Part shown: positions 1-64,000 of the stretch, in pieces
Position numbering within the stretch: the first letter of the stretch is position 1
Layout of the letters: every line of letters begins with the position of its first letter
From: Rhina ancylostomus
Taxonomy: Eukaryota
Assembly (NCBI GenBank): GCA_030265395.1
Contig: JARFYF010000053.1
Location: 36,656,118-36,720,117, forward strand
Reading direction: 5' to 3'
DNA length: 64,000 nt
The notes under the pieces: model-generated
The model's input: the letters and a program-made list of their open reading frames with translations, nothing else
Told to the model about the DNA's origin: nothing
Database searches by the model: none
Translations under genes and position numbers: made by a program

Positions 1-852
1 CAATTGCTTCTCGTGTAGCCAAGGGTCTGGAGAATCAGTAGTGAGCTGACTCGCAGATGAGAGGAAAAGGATTACAGCCAAATAAATAAATGCAGTCACT
101 AATGGTATTTTCTGAGGTTTCTCACAGATTTGATGGGTTAAGAGTCCTCTCTGCATTAAATAAGGAAATTAAATAAACACGAGTAGATCACTTTCCCCAA
201 GCGCAACACTGGGAAAGGACACGGCCCGATTCACATTCTCTTGGACGTTTGTCTGTGAATGTAAACGTTGGAATTGCTTTAGATGCCACTGTCAAAACAG
301 TTAATAATTTCAAATGAAAAGCGGACCAGTTGAGCGAGTCAGCTTCAAGATGCTTAGTTAAAACACTTTGTCAATTCTTCTAGTCCCATGATATTTTATC
401 AGAAATTTGCTCTTCCCGATTTATTCGAATTACACCTAAAGTAAATGATTTTCCTTACATACCCGCCTTGTTTCAATGGTCTCAGGAAATCAATATTTCT
501 TTGCAGTTGTGAATTCGGAATTCATAACTTTAACTAGTATGTGTCTTGGTGTCAGAAGACTCAACCACAAGGTGAGGCCAAGCCGAGCAGCACAAATGGC
601 TTTCAACAGAATTTGCGTAATCATTTTCAGAAGAAATGCGACGATATAAATTGGTATGGAGGAACATGGGGAATTGTTGAAATAATACGCTGTGCGGGCG
701 GGGAGGAGCCCGGGGGTGTACGGGACCTCGGATGATCGTAAAATGCAAGTCGACAAATTTCCTAATGCCAGTTTTAAGAAGTAATGATGAAAAGAACGTA
801 ATCATGTGAAAAGTTAAGCCACATTGGCGGATTCTCTTTGAAATTTTCTTAC

Positions 853-879
853 CTTTTTCGCACTGACGTAGTTTATCTT
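853..879 (-). CDS. 27-nt micro-exon (E)DKLRQCEK
   Basis: tataattattttcag|AAGATAAACTACGTCAGTGCGAAAAAG|gtaaga; paralogous to 43113 and 58029. Confidence 0.85.
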
Positions 880-3800
880 CTGAAAATAATTATAAAACAG
901 TTAATACTAATAGTGACATGTTACCATAACTCATTGTTAATATGTATCATAGAAGCCGGAGTCACAGGATTTAGCCATCTGCTTGAGTTCGATGTCTGTT
1001 GCCCTCGTCAGCCCCCACGATACTGGAAATTACCAGCGCTCCAAAACCATATTGGCCATTACTGGTCTGGCAAGGGTGCATAACAAACAGTTATATGGCA
1101 CCCGATCTCAACAAGCTTATCCATGACGTTCTAACAGAGATAAAGAACACATTTTAAATACTGGAAAATGCAGGCATGTTTTGCAAAAGTGATGAATAAA
1201 ACTACGTAAATATTAAAATATACTGAAAAAAGGTTAAATATCCAACGATTTGAAGTGAGGTAATACAATCAAATAAAAATTAGACATAACAGTTTCAAGT
1301 TAGAATCCNNNNNNNNNNNNNNNNNNNNNNNNNNNNNNNNNNNNNNNNNNNNNNNNNNNNNNNNNNNNNNNNNNNNNGGGGGGTGGGTAGTGTCCGGGTA
1401 AATACAGGAATTGGACGCTCACCAACCGAACACTAGTACTTCAATGTGGAAAACCCTGCATACAATATCAATTATTTCCCAAAATAGCGGAAGATTATCA
1501 GTGAACAAAGAGTAGATATGAAACTGCAGATTTTCTAATGATCTTAAATTCTTCATGATCCTGATTAAATGCAATTCTCCTTCAAAATGACAAGTGTGAG
1601 GTCAATACTCAGATGAGTTGGGTTGCGGAAGTCCAGTGCTTGCTGTTGATTACTCACCAACATAGCAATTTGCTTTTGTCCTCACGGAATCCAGTGAGGT
1701 ATCAAGCATTAGAAATAATTCCTCAGCACGTCCTTTGGGGAAGCTTTCTATTCGCATGTGACGCATATTTCTTCATGTATTTCTAAGGAGGCTTTGAAAC
1801 CTATCAGGAATATTCACCCCTCTCCCCACGTCTCTGGATATGTTCTGTCATCTCGAAGGAGGAAGTAGACCATATGTTCAGGAATCTGACTTAGGGTGTG
1901 GAAAGGAATTGGCTTGTCCATTGGAGAAGTTTGAACGCTCTTGTGTCCTGGATGTTGGATTATTGAACAAGGAGAGGGTGCTAACTTTACCAAGAGTGAG
2001 ATCTTTAGTGGGGCTTAGTTATCCAGCCACTTTCAGTTGTTTTGNNNNNNNNNNNNNNNNNNNNNNNNNNNNNNNNNNNNNNNNNNNNNNNNNNNNNNNN
2101 NNNNNNNNNNNNNNNNNNNNNNNNNNNNNNNNNNNNNNNNNNNNCAATTCAGTTAATTGGCCTATGGAGATAAGCGGAATCTATGAATGCCGAGTCAGTG
2201 GGGAGTATTGGTGAAACCAATAAGTAACCAACATCTTAGCTAAACCCTTGGAGCGGCACGACTTTACAATTGTGGAAAAAAATCATGATTGGTCACCGCA
2301 AGTCTATATTAACTGATGTTTAATATTATTTTCATGTCACGTTTAAGAACTATGAGGCATTTACCAACATATTCACAGATAGATGATACGGAATTATTCC
2401 CATGTCGAATTTCACGTGATTTCAGAATATGTTTCATAGGATTAAATGAAGTGTGAATGTTAAAAAAATCATTTTAACCCCCTCCAGTATAGAATCTGTA
2501 ACACAATACTGGTCCATAATGGGGCTTAATAAAAAAAAAGTACTGGACACATTTCCGCAAGAATCTACTCTGAAAGTGAAGGCTCAGGACCTATTTTTCT
2601 ACCCGACACATTTTCCCCATTAAACTGATCTGACATGTTTTTCTAAAAATATGTATTTTTATACGATAAAGCAGCTGCGTTTTATCACATACATGCATCC
2701 GATATCATTAAAGACATGATCATGTTGGACTCAACCAATCCGCCTTATTTGCGCCCAACACACTGGGTGGGCGGCCGAATGGCTCAGCAGATCATGTTGC
2801 TGCCACAGATCTCCACGGATCCGAGTATGAGCTTGAACTCAGGTGCTGACAATGTTTAATTTGTGCAGTTTTCTTATGCTTGGATTTCCCCTGTGTTCTC
2901 CCGCTTCCCGACACCTCCTAATGAAAAGTATTGGGAAGTTACTTGACTGTATAAATTGCCTCAGTGTTGGTCTGCGGCAGGAGAAACGGAGAAATAAGTG
3001 AACGACTAGCACTGGTGTGAATTCTCTGAAGCCCTATCGAATCGATGGACTGAACGGCTGCCGTCTGTGCCTTGAGTAAATCTTGCAAATAATATGAGAA
3101 ACACTGTTGACGATATATTGAATATTTGTTGTGTGCATCTCCAAGGGAACTCCAATTTGCACTGACGAAGGCATGCGACAATGTGGAGCATTCAGTTCAC
3201 TTCTGTTAAGCCACGGACTACTGCATCGGTGAACTGCCCTCATTGGCATCTCATATCGAGCTGTTTCTAGCACTCTGCAGTTTCGATACAATTAAAATTT
3301 GAGACAGTAAAAAGCTCAGTAAATTCATTCCAGTTTGTTAACCGAATATTCGACAACAAAAGTGTAAGTTCAGTATTTTTAAATAATCACATAAAATTTT
3401 TCTTCAATTGATAACTCGCTTTTAGTTATTTAATAAAACATCAACGCAAACCATTGGGACGGTCGTATTAATGTTAATGTCCGATCCCATCCACTGGAGC
3501 CAATTGATTTGTACCACCCTCTCCCAATTCCTGTTGTGTATTCTCACCACATGCATACATGTTAAACCCCTTTCTTCTGTCACTGACCCATGCTAGGTAG
3601 TAATTTATAGTCCACAATTAATTCTCCAGTATAGTTTTGAGATGCACTTGAAAACGGGAGCAGCCGGCAGAAAGGCACATGGGAAAGTGTGCAAGCTACA
3701 CACAGAACAACAAGAGGTTCAATTCGAGCACTGGTCCCTGGAACTGCGAGGCGCCGTTCCACATGATGGAACGGCGCTTGATATGCCAAGCATGACGAAT

Positions 3801-6800
3801 GCTTATCCGAGAGGTCTGGATTTTACCAGAACTTTCCGGTTGGAATGATTTCAATGAAGTCTTTACTCAGTGCCGAATTTCAGTAGCAGATCAGCAGCAT
3901 AGCTGTGCCTACCAACGTGCAATATACAGGGGATGAAATTCTTGGAACACATCATTCAGAGCAAGGAGAAAAAGGTTAGTGTGTTTCATACTATTGGCTT
4001 TAGTAGAACATACTTTCACTTTGCTCATCAATCAAGCAATCGAATCCGTTGAAAGGAATGGATCACGTAATACATGCCTACCGTGGCTGGAGAAAAGCTT
4101 ATGGGGCTTTTGAAAAGTTTATTCAGTCCTCTCCCTCCCTATATCTGTGCCGCACCAATGGACTCTGTGTTCGTATCGAGAAGCTCAGAGGTCAGTTATA
4201 CTGTTATTTATATGACATGTCGATTTCACAAAATGAATTGTGTTGGGGCAGCATTCGTTGACTCTCTTGACTCTCTGAAGTAATCCCCAGAGGAAGGAAT
4301 TATTCTTCTGCCATTAAAAACGCAGAGTAACAGTGGTATTTTCATTGATTGCCAAGATCGGAATAACTTGCCTTTGAGTTGCTAAAGGTACACGGGGAGA
4401 TCGATGCAAAATTCGAAAAGTTGAAAGTCGTATGAAAATGAGACCGTAGCGAGTATTTGAGGGAGACCAGAGGTACTGCTGCCAATAAGGTTCAAGATGT
4501 GACACTTATGCAGATTTTGACATAACCTACTTAAGAAATGAATGGCACAGTGGACAGTAGAACAAGAACAGACAGTTTTCAGTCAATTTTCTTTCACAAA
4601 TCCTAGAACAATTCTTTGTATGCCATACCAATTTAAAGTCTTTTTCCTCCCCCAATATCTCACCTGCACTTTTGTTTGCTAGTTCTGGGGAAAGAAATAC
4701 AAGATACGTCTGCGATGAATATATTGCTGAAAAATTCCGGAATTCCCAGATTGCACTGCTATTATGCTATCATACTTGGTAGACAATCATTTGATCCAGC
4801 CTCTCCCGACAATCATAATCATTATCCATTTTCTGCAGTAGTTTTATGTCATTGTCAAGCTTTAATACTGCAAGTGAATATGAGAGAAACCCACAGATGC
4901 CGGATTCTTAAATTTTCATCACCAGAAAGGCAGCATTTTCTCATGTAGCCTTTGTTGTGAATATTTATTGTTTTGCAGTGAACTATTGTCATTGTCATAT
5001 TTGGTTATGAAGGCTCTGGATTGTAGATACATCATCTGAATTGAATGACATGTCGGTTCTACGTAGCTTTTCTAAAGGATTCAGTGCAGCCACTTCTTCA
5101 GTTGACTCTACTAACTGTGAAGAATAATCAGCGTTGTTACGGTACAAAATAAAACCATTTGTTTTATCCAGTCTATGATGTTTCCAAATAGAATAATTAT
5201 GTGGCGTCGATTTCCCCTGCTCTTTGCGTTATAAATGCGCATGGAAATAATCAAGTTAATGTTCCCTTTGAAAGGATTTCAGTTTTTATTTTTGTACGAC
5301 ATATCAGAATTAAATTTATTTCGCAGCAGCCATCAGATGAAAATGTTCACGGAAGTGCAGTAGGCGTGATCATAGCAGCACTGGGAATGCCTGACGTTGA
5401 AAATGCGGCAAATTTCAGTTAAGTTTAGGAAGTTATTTTATTCTAGTTTAATAGTTATACCCAATTACTTCTGAATTCGCATCCAATTATATGTGTAGCT
5501 TCCAGATCAGGCTGCAGTTGAGGTAGTAATCCATTAGTTTCGGGTGGACGGAGCAGAGTTATGCAACTGAGAACCTAGTTACTTCCGGATATCAGCGAGG
5601 TGAAATCAAGTGACTCAGCTATGGATAGTTAGAACTGAAGCCCCTAAATCGCAGTGTGGTATGGACACATTCCTATTTCAAGTTCAGTGTCCGTAGGGTG
5701 GGAGCGTAGCTGAGTAAGTGAACTTCAGCGAGAGAGGGACAACCGTGAGTAATGATTGTGGGGAGAATATTGACCAGCATTTAAAAAGATGGCAAACGAA
5801 GGGGAAGAAAGGGAGCGACAAATTCATACGTCTGGGAAGAACAGAGAATATTGAAAAACTTACATAAATAAAAATGAAAAATCCTGGAAACTTTTTGTAT
5901 TATATCTATTATCTATGCAAAGAGAAACCGAAATAAGGTTTCAGGGGAACGAAACATAATGCTTCCGATCAATAAAGTGAACTGTATCACAGTAAGTAAG
6001 AAGATAAATAAACATGCAAGGAAGGAAGTATCTGAAATGAAGCAGCGCACGAAACGCTGAAAGAATTTAGCAGGTCCGACAAAATCTGTAGCGGGAAATG
6101 GATACTCGACTTTTGGGGTCGAGGCCCTTCATCTGGACGGACGATAGAGGGGATATAGCCAGTAGAAAAAGGTGGACGGAAGGAGATATGCATGAGCTGG
6201 CAGGCGATGGATGCAACCAAGTGGATGATGGGCAGATGGAACAAGGAGGAGAAAGGGGGTGGGGGGGGTAGAGTGAAGGTGGAGTCAGCGGCTGGAAGGT
6301 GATAAGTGGAGACGACAAAGGGCTACAGATTCTGGAATCTGAAAAGTAAGGAAGGTGATGTGGAATCGGGTAAGGAAGAGATGATGAGCAGATGGAACCA
6401 GTGGGGGAGGAAAAGAAACANNNNNNNNNNTAGTCATATGTGGTTCGTGGAGGGTGTCAATAGCGCTAGAAACATGCAGGTGATAGGTGTAAGTGGCAAA
6501 GGGCTGCTGATAATGGAGTCTGATAGGAGAAAAATGCAGAGCATGGAATAAAGGGATGGAGGTGGGGAGACATGAGGGGACCAGTGGGTGAGGGGTGCCA
6601 ATGGGAGGGGATGTGGGTGATGGCCAGTTGGAGAGTGAGGGGGAAGGGAAATGAGACATGGTGATGGGGGCCGTCAATCAGGAGGTGAGTAAAAAACGGG
6701 ACAGAGGCGGAGCAGTTTCAAGACGTTGGACAATTCAATGTTATTGCCCCCAGGCTGTAGGTCACCCAAGCGTAACATGAGGTGCTCTTCATCAACTTTG

Positions 6801-9800
6801 CAATTACCTTCATCTTAGCAGTAGATGAGGCCGAGTTCAGATATGTCGGTATGGGAATTGGGAGGAGAATTAAAATAGCTGGTAACCCGGAGATCCAAAA
6901 GTGAGCAGTGGACAGAGCAAAGGTACTCAGACAAGCGATCCCGTATTCTGCTTCTGGTATCACCGATGAGAAGAGGCCACAATTTGAGCACCAGATGCAA
7001 TAAATGACGACGCGGGATTTGCATGTGAAAAACTGCCTCACCTGGAAGGTCTGTTAAGGATCATGGATGGTGGTGATTTAGCAGGTGCAGAGACGGGTGC
7101 TACACATTTTACAGTTACAGGGCAGAGTGTCTGAGGTCGTATGATCGAATACACTTCAACAAACCTATTTTGTAAAAACTAACACAATCCAAGTATTTTC
7201 ATTTTAAATTGACAACTGATGTTTTCCATTCCTGAACACATTTTAGAAGACGCTTACTGGTATCAGAAAACGAAAACCAAAGGTACAAAAAGTGGAAATT
7301 AGAAATGACGTCCAAATTGCTTCAAACCCATAAAATTCGTACAATTTCTACGAAGAGAGAACCAGCTCGCCAGGTAAACAACCTTTCATCACACAATTGG
7401 AAACAGTACAAGTACTTCGGCACTATCAGCAAATATTTCCTGACTGCTAAATTCTACTTAGAGCTTCTGTAATTTTGATCTCTACTTCTCTTAAAACCTG
7501 ATTTATAGAGTATCCATGACCAACGACTTATATAATTTGAAGAATGATAAAACCACCAACAGTCCCTGTTTTGAGAAGTGTGTCCTAGCCATTATCTACC
7601 TTAACGTCTACGCCTGATTCCTTCCGCTCATTTGAGGAGACAGTTGCGTCTAAAATCATTTTGGATCGTGCTGGTATACTTTGCATCTACACATTAGAAA
7701 TTTCTTCATTTCCTCGTCATTCCAACTTTTACGACGGTTACTTCTTGGTTCTGAGAATCGGAAAAGATAACATCTTTAACTTCACAGTTGGCTCTGCTGT
7801 AGCATTATCATTTGTATTCCGTAGGGAAATTACTATTATCCGATGAAAGTTAACTTGCCGCCTTTGAAATTCCATTTTGACTTTCCCCTTAATGATCGCT
7901 TTCTTCTTTATATTTCGGTACGTTAATTACTGCTATATAAGCAATTTGGTATGTTTGGTTCAACTCAGTCAGTCCTAGNNNNNNNNNNNNNNNNNNNNNN
8001 NNNNNNNNNNNNNNNNNNNNNNNNNNNNNNNNNNNNNNNNNNNNNNNNNNNNNNNNNNNNNNNNNNNNNNNNNNNNNNNNNNNNNNNNNNNNNNNNNNNN
8101 NNNNNNNNNNNNNNNNNNNNNNNNNNNNNNNNNNNNNNNNNNNNNNNNNNNNNNNNNNNNNNNNNNNNNNNNNNNNNNNNNNNNNNNNNNNNNNNNNNNN
8201 NNNNNNNNNNNNNNNNNNNNNNNTTTCCTACCATCGAAGTATCCTGGGATACTTTTATGAACTCCACTTTAGTTATTATAACTGCATCATAACCCCGCAT
8301 AGTAACTTGTCTTCGCAGCCAGCAACCTTATTCACCGCACACTTTGCATTTGCAAACACGCATTTTCAAAATGTTGTTTGCATCTGATGCATATAATATG
8401 TGCATCTCTATTGTCCTACTTCCTTCGTTTTTCATCTATGAGCAGTAATCGCCTTTTCTTTCAAATTATGTTGGTGTCCCAGTATCTGCTTCTGCTATTC
8501 ATAATAATATCAATGATTTGGCTGAAGAGATAGGAGGCTGCATGTCAGATTTTGTCGGTTATACTGAAGTAGATTGGATAGCTGAGTGTGAGAAAATTTG
8601 AAGACAACAGCTTAAATGGGGAGAAGATACATGGTGCATGGGGTACTCAGTCGATGGTTTTGAACCTATCCATCTCAGTGGACAATGAGACCTGAAAGTT
8701 TTTGTGCACGATTCACTGTAAACAATGTAGATGTAATAAATAATGTATCTGGGTAGTTGTTCTTGACGGCAAGATGAGTTCGGGAGAAATCGCTGATTTC
8801 CATAACATACACNNNNNNNNNNNNNNNNNNNNNNNNNNNNNNNNNNNNNNNNNNNNNNNNNNNNNNNNNNNNNNNNNNNNNNNNNNNNNNNNNNNNNNNN
8901 NNNNNNNNNNNNATACACAATCTTGGTGACACTGCATATGGACACGAGGCAACGTTTCAGAAGACTGATTGCTGGGGTAACGGGATAACATGACCTGATT
9001 GTTATTGTGTTCCTCAGAATTGGAAGAATTATACATGTTCTAATTCAAACTTAAAACATTCTGTAAACTCCAGACAGCCTGTATGAAGAGCGGATGTTTC
9101 TCCCAGCTCGGGTTATCTGCAACGAGGACGATGTAACTGGACAAGCGATTTGGAGTGACCGTGCAGTGCCTGGTAACAGAGAAGATAACGGTTTTCATAC
9201 AACTTCACATCTTGATCACATTTCTTGATGCAAAATGAATCATGCGTAAGGGCAGAGATTGTATACTACTTATGTTGCCTGCATTTTGTTATCGTGTCTA
9301 CTACATAATCATTGAGCAAGTTTGGCCGGTTGAGTTCTCCCAGCAGTTTAATTTTTGTTCTGGATTCCATTATCTGCGGATCGAATTACTGCACATAGTG
9401 GTGCGATTCTAATCAAATTCACAACATTGTGGAAACGTTCCGTGTAAACTCGGAGAAGTCAATATACTTCGTCACTTGCCCACATAAAATGACTTCTGGA
9501 TGGAAAATATTAAAACCGAATACTATGCAGGTATGTGACCACCAAATTCTCGGCTAGTTGAAACCTAAGACCATGACAGTTACCGGATCTGTTTCCTTTT
9601 ATTCAAAACCATTCAATTCTCTTTTCGTAATCGCCCTTCATTTGTAACGTGAAAAAAAAAACATGGAAATGATTACCTTCCATTTTTTGGTTGGCTCTCA
9701 ACATCTGTATTTCTGAAATACATATTTAAATTAATTTCTGTTCATTTACCTCTGGAGATAATTAATGCAATTTCCATTCGTTTTCTTTCATTTAAAACAA

Positions 9801-12800
9801 CGTTCCGTGCTAAATTATTCTTATCTCCTTGCAGTTCGATAAGCCATACAGTGTAGACACTTCCACAGCCAAACTTCCAGATGATTGTGAGGGCCCTCTC
9901 AGAAGCGACAACGGCCTGTGTTTGTCCATCACGTTATCTCCAGAGGAAAGGGGAATATCGAATTATTTTGTAGCGGATATATAAACATGTTCTTACTGAA
10001 ATTGGCTGAAACTCAGTTACAGATCCAAACAGACATGGATCCTTTGCAAAGTTGAAGAAAACAGTGCCCTTAAGAGAAGTTCAGCAAGTATTTTGCTCTT
10101 CTATTTTGAATATGTATTTCTTTTCTGATCAGAATGATGATCCCGCTATTTAGAATGTATTAAGGTTATAATCAGAACTGTTGCTCTGAACTTCGGTGAA
10201 TTATTTGGTGTGGAATGAAGATATTGTTATGTTACAAATGGCCACATGAATTATTGCCAATTGTAATTTTCACCATGTGGTCAATAAGACCAAGAATCAA
10301 CGAAATGGTAATTAAAAATATTTGTTACCATCTCTTTGAGAATGACCATAAAAATAATGGACACAGTAATAATTGGCCATTCATTTTCCTGGTGCCTATG
10401 GTGCGCAAGTAAACGCTGTATACAGCTTGGTAGTCACTGTAATAATAAATATCTCATTACAGCTATGATTGTATAACTAACTGCTATGAAACAAATGACC
10501 CGGTTATTAAACTACTTCTGTAAGTATGGCAGCAGGGCGATAATATTCGAATGGGGAACAGTAAACAAAGCAGTGGTTCATCCAATATAATCACGAGAAG
10601 ATAAAATGCTCACTCTATCATTGAATTGGATATACAACATTTCCGACAACGCAAGACTCTATCATTGGTCCGGGAGAAATTTTTTTCTAAATTTAGAATT
10701 CATGCAGATCGTTGGCTCCTGTCACACTTGGTACTTCGTAAATTATAAGCCACCATGAGGTGGAAATGTCACTAATTGCCGAATCAGATTCACACAAAAA
10801 AACTGTATCAAATAGTATTGTGTCGATTTTTAGAAAAGCATGCATTAAGGACACTAGTGATGATTTAAACAGGGAAATGTTGGAAAATATAACACCTCGT
10901 GAAAAAAAAACTGTTTAAGCAAGGGTAAAGGTGCAGTACTATATATAGAGGAACATAAGTGTAATATTGTTGTTAACAGTTAAATAAATAGAAATATAAT
11001 CAATCAAGCACTTCGCTCTCCATGTTAACCAATTACTCCAAACATACATTTATATTGACGGGTCGATGAGAGAGCATATATGTTGATTATTGCTGCCTTG
11101 GGCTAGTTATGTCCGCGTTGATGCCTGTACATGAATACAGAAGATAATGTATACAATTCTATTACATATTCCACTTGGGGACCAGAGTCCAGATTCCGAC
11201 ATGCCATCTTGCATTCTCCAGGTGGAGAACAGATGACTGTTCCAGTCGAGGCGAGTTTTCTCTTCAAGTGACTGTTGAATAGAATACTATCACCTGGGAA
11301 ATAGGGTGTTCCATCATTCAATTTCCCCCGGTATAATAAAATATGTTAGGATTAGATGTTTACCTTTATCCTTTTCAATCAATGACCTCGCTGAAAATAG
11401 CCAGACAACAAAAGGAAATAAAAATAGTGTAATTGGCAATGTATTTTGTGTCATCGTCCTTATTCAGATCATGGCTCAGCCCAGAAATTAATTTCACTGT
11501 CATTATCCCACGGCAAAATAGAAAGGAAGTGAATGAGATATTATTAACTATTGGTTATTTTAAACTGTACAAATAAGGATACCTCGGCAATATGAGTAAC
11601 TGTACTGCATTATGCCTTTGTGTCTGCACCAGTGTTTGACAAGATCATGGCTCACCATCCCCCTCTTCACTGTTCCTTCGAAAATTTCTTAATCCCTTTG
11701 ATTTAAAAAAAACTCCAGCTAACTGCATGTTAAGTGAGTTGGCGTCTGCAGCCTTACAGACTTTCAGATATCCATTATTCCTTTGTGAGGAATTTTCTCA
11801 ACCTCTGCATTTTAAATGGCACGCCGCGTAAACTGAAGCAGTGCAACCCAGTTATGATCCTTCAACTAATGTGAACATTCTCGCAGTTCTGGTCTGCAGA
11901 ATTAGAAATTTTAGAGATTTCCCTGAAATTTCTTATTCTTCTAAACTCCTGTGAACATAGGACTTGCCAATCCAATATTTCTTATGCATCCAACCAGACA
12001 TCCCAGAAACCAGACCAGTAAACATTTGTTACACTTGGTCCATAGCTGGAATACACTTCCACATGCAAAGAGGCTAAATATGCAGACAAAACTCCAAGGC
12101 GGATCTGAGCAAGGTCCCATGCAACTGCAGAAAGGTAACGTTGGTCTTTTACTCAAAGTTCCAATCAATGCATGACAACACATCAAGTATATTCCCAACT
12201 GCTTACTGCACTTGAGTGTGTGTTTTCAGTGACTTGTGATCAAGGACATCCAGATTACTTTGCACCTTCCTTTTCCCCAATCCACCATCACTCATTTTAT
12301 AACTTGCTCTGTACTTTTTGAAAAAAACCCACTAAATTCCTATTTATTCCGCTTAAGCCTTATCTGTCATGTAGTTTCCTACCAGCCCAAATTTGTGAAA
12401 TCACATTGGAGCCCATTTGTATCCTCTTCACAAGGAAAAGAAATTTAATTGGCAAGTAGTCAAGGCCATGACTTCCTAAAGTCTATTTTCTGCCATGCTA
12501 AGATAAGCGAGACTTCAGCTACACTGCCCCAGCTCCCCCAGTGTGGTATCGCGTGCGATCTTCAAGACTAAGTTTATTTCCCTCATTATCATTAATATCC
12601 ATTGTGATCAGCTGTAGTCAGAACACCGATCTATCCAGTACCCACTATATATTGCCTGCTATCCCGAACAACGCACGCTTATTCTCACAAAAAAATGAAA
12701 AATACGCTTGAAAAAAATCAGCAGCATACGCTGCAAATAATCTCCAAGATATGTCGTAGAATCGAGAAATAATAAAGAAGGCACCGAAGAAAATCACTGA

Positions 12801-15800
12801 AGAGCTTTTAAAGAAATAGGGCAAAGGAACAATGGAGCTAAAAGTCCATGGAAACGGATAATCAGCATCCGGTAGTGCAAAAACTGCAAATAATCCGTGA
12901 TTTGGGCTTGATATTCCAACATTCTTTCAACCTGGGAAAATTACTGTAGATTGGACATTGGAAAATGCAATCCAACGGATAAAAAAATAAGGGGAGGCGG
13001 TAAGCAGCTAATTGCATATCAATAATTCAAACACCCCTAGCAGGATGATTCCAGAATATATTGTAAAAGATGTAATATAAAATACTTGGAAATCATCAAG
13101 ATACTTTCACTCATCCAACACGTGTTTATGAAAGTTAAATTATGACTAAATTCTACTGGAGAATTATTCTGAAAATGTAATTACTTGCATATATTCAGTG
13201 TGGTGTGTATGGACTTCCGGAAGACCTTTAACAAGGTTCCATCAAGAGATGAGTATGCAAAACTAAAGCATACGGGGTTGTGGGAAATAAATGCCTGGAC
13301 CGGGCTTTCTTTGGAGATGATAGAACTCTGAAACAGATTACTCATGAAGTGGGCGAACATGAACGTCGATATTTCAATTTCAGTCTTTACGTAAAGTGCA
13401 TCGGAATCATTTTAACTATCCTTTAGCCAAGTGAGTTGTCTTAACGATATTTAAGATGATTTCGACTCTTATGGACTATAGATTTAATGGAATAACTGCA
13501 CCAATATGGTTGGAAATAAATTCGTCTTTTTAACGAAATGTTTCTTCTTATTGGAAACTCCAGTTTACCTGAAGATCAGAAAATGGACTGATATTTGAAG
13601 CACAATATATCTTGTGAATTGTGAATTCATGCATTTTTCTGCATACCTGTGTCTTGAAGAAGTTTGTCAAGATCTTAATGAAAAATGTACAAATTGNNNN
13701 NNNNNNNNNNNNNCAGAAACATAAATTAAATGATAGCCTATTAACATGTGCAGAAATAAATTCGATTGTTCCTGTGCCACACCGTTCGCTCGATTTGTCT
13801 GGCTTCTTCACTTGGCACCCTATCCAGCCGTGGATCAGGCTTGACCTGTATGTAAAGCACTTATGTCCGAGGGAATAGTCTTGGAGAGTTGAATTTAATT
13901 CATTTGGAAAGTAATGTTCTTGTTAATGGTGTCCCCATCTTTCCGCTCTCCTCCCTGCAGCAGTGAGGCAATTGGACCGTGCATTTTTGAAGATTTCAAA
14001 ATAAAATTTTAATTCCCAATATTTTTTTCTTTTTTGTCACATATTCCAGGGGGGTAAGAGAGGATCAAAACTCTCGGTTATATCAATTATGTAATGGGTG
14101 TGATGGGTCTCAGAATAATACACTTTAATGGGAAAGCCAACACGATATATAACACCGCAATCACAGGGATGAATCTGTATTGACTTTGTTTTTGCAACTG
14201 TGATTCTCATGAGGTATGGTTAGTTACGTCTGTTCTCTATTTTTGGAATAACTTTGCTTATATTACTTAAAGCGATTTGAAGAGTGTTTAAATGTTAAAC
14301 TAATAAAAGCCTTGCACAGTGAAAAGTTGCCAAAGGCAAGCGGGATGTTCGGGCGACATGGACGCTCTACTTCCCGAAGCTAAATTGAATCTTCGAACAC
14401 GTAGCCCTCACCATTCCCTGTATCGGCCTATCATATCAGGAAAAATATACAGCTCTTGAGATGCAACCAAAGGAAACAAATTCGAGTGAACCTATCAAAT
14501 ATTATTTTAATTTTGGACGACTGTCTAAACAAAAACTATTACACAACCTGATTGTCATTTCGGAAATTATTTGCGTACTTTATGAATATTTTATGAAAAC
14601 AGCAATTAATTCAAAGAACGATATTTAAAATGTATTCTCCACTGAGATTTCCACAGTGCATTGCATCATCCTCCATGGCAAAACCTTAAATCCACAAATG
14701 GGGTAAATAGAAAAGACGAACAACAGTGGATTATAGAATTCAGGTCTAAATACATGAAATGATGAAACTTCCAATTTTCGTTGCAACTCCATTTATTACT
14801 CTGATATGCAACCAACCAGATGAAGTTGGACATCCAAATCCGTAGGCATCAATGCCCGAAGAGATGGACTAAGTTGTGGGAATGTGACATACTTTTCGAA
14901 AATGACACAATCAGGTTAATTGATTGATAACGAAAAAGACAAATCATATCGTCATAATTTTAGAATATTTAATCTATGGGATATCCAAAACTTTGTGGAA
15001 GGAAAGACAAATCTCGTTGAAATACAAACGGGGTCCGAAGCTTGCAGAATAGCATTTGACTCTAATTCAAAGTAGGTACTTACGTCAATGGTAAATGAAA
15101 TAGAAAGTCCGAATGGTGATGATTACAACGTTGAAAAATCATGGGAAATTAGTTTTGAGTTTATTTATTGTTCCCATCGATTGAAAGTTTCTGGTAACTT
15201 CGAGGTTTTAGAGCACTGATGTGATAACGCATGCATTTATTTAGAACTATTGCATGAATATTGATAACAAATATAGAAATTGAAATTAAAGAAAATAATT
15301 CGGAGGAAAGGTGAAATGAACGTTATTATTTTAAAGCGGAGTTCCGAATCGAGTGAGTGACATTAGGTTACATTCAGAAATCGGCCACTGTGAAATTAAA
15401 TTGACCGTCATTGAATGGATTCGTTGAAATTTGGAGAGGTTGTCATGATTCTGAGTTCTGGCCATCAATTTGGCTCCATTAATGCCTTGCTGTTCAGCAC
15501 ATGGATTCCATGCTGGACTGATTAGTTAACAATACACACCTGAGCCCCATCAGGTGCCTAGCATAAGAACCTGTGTTTCCCTGGCACTAGTTGCCATAGT
15601 ATTGCTCTACCTTTAGGTATACTTTGGTTCCAGTTGCTTAGAGTGGTGTACTCGAGAGCAGTCCTGTGTTCTCTGTTCCTTTGTGAAGATCCAGTTTGTC
15701 TTGGGTTTCCTCTTCTGATCTCCGAGGCAAGATTCCTTCCAGTTACTGCCTGTGTTTGTCCTCAGGAAGTATCCTGACTCCGGTCTTGTATCAGTGTGCC

Positions 15801-18800
15801 GCATTTGGGTTCTCTGTGACTTTGTCCCGGATCAACATTGTGACATACACAGCACCCAATCCCAAACATCCGACTTCCTGGTGGGCTCATCAACAAGTTG
15901 CTCCAAAAATGTGTCCCGTGAACACTCCACAAACTTAATCTCCTGTGATGCACTGCCTTGCTGGATTTCCCAGTCCACTTTCGTGTTGAAATCCCCATAA
16001 TTATCTTAATGTTGTCACTCTGGCACGCTTTTTCCATTTCTAGCTGTAGCTTATAATCTGATTCCTGACTGCTATTAGGGGGCCTGTATATAACTGCTCC
16101 TAATGTCTTTTTACCCTTGCTATTTCTTAGCTCCATCTACAAGGATACCACCTCTTCTGACCCAATGTCTTTCCTCTCAATTGATTTTATATTGTCGCTA
16201 ACCATCATGGCGACACCACCACATCTGCCTGCCCGCCTATCCTTCCTATACACTGTGTACCCCTGGACATTCAGTTCCCAATCACATCCGTCATAAAGCC
16301 ATGACGCGGTGATTGCCACAATGTCAAATTTCTTAATCTGTAGCTGTGCCACTAAGTCATTTACTTTATTCCTAACGCGACGTGCATTTAAATATAGAGC
16401 ATTTAGTCTAGTATACTCCATTGATTTTTTTGTACTTCTATTGTTCGGCAAATTATCCTGACTTTTCACCTGTCTGTCCTTTTTACCATCCTCGCTACAC
16501 ACTATCATGGATTTGCTTCTATATACCTCCTCCTCTATCCTAACATCCTGGTTTGTTACACTTCTTTTGTTCAGCAAATTATCCTGACTCTTCACCTGCC
16601 TGTCCTTCCTGCCATTCTCGCTGCACACTGTCATGGACTTGTTTCTATAAACGTCCTTCCTTTCCTTATCATCTTGTGACCTGACATCTTGGTTTCCATC
16701 CCCCTGCCAGATTAGTTTAAACCCTCATCAACTGCTAAATTAAACATTCCCGCCAGGATATTAGACCCTTTAGAGTTCAGGTGTAACCCATCCTTAGTGA
16801 ATAAGTCATGCCTCCCCTAAAAGAGGTCCCTATGGTCCAGGAATCTGAAGCCCTGCCCCCTACACCAGTCACTCAGCCAAGCATTCAACAACCATATATT
16901 TCTATCCTGACTGCCGTTTGTACATGGCACAGGTTGTAATCCTGAAATTACCACCTTAGAGGTCCTACTTCTCAACTTTCTTCCTTTTTCTACCGATATC
17001 GTTGGTACCTACATGTCCCAAGGCTTTTGGCTGATCACCCTCTCTCCTCAGAATATTCTGGACCCGGTCTGTGACATCCCGTACCCTGGCACCATGGAGG
17101 AAGCACACCATCCTGGATTCATTGTCGGATTCGCAGAATTGTCTATCAGTTCCCCTCACTATAGAATCCCCAATAACCACTGCATTGCTCCTTCCCCGCT
17201 GGACCACAGTACCACGCACGGTGCCAAGGTCCCGGTTGCTGTGGTCTTCCTCTGGCAGGTCATCCTCTCCAAAAGAATCTAAAATGAGATCCGATTTTCA
17301 AGGGGGACCGCCACAGAGGTACTTTCTACAAACTCTTTATAACTTCTGTCTATTTACTGCTCGTTCTCCCTCACCAGCCGAAGGTCATCGAGTTGCTGCT
17401 CCAGACTCTCAACACATTCGTTGAGGAGTCGTATCTTGGTGCACTTTGTGAAGATGTAGTTATCTGGGAGGCTGGTAGTCTCACAGGGTCCCCACATCTG
17501 GCACTCTAAACACAGGACCAAACCCAAATGCATGTTGCTATAGCACTGTCCGAACTATACCACTGAGGTAAATAAACTAATAACTTACCCCCTCTCTATA
17601 TGTCTCTCCTTTCACCCGTTCTCTCCTTTCACCCGTTCTTGCCTAATTCCGTTGGGCTAAAGCCCAGAACACTCCACTGCCCGCTCCGACGTTGCCCACT
17701 GGATATGGAAGACTTCTTTTCAATCGCCCGCGCTTTCCCCAGTGACGTCACGCGCCTGCGCATCACTGGCCACAGTCCCAAATGCCAGAAGGGGAAAAAC
17801 TCACTCTTTGTTAGTTTCAGGCACTCTCCGCTCTCTCGCCGCTGGAAGCACCCTCTGGGCCATACTGTCCCACAGATGCCTTGTGCATTTGGCTTTAACC
17901 AATACACATGTATCTTTGGGGCATAGCTGGTGAACTTCAATCATTTATCTGAGCTGGCGCAAGAATTCTGCATTCCCACACGCAACTTTAAGTGAGGGCG
18001 GCTCAGACAAAATGCTTTGCTTCTGCCTGGGGTGAAGGGTTTGTGAATTGTAGTGATCAGTGTCAGGGGCCGGCTGGCTCAGCAGGATTCTGGGCCTGTT
18101 TTGTCTGACCTTGATAGGTGCCATCCCGATCGGCAAGGCTGGGGACAACCTCTCCTGTGTGCTGGCACGTTCTCACTTGTCACCTTCCCGGGCCAGTACT
18201 TCCCAATCCACGTCTTCACCTTCTTCTTTGGCCATTCCCATGACTGCTGCCCAGTGAGCACCCGCCCGCTGGGCCTTTCTCCATTTATCTCTCAGACTAT
18301 CCAGCTCCCTGACTGAATGATCCTGATATTGTTCCAATTCCGCTGTCTGCTTCTTATACATATCTCTCACTCTCTCTTTGCATCCCATTCAACTCTTCTC
18401 TGTACCTGTCCTCTTCCTTCTCCTGCCTCTTGCTGTGCCTGACACTGATTTCTCTCTTGCAAGTATTTCCATGCTAATTCCCACATTAAACAAAAGACAA
18501 GGGAATGACAAAAATAAACAGAACAGACTGAAACCCAGAGAGGACGTCCTCTGCAATATTCCACTTCTGTGCCACTGAGCTCAGGCTGACGACTGCATTC
18601 TGTTTCACACCAAACTTTCTTACCCCAAAGTTTCAAACTTATTCTGAACCCACACAAACAAATGCCGAACGAGTCTCCAAAACGAGTGTACACGCACCCT
18701 TCTGGTGTCCCGAACGGACAATGACCACCTTTCATAACTGGTAGTCCTGTCTCACCAACTACCCAATACTGTCTGGCAGCTGGTCCCTTGCACAAACACA

Positions 18801-21800
18801 TACAACACATTTATATCTTCCAGCTCAGCTCTCCGCTGTGTTCTTTAATACTTTGTGATCCTGTGATCGTTGGCTTGAACAAATATAAGGATGGGTGCTA
18901 CACCGAAAAATACTCATATGTTCTGTCTTCCAAAACTACACAGATTATCTGGAGAGATTCCAACAGAATCTGCTTCTCCCGACACAATGTTTTACACTGT
19001 TTAAACACAAATATAACAGTAAATGATTAACTACAGTTTCAATGGCTATAGTCACCTGTTTAACATTAACATTTTGAATATAGTCAGGTAAATTGGCAGA
19101 ATACATAATTACAATGGGACCATATCCCAACCAGCAGAANNNNNNNNNNNNNNNNNNNNNNNNNNNNNNNNNNNNNNNNNNNNNNNNNNNNNNNNNNNNN
19201 NNNNNNNNNNNNNNNNNNNNNNNNNNNNNNNNNNNNNNNCAGTTACTGCCTGTGTTTGTCCTGAGGAAGTATCCTGACTCCAGTCTTGTATCAGTGTGCC
19301 TCATTTGGGTTCTCTGGATCAACATTGTGAGAGAGGTCGGTAAAAATAATGCAGATGCAGCGTGTTAATTGGATAGCTGTAGGGAAATACAGATAGACTT
19401 TTCTTTTGGTAAAAAAAATCATTATTTACTTTTTCTACATGCTTTTTTCCTAATGTACAAACGAACCATGAATAATTGGAATGGTGCATTTACCTTTGAT
19501 GGGACACATGGCCTTCTGTTACTGCTTTCAGGTTAAATTGGGATAGGTGTTGTTGAAATGTATCTCAAAGTGTTCCGTTTCAGTATTGACTGGGACATTC
19601 CTGGAAATATATAAACTTCAGAAATGTCCTTGTTATTGCATCCGAAATTACAAGGTACGCATTTATCGGTAGTACCAAGCTTTCTTCGCTTGTACTCGCA
19701 CGCTGGAATTCTACAGCCTTTACTTGCAGATTACTTGGCTGTGAAAATTCTGTTGGTACTTTGCTGAGTGGAAAATCTTCAGTCCTTTGCGATGAGAATA
19801 ATATTCTCACAGATAGATGAGGATTATATATTTGTGCTCAGGAAAATGTTCGGCTCAGTTAAAATATGTGTTATCAGCTTTAACATTTTATTTTGGTAAT
19901 CTGCTCAGAGATCTTTTAAGGAACCTTTGTTGTGGTTGAATGTTTGTGACTGCCAACGCATTTACTCACTTTCTGAACACTTTGAGGTTCAAAAGCAGGA
20001 TTAAGACATTGAATGTAAGTGAAGGAAGAATTTTCGCAACCAGTTGTTATATGTTGCCGTAAACTGCTCCTTGGGCGAGATTTTCTGCCCATCTTCAACT
20101 TCATCCATCCCTCACATGACCGCATTAAAAAGTGAAATGTTTTTCCGCGACACTATCCTTCCTCATCAGCGACTGGTCTGGCATTTCTCGAAATTTGACA
20201 CTGACAGAGCAGCAAATTCTATTTAGATTTGTCGATAAGGGGAGCGGACTAGTAGTCGACATAATAATATTGCACTGTCCATAAAACTGGACTCCAGCAC
20301 GAACGTGATCTATCCGAAGATGAATGGCGGGTTGAGCTGAAATGTAAAACCCATAGTTCCTTCAATTAACCGAAGTAGGTTCGGAGTTGTGAGGAGGCAA
20401 CGGTCACTGTTTTCTCTGTAATCACACCCCAGCCCACTCAATGAAATCAGAGGCCACGATGGCATTTTTGTAGCTCAATTGTCCAAAGGCGTATCAGATG
20501 TTGTTGAACGCATCTTATAAAGAGATATTTTGAAATATTTCACACAAACACCAGTAAATCAACACATATATTAAAACCCTTATTTCATGATAAAACAAAA
20601 CGAATATTAAATATAATTTGAAACGCCTTAAAACAAACTAGCCAGTCAATCGGTGTTATAATAGAATATATAAAACAATTTTGCATGCCTACATTTATAG
20701 TTTTTACTCATTAATACTCATGACAACCACACCCGGTGTAATTTCAGGAGACCTGTAGCAAATTTAACCAGTCTCTGAGCTCAACACAGAAGCTTAAGTT
20801 TCTTCACTTAATCAACTGTCGAGAACAAAGCAGGACGTCAGATGAGCCAGTTCCTTCTTGATCTAATCGATTCAATGCGGATCTACAGATATCAATCACG
20901 AGCTGACCAGTGAACATGACATAGCCAGTGGTTCACCACAGAGTCGCCAGTCACAGGTGGTCATGTTTTCTACTACTTTACACGTGTTGCATCAATATGT
21001 TATTCTTCTAGTGCCTAACAACACTACCCCACCCCAGACGTGCACAAACACACAAACGGATAATTTTATAGGTTCCATTTAAATCACCTGCATTAAAATA
21101 AGTGAAGAATCGTTCTGCAAAAGAAGTAAAAGTGAATATTCGCCAGAAAATTGAGACCAAGTCTGAGATTTTACAGTGAAGCAAATTATCTGTTGGGATA
21201 TTTCTCTTTTTGTACAACCAAAACTAAACAAACTGGAACATTTTAGCTGGTTGTCCTGTCAAGTAAAATGTTTGCGAAGTGATTTCAATTCAGCGTGTTT
21301 ATATATTTATTGTATATTTATGAGGAAAGTATTAATTTACTGTTCATGGTGCTTCATTAACTCCAATGAAGCAAATAATTGTAGTCACATCATAATTCTC
21401 AAATACAAATGTGAATCCTGCGAACTATTTATACCATTGAACCAAGCAGGATATCAATGTGAATGTCTTACAAATTTAAATTTAATCTGCTTACCGCCTA
21501 ACATTGAGAGCCAACGGAATACAGAAAAAAAAATCCATATAATTCTGGTTTCAACAGGCTAAATTGTATGGATTAGCTTGTATATAACCTCCATTGCTGT
21601 TTATGATTTCAAACAATATTGTAGAGTGTTTGCATCAGGCTAATTAAGTGAGGATTATGGTGAATTCATGGAGTTATATATCATAACTGCACAGTTTTTT
21701 GTTCAACCTGTTAAGGAGCAGGTTGCTGTTTGATGATTGTCCCTTTAAGACATATTACAGTAGAGTAGTGTGTGTGTGGGGTCATCACGACCGGAAGAAG

Positions 21801-24800
21801 ATAACAACGTGCTGACGTTTGTCAGTGAGTCAGAAAGACAGAGAGGGAAAGAGAGACACTGACTGTTGGTCTCTGTACCGATGGATGAAGATCAATAACT
21901 GTGTCCGTCACTACAATCTACGTATGGATTATTGGAGCAATGCAGTAGAGACCACTTTTTAGTTAACCTGTAGAGAGAAACAGTTATTTGTGGGGACGGC
22001 ACGTCTCGAATGCCTTTCGGGTGGCAGATACTTCGGAGCAAAGCATAGGAGCTCATCAGTGATTGAGATGCCGTATGGGTTCCATCGTGGAACATCTGGA
22101 TTTCGTAATTTCTCTCTATTCCCTCTCTACATTTTCTATTCAGTCAACGGTGGTTTTACAAAAACTTTGCTCACGTTTCACCTATGACTTGCTGAACTGA
22201 AATTTGAGAATATTCCTGGACTTGGAGTTTGAGAATTTGCCACACACACACACTTCGAGTTTAGTTTTGGGGTTAATGTTTAATATCTAACATTTTTAAT
22301 TTTCTTATATTTTTTATTATTATCAGTAGTTATTAACAACATAGTTTCTAAGAATTATACATGACTCGGTGGGTTTCTTTTGTTGCTGGTACGTAACAAA
22401 CCCCATTAAAATGTCAAGTGCCTGCCATCAACATACAGAGTATCTCTTTTAGATAGAAGCTCAACCGTGCAATCCATGTATATATTTTACCAACAACAGA
22501 ATGTTAAATGTTTCGTGTCCCAGGACGAATGGTTCAATTGCTAACATCCCAATGCGTTTTTTCCTGTACAAACCATAATTTAGGAGCTTCATGCAATTGT
22601 CTCCATTTGTTGGATGTGTGCCCCCACAAAACTTAAATCAAGGTCCAGTGAGCCCATGACTTTGAATACCAAGAACTGTACGGAAAGTAACTGCAGGCAA
22701 ATATCGCCAGCTCCTGTTTACCTTGGAAGTATTCAGTGTCTTTACATGGGCATATCCTGCATTCATTCATGATTGTTGGTCCTAACCCCGTGGAATATCC
22801 ACCCAAAAGAACCAAGAACGCCTGTTAGCAGAATATCTCCACCGATTATAGAATTTGTAGGAAGGATAGTAAGGAATCGGCGATAAATCCTGGCAAGGCC
22901 AGCGGTGCTAACATTCGGAAGTAATGAGTAAATGTAAATGTACAAGGCAGACTATGGCACAGAAGTAGCATAAATGCACTGTAAATGCTGTTCTGTTTGA
23001 AGTCAAACGAATTCAACTCACCCGTGTTTTTATTAGGATCCTTTTTTCTCGCTAGAAATGTAACACAAATAATATTAGTGTAAGTAAATCAAAACAAAGC
23101 GTGAATGGACATCCGACGCCTCTGCAAATTTAGAATGCAGCTGCAGCTTATGGAAATTATGCCGCCACTTCCGAATAGCATGCATCCCAGTTTGCCAAGG
23201 GACGCGAAGTTGGAGATAGCGGACCTGCTTTCATTTCTTTATTACTCCCATGATACGAAAGGAGATTTAATTGAACTGCAAATGGCAAGGAAGACCACCG
23301 TATTCAAAGAGAAGCGTTAGTTATTACACAAAATAATTCGTGCGCCAGTTATATGTCAATGCTGGGCAATGTCCTAGTTAGGTCCACTTTTGGTTAACAC
23401 AGTGTGTAATGCACGTTTATGTTCCTGATAGGCCGTAAATAGTGGTAATGGTGGAGGGGCGTGAGTGTCAGAATGTAACAAAATGTATCCAAAGATGTTT
23501 GCTTTTATCTGTATGATCAGAGAGAATTCTAAATGTTCTCTCGAAGCAGACATGATTGATTGTAAACTTGATCAAAGTAACATCATTCTTCAAGCCTTGT
23601 AAAAGATGAATGAGGAAGTGAAATATTGCTCCTATGAACCAGTAGCACAAGAGTTAGGACATTGTAACGCACTGTGCAAAATTAAACGTGAGAGGTACGG
23701 TGAAATTTTTGTTTTAGGGAGAGAGCAGACATAGCCTAAAACCTGTTGTCCATGATTGCGATGGAAACTGTGTGAGATCAATGATTGTCGAAGGATATTC
23801 GGTAAGCACTTGTAGGGATAAGCATTTGCAGCGCTACGACAATCGGAAGATTGTAAAAGAGCCTGATTCAAGACCCCTACCACCCGCATGTGCGATGGAC
23901 CCTATGGCCTTTTGTTGTACCTACATAAACGTAAGGCATATCATAGGTGTGGATACATGTGTGGATACAAGAGCCCTCAGCTTCTTGTGTATATCTCTCT
24001 ACTGAATAGAAATATGACTGCAATTCTACAACAGAACTATGTTCCTACACTAAAACGTATTCATTGATTCAATTCTTTTGAAGGGCAAGGCCGGTAGGCG
24101 TAGGGAACCCTGGATTACAAGCGATATTGAATGCCTGGCCAGGATAAAGAAGGGGCGTTTGTTAGGTACATGCAGCAGGGATCAAATGAATCCCTGGAGG
24201 AATATTAGGGGGTACAGAGGTGTGCTCAAGAAGGAAACAAGCAGGTTAAAAAAGGGAGCATGATTCAACTTTGGCAGAGAAGATTAAGGAAAATACAAAA
24301 CGAATTTAAGTATATTAAAGGAAAAAGAGTAACTGGAGAGAGAATACAACCTCTCGAAGACTAAAAGGGACACCTTATTGTGGATCCGCATGAGATGAGC
24401 AAGGTCCTCAATGAATATGTCTCCTCTGTCTTAAAATGTATGAAGGTAGACCTGACCAGGGCCAGGATTTTCCAGGAACACTGTGTGAGGCCAGAGAAGA
24501 AATTGCGGGAGCACTGGCAGAGGTATTTGTATCATCGTAAACTACGGGTGAGGTGCCAGTAGACTGGAGGGCAGCGAATATTTTGCCTTTATTTAAGAAG
24601 GGCAGCAAAGAAAAATGTGGAATTATCGGTCAGTAAAGCTAACATCTGTGATGGGTAATTTACGAGAGAAGATTCTGAGTGTTAAGGTATGCGTGCAGCT
24701 AGAAAGACAGGGGTTGAATAGGGGTAATCAACATCACTTTGTGCATTGGAAATCATATATTAAGAACTTGATTGCGATTTTTGATGATGTGACCAATAAC

Positions 24801-27800
24801 GTTTATGAGGGCAAGGGATATACGTGGTTCAAATGGACTTCAGTAATGCCTCTGATAAGGCTTCACATGGTCAGCTGCTCTTGCAGGGTAGCTCACATGG
24901 AACCCAGGGAGAACTAGGTAAATGGACATACAGTTTGTTTGTTGGGAGAAAGCAAACGATGATGGTGGAAGTTTGTTTCACGTACCGGATGCCCGTCACT
25001 ATTCTTGTGCCTCAGAGTTCGGTGCTGGGCCCATTGTTGTTCATTATCTATATCAACGATTTGGATAATAATACGCAAAACATGGTTGGTAAGTTTGTAG
25101 ATGATAGTAAAATGGACGGTATGGACACCTAAAAAAGTTATCAGAAATTACAGGGGCTCTAGATCAGCTGAGTAAATGGGCCTAAGAATGGAACTTGGAG
25201 ATGTGCGATGTGTGGCAGTTTGATAGTCACATCCGGGTCGAATTTGCACAGTAAACGGCATGCCCTTGGGGAGTGTTACAGAGCTGAGGGAAATTGGACT
25301 ACAGTTGCATAGTTCACTGAAAGTGGAGGCACAAGTAGACAGGGTGAGGAAGAAGACTTTTAACACGTTAGCCGTCATGTTAGGGCATTGAGTATAAAAG
25401 TTTGGAGGTTATGCTGCGGTTACAGAATACGCTGGTGAAGCCGGACATGGAGTATCGTGCTCATGTTTGGTCGCCCTGTTGTTGGAAGGATGTTTTTAAA
25501 CTGGAAAGAGTGCGGAAAAGATTTACAAGGATGCTGCCAGGACTTGAGGGACTGAGGTACAGGGATAGGTTCGAGTGGCTAGGACTTTATTCCTTCGAAC
25601 GTAGAAGACTGAGAGGTGAACTTATTGAGGTGAATACAATTATGAGGAGCACAGATAGCGTGAATATACTCAGGCTTTTTTCCAGAGTTGGGATATCAAG
25701 AAGTACAGGGCCCATATTTAAGCTGAAAGGGAAAAGATTTAAGAGAAGCATGAGGGGCAACTTCTTTTCACTATGGGTGAAATCCATATGGAATGACCTG
25801 TCAGAGGAAGTGTTTGAGACAGTTATTAAAACAACCTATAAAAAGACAGTTGGACAGGTACATGGATTGGAAAGGTTCAGACGTTTTTGGGACGAACGAA
25901 GGCAAGTAGGATAAGCATGGGTAGGACATCTTTGTCAGCATGGACCAGTTGGTATGAACGGCTTGTTTCTGTGCTGTATGACTCCATGACGCTATTATTA
26001 AGACCCCATTATCAAGTCATTTATGTATCCTGCAATTAATTTGCACCTATCTGGAAAATAATTATATGGATTTGCTCGTATTTCAGTGAAGAAACTTCTA
26101 CCCATTTAAATCCCGAATGTGCCAGCCCTTATTTTGCCTCTAAATATCTCAGACAGGGGGAATGCCCATCTGTGCCATCTACCTTATCAACTCCTGTCAT
26201 GATTTTGGATGCTTGATGAGATGCATTCTTGCTCTTCCAAATCCCAGAACACATTAGCACAGATAGAAAAAAAAATCCAGAAAGCAATATGATAACGTGT
26301 TATTGCCTTACGTTCTTTAGGTAAAGAGACCACACCTCTGCACAAAGTACCCGATACGGTTCTTATGAAGCAGGAGGTGCTCAATATTTTACTCAAATAA
26401 CTGTTGAATTAAAGACTAGCACAAGGCTGAAAAGGCAAAGGCAAGCCTCTAGGACAAGCCTTCAGGGATTCCCAAGGATAACATTGAATTCCACCCGAAT
26501 GTGAATATTTACAATTATTCGCAATTTGAGAACTAATCTGACGGTTTCTTTCTAAATAAGAAGACCATACATTCGATGAAGATTATGTTACGTCTTCCAT
26601 GCTCACTTCAAAGAACTTATTCTGACAATATCTCCCGAAGACTCTGTACCTTCTTGACGACGTACACTGTTTTTCAGATTAATGTTATCAGAAAGACTGC
26701 ATGTATTCTGTCAATTGACGCCCTTCACTGAAGACCCAGTACCGTTCCCGACAGCATTCCACCACTCGCAGCGTCCCAATGCGAATTCAACCTGTTTATC
26801 CCTTTTACCTTTATTCTCCCTGTTACTTAAACGCCATCCATGCCCGATCATTACCACCTCCCTCTGTCTTATGATTTGCTTAATGATATCTGGCATCCCA
26901 TATAATTGAACGACATGTTGAACACCCAAATGCATCATATTTCCACCTTGCCTTATTTTGATATGTTCAACATAAAACATATCAACAGATTTAATAAACA
27001 TGACATCATGTTAATAAATTCAGGTTGACGCTGTTCAATCTTATTGCTATTTGTGTCATCCGTTAGCGTACATTGAATAAAGGTATCTAACTTTTTTCCC
27101 TACTACTATTGTAAAGTTAACTGAAATGGCGATGTCTTTTTTTCTGAAGTTGTGAAGTTATATTTATTCAAATCCATTGTAAGTCAGCTACTGGAGAACC
27201 AATGCAGTTTTGGAAATTGAGAAGCAGTGCACCCGTGATTTCTATCGCCTCAACTTTTATTGGCTTCGGATGAAATCTTTAGGATTTATGGTTTACTATC
27301 TCACTTGAGGTCAGCAAATTGTATTAAAATTATCTTAACCGGCAGATGCCACCCAACACAAGAAATTGCTTCACTATCTAGTGAAGAAGGCTGTTTTTCT
27401 CAAATTTCTCATTCTTTTGAGATCAAACGTCCACCTTCATTTGCCCAATTAAATATGAAATACAATACAAGAGGGCATGGCTTTAAAGTAATGGGTGGGA
27501 AGTTCAAGGCAGATATAAGAGGGAGGTTTTTTACCTAGAGAGTGGTTGGGGCGTGGGATGCGCTGCCCGGTGCAGTGAAGGAGGCAGATTCATTGGTAAA
27601 ATTCAAGAGATTGCTAGAAAAAAACACATGGAGGAATTTAAAATAGAGGGATTTGTGGGAGGATGTTAGATGTTAGATGGTGTGAAGCGAGGTCTGCACA
27701 GCACTGTGGGCCGAAGTGACTGTATTGTGCTCTACCGTTCTATGGTTCTAAATCTGTAATGTAAATATTCATATCATAATTTATTATGCCGCATCCAGTT

Positions 27801-30800
27801 TCCATTGGACGCGATCAAATTGCAAAATGGGAGAACTGTTATTTTGCCACTTTGCCTCACAACATGAGGGCGGCAGAAATTTAGGGCGGCACGGTAGCGT
27901 AGCTGTCAGCGTAACGCTATTCCAGAGCCATCAATTGGGCTTCAATTCCCACTGCTGTCTGTAAGGAGTTTGCAGGTTCTCCCCGTGACTGAATGGGTTT
28001 ACTTCTTTTACTCCTTCCACATTCCAAAGACATATGGGTTAGTCGGTCAACTTGGATATAACTGGGATAAAATGAAGTAAAGTTTAACACTTATACCTGA
28101 GGTAAGTGTCGTTTGCTCGCCGAAATTCGGGTCAGTGAAGTAGAATTACAGCTTCAGAAACTATTATGTATCAGGGAAATTGAGAGTTACCTGTACTGTG
28201 TCTTCAAGGAAGTAGTCACAACATTTTGATAATTATAACAAAGCTGATCATCTGTCAAGGACAGGAAATGGATCTGAAAAACGAGCAGTTAGTGGGATAG
28301 TTTGGGTAAATGTGGGGCGCAGAATCCTATAACCCTGTCTAGTAATTACGCTATTTATGATTCCTGGTGAGTAAGAGTCGGAACCGCAGACATGTGCAAT
28401 CTACCATGGCAATAGTTCACCGTGTTACCATTGAAGTGGTGAATGAAATAGAGAAGTTGTCATATGGGATAGAATACTTAGTGGAATAGACATTGCTATC
28501 TGAAGGAACGATGAATCGCAAAAAGTGTACACCCTTCTTGGCACAGCTTATAGAATACCTCTCCCGGAATGGAGAAGAACGAGTGGGAATTGGAGAATTC
28601 AACTGTAGAGTCTCAGAATCNNNNNNNNNNNNNNNNNNNNNNNNNNNNNNNNNNNNNNNNNNNNNNNNNNNNNNNNNNNNNNNNNNNNNNNNNNNNNNNN
28701 NNNNNNNNNNNNNNNNNNNNCTGGTCTTTCTGTGAATCATACAATGAAAAACATGGATCTTTCGCCATCTCAGTATTCCACGATCTCTCATCTCTCTGCT
28801 TATTTATTTACTTGCTAACTGGTCAATAGTCCAATTTGCCGAGATCATACACAATTTCTCAGGTACCTCCTCTTCTATTTAATCTTCTTTAAAAATGTCG
28901 CATTCAAAGTGAACAAGTTTGAGCAGCCAAATGACCTTCCCTGCTCTTAATTGTTAAGTTACAATTTTTTTAAGCACCACTCATAAACTATACAAAAGAA
29001 ACGTGTACAATGGCATTTGGCGAAGGCATTGCAGCCAGCTTTATCTGAATTTCCATTCCCTTGCAGATAACAATAACACTCTGACATCCTTCCTATATTG
29101 CGGAGAATGTCGCAAACATTGAAACACAGGCAGCACATTATAATTTTTAAAAATGCCTCGGAAAATGCTTAACATTATGCTAACTTGAAACAAAAGTACA
29201 ATAACGGAAGAGAAGTATTGAAATGTATCAAATATATGTTATAACTTAATTTAAAATAAAAGGAAACAGCTATAAAAACACTGAGAGAATAAAAGTATCT
29301 ATATACGATATTTTCCTGTGAGTCTTTGGATATTATTGGATTCATATATGACACGCTCAGGGCCACCTCTGGCAAACAATGAGAAAACAATGCACTCTTG
29401 CATCCAATCACGAAAACCAGAATTATCGATCGCGTACAGAAACAAAGCACTGACATTTTGCGGATGTTTCCGCTCTGTCTTTGAAGCACCCAAGGAAGCT
29501 ACCACCGGAGCGTGTTTAGCTCTTTAATAGTCCGCGGGCTGTAATGATGGTGGACAATAAACGTTTCCTTTCAGTAACCCTCAAATTACCTGCGATTCGC
29601 AGCTGAAGTCAAACGATGTAACTGGTTTATTTATCTTGATAAAGAATAATTAAAAGCAAATTGCGCGCATTTTGATTTGTCAAATCATGCTGTGGGGTGA
29701 TTGGAACAACCTCAAATAGTAACATATTAGTTTCTCGGTTCTGACGAATATGAAGATGAATGTTGATTACCATGTAAATGAGAGTACATTATTTTGTCAT
29801 TAAATCATCTGCCTCGAATTTATTCTTCTACAACTCTATTTGATTGAATAAGTCACATCACAGTCTTCATATATTATATCCATTCAAATGAATATTCCGA
29901 AGTAACAATAAAATGAGGGCCCATAGATTACAGGCAAGATATTAGAATGGGTGGAGCACTGACTGCTAGGCAGAAAGCAACGGGTGGGAATAAATGGATC
30001 CTCTTCTAGTTGGTTGCTTGTTACTGGTGGTGTTCCGCAGGGGTCGGTATTGGGGCCGCTTCTTTTCACACTGTATGTTGATGATTTAGATTATGGAATA
30101 GATGGTTTTGTGGCTAAGATTAAAGATGACACCAAGATAAGTGAAGGAGCAGGAAATATTGAAATAGAATAGTTGCAGAGAGACTTAGACAATTTAGGAG
30201 AATGGGTAAAGAAATGACAGATGAGATACAATGTTGAGAAATGTGCGACAGTACATTACGGAAGAATAAATAAACGGGCATATTATTATCTAGATGGGGA
30301 GAAAGTTCAAAATTCAGAAGTGTAAATGGATTAGGAGGTCCTCGCGCAGGATACCCTAAAGGTTAACCATCAGGCTGGATCGGAAGTAAGGATAGAAATG
30401 CTATGTTGGCATTCATTTCAAGACGAGTAAAGTATAAAAGTAAAGATGTGTTGATGAGGCTCCATGGGGTACTGGTGAGACCTCATTTGGAATACTGTGT
30501 GCAGTTTTAGGCCCCTTTTCTTAGGAAGGATGTAATGATGTTGGAAAGATTCAGGGAAGATTTACAAGGATGATTACTGGAATGAAAGGACTTACATACG
30601 AGGAGTGTTTGTGGGCTCTTGGACTGTATTCGTTGGATGATAGAGGACCTCATAGAAACATTTCGAATGTTGAGAGGACTGGACAGAGTAGATGGGGCTA
30701 AGTTCTTTCCCCTGGTGTGTGAGTCCAGGACAAGAGGGAACAGATTTAGAATTAAAGGGTACCCATTTAGCGAGGAGGAGAAATTTATTTAGCTAGACGG

Positions 30801-33800
30801 TCGTGGATTTAAGGAATTCGTTGCCACATGCAGTTGCGGAAGCCTGATCATTGGGAGTGTTGAAGGAGGAGATTGATAGTTATCTGTTTAGTTAGGGTAT
30901 CAAGTGATATGCGTAAAATGCCGGGAATTGGGGCAAGATGGGAGAATAGTTTCGCTCATGGTGAAGTGGAGGAGCAGAATCGATGGGCCAAATCCTTCTG
31001 TGATCTTGTAAACTTAAATTAGAGCGAGTTCATCCTTAATTAGCCCACATCACAGGTACTGCAAACACCTTTGCATTGCAGATGCAAATCAAAGTATCAT
31101 TGTGCCTCTACTGGCAAATAGTTAGCACCACATTCTCCATTAGTTGTAAGTAAGGTTCGGGACTCAACGTCGGTGCAGTTCCACCATGTAATCCAATCTC
31201 GGTTATATTTGGGCATGAAATGTATAAATTCAATTCGTCATTGTCAGAAACAAAACACTTCTTATCAGCTCACCAGAACGTTCAGACTTTGCATTATCCT
31301 CTGAAAATAATTATATGGAAAAAAAACGTAATTTTTTCATTTGTCATGAAAAGTCGCAATGCTGTGCATTTTGTTTGAAAGAGTTAGATGATCTCCATTA
31401 CAGGAGCGAACGCATACAATATAAATTGGCATATAGAAGAAACGGTCGATATAGAATTGTTGATTTCTAATGTCGCCACATCATACCCATTTCCATTCAC
31501 TTTCATGGAGTTAGTGTTATGCAGGTTCCCAGACACCGTTGTTGATGTATAATAATCTAATAAACATTTGCTCGTGCCTCCAGTTTTTAAATATTTCAAA
31601 TTCACCTTTTAGAAACATCTTTATTTTCATTTCTGAAACATAGTAATATAACGTTATATTGTGAGCAACTTTCGATTTTCTACAGCGCCTTTTCAAAGCA
31701 GATCATATGGGAGACAACATTATTTGTATGTTTTTACTTAGTACGCGAATAGTATAATACAAAAATCAAAGATTGGAAACCAGTTACCACGAAATATTTT
31801 CCAACCAGGAGCAACTAGTGTCATTCAGAATATTTAATAGTGTTTGGCTTGGTCTTGTCATGGAAATATTAAAGTACTGATGTCAGTTAACTTTTATTAA
31901 ATTATTTTGTAATCATCAGTCACATTGATCGGCAATCATTGACCTCTTCTTCACTCTTATTGTAGATGCCGACTTCTCTGTCAGTGGAGTGTTCCACTCT
32001 TGGTTGTGCGATGTCGAGTTCAGTTTGCTGCAGCAAGAAAACGTGTCATGTTTTTCTTACCAGGAAAGCGAGAACGGAACCACAAATATGAGGGCAATAC
32101 TCTGATGTCTAACAGTGCGATATTCAACGATACTATAGGTACAAGCATAGTTTGCAGTGGCCCACATAACATTCTAGCAATTCAATTACAGGTTGGCTGG
32201 GTTGCATCCGAAACATGCCAAGCAACCTTAATTCCCAACCTGTAATACAATTGTGGAACAGCAATATGTAATACCTCTTTAATAATCATTGTCTGAATGG
32301 AGGATTTTTCAAGAATTCTGTGTTATGATGTACTTCCTGTAATCAGCAAATGTCGGTTGCAATATCAAGTTGACTCGTTTTCTTTTCCGGAGTCAACGCT
32401 CCAGAAAGCAGACATTTTTCCTGTCCATATTCGCAAGTGAAACTACATGAAGAACCTTAGTTCGATGACCACGTACTTTCCATTCTGAATAACAGGGACA
32501 GACATTGACGTATATATTTAAGTTACTTGAATTGGTACTGTTATGACACAAATGTCTGAGCTTCTGCTCAAAGTTGAGAATAACGTTCCCCAATGGTCAA
32601 TTACACTTATCAACGCCACAAAATAAGGAATAAAACCTTGTATTGAGTTCATCGGGAGAAACAAAATCAATGAATTGCACTACAGTTTCAACAAATAATA
32701 TAATTTTTGCTGTGTCTGCCTGGGCCTTACTTTTATTCATATTCACTTTCAGTAATACCGAAAGATTGTTTGTCGATTCTCTAACCTGTGTCTGCTAACT
32801 TTCTGTTCAAGACTTCTATTTCTGCAAAAGAAGAGCGTCAAAGTATCAGGGTGGTTTGTAGTTTATCAGGGAAGTTAGCGATTTTTATCAGATTTCAAAT
32901 ATTTCACTCTAGTGATGTAAAAGTTTATATGTTCGAACATTAAATTTATCATACTAACATTATGCCAGTCGTTTAATTCTCTTACATAATAAGATGTCTT
33001 CCTGTCGATTTGGCTTTTGATACCCCTACAATATTAACTGAGATTATAATCGCACACATTTCCCATCATTGTTAAGATTAGGTTTGGGATGGTCAGGCAT
33101 GCGTAAGTAAATCAGGCTATATTGATTTGAAGACAAATGCGCCTGTTATTTGACATAATGTAAGAAGTTGGATATATATTTATCAATAATATAAAGCAAC
33201 ATAAAGTAAGACTTATGAGACGCAGCAAGAGATTCTGCCTTCAAGTCCATTCACTTATTTTACGATTTAATATCTCTTATTTTCCCACCGCTTTTCTCGT
33301 AACACATCCTTTAGTTCTTCTGAAAAACACAACTGCTGTTTCGAATCCATTTAATGGCGATATTCCACAAGGATATCAAGGATATATGATAGAAGTTTGT
33401 AAGTAATTACCACCCTCTGAAAGAGGAAGTGATAGGTCAGAGGGCACGATTCTCAGGAATCCGTTCGGTTGTTGCATTCTTCCGTGGAGGCTTGAATATA
33501 TATCCTCTGTTCGTTTGTTAATTACTTCCTGTTAGCTTGATGCAGACATACAACCGAACAATGAATGCAGCCAAGTACGTGCTATTTGTATCTCAGTGAA
33601 ATGGATTTTGAATTGCGAGAAGACACTGATTGTGCTTCACATAATCTTCCACTTTATTTGGAGAAATTTCCAGTGAGGCACTTAGCATTAAATTTCATGT
33701 GTACTGAAGTGTCTGCTGTTGTATTCCGTATCCCAGAAATGTGGCACACTGAGATAACCTACCGCAGAGGTTATGCAAAAATATTCACCAGTCTGTATAT

Positions 33801-36800
33801 CCTAATCTATAGTCTTTTATTTCCCACAAGGAAACACAGAAGTGCTGCAGAGTTTTGAAATGGCGAGAAATTGGTAAGTGTTGCGGTTTAAATAAATCTG
33901 ATTGTCTTACGCTCAAACAATTAAATCTAATATGTCGGTACATCTCGCAGGTGGGACGTCAATGACATATTTCCCTTTATTGCTGGAGCAAACGTGCTAC
34001 ATCAGATACGGAGTGCCTTGTTTAGACTACGCCATGGATATTCTGTGCAATAGATGGCGAGTTTCTCATTTTCGGAGAACTTTAGTGTCCTTCGTTCTTA
34101 TTCTTGACATTTTTGAAGAAAGTGCGTTGTCTTCATGGCAGTGAACAAAAATTCCTCGAGGTATCAGAAGAGTAGATAAGGGTAGGATTTTTGACGACTA
34201 TGTAACTGATGGTAACTGTTTCAAAATATGTCCTGTGCTGTTTAGGACTGAAGTGAATAAGGAACCCAATTGGCAAAATTTGATTCATTCCACTTACCCG
34301 CCAAGAGACCTTTGGAGCCCAAGACATTGATTTCATTCAGCAATATTTGGTGATTATTATTGGGTTATTAGCCGAACGAAGAAATACAGTGATATGTCTG
34401 GAACATGGGTTCGAGATGATAATCAGCCAACACGTTATTTTTGAATAGGGGGAAGGACCCTGCTTCTGAACGACCAGCTACTTTTCAGATTCCTTTGTTT
34501 CTTCTGTAGCTTAATTAACACGCTGTAGTTCACTTGCGGTTTGACCGTTAGCAGTGGAGAGAGGAAGCATGAAGTTTTCTCTACAAAGAAACGCTAGTTT
34601 CATTATTTGACAATGATAGTCAAAGTGTCGTCCTCAGCAAAGAAATTATTAAATGGAGGATTATGTTCAAATATACAAATAAATGAACAGCAACCAATGG
34701 GTTTCCATCAAGGATCCAGAATAAAACAATGTGCTGCTAATATTCAAGATGATATGCGATACTTGTCTAAATATGGCACAATGAGGTCCGGTGAAAAATG
34801 GCAAAAGTGAACAAGTGTCATAAACACTTCAAATGCTCAAGAAGAAGTGAATGAACAGACAACTTGATTGCAGTTCATAATACATATATTGACAGGATGA
34901 GAATATTTGCGGAAGGAGAACCTTTGACAATCTCCTGACATAATGGAGGAACACACATACTCGTGGGGAAAGGAGTTCAACGTGTTTAAACTTTTCAAGG
35001 CTGAAACACTGCAACACGTATTTCCCTCAGATTCCTTGTTGAACCACTCAAAAGTTAAAGAAAATAGAATTTTACCAAAAAGAACTTTGTTGCTCTTCGG
35101 AGTCCATGCCCTGGCACACAGCCAGTTAGTGCCTATCGAAGAATACATCTGATGGAATAACCACACATGGCTTGTGCCGTTTCTCTGTGTTGAATGAATT
35201 ATCTTTGAACCGTGGACATTTCGGATAACATAGTAATTTATTTGAGAACAGTTTTGGTTGTTGGGTTTTTGAACTGTGAAATTACAGCAAAATTTAAATT
35301 TAAAGCTGCACATATTAACATTTGAATGCAAATTTAAAGCATTTGGCTAAAATAAATTACTGCTATTCAAATGGTTCTTTTCGCAACTGACCTAACACAA
35401 AGGAAATGTAAAGTATGGTGTTACCATAAAGATGTGAGGAACCACATACAAATATAAATGAATAAAAAGACAGACAGGTAGAGAGACATGATGATAGATG
35501 GNNNNNNNNNNNNNNNNNNNNNNNNNNNNNNNNNNNNNNNNNNNNNNNNNNNNNNNNNNNNNNNNNNNNNNNNNNNNNNNNNNNNNNNNNNNNNNNNNNN
35601 NNNNNNNNNNNNNNNNNNNNNNNNNNNNNNNNNNNCGACAGTAACTTAATATAAACACGAGATTATGTATTTGACTTCCATAGCAACAGTAATTCTCTCT
35701 TCCCTCATCCATGCATAGGTGAAACACTAACAACCTCAATTCTCTTAAGTTACGTGGCAAATCAAATCACCTTTTTTTCTACCATTTATTTCGTCACAGG
35801 ACGCATACCAAACAGAAACATTTTAAGCTTTTTTTCCCCATGAATACCGAACCTCGTCATTTTTGAACTAACTTTATTCTATTTGCACATTTTCTTCACT
35901 CTTTCGTTCTTGTCCATTCGATACCTCTTGTTGATTTTTTCGAAATAGCGCCGAAAATCACTCTCATTTATTATATTAGCAGCCCATTGCCGTGACTTCA
36001 AAACACCTCCCTTCCCTGTTTTACTTTCCATTTCCTGTATGAGAGATGACAGTCCATTGAAACAGAGCATTTCCTTCACGTCGATGCGCGCAATTTCTTG
36101 CAACATTCAATCTGAAAGTCTTTCCCTTCCGAACTATTCATCTGGCACATATTCTTCCAACCAGCTGTCACGAAGACAAGCACAATCACATTGACTTTGC
36201 CAACAGCACTCACATACCATGAGCTATTTGCATTTAAAGTGAGTCCTCCAGAAACAGATTTATAATTGAGGATAGAGCATTTTCTGTATTCATTAAATAC
36301 AGTAAATATCTTTCGAATACATTAGCTAACATGGTTTTGATCAGGTTCATGCCCGTCTCCACTGCTTAGATTAACTATTTCAGAACTTCTCCATCAGATG
36401 TTATGATTCTTCAAAATATTGGGGATTAGACTGACATTTTAACCGAAAATTCTCCATTAAAGAGTCAATTTCTTTTACTTTTATGAACACATGTCCTTCA
36501 TTCTCTCCCCTTATACGTCACATCACACTAATATGAACAGTATTCGTTATTTTAATTTCCATGAATGTTAATTCTAAATCTTCCAATGTTTAGAGTTTCC
36601 AACGTTCCTACTCCTGAGTAAAATCTCTCTCAATGTCCATTGCTTCAAAGAAAAATACATGAAATTGCATAATCATTCCTGTTAAATATCATTTACTACT
36701 AATTGTAAAATCTGCAACTATTTTACGTTGATCTGCTGCAGTGTCATCATTTTTTCCTATAATTTGTTGAATGGATTGACATAATTTCCGTAAGATGTGG

Positions 36801-39800
36801 TTAAAATGGAACAAATGATTCAAGTGGAAAATACCCTTCAGAGCGACTGGGCCTCAAATTCAAACAGTTGAGATGAGGCAGAAAGCAGTAGGCAATATAA
36901 TCACCAACTAATTTGTGAATTGCTTCGATGTATTTTTATTACTTGGGTAGCTCGGGTTTCGAAATATAGCAGCTCTTTCCTACAAGTGACATAACGCCAA
37001 CACAGGACCGCCGCTCCCCCGTCCCTCCAACACCAACAGAACATGCACATATATCTGTTATGTCTTTTATGTTAAAACACTGGAACATTACGGACAGACG
37101 ACTCCACATTTTGAGTTGAGTTGGGGTTTGGATGATGAACGGTGGGAGAAGGACGTGATATCACACAAATGTTCCTAATGGATGGAATAATGGACAGCAA
37201 TCCTGGCGATCTGCAAAATATTGGCCAGGAACCTATCATTCTGCCACAGGCCTTTTACTACGTTGAATCCATGAAAAAATGTGCAATTTAATTTTGGTGT
37301 ATTATAACTTTGAGCAAAGCAATAGTGTGACTTTACCTCATAGAAAATTGGTCGAATCGTATCTGGGACATTGCGTTTGTCGTTGGCAAATATCTATGGT
37401 CCTGGGAAACCTGAACGTTTACATTCACTGAAATAATATTGAGAATTCAATGGAGTGCGTAATAGAAAATTGCATAGCGCTTGCTAAACGTCTGCACTAA
37501 GTAAAACCAGCGGTGTATCCAGTTGTTAAATATAGAGGCGAAATTGAATAACTTTGAAGAAAATAAATACAGAGATCAGTACTTTCTGGCAGCAGCATGT
37601 TGCTTATGCTTGCTCACTCTTGATCCTCTCTTAATCATTAGTTCAACCTTCTTCAAATAGGAACCTTCAAAGAACAGCATCAAGAACGAAATTGACTGTG
37701 TGCTGTTTGATAAGTCCTTATGCAGCCCGATATCCTCGGACTGTAAGTGGCAAATACAGTCCATCGAAAGGAGTTGGTTATCATTTTATCATTTCTGTGC
37801 TGACCAGAGAGAAATTTTATCGCGTGATCGGTTATGTTTATTTAATTACTGAGTATAGATTGTACACAATAATATGCCCCATTGTATTTTTCAGAAGAAC
37901 ATCACCCAAAGAGATACGCAATCACCTTGGCAAACGTATGCAAAGAAACAGCGTAAGGGATATATATATATATACATATAAGGACGATGTCGCAAACTAC
38001 TGTTATGAACGTCTCAGCAACCCATGCTACATAGATCACTTTAATAAAGAATGCAAAATACAGTGAAAATAGAAACAAAAATAAAGAATAGCTCTCCAAT
38101 TAGAACGTTTTAGTAGCTACACCATGTTACGGATAGCACTGCCGAAAGTTGCAAATGTATAACTGTTCCCATATTTGTAATGTACTCCTCAGTGATAACT
38201 TAGTGATGTACATTCAGTTACCACTGTATTCAGCTACCAATAACGTAAATGTTATGCGGGTTTCAGACTCACTGTATTTCCAGCTTATTGCCTGCAGGGC
38301 CTCACCACCTCTGTTGTACTGTTGTGTATGTGTTATTTTGGCTGCCTCCAACTTGAAAACATTTGCAGTTTGTGTTTCCCAATCTGTAGTCACCATCTTT
38401 ATATTCCCACAGGAGTTGAAAAGACTGGTTGTGGTGAAATTTTCTTTGTAATTCTGTCAGTCTTCTCCTCTGCCCTTCATTACCGCACATTATGATCATT
38501 ACATTTTTCTTGCTACTATAAATGAAATCCTCATAATGAATCTCTTGTTTAATTTGATGCATAATAGTAGACTGGTCAGTCAAAGAAAGGTCCAGTCTCC
38601 AACAAAATTTCGTAGAGCTCCTCTCAACTTTTGTCGATGATATATTCTGTTGAGATGAAGAGAAAACTGATGCTAATTCAACTGCCTCACTTTTATTTCA
38701 GTCTATGGCAAGTCCACATGAACGTAATTATTTGCGTTTTCTTTTTTGCTGCATTTCGCGATACTCACTGAAGGACCCGATTTTGTATCAATTGTAAATC
38801 AAGTGCTGTGCTCTGAAGAGATCTGCTTGTGCAAGAATTGATGATCGCAAAGAATGAAGGGTTCCTGGAAGTTCCTACTTTTCGCAATACACATTCAGTT
38901 TAGACATATTATAATGATTGCCTTTAGAGACATTGAATAACATTTCATTTGTTTGGGTGCGCAACATTGAAGACTTGTCACTTTCAAATTAAAATTGTTT
39001 GGCACTATGAAACGTGTCAGGGCTTGAATGATTATTTTGTCGTGTTAATTTGGAGATGCCAGATGTGAAGTCCTTCTCACAGTTAGACATCTGAATGTAG
39101 TAACTTGAAACCAACTCCTCGAAAATTGATGTAGATACACAGTTCAACCGACGATTGCTCTGGTATAGTTTAGAATAAAATAAAGTCTGTTCAGCACTCA
39201 TAAAGTACTGACAATATTGCGAAAGTGCCAGAGCCTGGATAAAAGTAAAATTAGGAATTAGGGAAGTGTTTGGATTAAAGCGAAAACTGTCCTTTGAAGA
39301 TCGAAGCATTGGTGGAATACATCATGCCCAGCATTGTATAAAATTGGAGTCACAAACTGTTTTCTGAAGGAATTCAGTGGGCCCAGCAGCATCTATGGAA
39401 GGAAGGGAATTGCCGATTGTTCTGTTCGAAAGCCTGCATCAGATGCTGACACTACTCAACCGTTTTATTGCTCCATCAGATCGTTTGTTTGTCCAGGTTG
39501 TTCCAGATTCCAACATTTGCAGTATCTTGAGTATTCATTGAATAACCGCCCCCCCAAAAAAAAAACGTTCTGTTCATCACTGGCGACTAACTCGAGAAAA
39601 GGCACAACGAATTCATTTCCGTTCTAAATCAATAAGAGGAAATATTTTGCCGGGCGGTAAAATTGCTTCTTTACTTTGTCGCATCATTTTAGCCTCATTC
39701 TGTTTTCCTTTTATGCAAGTCAACTACAACTCACTTCCATAACGTTGGAGCACACGTTGATATTGTCATAGCATGTTGGCCCAAAATATTTTATTTTATG

Positions 39801-42800
39801 GGTATGTTTCGGATCAGATGATGAAGGATAGTCCGTTTTTTCATTGGTAGGTTACTTCTATTGTTAGACAACCATTGTTCACAAAATTGCGATTCTTGCT
39901 ATCAGTCTCGAATAAAAAACACATGCAGTGTGGTTCCTAAAAAGCCTGCCCATTATTGGATAGATTTCTCAGGAGTTCCTCTTTCTAGTACGTGACCTGT
40001 ACAACTTCATTTCATGTTATGCAGAGCTGGACGGGAAATTGGATTTCGTAGAAGTAGCACTCAGAGGGAAATCGACAAACTGCATTTAGATTCTAACAAA
40101 AATGAAGAGGCGCTGTAAGAAAAATCCTGAGCAGAGACGTTGGGAAAGACAGGAAGATAAACAGTGTTTTTCACTATGGAGAAGGATGCTAAATTTTTCC
40201 GGACTACGGAATGCTATGTAAATATAATAATATTGTCATGGTTCTGAGTACTGTCCCTCGATTCGGCTCCTTAGATACCTTATTGTACAGCACATGGATT
40301 CCATGCTGGACTGATTGCACAACGATACACCCCTGAGCCCCTTCGGGAGCCTAGCATACGTACCTGGGTTTCTCTAGCACTAGTTGCCAGAGTATTGGTC
40401 AACCTTCGGGTATACATTGGCTCCTGGCTGCTTAGAGTGGTCTACTCTAGAGCAGTCCAGTGTTCACTGTTCCTCTTCGAATATCCAGTTCGTGTTAAGA
40501 TTCTTCCTCAGATCTCCGAGGCAAGATTCCTTCCAGTTGCTGCCTGTGTTTGGTCCTGAGGAAGTATCCTGACTCCAGTCTTATACCAGTGTGCCGCAGT
40601 TGGGTTCTCTGTGAGCCTTATCTTTGCTCAAGATTGTGGCAGATATGGCAGCACACACTTACGTTAAAGTAAGATTATAATGATTACGTCATTTCTGATA
40701 ATTTCCGAGTTGCTTCCAATTAATGACTGAAAGTTGTGTAATAATATTTTCTCAACAGTTCGCGTAATTATTTTCATGTAGCCTCTTTCTTTTAGTTATA
40801 TTGGACAACTAATTGCAGGAAAGAAAATATCACCTTCTGGAGGTAAAATAGACCTTAGACTGTTAATAATATCAATACTGGAATTTCAAAGGGCCTTTTC
40901 ATCATTCTGCCACTAGCTGGAGCAGAGGTGGATGACGATTGGAGGGCAGCTAACTGTCTCCCTTCCATTAACATAGAGCACCAGCAAAACAATTATTGCG
41001 TAATAAATAGTTTACGTTCGATAATGGATAGATTACTGTCCATTTCTGATGGAATAACAGGCAATTTATTCTGTAAAACCACTGTGGACTTGTCAGAAAG
41101 AATCACGTCAAGCTAGTAATCAAAATCCATGCCAACCATCACAAATACCCTGTTTTCTTTTTCAATGGCCAATAAGGGTAGTGTGTTGAGGAGATAGAAA
41201 CAGGTATTTTGCAAAGTTCTTATTTTGCAAGAGTCCCGCATGGCTGGCTTGAAAAATTCTAGGGACCACAGATATTCAAAGTAGATCGCAAAATAGGATC
41301 GAAAAGTTGCTTTCCAGCAAGAAACTGATTTTTCAGTGCAGTATAATTTCCAGTGAATCACATCATGACTCAGTGTTTGCTAATGAGTTGCAAATAAATA
41401 TTATTTCATGATGAGTGAAGAATGGCAGCACCCTCCATAATTTTCTAAACGTTAGGAAGGAAGTTTAGTTATTTAGAGGATAATATGTGGCAAATGAACA
41501 ATCCGAATTTGTGCAGCGTTGTGCAATTGTATAAGTGCAAACAGGAAGAGAATAAATAAAGCACAGACATATGCCGAGGATATCGTTAGGCTACAGAGGA
41601 ACGGAAATACTTTAAAATCCATGACCATAGATCCTTAAATAAGGTAGTGAAATAAGCATTGAGAATGTTTCAATTTATTCTTTGATGCAGAAGAAACAAG
41701 AGCAGGGAGATTACGGCAGAACTATTTTGAACGTAATGAAGGCTATACTTAATACATGGCGTACAGATCTACCCAGAGCCTTTCTGCCTGCTGCGATGGC
41801 ACTATGGATGGTGTGACCGAGTTATTGCGACGACTGGACAAATTCTTAAACCAAAGACGACTCGATCGTGGAGGGGTGTGCATTTATTTGGAAGTACCAA
41901 TCTTGAGAAGAAATTTGATTAAAGTGTATATAGATATATGTGGATTGAATACCGTAACCAGGATAGACAAACTCAAGGAATCGAAAGAAGCTCAAGAAAG
42001 GAGATAAGAAATTTTCATACAGTATGTTGTTGACCTCGGGACTTCTCTGCCCTCACGTTTTATAAAGGGTGGAAAAGCTGTTGTAGTTTTAGATCCGTGC
42101 AGTCATCAGCACGGAAAGCGGCCCTTCGGCCCTTTGAGTTTGTGCCAATCATCATCCATTTATTCACAACAATCCTATATTAATCCATTGAAAATTCTTC
42201 CCACATTCTCGGCAAACTTGCCAAGATTCCACCACTCACATACACACTTTACTTCTCTCTCGCTCCCGCACATCGCCCAGATTACTTCCATATCTCTGTA
42301 TGCTCTCTGCCTTTTTCGGAAACTAGCAGCAATGGCGGTGTACGGAACCTTTAGAATCCATGAGCATTTGTTTGAACGTACGATGAGAACACAGCCAATC
42401 AATACATGTGAAATGTCGTCCGATATCAACAAATTTTAAGTTGCAATGATATGTAAATTTAGGAGTTGCATCTCCAACTAATTATTCATATTTTAATGGA
42501 AAAGGAAAGAGTTGGCTTTTGAGCAACAGAAACTGTCATCGATTTCCGTCAGGAAAAGTGACAGTTAAATCAATGAATATTTTAAAAATAGAATAGTTTA
42601 TTTTCGATTATGGTTAAAATTAAACAGTAATATTTGAATAAAATAAATAATTTCGAATTCATGTCAGAGCTATTCAGATATAGAACATCACAGGTTGACT
42701 GCTATCAAATAGAGCATGGATGTTTATGTCACTGATATTAAGGAAATTATCTGAAGCGAGGATTCATTGTGTTGTTGGACGTTCTGCTGCTGGGCCAGTG

Positions 42801-45800
42801 ATTGGCCAAGATTGGCGAATGCTTCGGTCGCTGAAGCAATATAGCTGTTTTTATGGAAGGCGCTTTCATCTGCCGGCAGCGGGCCAGTTTGCATGCTATT
42901 TGGTCCAATGTAACACGCGATGACAAATTACAATGTTATGAATAAGAAAATATTTTTCACAACCCACCCATTACACTGTCACATACATAATTTTAATACA
43001 ATTACATTATTCCAGCCCGTAAACAAAATTATTTTAAGATGCACTTGATGAAGTATTTTGTAAGCTACAAGCGCCGTCTGACAGTCTCTCCCATGATAAT
43101 GAACGCATTTACCTTTTGCTTGCTTCCTCAGCTTTTCCTCTAAAATGGTAATTGCAATATGATATCAGCAATATTTCAAATGAAATGCTATTTCTTTGAG
43201 TTTTCTGTTCGATAGGGACATAATCAACTGAACTAGAAAACAATTTTTGTGTACCTACTGATTACCAAAGTATTCGATATATGCTTTTTTTTCAGATTTG
43301 TCGCCACCAGAACTTTAAAATGCCATGAATGGTCAATGTCGTGCATATAGCCCGATGATGCTGACTGTTCCGGATAAGAGCAATGATCTATTTTTCACAA
43401 AAGTTCCTTTCCCGCTTAAACTGACCATATCCTTTATTATTCCACTTCGATGATTTTACATGCAATTAAATCACGGAACCCACTGTCCCCGTGAGTTCGA
43501 AGAATTTGTCGCCTAATCTCCTCTCCCGTCATCGCTGCAGGATTTTGTATACTTTCATTTGGAAAAAGCATCTCGGCTTGGATAAAACCGACATTTTCGA
43601 AACAAACATAACATCTCACTTTTGTTCAATGTTCTTACTATTTTGATCGGTTTCAAGCAAGTCTACCAGTAATTGTTTGTGTAATATTTATATCTATGAA
43701 TCATTCAAATTACTTTTTGACAGTTTACCTACATCAGGAGCGTCAAAACGTAGAGAAAGAAATAAAATANNNNNNNNNNNNNNNNNNNNGTCACATCCAA
43801 TTCGGCTTGTGTCAATGATGTTTGGACAACGCCTACTCTGCAAATATTCGTAGATATCAGTGAAGTTTTGCTGGTTCACAGCTGCTGAGGTCTATATTTT
43901 TAGGGTCAGGTAGATATGAGCAAGGCCACGGGGAGAGGCCTCCAGTATCGGCAACGATCGAAGGTTATCACAATCTGAAACAAAAATACTGCTGATAATG
44001 GAAATCCGATATCAGCAAAACAATACTGGCAGATTGTGCAGCACCTATAAAGACAGTAGCGTAGTGTCATGGAGTCGTAATTTGTACGGCATAGAAACAA
44101 ACCATTTGCCACACTATCAAAAATTGACCTACCTCTCTGATTTCAAACTGAACTAATTATAATAAGGATGTGAGATTTGGGTTTCCATGGATCGTTTCTC
44201 GATAAATCAGAAGTGCCTCCGATAATCCCGAATCTCTATTTGAAACTGTGGACACATGTTAGAGCACTATTAAGTGGCAGAGATGGAAACAATACGAATC
44301 CGAGTCGTTGTAATATCCGGGAAAAGGAATGTAATTGGTCATGAGTTTATAATCTGGAACTGGCTAACTAATTGGACTGCTAAGCCTCAAGGAATGGATG
44401 TTGTACTTTGGTGAAAAACTCTCTGAAGAAATGAATGAAAACACGGACAAGTTAATGAGGCGATGGTCATGTGATGCTTCCGAATTTATAAAATAAATTA
44501 ACTTATTTTAAATCATAAACAGATTTCTAACCTGTTGTTTTCAGTTTCCCCTTCAGCTTTTCAATTTCTACAAAAAAGAACGTCGCGTTTTAGTTTCTTG
44601 AAAGCAATCGTTGTTCTTTTGCGAGGCACAAGTTCCCCTCCACGGATATTCGCATTTAATGAAGAATCACAACACTATAAATCCATGGTATATACTAACA
44701 CGCTCATGGCATCTGAGGCTGTTTACAGGACAACTATGAAAAGAAAGGAAATGAAGCCATTAACAGTATTTTCTGGTTTCTTTAGGGAAGTAAGTACTGA
44801 GTGGCACCCAGTCTGACGTTATTTCGCCATTTATATGAAATTTCCTCTCTTCCAAAGAGAATTCTCTGCAGCATGCAGTGAAATAATACACTTAGACATT
44901 AGGAATAACACGTCGTAATGAGTAATATATCTTACAGTTGGTTACATTCAGAATCAAGAACTCATAAACTGAATGGTCTTCAAGTAAATAATCCATAAGA
45001 GTAATGTGACATTAAAACCAGACGGATAAGGTTAATGTCCACTTGTGGGTCGAATGGAGGCATATATGAATTAAGAAAAAGGGGATTCTATGGAAACCAA
45101 AACGAGTCAGGTCCCTACGGTGGAACAAATGTGTTCTTATTACGTTTACTTCTTGCAAGAGAGTGAAAAGAATGATATGATTAATGAATCACTGAGCTTG
45201 CTATGGCGGTATTTTGATGAAAGGCTTTCAGTTTAAGATAACTCATTCAGCACACCGTCATAGTAATGACTAAAGCATTGTATGGTTGAGTATTGCAAGG
45301 GAGTTCTTGGGATTGAGGTGAGGGTGGAACAAGCACCGAGGAGGATATACGTTAACTTATGGGGTTTTGAAACGTAAGCATTGTGTTAACTGAACTTGGT
45401 TCACTGAAATTTGGAGAAATATATAAAAGTGTGCTTCCAGTCTACGTGAAATTCAACTCTATGATTCTGCAGGTCGACTATTCGTAATTGGAATCGATGA
45501 TTCTGATATATAATCTATATTTCCACATTAGGTGTTGTTTCAAATATTGGGTTCATTTCTATCCGCTATGTTCTCTGTCTCTGAAGTGAACTCAAGGCTC
45601 TGAGCGTAGTATTTATTCAATGAAGGCTGTTGGAACAGTTTGAATGGGAGAAAAATAGCTTTGGTTGCATGTACTCGCGTGATATCCCTGAAACTGCCAA
45701 CCAACTGATTACATTTTCATTTGTATTTTAACATAGATCAAAATGTTTTGCGTTTATGAACATTGTCATAAATTACCTAGATCTTTTTCAAAGACGAGCT

Positions 45801-48800
45801 GATCTGCTAGTGGGAAGATGATAAAATTGTGATGAAGTACTCCCTCGTGTGAAATACATGCTAAATATTAATATAGGGCTGACCCTTAAAGTAATAACTA
45901 AGCATTGAGATTCCTTCTGTTACACTGAGCCAAAAAATGTTTAAGAAATCAAAATATTCTGATTACTTTGTCATTCAAGCAACACAAAATTTTGCCTGAG
46001 TGATCTATTTTTATTATTAAAACAAAATGACGCTCGTTTCAAGAGGCAAAACATCAAATGAGATCACCATGTTATACACTCTTCTCAGTAATTTGGCATC
46101 AGTTGCGGAACATTTGGATGATAAAACCCGACGTATATTCTATCATGAATTCAGTGTTGATTCCCGTCGTCCCACTTTTATTTACTCACCATCTCTTTTG
46201 TTTTCTGTATCCAATTCTGAGGAAAATGAAATACATACTTCTGTTGGCAATATCGTAAATACACGTTTCAATTTGGTTTCAGCAGTACATTGCTCTGGTA
46301 CCAATGGTCTCTGACTTTCTGTATCTCGACAGTATTTGATTGGTCGTAATTTTAATCGTTTATCGCCTCGCAAGTCCGTTGGAAGATTGCAAGTTCGGAA
46401 AATAAAATAAAATAACGGCTATTTCTGTGAGATTCTAAAAATAATACAATGATGGAAGTACTAGGCTTACCTAGCAACTTCTGTGAAAAGTGTAACAGAT
46501 TCAATATTTCAGGAGGAATAAGCTTCTTTAAACTGACAGAGGAGTTTTTTTAAGTTGTAGGGATCGCAGGAAGCCTCGATAGGGCATAGCAAATACGTTT
46601 GATAAGGTGAAGTCAGGATTGCTATCGATGGAAGATGTAATTGACGTCAGACGAATGGTCTGCGGCCCTGAAAATTAAATCTGTTCCTCCACTGAAAGGC
46701 TAGCTGCCCAAGCTGCCGAATGTGCTAGCAGTCTGTTTTTCAGTCATTGTTAAATTGCCACTATTCTTCAGCTAGGTTTTCCCACGGGATTTACTTCTGA
46801 TTGTCATCTACTATTCAAGGTAAACTGCTGTAACATTAGGGAACTCTCATTCTCTGTCTGTCTCAGAACTGACCAGTCCAGCTGTGGAATTGGGTTATTT
46901 TCTTTCTCTGACTATGTCTCTGTCTGTCTCTGTCTCTTTCTGTCTGTCTGTATCTCTCTCCTCTCCCTCCCTCTCTCCCTCCCTCTCTCTCTCACTCTCT
47001 CACTCACTCTCTCGCATTCTCTATGAGCAAAGCCTGTCCTCTTGGACAGACGTGTCCTTCAGCACTGTATTTCGTTACGTTTTGGATCCCTGATATGTGT
47101 TCTGGCTACATATTTGCACTCATGTCATATCTTTCGTGTCGGTTTCCTCATGTTCCACTCCCCATTTGGTCCCATTACGCCATTTGAGTAGATGATTTCA
47201 TTTTCAACTTATCTCCACGAATATCCAGACCACACCTTTCACCCTTTGACCGATAGGCTTTTCCCATTCTCTCTGCAATATAAATCAACATATTTCGTCG
47301 CTATTTCAGATCTGGCAAAGGATCTTCGGCCAGACACTTCAAATTTGTTCCTGCTTCTGCAGACGATACGCTACATGTTTAGAGTTTTTGTAATTTCCCA
47401 TGCAAATATAACTCTCACTGTCTGTTTATCTTTCAACAAATGTCCTGGGGAGAGCAGTGTTAATGGTTTTTGTTTACAATCTATGACCACGGACAATAAA
47501 GTTCTTGCACATACACTTCTCAATTCTGCTGACTAGGGAACGATAAGCATTTTTTTTGTTTGTTTTCCCATTGGGCTTTGTTTCATGTGCTGACGGTTTC
47601 AGCTATGTTACTGTTAGATATATGTGGTTCTTGACAACGATCAGAAATTTAGAGACTCGCAGAGTAATATAACACAGAAACATACACTTCGGCCACTATG
47701 CATGACCCCGGAGAACCCATTAGTACTAACCCCATGTTTCATCACTTGGAAAATAGCCTNNNNNNNNNNNNNNNNNNNNNNNNNTCCTCAATATTGCGAG
47801 ATCTTTGCCACTAGCAAGCCATTAGTCAATGCGATCCAAATCAGATTCCAAACACACTCAGGGTGAATATAAAATATTCAGTAAAAGAAACTTCCGATAC
47901 CCTCTCCACCACCACCACCCAGCTTTTACCTTAAACCCATGGTCAAATAGACTTATGCACCTATTCCACCGTTTGAAATTTATCAGTATTTAACAAAACT
48001 ATGTCCCTTGTAAGTTCTTATACGGCAGTCCATTCACTGTGTTGCTTTTCTCTGCTCCAAGGAAAACAAGCACAGTCTTTTCAGTGTCTCGTCATAAAGG
48101 AAATATTCCCTCGTACGAAACACATTGATACATATACTGTACACACCATAATGTGCAAAATGTCCTCCGTATATGACGAGCAGATTTGTACATAGTAGCA
48201 CACAACGAGCCTAACTAATTTTGAACTTAATGGAACGATATCGTTCCCTGCTCTTGCAGCCTCTAATCTCATTTATCTACCAATGAGTTTTGAAAGGCCA
48301 GTAAGTCAATTTGTGATCCTAATTTTGATTCCAATCTCTACTCATAGAGTTTAATTTGATTAAACTTACAAAAAAAATATTCCTCCATTCCTGCAGTTAC
48401 GGACTCCTGCATTCATGTTGCAATGGCAGCTTCCCTTTTGAATTCATCCCTGACACGCCTGAAGATACAATACCATGGAATTTTGAATTGCCGGTTTTGA
48501 TGAAATTCTGTTTTTTTCTCTGTAGAGAAACAATATCGCATTCACATGTTCTGAACAATCCCTTCCGTTCGGATGCTTGGAATTCAGACTCATGGCATTA
48601 AACTAGATGAAGTTTAGCCTCACATTTGCTACCTTATGCATCTTCGCGCACATATGCTCTGCACAATGAACTAACTTAATATATATTTTTTCTTCTGGCG
48701 TTAACTGCATCATCAATTGAAACTTACATTGGCCCTGTGTCATGTAGCATTGCGCATTAAACTTAGACCCAAAATAAAGGGATAAGCAAGCATCTCCCAA

Positions 48801-51800
48801 AGTATATTGGACCTGTTCCCGCACAGATGAAACGCGTACAAGTGAAGCAGTTCCCAGCTTCCGCCAAGTTCTTCAGAACAACCCGGACGTACGAGTCATT
48901 CTCTTGGAACATCTCATAGCCAAGTACTCAGCTGACCTATCTCCCAATTCCTATGTTAACTAGAATGCGTGGAGACCCCTCTTCTCGGTGTGTTGCTAAT
49001 TCACTCGATTCATGGAACAGGACGTTATCTTTCTTTTTCCGTTAATGTCAATACGATCGTGATAAAGGGCCTCCAGTTGTTCACCCTTTCCCTTTGGAAT
49101 GTATTGCAGCTACATCTTGACGTCTTAGGTCCTTGCATAATGGTGGGGGGGGAGACAACACACCACATCCTGATTGAGTTCCATGACCGCAAAGTGCCCA
49201 TGTCACCTGAAACTCTTGCCATTTAACTCGTAATTCCCTCTAGATTCTGTCTTTGGCTGGCATCATTGATTTTATTCGCGCGTCTTTCCTTTAGATGCAA
49301 CGTGGCCACCTCGAAAATCCGGCAGTCCACGTAAGTCCAGCCACACTTTAGTAATGTAGTAAATATTGTTACCAGGTGCTATTTTTCCTGTACATTGTTT
49401 AAATACATTTCTTGCATACCAAGCACACGTAATTGGTAAGGACCTACATTACATGAAATAATTGGTAATGCAATGAGATACCCAAATTTTGACCGTCTTT
49501 ATACTTCAAAGGAGCCAAATTCATTAACGAAAGAAGATCGTTTTCTAAAAAAAAGAGCATCGTCATATCCACAGTAATAATAATAATGACAATAACAATA
49601 ATACAGGTGTTTCCTTACGCAAAGCACTTATAGTTTCTTTCAAGATTTTTATTTCTGGAATGAAAATAAATCGATATTGTTCATCACTAGGCAGGTAAAA
49701 AATGTAGAGTTACACATGCAATACGAGATATTAAACGGCACAAAACATGTCTAAAAAGCGGCAGAAAATGCAGTGAACGGTTACACAATATATTCATCGA
49801 GATGGTATCAAAACAAGTAAAGGAAGAGTGAAGTTAAGAAATGAAGGGTGTGACAAAATTATTAATCAGATAAAAATAGATTGCTCTGCATTCGTAGTTG
49901 TTTGGAGGGAGTGTTTGGAGAGGACATGGGAAGACTTTTGTTTCCGAAAATGAAAGAGCTGCAAGTTAACTGCCCTGCCAGATCAAATGCATACTTCAGC
50001 CCGAATATTTCTTCTGCATATTTTAGTGGGCAAGTCGATAAGGATTTCAACATCAGACAAGGGCGTATATGTCCTCATTTGCACCTTGGTCAAGTACTTC
50101 AGTAATCTTCTGAAAGGAGAAACTGAATTTAATTGTCGCTTTACTGTTGTATACACCTGTCTACCTTCGTGTACTCTAAAATGATCTCATCAATTGAATA
50201 GTACACTGCCTTAAATGAAATTTAAAAATGTATTGTTATTTCGATAATATTTATGGTTAAAATTTGGTATTTTTAATCAATATAAATGCTAATTATTTCT
50301 GTCAGTTAAACATGTTTGACATAAGAATTGCAGTATCATTTTGTGAAGATGTGATTGTCTTTCATTTGCACTTGCTGAACAGCAAAACACATTCAGGAAA
50401 TGTTCCCTTCAGCAATGCGTGAACTACGGTTCACTGGCCACAAAGGATGTCCATTAGTGCAACCATTGCAATCACCATCTGCGGCTGGTCAACACTCAAG
50501 GGGGTCGTTGTTTTGCAACTGCGTACGATAAGCAGAACTGCGGAATCGGCCTTTGCTAGAGTACGACTAGACTAAGCCTCAACCGGCAAAGCAAGTTAAG
50601 GCATTTACATTCCAACAACAATTATGTTTTCCTTCTGAAGCATACTCATATAACTGATTTAAAATATATTGCAGTTGCGTAGCCTTAAAGGAAATTTATT
50701 ATGCATTATTAGCGGCAGTCGGTAGATAAAGAATTCATAGCTGCTCTCAATGTGGTACACCAGATTTTTCTTTCAAGTCTGATGCAACAATTCAACATCA
50801 ATCAATGATGTGAGGGGGATAAAAGAAGTAAAAAATCTGCTGGGAACAGAATTGTTACATCACATGATGCGTCCATAACATTTTTAAAAGATTTTACAAA
50901 ACGGCAAGAAGTTAAGGCGTCGGTTATGCTCTTGTTGGTTCAGTCTGTCGGCTGCAACTGTTGCTCCAAGGAGCGGGAGAACTCACGTGGCGTTATGTGC
51001 GTTTTAATCAGTGAGCNNNNNNNNNNNNNNNNNNNNNNNNNNNNNNNNNNNTTCCTGACTCCGCAGTGCGCATCAACATGAATGGCCATTTTTGTGCCAT
51101 GTTACCAGCGCCCATTTTCCTGTCGAAGAATAAGGTAGCACAGAGATCTTTGCATGTTACCCTCCCGTGAGTGCTTTTGCTAACTCGCCTCGCTCTAAAA
51201 TACTGCAATAATTCCTTTTCTGACGATCCATTCCACCGTCCTCATTCCCAAATATGCGTTCTGACAGCCTTGCGTGGTGTAGGTATATGTCCAAACCTTT
51301 GAACTCGGCTGAAGGGCCATTTCTTAGTTGTAATAGTACTTGTAATATTAAAAGTAACTACCACGAAAAATAGTGAAAAAAGACTGAAGAAAGGAATGAG
51401 AAACTAGCAAAAAAATAAATGAAACAGTGATGTCCCGTGGTGAGGAGAAGATTTCTTTTTTAACATCTGTTGTGGCAATTTTGTGAGAAATTCAATTCCG
51501 TTATCATTACATGTTGTTCCTGTCGATTCGAAATAAAAATAGTCATAGAAACTCTTAAGCTGTGCTGTTGAATTACGATACACGTTATAGATTGAATAAG
51601 TACCTTTATCTTTTGCAATAAGTGACCTGGCTGTAAATTAAAAAAAAGAAACATTAATTAAATACACTTGCTAATACAACGTGGCTGGTGGGTCGGCTTG
51701 AAAATCAGAATTGCTTACTGAGCTATCCGGATATGTCATCATTAGTTTTAATCAATTGAAGCCTCGTGTGGAAACAGGATTACATTATTTTAATAATCCA

Positions 51801-54800
51801 TAACAAGGGCATGGTATTATCAAAGTACTTTTATTTCGTAATGAAACTTATTTAGTATAAATCTTAATCAATACAATCGCGAAGAGGGGCAACGTTATTT
51901 TTAGAATTGGATTTTAATAATGCTTGAGAGCATTTGTAAAAACATTCAAAGAAGCTGCAGAACTATTCTTGTCTGAATTATTACATTTTGACTTGTTGCA
52001 TTTCAATGTGATAACAGTGAAATTATTTGAAAAAGTAAATAGGCATGACCGTTTAATTACAGAGTAGAGTCTTTTTACAGAGTGGATATGATAGCAAACT
52101 GGGAATCTTTACAATGACAATTAGAGAAAATTCGAACTGCCAAGATTAATTTACTATTCACATATATCCCTTCAGCTGTTTTTAAAAAAAATCTTCGCGG
52201 AGGATGGCTGTCGATTTAATAATTTACAAAAAAATGTCAAACAACAAAATATACACTGGAATTTCAATTGCTTCACTCAGCGAAATATTGGGAATTATGA
52301 TAAACTTTGTAAGTGAAATAGCAACTGATTAGGTTGCAACTTCGAAATATAACTGTGCCATCATTAGATGTTTAAAATCTGGGAGCAAAGAGTAAAGAGG
52401 GAAACAAGACAAAATAAATGACTATTTTAATTAACAGGAAAATACAGAGGCATCAAACGCCTCTGTGTGATACTTCTATTATTTTATATTAGTAAGGTAG
52501 TGGGTGCTTTTAGAGAGTAAGTATTAAAGAATGACGTTGAATCATGTGTCTCTTTCTAATGTTGCATGATATATTGCTATGAACAAATATATTACCGACG
52601 CCAACGAAAGGCACTCGTCAGAGAATATACTATTTGTTTGTGTTCTAGTGCTCAACGTGATTTCTACCTCATATGCCTGTTTTGTCAATGTTCCTCTTGG
52701 GATGTAAAAACACTGACGATTTCAAATATTTATCCATTTAACCGGGGTACAAGTTTTCCTCGGCATTTGTGGATTGCATTGTACACAGTGGATCAACCCT
52801 GAGAAAAACAATTAATTTGTCAGAATGCGAAACTTGGTTGGCACCGGCGGAGTAGAAAATAATGTTCCTAATTTAAAATGAATTAAACAACAGAAGAAAA
52901 GAATCTTATTGACCTGAAATATTGTACTTCCAGACTAGCCCTTATGTAAATATATCCAGTAAGTTTCACACACATATTTCGAGAAGCTCAGTCTTTACAC
53001 AACAAGACACACGGCAATCCACTTCTAAACAATCAAAAACACTGAAAGTTTTCAATCGTTTCTCGTTTCACAATGTATCGGCAGTGAAAGAACTAGGTTA
53101 CACCGTTGCGACGAAAGAACTGTTTTCAGAGAAGTAGGGACGCGCATACCATATAACAAGAGGTGTTACCGCCTTTGCTTACCTGTGTCCCGGAGTACTT
53201 TGTCGATCTCTTCAAATATAAATGGAAATTATTGACAAATCCCCTCAAAATGCAGAATAATTAATTCACAAAGTTTCTGTCAGTTATGGTTGCAACTGTT
53301 GAGTTTAACTTTAACTAAGGCCAGTTTCCAATTAGCATCTGCCAATCATTTGTTTTATGAAACCTTTATTTAGTTGAGCAGTTCTCAGCCCGTGTGCTAA
53401 TGTCTATTGCTATCAATCAACTGAAAAGAGGATCTACTTTATTTGTACAGGAATTTATTGAAGCCAGTTTGGTTTTCTGCAAGGAAGTAATTATTTTTGT
53501 TTGTTTAGGCATGCAAACGTACACTGCTCTCAATACATCACATTTACAAGGCAGGTTTTAAAAAAAGTTTTCACGTTGAACTAATGTCAAAAATGTATCT
53601 CTAATACATTTTCCAGTCCCGGCATGTCAACAAAGGGGGATTGAAATCCAGTTGATCAAAAATCTCGATATTCCCTCAAAATTACACTGTCAGGAATTGA
53701 GATCGTGAACAGTTGGAACGAAAACCCAACCTTTTCTTTAATGACCTTTCTGGCTGGTATCTCGCTGGTCTGGTCTGTTACTGATATTAGGCCTACAATA
53801 TATACTTTTAAGAACACCTTAAAGTGAACACTGAAACATTGGTAAAACATAACGTTACAATAATTGGCAACTAAGGTTCATTGAACTGGTTGACCACGTT
53901 GTAAGTGGAAAATGTGGATGGATATTAAATTATTGCAAACATTACTTTTGTCGAATAGCGATTGCAAAATGACAATACAATTGAAAGGAAATCTGAGTTT
54001 TCTCCAAACCTTGCAGCACTTTGAAAAATCCAAAAGCATAATTTATCCCTAAGAGCCATTATAAATTTGTAACCGAGGTTGCTATTTGTGGACAAGTGGA
54101 GAAGCAACAAAGCCCCGGAAATGGTAAGCCTTAATTGGGCCCTGTCATCTCTTCCTGAAATTATATCAGAAGTCTGGTATAGATGAGCAAACGTTCACTG
54201 CGGAACAGAACTAAATCAGAACAAAAGCATTTCGTGGGGTTAAGCATCTATGGTGAAAAAAATTATATACTAAAAGAGTTGCCGGGCAGAAAGAAGTTAG
54301 CCCTGTCACTTTTTTTTTGGTTTTCATATAGTCTGCCTGATGTAGGCAGTGGTTTTCCTTCAATCTATTAATGTTTGCTCAGGAACTCCGTACTGATTTT
54401 TAAAAAATCGTCCCAGATAATCACATAGATCGCGTGTTACCAGAAAAAGTCACGTGATCGCAGAGATGAAACAACAATGTTCCATCAGTCTCAATTATGG
54501 GAATGATTTATTGGCTTCACCTGGATCGTGTGTACTTTTTCTTTCTCCTGTGTTCCGATGAAAAATGAAATTAATTTTACAATATTTGCAGAAAATACAC
54601 CAAACATTAAATAACATATTGAATAGATTGGCTTAGGTATTAATGCTTTTAATCTCCATGAGTGGCCCATATGGATCTTTGAGCAAAACTGTCTCGTCTT
54701 TTGCCTAAATCACGGAGAGAAATCAACCTTTAACAGTGCTTGGCAATTGTTCCTTTAAAAGCTATTAACGTAGAACATCACAAAATGCTCGTGAAGCCCT

Positions 54801-57800
54801 TAAATGTAGCCTATCTTTGCGAAGAACACGAAATATCACGATACTTATAACTTCTTTGCTTAGCATTCATTCGAGATTTGAGTATGTTGACAGTGTTTGG
54901 TTTAGTCAGTGCATGGTAGACCTTAAAATGATACTATGCCGTCGTCAACTAAATTGGACGAAATCTATTTTATTGGTGTTTCCTCTGGAAATAGTATTTG
55001 ATCGATTGTCATAAGACTTGAAGAAGTGAAATGCAAATGTTATATGTTAAATTTCTGCAGTTGTTTTGAAATATGTCTTGAAAACAAGAGAGCAATTTGT
55101 GCAAAAGTAAAGCCGACAATCTAGATACTTCTGAAAGCTAAACCTCATAATATTCTGAAACAATGTTGGAAGCATATATTTATATGGAGGATAATCCAAA
55201 TATGTGGAAAGTGGCGGCGTGGAAAGTAAGTAATTAGAGGATTTATTCCATTGTACTTATTTGCGGGATAGGAATGAGGGCCGGGCGAAGAATTAATGTA
55301 ACTGATAATAAACATTTGACGTATATACAAGAATTGGAAGCAGGTAAGGTGCAAACATCAGAGCGACTGAAAACAGAGAAACGTACATTTCCTGAGCAGG
55401 ACTGAATGAAGAAAACTTTCACGTAATTCACAACGCAATAGGCATAGCATAGCACCACAGTAGCCCCCACCGCAATATATTTGATTCGAATAAAGCGAGT
55501 CTTGTTGGATGTGACGCTGTTCAGTGTAAGAACAGATTCACAAATAACAAATTGATGGAGCAACAATATCTCTTTACTCTGACATATTTATATTCGCATA
55601 GTACCAGGCGGAGAATTGAGTTGAACATGAATTATAAAACGTGGTATGGATGAATTATAACTCACGCATGCGACACTGGACAAGGAGGGACCTTCCTCGT
55701 TAAAGAAGATCTAGTCATGAGTCATGACCTTTAAGTCATGCCCGAAAGNNNNNNNNNNNNNNNNNNNNNNNNNNNNNNNNNNNNNNNNNNNNNNNNNNNN
55801 NNNNNNNNNNNNNNNNNNNNNNNNNNNNNNNNNNNNNNNNNNNNNNNNNNNNNNNNNNNNNNNNNNNNNNNNNNNNNNNNNNNNNNNNNNNNNNNNNNNN
55901 NNNNNNNNNNNNNNNNNNNNNNNNNNNNNNNNNNNNNNNNNNNNNNNNNNNNNNNNNNNNNNNNNNNNATTTTACTTCCCTCCTCAGCACACAAAATAAC
56001 CTGAAGACTTTGCCTAAGCCGATGAATACATTTGCAATGTGACTAATAAATCAGGAAGTGTCAGAACATTTTGCGGTGAAAATATAGCAATAAATCGGCT
56101 CCAAACAGAAGAGCTTGGAAAAAAGACAAAATAAATGTTTTTCATCAGATTGCGTGAAGTATCAGTACCAATATAAATTATTTGTATGCAGAAATAAATT
56201 GTCATGATCTGACGAAATTACGGCTTACTGGCTGCAAAATTACAAAAGATGAATCGTGAATTTGAAAAATTAATTGGTTTTAAGGACATATTTTGATTCA
56301 GACAGCAGAATATAATTGTACTGAGATCTTTTTTGGGTCTAATATTGAGCAATGCAATTAGATTGGGAGGAAATAAGAAATATGATACTAAAGATTTTTT
56401 TGGTAATGGACCACTGGCCCCTAATAGCGAAGCGTTAGTCGAAAGATAAAGAAAGCTTGCAACATGGCTAATCTAATGACCGTGGAGGTTTGGAATTTTC
56501 ATATCGATTGGTAAAATACAATGTTCACGGGTCAACTTGAGCAAAGTCGTTCGAAGTGGTTTGCCAATACCATTATTATGTTTGATATATTGGCTTATCA
56601 AGAAGAATTGATTGAATTTGGCCTTTGTCCTTGGAAATTAGAGGAGATATTGGTTCTCAAATGAGAACATGTGATTCTAAGTGGTATCACAGAGTATTGT
56701 TGTGAGGATATTCACAGAAGTAGAGGAACAAAATCCATGGACATAGTTTCAGTATAAAGAGACATCGACTTAAATCAGAGACGAAGAAGGACTTCCTGTT
56801 TCAAACCTTTATGACCATTTGGAATTCTGATACTTCTAGATATGTGGACGGTGATCCAGGTCTCAGATGGAAATATCTTTGTATTTTCAGGTGGAATCAT
56901 GTTTGTGGGAGATGAAGTAGCTTAGGCCAACCCTCAGGTCACGATCCCATGGAAAACTGAAACATGCTCGCTGGTCGTTTTAAAAAAAAGAGACCGACCA
57001 GAGGGGCCGAATGAACATTTTCATTTTTCATATTCTGTTACGAACCAGCAACAAAAGAAACACACGGAGACATGTATAAGTGTTAAAAACTACTTTATTA
57101 ATAACTACTTATGATAATAAGTAAAATAAAAGNNNNNNNNNNNNNNNNNNNNNNNNNNNNNNNNNNNNNNNNNNNNNNNNNNNNNNNNNNNNNNNNNNNN
57201 NNNNNNNNNNNNNNNNNNNNNNNNNNNNNNNNGTTTGTCCTGAGGAAGTATCCTGACTCCAGTCTTGTATCAGTCTGCTGCATTTGGGTTCTCTGTGAGT
57301 TTGCTCTGGGTAAACATTGTGATAGTCCTGTGTTCTCTATTCCTGTTTGAAGATTCAGTTCGTGTTGGGATTCCTACTCAGATCTCCGAGGCAAGTTTCC
57401 TTCCAGCTTCTGCTGGTGTTTGGTCCTGAGGATGTATCCTGACTCCAGTCTTATACTAGTGTGCTGCATTTGGGTTCTCTGTGAGCTTGCTCGTTGCTGA
57501 ACATTGTGACAGCATTTTGTAAATAAACCTTGAGTTCCATCCGTTATGTCTGTACCAATGTGATTGGCACCAGATTAGACCGTGGCAAGAAATTCTCTTG
57601 ATTCATTGTCAGCTAGGAAGAATTGTTCCTGTTCTCATTCTAAAGTTCGCGCCATCTTACTTTAAGACCAGTCATTTGTTATGGAGTCCCGATTGTCAGT
57701 ACCCATCCTCTCAGCATTTATCTGATCAAGACCTATGAGAAACTTACATCTCGTCAAAAATCGCCTCATGTTCTCCTGAACTCTACTGAGTAAAATTTAA

Positions 57801-58055
57801 ACATGCTCTTTTCTTTTCACATGGGGAAAACCCCTCCCGCCCAATAGTAAGTTTCTTTCAAATTACAAGAACGAATAAAAAAACACATACCATCTCTTTT
57901 CGATTTCTCTTGAAGTTCTAAAGATCGGGTAAATAATGTGCAACAAAGTTAATTTTCAAAAACAGAATCCTGGGCTAAAAATAATTTATCGAATGGCAGC
58001 ATGTATTGAATTCAACCGTCTGCTCTACCTTTCTGGCACTTCAGTAGTTTTTGTT
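853..58055 (-). CDS. Multi-exon micro-exon gene (partial, >=19 symmetric phase 1-1 exons of 21-36 nt) encoding a K/E/L-rich coiled-coil-like repeat region; possibly butyrophilin/BG-like tail
   Basis: 19 AG...GT-bounded exons, all on the minus strand, all multiples of 3 nt and open in phase 1. Joined in order they give 537 nt without a stop: xQKLLKCQK ELQEKSKRD GERKSTHDP EIDKVLRDT ARSLIAKDK EIKILKETISAL QLDTENKRD DQLVFEKDL EEKLRKQAK EIEVLNRKLADT EMKIKMFLK EDNAKSERS ARKKDPNKNT ERFFTYFNA DLDKLLQDT ARSLIEKDK EIQMLRANQKME ELANKSA EDKLRQCEK. No start or stop exon was found; further exons may be missed or lie in N gaps. Confidence 0.8.
2768..2975 (+). mobile_element. Old tRNA-derived V-SINE-like element
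   Basis: 5' tRNA-like head (ggcggccgaatggctcagcag) followed by a degenerate V-domain-like core (ttggatttcccctgtgttctcccgcttcccgacacc...taaattgcc) resembling the younger copy at 27884. Confidence 0.5.
3590..3775 (-). mobile_element. Old V-SINE-like element
   Basis: Reverse-strand hallmarks gtgcaagctacacacag, ttcgagcactggtccctggaactgcgaggc and aatttatagt. Confidence 0.45.
4664..4684 (-). CDS. 21-nt (heptad) micro-exon (E)LANKSA
   Basis: tatttctttccccag|AACTAGCAAACAAAAGTGCAG|gtgaga; strong splice sites, phase 1-1. Confidence 0.75.
6030..7140 (-). mobile_element. Penelope-like retroelement 3' part (frameshifted GIY-YIG endonuclease, pyrimidine-rich 3' region, pLTR remnant)
   Basis: ORFs 6718-7041 and 6815-7024 combine to FTCKSRVVIYCIWCSNCGL/LIGDTRSRIRDRLSEY...HTDISELGL, a GIY-YIG motif. 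Downstream cagatgaagggcctcgaccccaaaagtcga resembles the PLE terminal repeat. Confidence 0.85.
8224..8350 (-). mobile_element. Degenerate CR1 LINE endonuclease N-terminal fragment
   Basis: Minus translation ANAKCAVNKV...YDAVIITK resembles the APE start LNARSIxNK...YDIVAITETW. Confidence 0.4.
9677..9712 (-). CDS. 36-nt micro-exon (E)IQMLRANQKME
   Basis: tgtatttcag|AAATACAGATGTTGAGAGCCAACCAAAAAATGGAAG|gtaatc; same length and start as 32786 and 49619. Confidence 0.8.
11364..11390 (-). CDS. 27-nt micro-exon (A)RSLIEKDK
   Basis: ctattttcag|CGAGGTCATTGATTGAAAAGGATAAAG|gtaaac; 22/27 identical to 51604-51630. Confidence 0.88.
11630..12680 (-). mobile_element. Old, highly decayed CR1 LINE (RT C-terminal half and 3' end)
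   Basis: Degenerate CR1 motifs in antisense, e.g. cagaacaccgatctatccagtacccact (GVPQGSVLG region) and ttttcagtgacttgtgatcaaggacatccagattac. Confidence 0.55.
12830..13310 (+). mobile_element. Old CR1 LINE RT fragment
   Basis: gattggacattggaaaatgca (DWxxAN-like) and gtggtgtgtatggacttccggaagacctttaacaaggttcca (VVCMDFRKTFNKVP, cf. DFxKAFDKVP). Confidence 0.65.
13647..13673 (-). CDS. 27-nt micro-exon (D)LDKLLQDT
   Basis: catttttcattaag|ATCTTGACAAACTTCTTCAAGACACAG|gtatgc; paralogue of 53183-53209. Confidence 0.85.
15441..15845 (+). mobile_element. Solo LTR, family A (Gypsy/sushi-type), no target-site duplication
   Basis: TGTCATG...TGTGACA termini, 405 bp; near-identical copies at 40234, 57233, 59121 and 19240; flanks gaggt and tacac differ. 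Confidence 0.9.
15846..17840 (-). mobile_element. CR1 LINE 5' half: 5'UTR, ORF1 (zinc finger/leucine zipper and SGNH esterase), ORF2 APE endonuclease start; truncated at the LTR
   Basis: ORF1: CLECQMW...LPDNYIFTKC...LEQQLDDL and VVIGDSIVRGTDR...GARVRDV...HVGTNDIG. ORF2: LYLNARRVRNK...DIVAITASWL...YRKDR...GGVA and LGAVIYRPP. Frameshifts and stops are present. Confidence 0.92.
17739..17769. promoter_or_regulatory. CRE (TGACGTCA) plus NRF1-like (TGCGCAGGCGC) motif in the CR1 5'UTR; candidate internal promoter
   Basis: TGACGTCA at 17743-17750 and gcgcctgcgca at 17752-17762, within inverted repeats ccagtga/tcactgg in a CpG-rich patch. Confidence 0.4.
17840..18830 (-). mobile_element. Decayed gag-like region of an LTR retroelement/ERV
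   Basis: Collinear minus ORFs: coiled coil (AELEQYQDHSVRELDSLRDKW), DWEVLA, MAPI, then capsid-like HPRQKQSILSEPP...EFLRQL...HQLCPKD...LWDSM; internal stops. Family assignment is by resemblance only. Confidence 0.5.
19240..19332 (+). mobile_element. Family A LTR 3' fragment next to an N gap
   Basis: cagttactgcctgtgtttgtcctgaggaagtatcctgactcc...aacattgtga matches the 3' end of the LTR at 15441-15845. Confidence 0.85.
21088..21114 (-). CDS. 27-nt micro-exon (E)RFFTYFNA
   Basis: ttttacttcttttgcag|AACGATTCTTCACTTATTTTAATGCAG|gtgatt; composition is atypical (aromatic) for the series. Confidence 0.6.
21709..22398 (+). mobile_element. Solo LTR, family B, with 4-bp TSD AACC
   Basis: TGTTA...TAACA inverted termini; aacc at 21705-21708 and 22399-22402; 3' end homologous to the inverted copy at 57036. 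Confidence 0.85.
23022..23051 (-). CDS. 30-nt micro-exon (A)RKKDPNKNT
   Basis: gttacatttctag|CGAGAAAAAAGGATCCTAATAAAAACACGG|gtgagt; phase 1-1, open. Confidence 0.7.
24076..25990 (+). mobile_element. CR1 LINE, 5'-truncated ORF2 (RT) with internal deletion and 3' tail
   Basis: EPWIT, [73 protein letters not shown]; ends ctgtatgactccatgac. Confidence 0.95.
27460..27750 (+). mobile_element. CR1 LINE 3' end fragment
   Basis: NTRGHGFKVMGGKFKADIRGRFFT followed by the 3'UTR ending tgtattgtgctctaccgttctatggttcta. Confidence 0.9.
27884..28065 (+). mobile_element. tRNA-derived V-SINE-like element
   Basis: gggcggcacggtagcgtagc (A box), gggcttcaattccc (B box), then the gagtttgcaggttctccccgtgactg...gggttt...ccacattccaaagac core. 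Confidence 0.85.
29911..31010 (+). mobile_element. CR1 LINE RT 3' part
   Basis: [40 protein letters not shown]...KIKDDTKI and LVRPHLEYCVQF; 3'UTR tcgatgggccaaat. Confidence 0.95.
31274..31300 (-). CDS. 27-nt micro-exon (E)DNAKSERS
   Basis: tataattattttcag|AGGATAATGCAAAGTCTGAACGTTCTG|gtgagc; the 15-nt acceptor is identical to that of exon 853-879. Confidence 0.8.
31606..31632 (-). CDS. 27-nt micro-exon (E)MKIKMFLK
   Basis: actatgtttcag|AAATGAAAATAAAGATGTTTCTAAAAG|gtgaat. Confidence 0.72.
32786..32821 (-). CDS. 36-nt micro-exon (E)IEVLNRKLADT
   Basis: ctcttcttttgcag|AAATAGAAGTCTTGAACAGAAAGTTAGCAGACACAG|gttaga; same family as 9677 and 49619. Confidence 0.8.
38302..39309 (-). pseudogene. Decayed large exon-like reading frame (S/E/K/Q-rich, unidentified)
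   Basis: ORFs 38989-39309 and 38302-38583 share one frame; reading through gives 336 codons with only 5 internal stops in AT-rich DNA. Confidence 0.45.
39355..39445 (-). mobile_element. Short Penelope pLTR-derived repeat
   Basis: Reverse complement ctgatgcaggctttcgaacagaacaatcggc...catagatgctgctgggcccactgaattccttcag, same family as 6050-6138. Confidence 0.5.
39973..40065 (+). pseudogene. Orphan atlastin/GBP-family GTPase exon (RD motif), decayed
   Basis: tttctcag|EFLFLVRDLYNFISCYAELDGKLDFVEVALR|gggaaa aligns ungapped to atlastin [31 protein letters not shown] (recalled sequence); phase-0 acceptor, 93 nt, donor apparently mutated to GG. Confidence 0.5.
40234..40641 (+). mobile_element. Solo LTR, family A, with near-perfect 5-bp TSD
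   Basis: TGTCATG...TGTGGCA termini; flanks aatat and gatat. Confidence 0.9.
41400..42090 (+). mobile_element. Very old CR1 LINE 3' fragment
   Basis: Degenerate tgtggcaaatgaacaatcc (WQM region), gaagaaatttgattaaagtgtata (RGDLIEVY-like) and ttttcatacagtatgttgttgacctcgggacttctctgcc (FTQRVVxxWNSLP-like). Confidence 0.5.
43113..43139 (-). CDS. 27-nt micro-exon (E)EKLRKQAK
   Basis: attaccattttag|AGGAAAAGCTGAGGAAGCAAGCAAAAG|gtaaat. Confidence 0.85.
45777..45803 (-). CDS. 27-nt micro-exon (D)QLVFEKDL (NAGNAG acceptor allows 30 nt)
   Basis: tcttcccactagcag|ATCAGCTCGTCTTTGAAAAAGATCTAG|gtaatt. Confidence 0.75.
   Translation of the reverse strand: MSSSLKKI
46190..46216 (-). CDS. 27-nt micro-exon xLDTENKRD
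   Basis: tttcattttcctcag|AATTGGATACAGAAAACAAAAGAGATG|gtgagt; paralogue of 57891. Confidence 0.85.
46900..47015. repeat. Compound (TC)n/(TCTG)n microsatellite
   Basis: tctctgtctgtctctgtctc...ctctctctctcactctct. Confidence 0.85.
47940..48230 (-). mobile_element. Old CR1 LINE 3' fragment
   Basis: ttttctctgctccaaggaaaacaagcacagtc and atatgacgagcagatttgtacatagtagc match antisense CR1 ORF2 C-terminal motifs. Confidence 0.5.
49619..49654 (-). CDS. 36-nt micro-exon (E)IKILKETISAL
   Basis: tttattttcattccag|AAATAAAAATCTTGAAAGAAACTATAAGTGCTTTGC|gtaagg. Confidence 0.8.
51604..51630 (-). CDS. 27-nt micro-exon (A)RSLIAKDK
   Basis: tttttttaatttacag|CCAGGTCACTTATTGCAAAAGATAAAG|gtactt. Confidence 0.88.
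53183..53209 (-). CDS. 27-nt micro-exon (E)IDKVLRDT
   Basis: catttatatttgaag|AGATCGACAAAGTACTCCGGGACACAG|gtaagc. Confidence 0.85.
54521..54547 (-). CDS. 27-nt micro-exon (G)ERKSTHDP
   Basis: tttcatcggaacacag|GAGAAAGAAAAAGTACACACGATCCAG|gtgaag; weaker polypyrimidine tract. Confidence 0.6.
56400..56850 (+). mobile_element. Very old CR1 LINE 3' fragment
   Basis: ttggcctttgtccttggaaattagaggagatattgg (GLxSLExxRGD-like) and gaaggacttcctgtttcaaacc...tggaattct. Confidence 0.45.
57036..57132 (-). mobile_element. Family B LTR 3' end (inverted), running into an N gap
   Basis: tgttacgaaccagcaacaaaagaaac... is the reverse complement of the 22300-22398 end. Confidence 0.85.
57233..57511 (+). mobile_element. 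Two family A LTR 3' parts in tandem or nested
   Basis: The first copy ends cattgtgata (57324); the second resumes mid-LTR at gtcctgtgttctc and ends cattgtgaca (57511). Confidence 0.88.
57891..57917 (-). CDS. 27-nt micro-exon (E)LQEKSKRD
   Basis: tttacccgatctttag|AACTTCAAGAGAAATCGAAAAGAGATG|gtatgt. Confidence 0.85.
58029..58055 (-). CDS. 27-nt micro-exon xQKLLKCQK
   Basis: tttttattttaccag|AACAAAAACTACTGAAGTGCCAGAAAG|gtagag; 111-nt intron to the next micro-exon. Confidence 0.85.
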
Positions 58056-59023
58056 CTGGTAAAATAAAAATTATTAGTTCCGTTGCAAACAAGGCAGTTT
58101 ACATTTTTATAGCCACACTTAGATAATTGGGGGTTGTGTAACTTTTTCAGGAAATTGACCAGAAAAAGATGAAGACACTAGAATGAGGTGATATGACGTG
58201 GAATCACGCTGTTTCAATCTACCGTGATCGATTCTACACTGTTATCACCATCCTCAACCTCCACCACAGGACAGAGTATGCAGTGCAGACACAGACAACT
58301 GTTTGAGATGCATTACAGTTCAGGTACCATCAGCTTATTTGCCTCCGTTGCTCCGGAGGGCAAAGCGGGCCACAGGAGTTGAATCATGCTTAGATAGGGA
58401 AAGCTTCTTATATCATACGCCGTTTATATTGTTCCGAAATATGATCAGAAATCAGTGTAGAATCAATGGTAAAGTGGTGGGGTGGGGTGGAGGAGGTGTT
58501 TAAATTGATTGAAGGTTGAGTATTTTTGATTACTTCGCTTCACTTATCTTTCCATCGTGATTCCATTCAAATAATGTGAACCACTATATATTGCCGATGT
58601 GATGCTGAGGAGCCGAAGACTAAATCTATCCAAACCCCCAACTCAAGCAATTCGGAAACGTCAATTGATGCAGCAGCGAGTTTGTGTGATAAAATCCAGA
58701 ACGCCTTAGTGGCTGTTATCTGCGAAATTCCAGACTATCAAATTAAAATTAACCGTACATTTTTTGCCTTGCAAACTGCTCTCTGAAGTTTGCAAAGATA
58801 TAATAGGGATATCCAGGATGCTGCAGGTTCACAGAGAGTTCACTTTAACGATCATAGCATGATACGATGGATAGTTGGACTCCAGTAATGAAGTGGTGCG
58901 ATCGGCGCACTTTTCCGGAGTCTCTGCTTAATCCAGAATTTACTTCTTCCACAACGGCAGACGGTCAATATTTTAACGAAAAACCACTGGTCAGAGCCAG
59001 GATGATGCAGATTTTCCCAAAAC

Positions 59024-59070
59024 CATCATCATTATCATCATCATTGCCATCATCATCATTATCACCATAA
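59024..59070. repeat. Degenerate (CAT)n trinucleotide repeat
   Basis: catcatcattatcatcatcattgccatcatcatcattatcaccat. Confidence 0.7.
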
Positions 59071-59120
59071 GAAGCACCTTCTTGTCACTTTCCATTATTT
59101 CTATGCCAAAATATCGCGAG

Positions 59121-60190
59121 TGTCATGGTTCTGAGTTCTGGCCCTCAATTTGGCTCCTTTAATGCCTTGTTGTCCAGCACATGGATCCCATGCAGGACTA
59201 ATTAAATAACAGCACACACCTGAGCCCCATCAGGGGCCTAGCATAAGTACCTGGGTTTCTCCAGCACTAATTGCCAGAATATTGTTCTACCTTTGGGAAT
59301 ACTTTGGCTCCTAGTTGCTTAGAGTGGTCTAATCTGGAGCAGTCCTGTGTTCTCTATTCCTTTTGTGATCCAGTTTGTGTTGGGATTCCTCTTCAGATCT
59401 CTGAGGCAAGATTCCTTCCAGTTGCTATCAGTGTTCTCCTGAGGAAGCACTTATGGTGGCCCTCCATGGACGCTGATACTCGTTCCTTTGTTTCTTCCTG
59501 TACTGTCTGCGCCCGTGGAAAAGCCTCCTACCGACCACCTTCTGGACCTCTTCGCCCCTTACCTGTACCTAGCCGTCCGTGGTCCCGTATTGCCCTGGAT
59601 TTTGTCACGGGACTGCTCCTTTCTCACGAGAACACTGTAGTCCTCACCATGGACCGCTTGTCCAAAGCAGTTCATTTTGTTGCCCTTCCCAAACTCCATA
59701 CAGCTCGGGAGACAGCTGACTTGGTTGTCCAACATGTCTTCCGTCTCCACGGGATTCCTGCAGACATTGTCTCCGNNNNNNNNNNNNNNNNNNNNNNNNN
59801 NNNNNNNNNNNNNNNNNNNNNNNNNNNNNNNNNNNNNNNNNNNNNNNNNNNNNNNNNNNNNNNNNNNNNNNNNNNCCAGCATGGAATCCATGTGCTGGAC
59901 AACAAGGTATTAATAGAGCCAAATTGAGGGCCAGAACTCAGAACCATGACAACCTTTGAGTATACTTTGGCTCCTAGTTGCTTAGAGTTGTCTGATCTGG
60001 AGCAGTCCTGTGTTCTATATTCCTTTTCAAAGATCCAGTTTGTGTTGGGATTTCTCTTCAGATCTCTGTGGCAAGATTCCTTCCAGTTGCTGCCTGTGTT
60101 TGTCCTGAAGAAGTATCCTGATTCCAGTCTTGTATCGGTGTGCCGCATTTGGGTTGTCTGCGAGCTTGCTCTTTAATCAACATTGTGACA
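59121..60190 (+). mobile_element. Rearranged Ty3/Gypsy (sushi-like) element: partial 5' LTR, integrase fragment, inverted LTR piece, partial 3' LTR
   Basis: LTR A at 59121-59447; integrase HLWWPSM...CTVCARGK...[13 protein letters not shown]...DRLSKAVHF...[13 protein letters not shown] at 59436-59775; inverted LTR start at 59876-59951; LTR 3' part to TGTGACA at 60190. Confidence 0.93.
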
Positions 60191-63100
60191 TTTAGATTTT
60201 TGCCTTTTCTGTGTGTAACCGTAATATTGTTATATACCTCTATCAAATCTCCTTTCCTACTCTCTCCTTTGAAGTAAAGCAGTCCCAACCGTTTTCAGAC
60301 TCTAAATCTTAAATAAATCACCCGTACATGGATACCCACTTATCCATCAGATACAAAGGAACAATTCGTCCATTGAGTTCATGCGGGAACTCAGAGCAAT
60401 GGGATCTGATGCTTACTCGACAAATCAGGTTTTACAGAGGCACAGAATCACAGAATGCTAAGAACGTATTCTGTCCTTCGCCGTACCTGCTCTAACTAGG
60501 AGGAAACCAGCTGTTCCAAGGTTGTTTGATATTTGTTAGAGTGAATGAATGTGGAAGCCGGAATTATTTTCATTGAAACATGTTTGTTTGGGAAATAAAT
60601 AAGAAACAGTTCGGTTCCAATGGTAACTTTAAAATAAAACTGGTTGGGCATCGATAAGGGGACATTTTGGATGCTATGAGAAGAGTATGAGGGTGGCTGG
60701 TAATAATTTCTCTGTAGAGAAGAGTACAGGGGATTCAACAGAGATATTTAACATTGTGACAGATGCTGACAGAACAGATGAAAAGTAAATAGCTGTTGGC
60801 GTGACCGAGCTGTTCAAGAGACAAGGGCAACTGTTGAGAGTAAGCGTTAAAGCGTAAAGAAAATTGACGCGATAAAGCTGTACTGAATTGGATACACACG
60901 GTAGAATGAATTCGGCAAACAGCAGCAAAAAAGAGCTGAGATATATCTGAAATGGAAGAATTTACATGGTCGTGGTATGGATGATATTCAAATACAACTC
61001 GCAGGATAGCACCTCTGTAGACGAGGGTAAGGATTGGGTGATCCGAATGACCTCTTCCCACGCAGAATATTACTCTGAATTTGAAAGTAAACGCTGAAGC
61101 CAAATTGTCACAAAATCCATCAAAATATAATTTACTTTCATTTGTAAATAACCATTGTTACAATGGTGGTGTCTTGAGATTCGTTAATTGACTCGACATT
61201 TAATGCTTTAAATGTTCAAGAAGAGGCGCAGGGCAGATATAGTTTTAAAGATGGATAAACGCTCGAACAACTACGGAACTGCAGTTTGAAATTATCCGGA
61301 ATTATCTGTATGCCTCTGAGTAGAAAGCTTTGTTTTGTTCCATGTATTGAGGATTAGACACAACAGGTGCTGTACCTTTACTCTGAATAAAATATGACGC
61401 TGATTTATGAAGCACAGCAGCAATATAGCCAATAATTGCAGTGGTCATTCATGACAGATAATGGACAAAACCAATCTAATTGGTTGAAAGATTGCGTCCA
61501 ATTTTTAGATCACATGTGGTTCGCAGCTCATTTGAGATTGCACTTCTGGTCAATTGTTTCAGAACTCCGAAATGATCTGGAAATTAAACCCTGGCCTGAT
61601 CCTAATCTCTGTTCATATGAGTCAAATTCCATTCCTGCTGAAGCGGAGACATGCTGCCATTTGATGTTGATTTCCGATCGTAAGAAGCCTATCAACGACT
61701 GAGCAGACAATTGATCTTGTGCTGAATTTGTGGCACTGCTTACATTTGTCCCAAACTGTATCATAACCTCTGTAGTCATGTTCCAGCCCGTGACCATCAT
61801 ATTTATTAAATTTACTTACGGCATGCAGCCAGTCGAGTCTGTGGCGGATCTGATCCATTTTATGGAAGTCTTATNNNNNNNNNNNNNNNNNNNNNNNNNN
61901 NNNNNNNNNNNNNNNNNNNNNNNNNNNNNNNNNNNNNNNNNNNNNNNNNNNNNNNNNNNNNNNNNNNNNNNNNNCCATTTTATGGAAGTCTTATTTCGTT
62001 GTAATACATTGTCCCTGAACAAGCCATCAGCTGCCTGCCGTTACCACCAGATTCTCATATCACCTGCCGTTTGACTGAACAAACTATGAGGATATGAAAT
62101 CAATGGATATAGAGGTGGAAAACAAAGGAATGAAAACTAGACGTTTATAGTCGTTGGATTTTAATTATCCTAAAACTTAAGTGCAAGAGATTCCCATCGC
62201 AGTATTCCAAAAATTTCAGTTTTTGATTATTAGTCAATGACTTTCCTTATCATAAAGTGCGAATGTTAAAAGATGTGCTGTTCAGTTATGTGTACTCATA
62301 TGTGTACAGTTATGTGTACCGCCCAGAACACATTTTATCTTACAGAAGAATTTCACCCGACTCACAGGCTGCGCTCCCTGAAACCTGCGTTTTGAGAAGC
62401 TACAACTCCCCCATATCCTCAGAAATTAACGTAAACAGGTATATGGCAGATGCATAGTTCCTCGGGGTCTAGGGTGTGAAATATTCTGGTATGCGGTTGT
62501 ATTTTAGTTGGAATCACGTTAAATCATTTTAGCGGGAAATGAGGACGCATGTGCTCTCTTGGATTGGGTGAGGGCGAGTCGGGAGTCAACTCCACATTTC
62601 ACTAACAACGAGTCAAATGCTAAATGAAGCATGATAAGTCTTTCAGGGCAGAATTCATCCAAACTGAATGAGTAAAATCTGTCTGAGAAGAAACATCACA
62701 AGTTTATCATGTTAGGGAAGAACAGGGCAAGCAAGGGATGCTCCAATATGCTTCAAAGGTGGACTGATTGAAGAAAATCGAGAACACTTGCTTGTGCTAA
62801 GTAAGGATGTGAGCCACTGTCATCTGTTACTATAAACGCATTGCTACGGCAGTGTTCAAGTATCTCAGTGGCTGAAGCGTTCTGAGAATCAGACACCCAT
62901 CATCTGGAGGCAAGATGAGCATAATGTTCACCGACTGTCAATTCCGGTTGAAATTCAGAGAACAGAATCGACAACTATTCTTCGCCTTTCAGAAAACTAG
63001 ACACCGAAATATGACAGAGCCCGCAGAGCATAGTTATCAATTCTTGATGTCCACAGAAATCGTTACCGATATTCGGATGCATGCAAGCTCTGAACTCTAA

Positions 63101-64000
63101 AATGTGATGTCCACCACACTTCACATCTCAGTGCAATTTAATGCCACGAGGGGCTGCATCATCAGCTCAAAACCTCTCTCAACTTTTCCTGCCCCGAGCT
63201 GAACTTCAGTGCTACCTAATTTCCAAATGAATTATCGGTAATCTATCGGTAAATAATAATGTTCAAACTAAGTCAGACACTGCAACCGGCATATCACCCC
63301 AAACTTACTAAACAAACTTCAGTTTTCAGTCGACAAGTTACCATCGACTCTTTTATTAATGCACACCAGTGAGTGTGCATATAATGTCGTAAAATAAACC
63401 TTCCCACGCTATGCGTTAGGTCCACTCCAATCTGAGAATGTAGTTCCATCAAACATATCAAACGTATACCACTTTCCGAAACTTCAGAAACATTAACAAT
63501 GAATGGTGAAATTTCGTATCACTTTGGTGTCCCAGTACCGTTTTTGGATTTCGGGAAAACAGGAATATTTTATCAGCAGAATCCCAAGTCCACCAACTTG
63601 CTCATGATTTATTGAGCAGTAGCGTCCTCCTGCCTTCATATAAGCCTCGAATACACAGTTTTAACCTCGAATTATTGAGAGAGATCGCCAAAGATCTGTC
63701 TACGAAATATTCGAAACTTTGAGCATGGTAAGTCAGAAAAAGTTAGTGCCCTCCCCAGAAAACAATTCCGGACGCAATGACACTCAGTCGGTTCCGATGG
63801 ACGCAGCGTTGTTTCCACTTTCAGAACAACATTGTCNNNNNNNNNNNNNNNNNNNNNNNNNNNNNNNNNNNNNNNNNNNNNNNNNNNNNNNNNNNNNNNN
63901 NNNNNNNNNNNNNNNNNNNNNNNNNNNNNNNNNNNNAACATTGTCAAAACAAGCATTTCACTTTGAGATCAGTTGTAATCAATATCTAGATGGATCGAGG

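Follow-up and report, generated by a model that had tools for sequence, protein, structure and literature searches.

A 57-kb array of about 20 candidate phase-1 micro-exons in Rhina ancylostomus probably encodes part of a coiled-coil rod grown by exon duplication

Introduction

Internal exon duplication is in itself ordinary in genes for coiled-coil proteins, and mammalian butyrophilin genes carry 21- and 27-nt phase-1 exons ahead of the B30.2 exon. Butyrophilins are described as IgV-IgC-TM-heptads-B30.2 proteins, reported from cartilaginous fishes, in which the length of the heptad stalk is variable (PMC12841164); those of mammals are described as having few heptads only (PMC5938342, PMC4046983). 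In the chicken BG proteins, as the same two sources present them, a series of very small phase-1 exons, each with its first codon split, specifies a tail that is alpha-helical and forms a long coiled coil. These exons, mostly 21 nt long with a few of 18 or 24 nt, hold one heptad each, occur as 27-38 repeats and vary in number through duplication, while the true heptad spans exon junctions (PMC5938342, PMC4046983). The micro-exon genes (MEGs) of schistosomes are described as flatworm-restricted, with short, signal-peptide-bearing products and high dN/dS (PMC4350168).

Here we analyse a 64,000-nt stretch of the Rhina ancylostomus genome (contig JARFYF010000053.1; hereafter the window), in which a first-pass annotation had noticed a three-exon block occurring twice, about 40 kb apart, with a signature of purifying selection. 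Judged from the sequence, the two blocks are the best-preserved duplicate pair in a larger array. The window is probably the middle of one large intact gene. Its roughly 20 micro-exons, all in phase 1, would specify a portion of a long rod, a dimeric coiled coil grown by repeated old exon and block duplications; the rod would form a stalk between end domains, about as likely as not with a B30.2 end. Our literature search, which covered mostly the main texts of papers outside subscription, listed no paper on such a gene in cartilaginous fishes.

Results

A minus-strand array of symmetric micro-exons

About 20 symmetric candidate micro-exons, all in frame, run along the minus strand from 58055 to 853 and are spread over 57 kb (Table 1). 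Most are 27 nt (14/20) or 36 nt (4/20) long, with one of 30 nt and one of 21 nt, and G is the last base in 19/20. Introns measure 0.1-10 kb, and the spliced total of 573 nt makes up less than 1% of the 57 kb. At least five exon classes were seen 2-4 times each, in mixed order. The exon set was partly chosen by eye and the splice matrices are approximate; three plus-strand decoys scored above 8 with the same matrices, C1, X and F1 had poor leave-one-out scores, the acceptors of D1 and D2 are weak AAG sites, and the donor of F1 is weak. Inclusion of the 10-nt candidate would shift the frame and bring a stop at the second junction downstream. Four extra exon candidates (47272-47243, 41045-41016, 50778-50761 and 60495-60487) were dropped as equal to plus-strand decoys at best, as was a D-like 27-mer near 28222, which has no acceptor and is no better than the decoys.

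Table 1. Candidate micro-exons of the array, in order along the minus strand
Feature	Position	Strand	Remarks
A1 micro-exon, 27 nt, phase 1	58029..58055	-	splice-score pick; 20/27 nt same as A4, mutual best match in window
B1 micro-exon, 27 nt	57891..57917	-	splice-score pick; paralogue of B2, P = 0.0013; 111-nt intron to A1
C1 micro-exon candidate, uncertain, 27 nt	54521..54547	-	splice-score pick; leave-one-out score -0.3; without partner
D1 micro-exon (DK.L.DT type), 27 nt, block 1	53183..53209	-	splice-score pick; paralogue of D2
E1 micro-exon (RSLI.KDK type), 27 nt, block 1	51604..51630	-	paralogue of E3
F1 micro-exon (EI..L type), 36 nt, block 1	49619..49654	-	weak donor; best partner F3, P = 0.016
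10-nt AG..GT candidate, outside count of 20	46471..46480	-	strong splice sites
B2 micro-exon, 27 nt	46190..46216	-	splice-score pick; paralogue of B1
E2 micro-exon, 27 nt	45777..45803	-	30 nt via tandem acceptor; related to E3, P = 0.009
F2 micro-exon, 36 nt	44532..44567	-	paralogue of F3, 7/12 residues
A2 micro-exon, 27 nt	43113..43139	-	related to A4 and A1, P ~0.005
F3 micro-exon, 36 nt	32786..32821	-	paralogue of F2; best partner of F1
A3 micro-exon, 27 nt	31606..31632	-	splice-score pick; class label weak, P = 0.20
B3 micro-exon, 27 nt	31274..31300	-	splice-score pick; class label weak, P = 0.055
C2 micro-exon candidate, 30 nt	23022..23051	-	without clear partner
X micro-exon candidate, 27 nt	21088..21114	-	strongest splice sites; atypical residues; without partner
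D2 micro-exon, 27 nt, block 2	13647..13673	-	paralogue of D1
E3 micro-exon, 27 nt, block 2	11364..11390	-	paralogue of E1
F4 micro-exon, 36 nt, block 2	9677..9712	-	best partner F2, P = 0.029
B4 micro-exon, 21 nt	4664..4684	-	aligned to B2 with in-frame 6-nt gap; peptide likeness alone not significant
A4 micro-exon, 27 nt	853..879	-	splice-score pick; A1 paralogue

When candidates were taken by splice score alone, 14/83 on the minus strand were 27 nt long, as compared with 1/65 on the plus strand (Fisher p = 0.002); in 30 shuffles the mean number of 27-nt candidates was 1.1 and the maximum 3, and any single length was reached by at most 5. Of the 14 27-nt exons, none has a stop in phase 1, whereas 5 and 7 have one in the other phases (chance 0.0026), and the corresponding numbers of exons with a stop among all 20 are 0 in phase 1, 10 in phase 0 and 9 in phase 2. 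Comparison of the upper with the lower half of the array scored 104, against a maximum of 91 in 2,000 within-exon shuffles, and significant paralogue pairs were found for D, E, A, B and F (F2 with F3). DNA depth was 4.5-8.1 in every exon-bearing bin of 43000-57100, as compared with 145 and 101,625 at true repeats. This estimate covers the upper exons and may miss 27-nt matches from elsewhere because of their shortness; it comes from a single data set that agrees with the window at every letter outside repeats, may be its source and is therefore not independent. None of the exons lies within the window's long repeat families.

The duplicated block is one repeat among several

All six exons of the two blocks are present on the minus strand in phase 1, flanked by AG...GT, at the coordinates given by the first-pass annotation, which are donor-side exon ends. 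As it had described, E1 and E3 (51630-51604 and 11390-11364) differ at 5/27 nt and share 8/9 residues with one change (E/A), and D1 and D2 (53209-53183 and 13673-13647) differ at 8/27 nt and share 5/9 residues, the changes being D/E, L/I, L/V and Q/R. These two pairs are clear paralogues; the 36-nt pair that completes the block is only weakly alike, F1 and F4 (49654-49619 and 9712-9677) differing at 19/36 nt and sharing 3/12 residues (P = 0.12 alone), with better partners in F3 and F2, respectively. Both EI..L exons of the blocks were found, but the array holds four of these, not two. In a self-comparison of the kind that had been proposed (sensitive blastn, 1-15000 against 42000-56000), the E and D pairs were the two best matches (E values of 8.7e-5 and 0.033).

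The absence of deeper intron similarity largely holds, because only 2/19 flank comparisons reached p < 0.05, these being downstream of the 36-nt pair (p = 0.008) and upstream of B2 and B4 (46216/4684; p = 0.035), whereas 17/19 were at random level. With introns unlike and the upper exons single-copy by depth, neither a recent neutral duplication nor a dispersed repeat family, the two outcomes that the first-pass annotation had named as refuting its reading, was encountered, and an old duplication in which only the exons were kept is supported. A single three-exon duplication is nevertheless too simple, since classes recur in mixed order and the two blocks form one repeat among several in the 20-exon array; a longer collinear chain, A-B-x-D-E-F-B-A, did not reach significance when exon order was permuted (P = 0.10).

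The purifying-selection signal is genuine in its sign but becomes modest when the picking bias is controlled for. Pooled pS and pN between exon copies were 0.64 and 0.25, and dN/dS came to 0.14 when the two good pairs were used and to 0.25 when the weak third was added, values that compare copies rather than orthologues and are biased low because the pairs were picked for looking alike. As a control, stop-free 27-mers were drawn at random from introns and matched for DNA identity; relative to these, pair D gave P = 0.043 and pair A1/A4 P = 0.23, while the BLOSUM score of pair E gave P = 0.147, with 0/34 controls reaching 8 identities. That the exons are translated, as the first-pass annotation had argued from this signature, is thus supported, although dN/dS contributes less to this than do the peak at 27 nt, the phase test and the heptad register.

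Predicted product and surroundings

Joined in order, the exons give 191 residues that are stop-free, amphipathic and 47% charged, with 2% Gly+Pro. Their helical moment has its maximum at 100-103 degrees, a value reached by 0/500 residue shuffles (against exon-order shuffles, P = 0.092). The heptad register is better in the genomic than in shuffled exon order by register-window means (P = 0.033, 0.020 and 0.022), whereas window maxima are not significant against shuffled order (P = 0.16-0.37). From B2 to A3 a single register runs across a 10.3-kb intron, with hydrophobic residues at 11/17 seam positions versus 7/43 others; the register is broken after F1 and after F4. A collagen-like product and the other reading phases were excluded by stops in phases 0 and 2 and by the 2% Gly+Pro. 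When F1 is read through, the frame closes with a short Leu-rich tail that coincides with a microsatellite, and the 48-residue open frame around F1, used as a protein query, returned 388 candidates, none at E <= 10.

Among minus-strand frames of 55 or more codons, 157/166 were scanned against Pfam without a match at cut-off, the nine left out being repeat-like stretches near 6.4-6.7, 15.8-18.6 and 24.9-26.0 kb. These and 48 plus-strand frames revealed no exon for an Ig, B-box, RING or B30.2 domain within the window, and no transmembrane exon was seen within it. An open AG..GT stretch of 341 nt (38646-38306) had no Pfam match, eight weak Pfam matches, all under cut-off, were treated as noise, and Rfam and tRNA searches of the window each returned 0. 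Two gaps of exactly 100 N, probably a nominal length, lie between the blocks at 28621 and 19140; the stretch 28721-57132 has no such gap, and exon repeats recur within it.

Discussion

We suggest that the rod arose as single exons, and also short runs of exons, were duplicated again and again long ago. Each exon has a length divisible by three and lies in phase 1, so the frame would survive the copying or skipping of any exon or block; and since a 27-nt and a 36-nt exon together encode 21 residues, or three heptads, such pairs would keep the hydrophobic seam in register. Selection may have preserved the seam residues as introns and third positions drifted. The rod could hold apart end domains that lie beyond the window and act as their dimerising stalk, its length tunable by duplication and perhaps also by exon skipping. 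By analogy with butyrophilin/TRIM-type proteins, its likeliest end would be a binding domain of the B30.2 (PRY-SPRY) kind, in itself about an even call. More tentatively, and with less expectation of being right, cartilaginous fishes may possess an undescribed giant immune-type gene class, a B30.2 sensor on a rod of scores of 27/36-nt micro-exons, to which the window would belong. The rod might then have grown as blocks that preserve the register were duplicated one within another, and its length might be set, like a molecular ruler, through the regulated skipping of 63-nt exon pairs and through a 10-nt poison exon.

The first-pass annotation had left one gene and two tandem paralogues side by side. 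A single gene with internal repeats is favoured, because the window is without a domain exon, but not proven. At least two tandem paralogous genes with short micro-exon rods, their boundary lying in a 10-kb exon-poor stretch or an assembly gap, or two unlinked contigs scaffolded together, are an unlikely yet not negligible alternative: mean likeness between exons peaks at 11.8 at an offset of 12 exons and is at most 4.1 at other offsets, the 100-N gaps separate the blocks, and butyrophilin/BG genes are described as forming tandem families (PMC4046983). Against this, the blocks have no domain exon and no convincing long exon between them, the heptad register is continuous over the 10.3-kb intron, A1 is nearer to A4 than is A4's collinear partner A2, and classes F, E, A and B are repeated inside one gap-poor stretch. 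Somewhat less probable still is one rod gene not of the butyrophilin/TRIM B30.2 kind, structural or membrane-anchored and with other end domains. The Ig, B-box, RING and B30.2 exons not seen in the window, the exon lengths unlike those of BG, and the Leu-rich tail would all suit such a gene, but that tail coincides with a microsatellite and found no protein match, and strings of phase-1 micro-exons encoding heptads are the tail design described for BG (PMC5938342).

A decaying relic, whose formerly coding exons are no longer spliced or translated, would account for the weak splice sites at F1, D1 and D2, the frame-shifting 10-nt candidate and the many retroelement pieces in the introns. We consider it improbable, as 0/20 exons have a phase-1 stop and every length is a multiple of three despite a pS of ~0.6 between copies, and the sole indel seen is in frame. 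Least credible of all are chance AG..GT words or 27-mers from a dispersed repeat family. By DNA identity alone the D pair (19/27) is at background, because a 27-mer can find chance matches of up to 18-20/27 within the window; the length and phase tests have nonetheless already largely refuted this reading, and pairing on the same strand in the same order, single-copy depth of the upper exons, flanks at random level in 17/19 tests and a position outside the long repeat families all argue against it.

Genes of this kind are likely to be missed or mis-annotated, because their coding pieces are too short for protein-similarity searches. If the single-gene reading is confirmed, the BG-type design of a rod made from micro-exons would be widened from 21-nt to 27/36-nt units, whose order the heptad register would constrain. 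The internal paralogues would also allow a direct test of micro-exon array expansion and of splicing-tuned rod length.

Among the known systems, the array resembles schistosome MEGs in that its coding sequence consists of tiny symmetric exons, but differs from them in its long rod and perhaps in dN/dS, which is ~0.2 between internal copies and biased low. With butyrophilins it would share a heptad stalk; unlike their few cytoplasmic heptads, it has ~191 rod residues in the window alone, with both ends outside, and the C-terminal B30.2 of butyrophilins was not seen in the window's frames, the array's 3' end lying beyond position 1. The likeness to the chicken BG tail lies in symmetric phase-1 exons that split the first codon (phase-1 stops in 0/20) and a heptad coiled coil that is predicted to run across exon junctions. 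In contrast to BG, only 1/20 exons is 21 nt long, 27 nt (14/20) and 36 nt (4/20) being the rule, and Ig-V and membrane exons were not seen in the window, outside which the gene starts. Because the units are of 27/36 nt and not of one 21-nt heptad, the heptad register here needs particular neighbour exons. The array thus follows the same working principle as the chicken BG tail, yet with exons of other lengths than 21 nt it does not belong to the BG genes.

A minus-strand array of candidate micro-exons

We scanned all AG..GT stretches of 9-60 nt using approximate splice matrices that are blind to translation. In this splice-score scan, 27-nt stretches accounted for 14 of 83 minus-strand and 1 of 65 plus-strand candidates (p = 0.002), and 30 local shuffles yielded a mean of 1.1 (maximum 3). 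All 14 were free of stops in phase 1, whereas stops interrupted 5 and 7 of them when read in the two other phases (a pattern with a chance probability of 0.0026). Together with four candidates of 36 nt, one of 30 nt and one of 21 nt they form a partly eye-chosen set of 20, totalling 573 nt across 57,203 nt. Leave-one-out splice scores were at least 9 for 15 exons and lower for C1, X, F1, E1 and E2 (letters denote exon classes, numbers their copies in array order); three plus-strand decoys scored >8 in the same scoring.

The peptide likeness of D1/D2, E1/E3, A1/A4 and F2/F3 was matched by none of 3000 random peptides (B1/B2, P = 0.0013; A2/A4, A1/A2 and E2/E3, P = 0.005-0.009); labels A3, B3, B4 and C are weak by this test, and B4 aligns to B2 with an in-frame 6-nt gap. 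Exon likeness was highest at a 12-exon offset; when exon order was permuted, the longer collinear chain did not stand out (P = 0.10). Although A4 and B3 belong to different classes, their acceptor regions match at 21 of 22 nt, a hint that the classes themselves descended from one exon.

The first-pass annotation had described a D-E-F block duplicated about 40 kb apart. All six exons were recovered in place, AG/GT-bounded. As claimed, pair E differs at 5/27 nt with one residue change, and pair D (8/27 nt) shows four residue changes, all conservative; in a self dot-plot pairs E and D were the two best matches (E-values 8.7e-5 and 0.033). Their similarity stops ~10-20 nt beyond the splice sites, and the introns are indeed largely dissimilar: 17 of 19 flank comparisons scored no better than random. 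The other two (p = 0.008 and 0.035) are not strong given 19 tests, and the former takes in T-rich simple sequence that may explain it. The 36-nt pair F1/F4 occupies the expected position with weak likeness (19/36 nt differ, 3/12 residues match, P = 0.12). The block is real but belongs to a larger object than reported: because exon classes recur along the array, it reads as the best-preserved repeat within a mosaic of duplications. The original interpretation is supported in part.

Coordinates of features in the window
Feature	Position (strand)	Remark
Array order	58055-853 (-)	A1 B1 C1 D1 E1 F1 B2 E2 F2 A2 F3 A3 B3 C2 X D2 E3 F4 B4 A4
D1 / D2	53209-53183 / 13673-13647 (-)	27 nt
E1 / E3	51630-51604 / 11390-11364 (-)	27 nt
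F1 / F4	49654-49619 / 9712-9677 (-)	36 nt
Acceptor regions A4 / B3	894-873 / 31315-31294 (-)	
F1 read-through	49654-49566 (-)	simple repeat at 49569-49605
10-nt AG..GT stretch	46480-46471 (-)	between F1 and B2
AG..GT stretch, 341 nt	38646-38306 (-)	stop-free
Gaps between blocks	28621, 19140	exactly 100 N
Further gaps inside array	57133, 8813, 2045	exactly 100 N
Extra base in sequencing run	49144	intronic
Integrase zinc-binding match	59271-59771	retroelement piece
Reverse transcriptase match, below cut-off	24809-25129	retroelement piece
Repeat family	15421-15845, 19240-19316, 40214-40642, 57233-57512, 59101-60190	82-96% identity
Decayed LINE-like pieces	24600-26000 (+), 15760-17550 (-), 30000-30800	longest introns; 25474-25609 resembles 30513-30648
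Short element, inverted pair	22304-22398 / 57036-57132	84% alike

Selection on the duplicated exons

Purifying selection had also been proposed, as evidence of translation. Nei-Gojobori counts on internal exon pairs (pS ~0.6) put dN/dS at 0.14 when D and E were pooled (binomial P = 0.012), at 0.25 over the block's three pairs (P = 0.031) and at 0.21 over five best pairs that share no exon (P = 0.0012). Because these pairs were chosen for looking alike, we set them against intronic 27-mers drawn at random, free of stops and matched for DNA identity, which gave P = 0.043 for pair D, 0.147 by score for pair E and 0.23 for A1/A4; the 8 identical residues of pair E were reached by 0/34 intronic 27-mers. 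The direction of the signature holds, its strength is modest against this control, and translation is better backed by the length, phase and register tests.

Predicted product

Joined in order, the exons would encode 191 residues free of stops, of which 47% are charged, 24% large and hydrophobic, and 2% Gly or Pro. The hydrophobic moment peaked at 100-103 degrees, exceeding 500/500 residue shuffles, and was not significant against exon-order shuffles (P = 0.092). A heptad-specific test favoured the genomic order by window means (P = 0.033, 0.020 and 0.022) and was not significant by window maxima. Exons B2 to A3 share a single heptad register spanning a 10.3-kb intron, with hydrophobic residues at 11/17 seam (hydrophobic heptad) positions versus 7/43 others. 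The first seven seam positions of the two blocks are identical in 6 cases, including two of the three residues common to F1/F4. The register is interrupted after F1 and after F4, where exons may have been missed or the rod may kink.

A 10-nt stretch with strong splice sites would, if spliced in, end the frame after 69 array residues; the matching intron has a weak counterpart near 5912, which lacks a donor. The stretch could be a poison exon, a decayed exon or chance. Reading through the weak F1 donor would add 13 residues, rich in Leu and derived from a simple repeat, before a stop; a protein search with the 48-residue open frame around F1 found no match. This read-through might yield a short protein anchored in the membrane, but is probably chance.

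One gene or two

A Pfam search of 157 of the 166 minus-strand frames of 55+ codons returned no family at cut-off, 48 plus-strand frames gave retroelement matches alone, and long AG..GT candidates within the window were background-like. A stop-free stretch of domain-exon size, with no Pfam match, lies inside the 10.3-kb intron. There could be two genes with their ends hidden in gaps, or the gaps could be scaffold joins, as gaps of exactly 100 N separate the blocks and occur elsewhere in the array. A single gene is nevertheless favoured, because we found neither a Pfam domain in the minus-strand frames searched nor a convincing long exon, the register is shared, and exon classes repeat inside 28721-57132.

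Copy number and repeats

The window is 38% G+C with 1,575 N across 17 runs. Its repeats appear similar to those of sharks and rays. Between 43000 and 57100 (the upper exons), bins that contain exons had a contig depth of 4.5-8.1 in one sequencing run, which may be the window's source and from which very short matches may escape; real repeats reached 145 and 101,625. This run carries one extra base relative to the window. Copies of a repeat family flank the integrase match, and the two are likely LTR retroelement remnants. Depth at the 57036 copy of a short element reached ~10^5-10^6, and the element is therefore a very high-copy family.

Proposed mechanism and comparison with known systems

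The exons are symmetric and phase-1, their classes recur and their introns have drifted. The frame would be preserved whichever exon is copied or skipped, and a 27+36-nt pair would add three heptads and thereby also maintain the seam. The rod, a predicted coiled coil, may serve as a dimerising spacer lengthened through nested duplication; by analogy with butyrophilins, there are about even odds that the protein ends in a C-terminal B30.2 domain.

In the literature covered by our search, no cartilaginous-fish gene of this type is described. Butyrophilins with variable heptad numbers are reported from these fishes in PMC12841164, whose main text lacks the word "exon". With schistosome MEGs, as described in PMC4350168, the array has only exon design in common. 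In PMC5938342 and PMC4046983, the tail of chicken BG (butyrophilin-family) proteins is encoded by many small phase-1 exons with a split first codon and heptads crossing junctions, and the array works likewise; however, it does not fit the definitions in these sources of BG (21-nt exons) and of butyrophilins (few heptads). The array is a real feature and a variation on a known micro-exon rod design.
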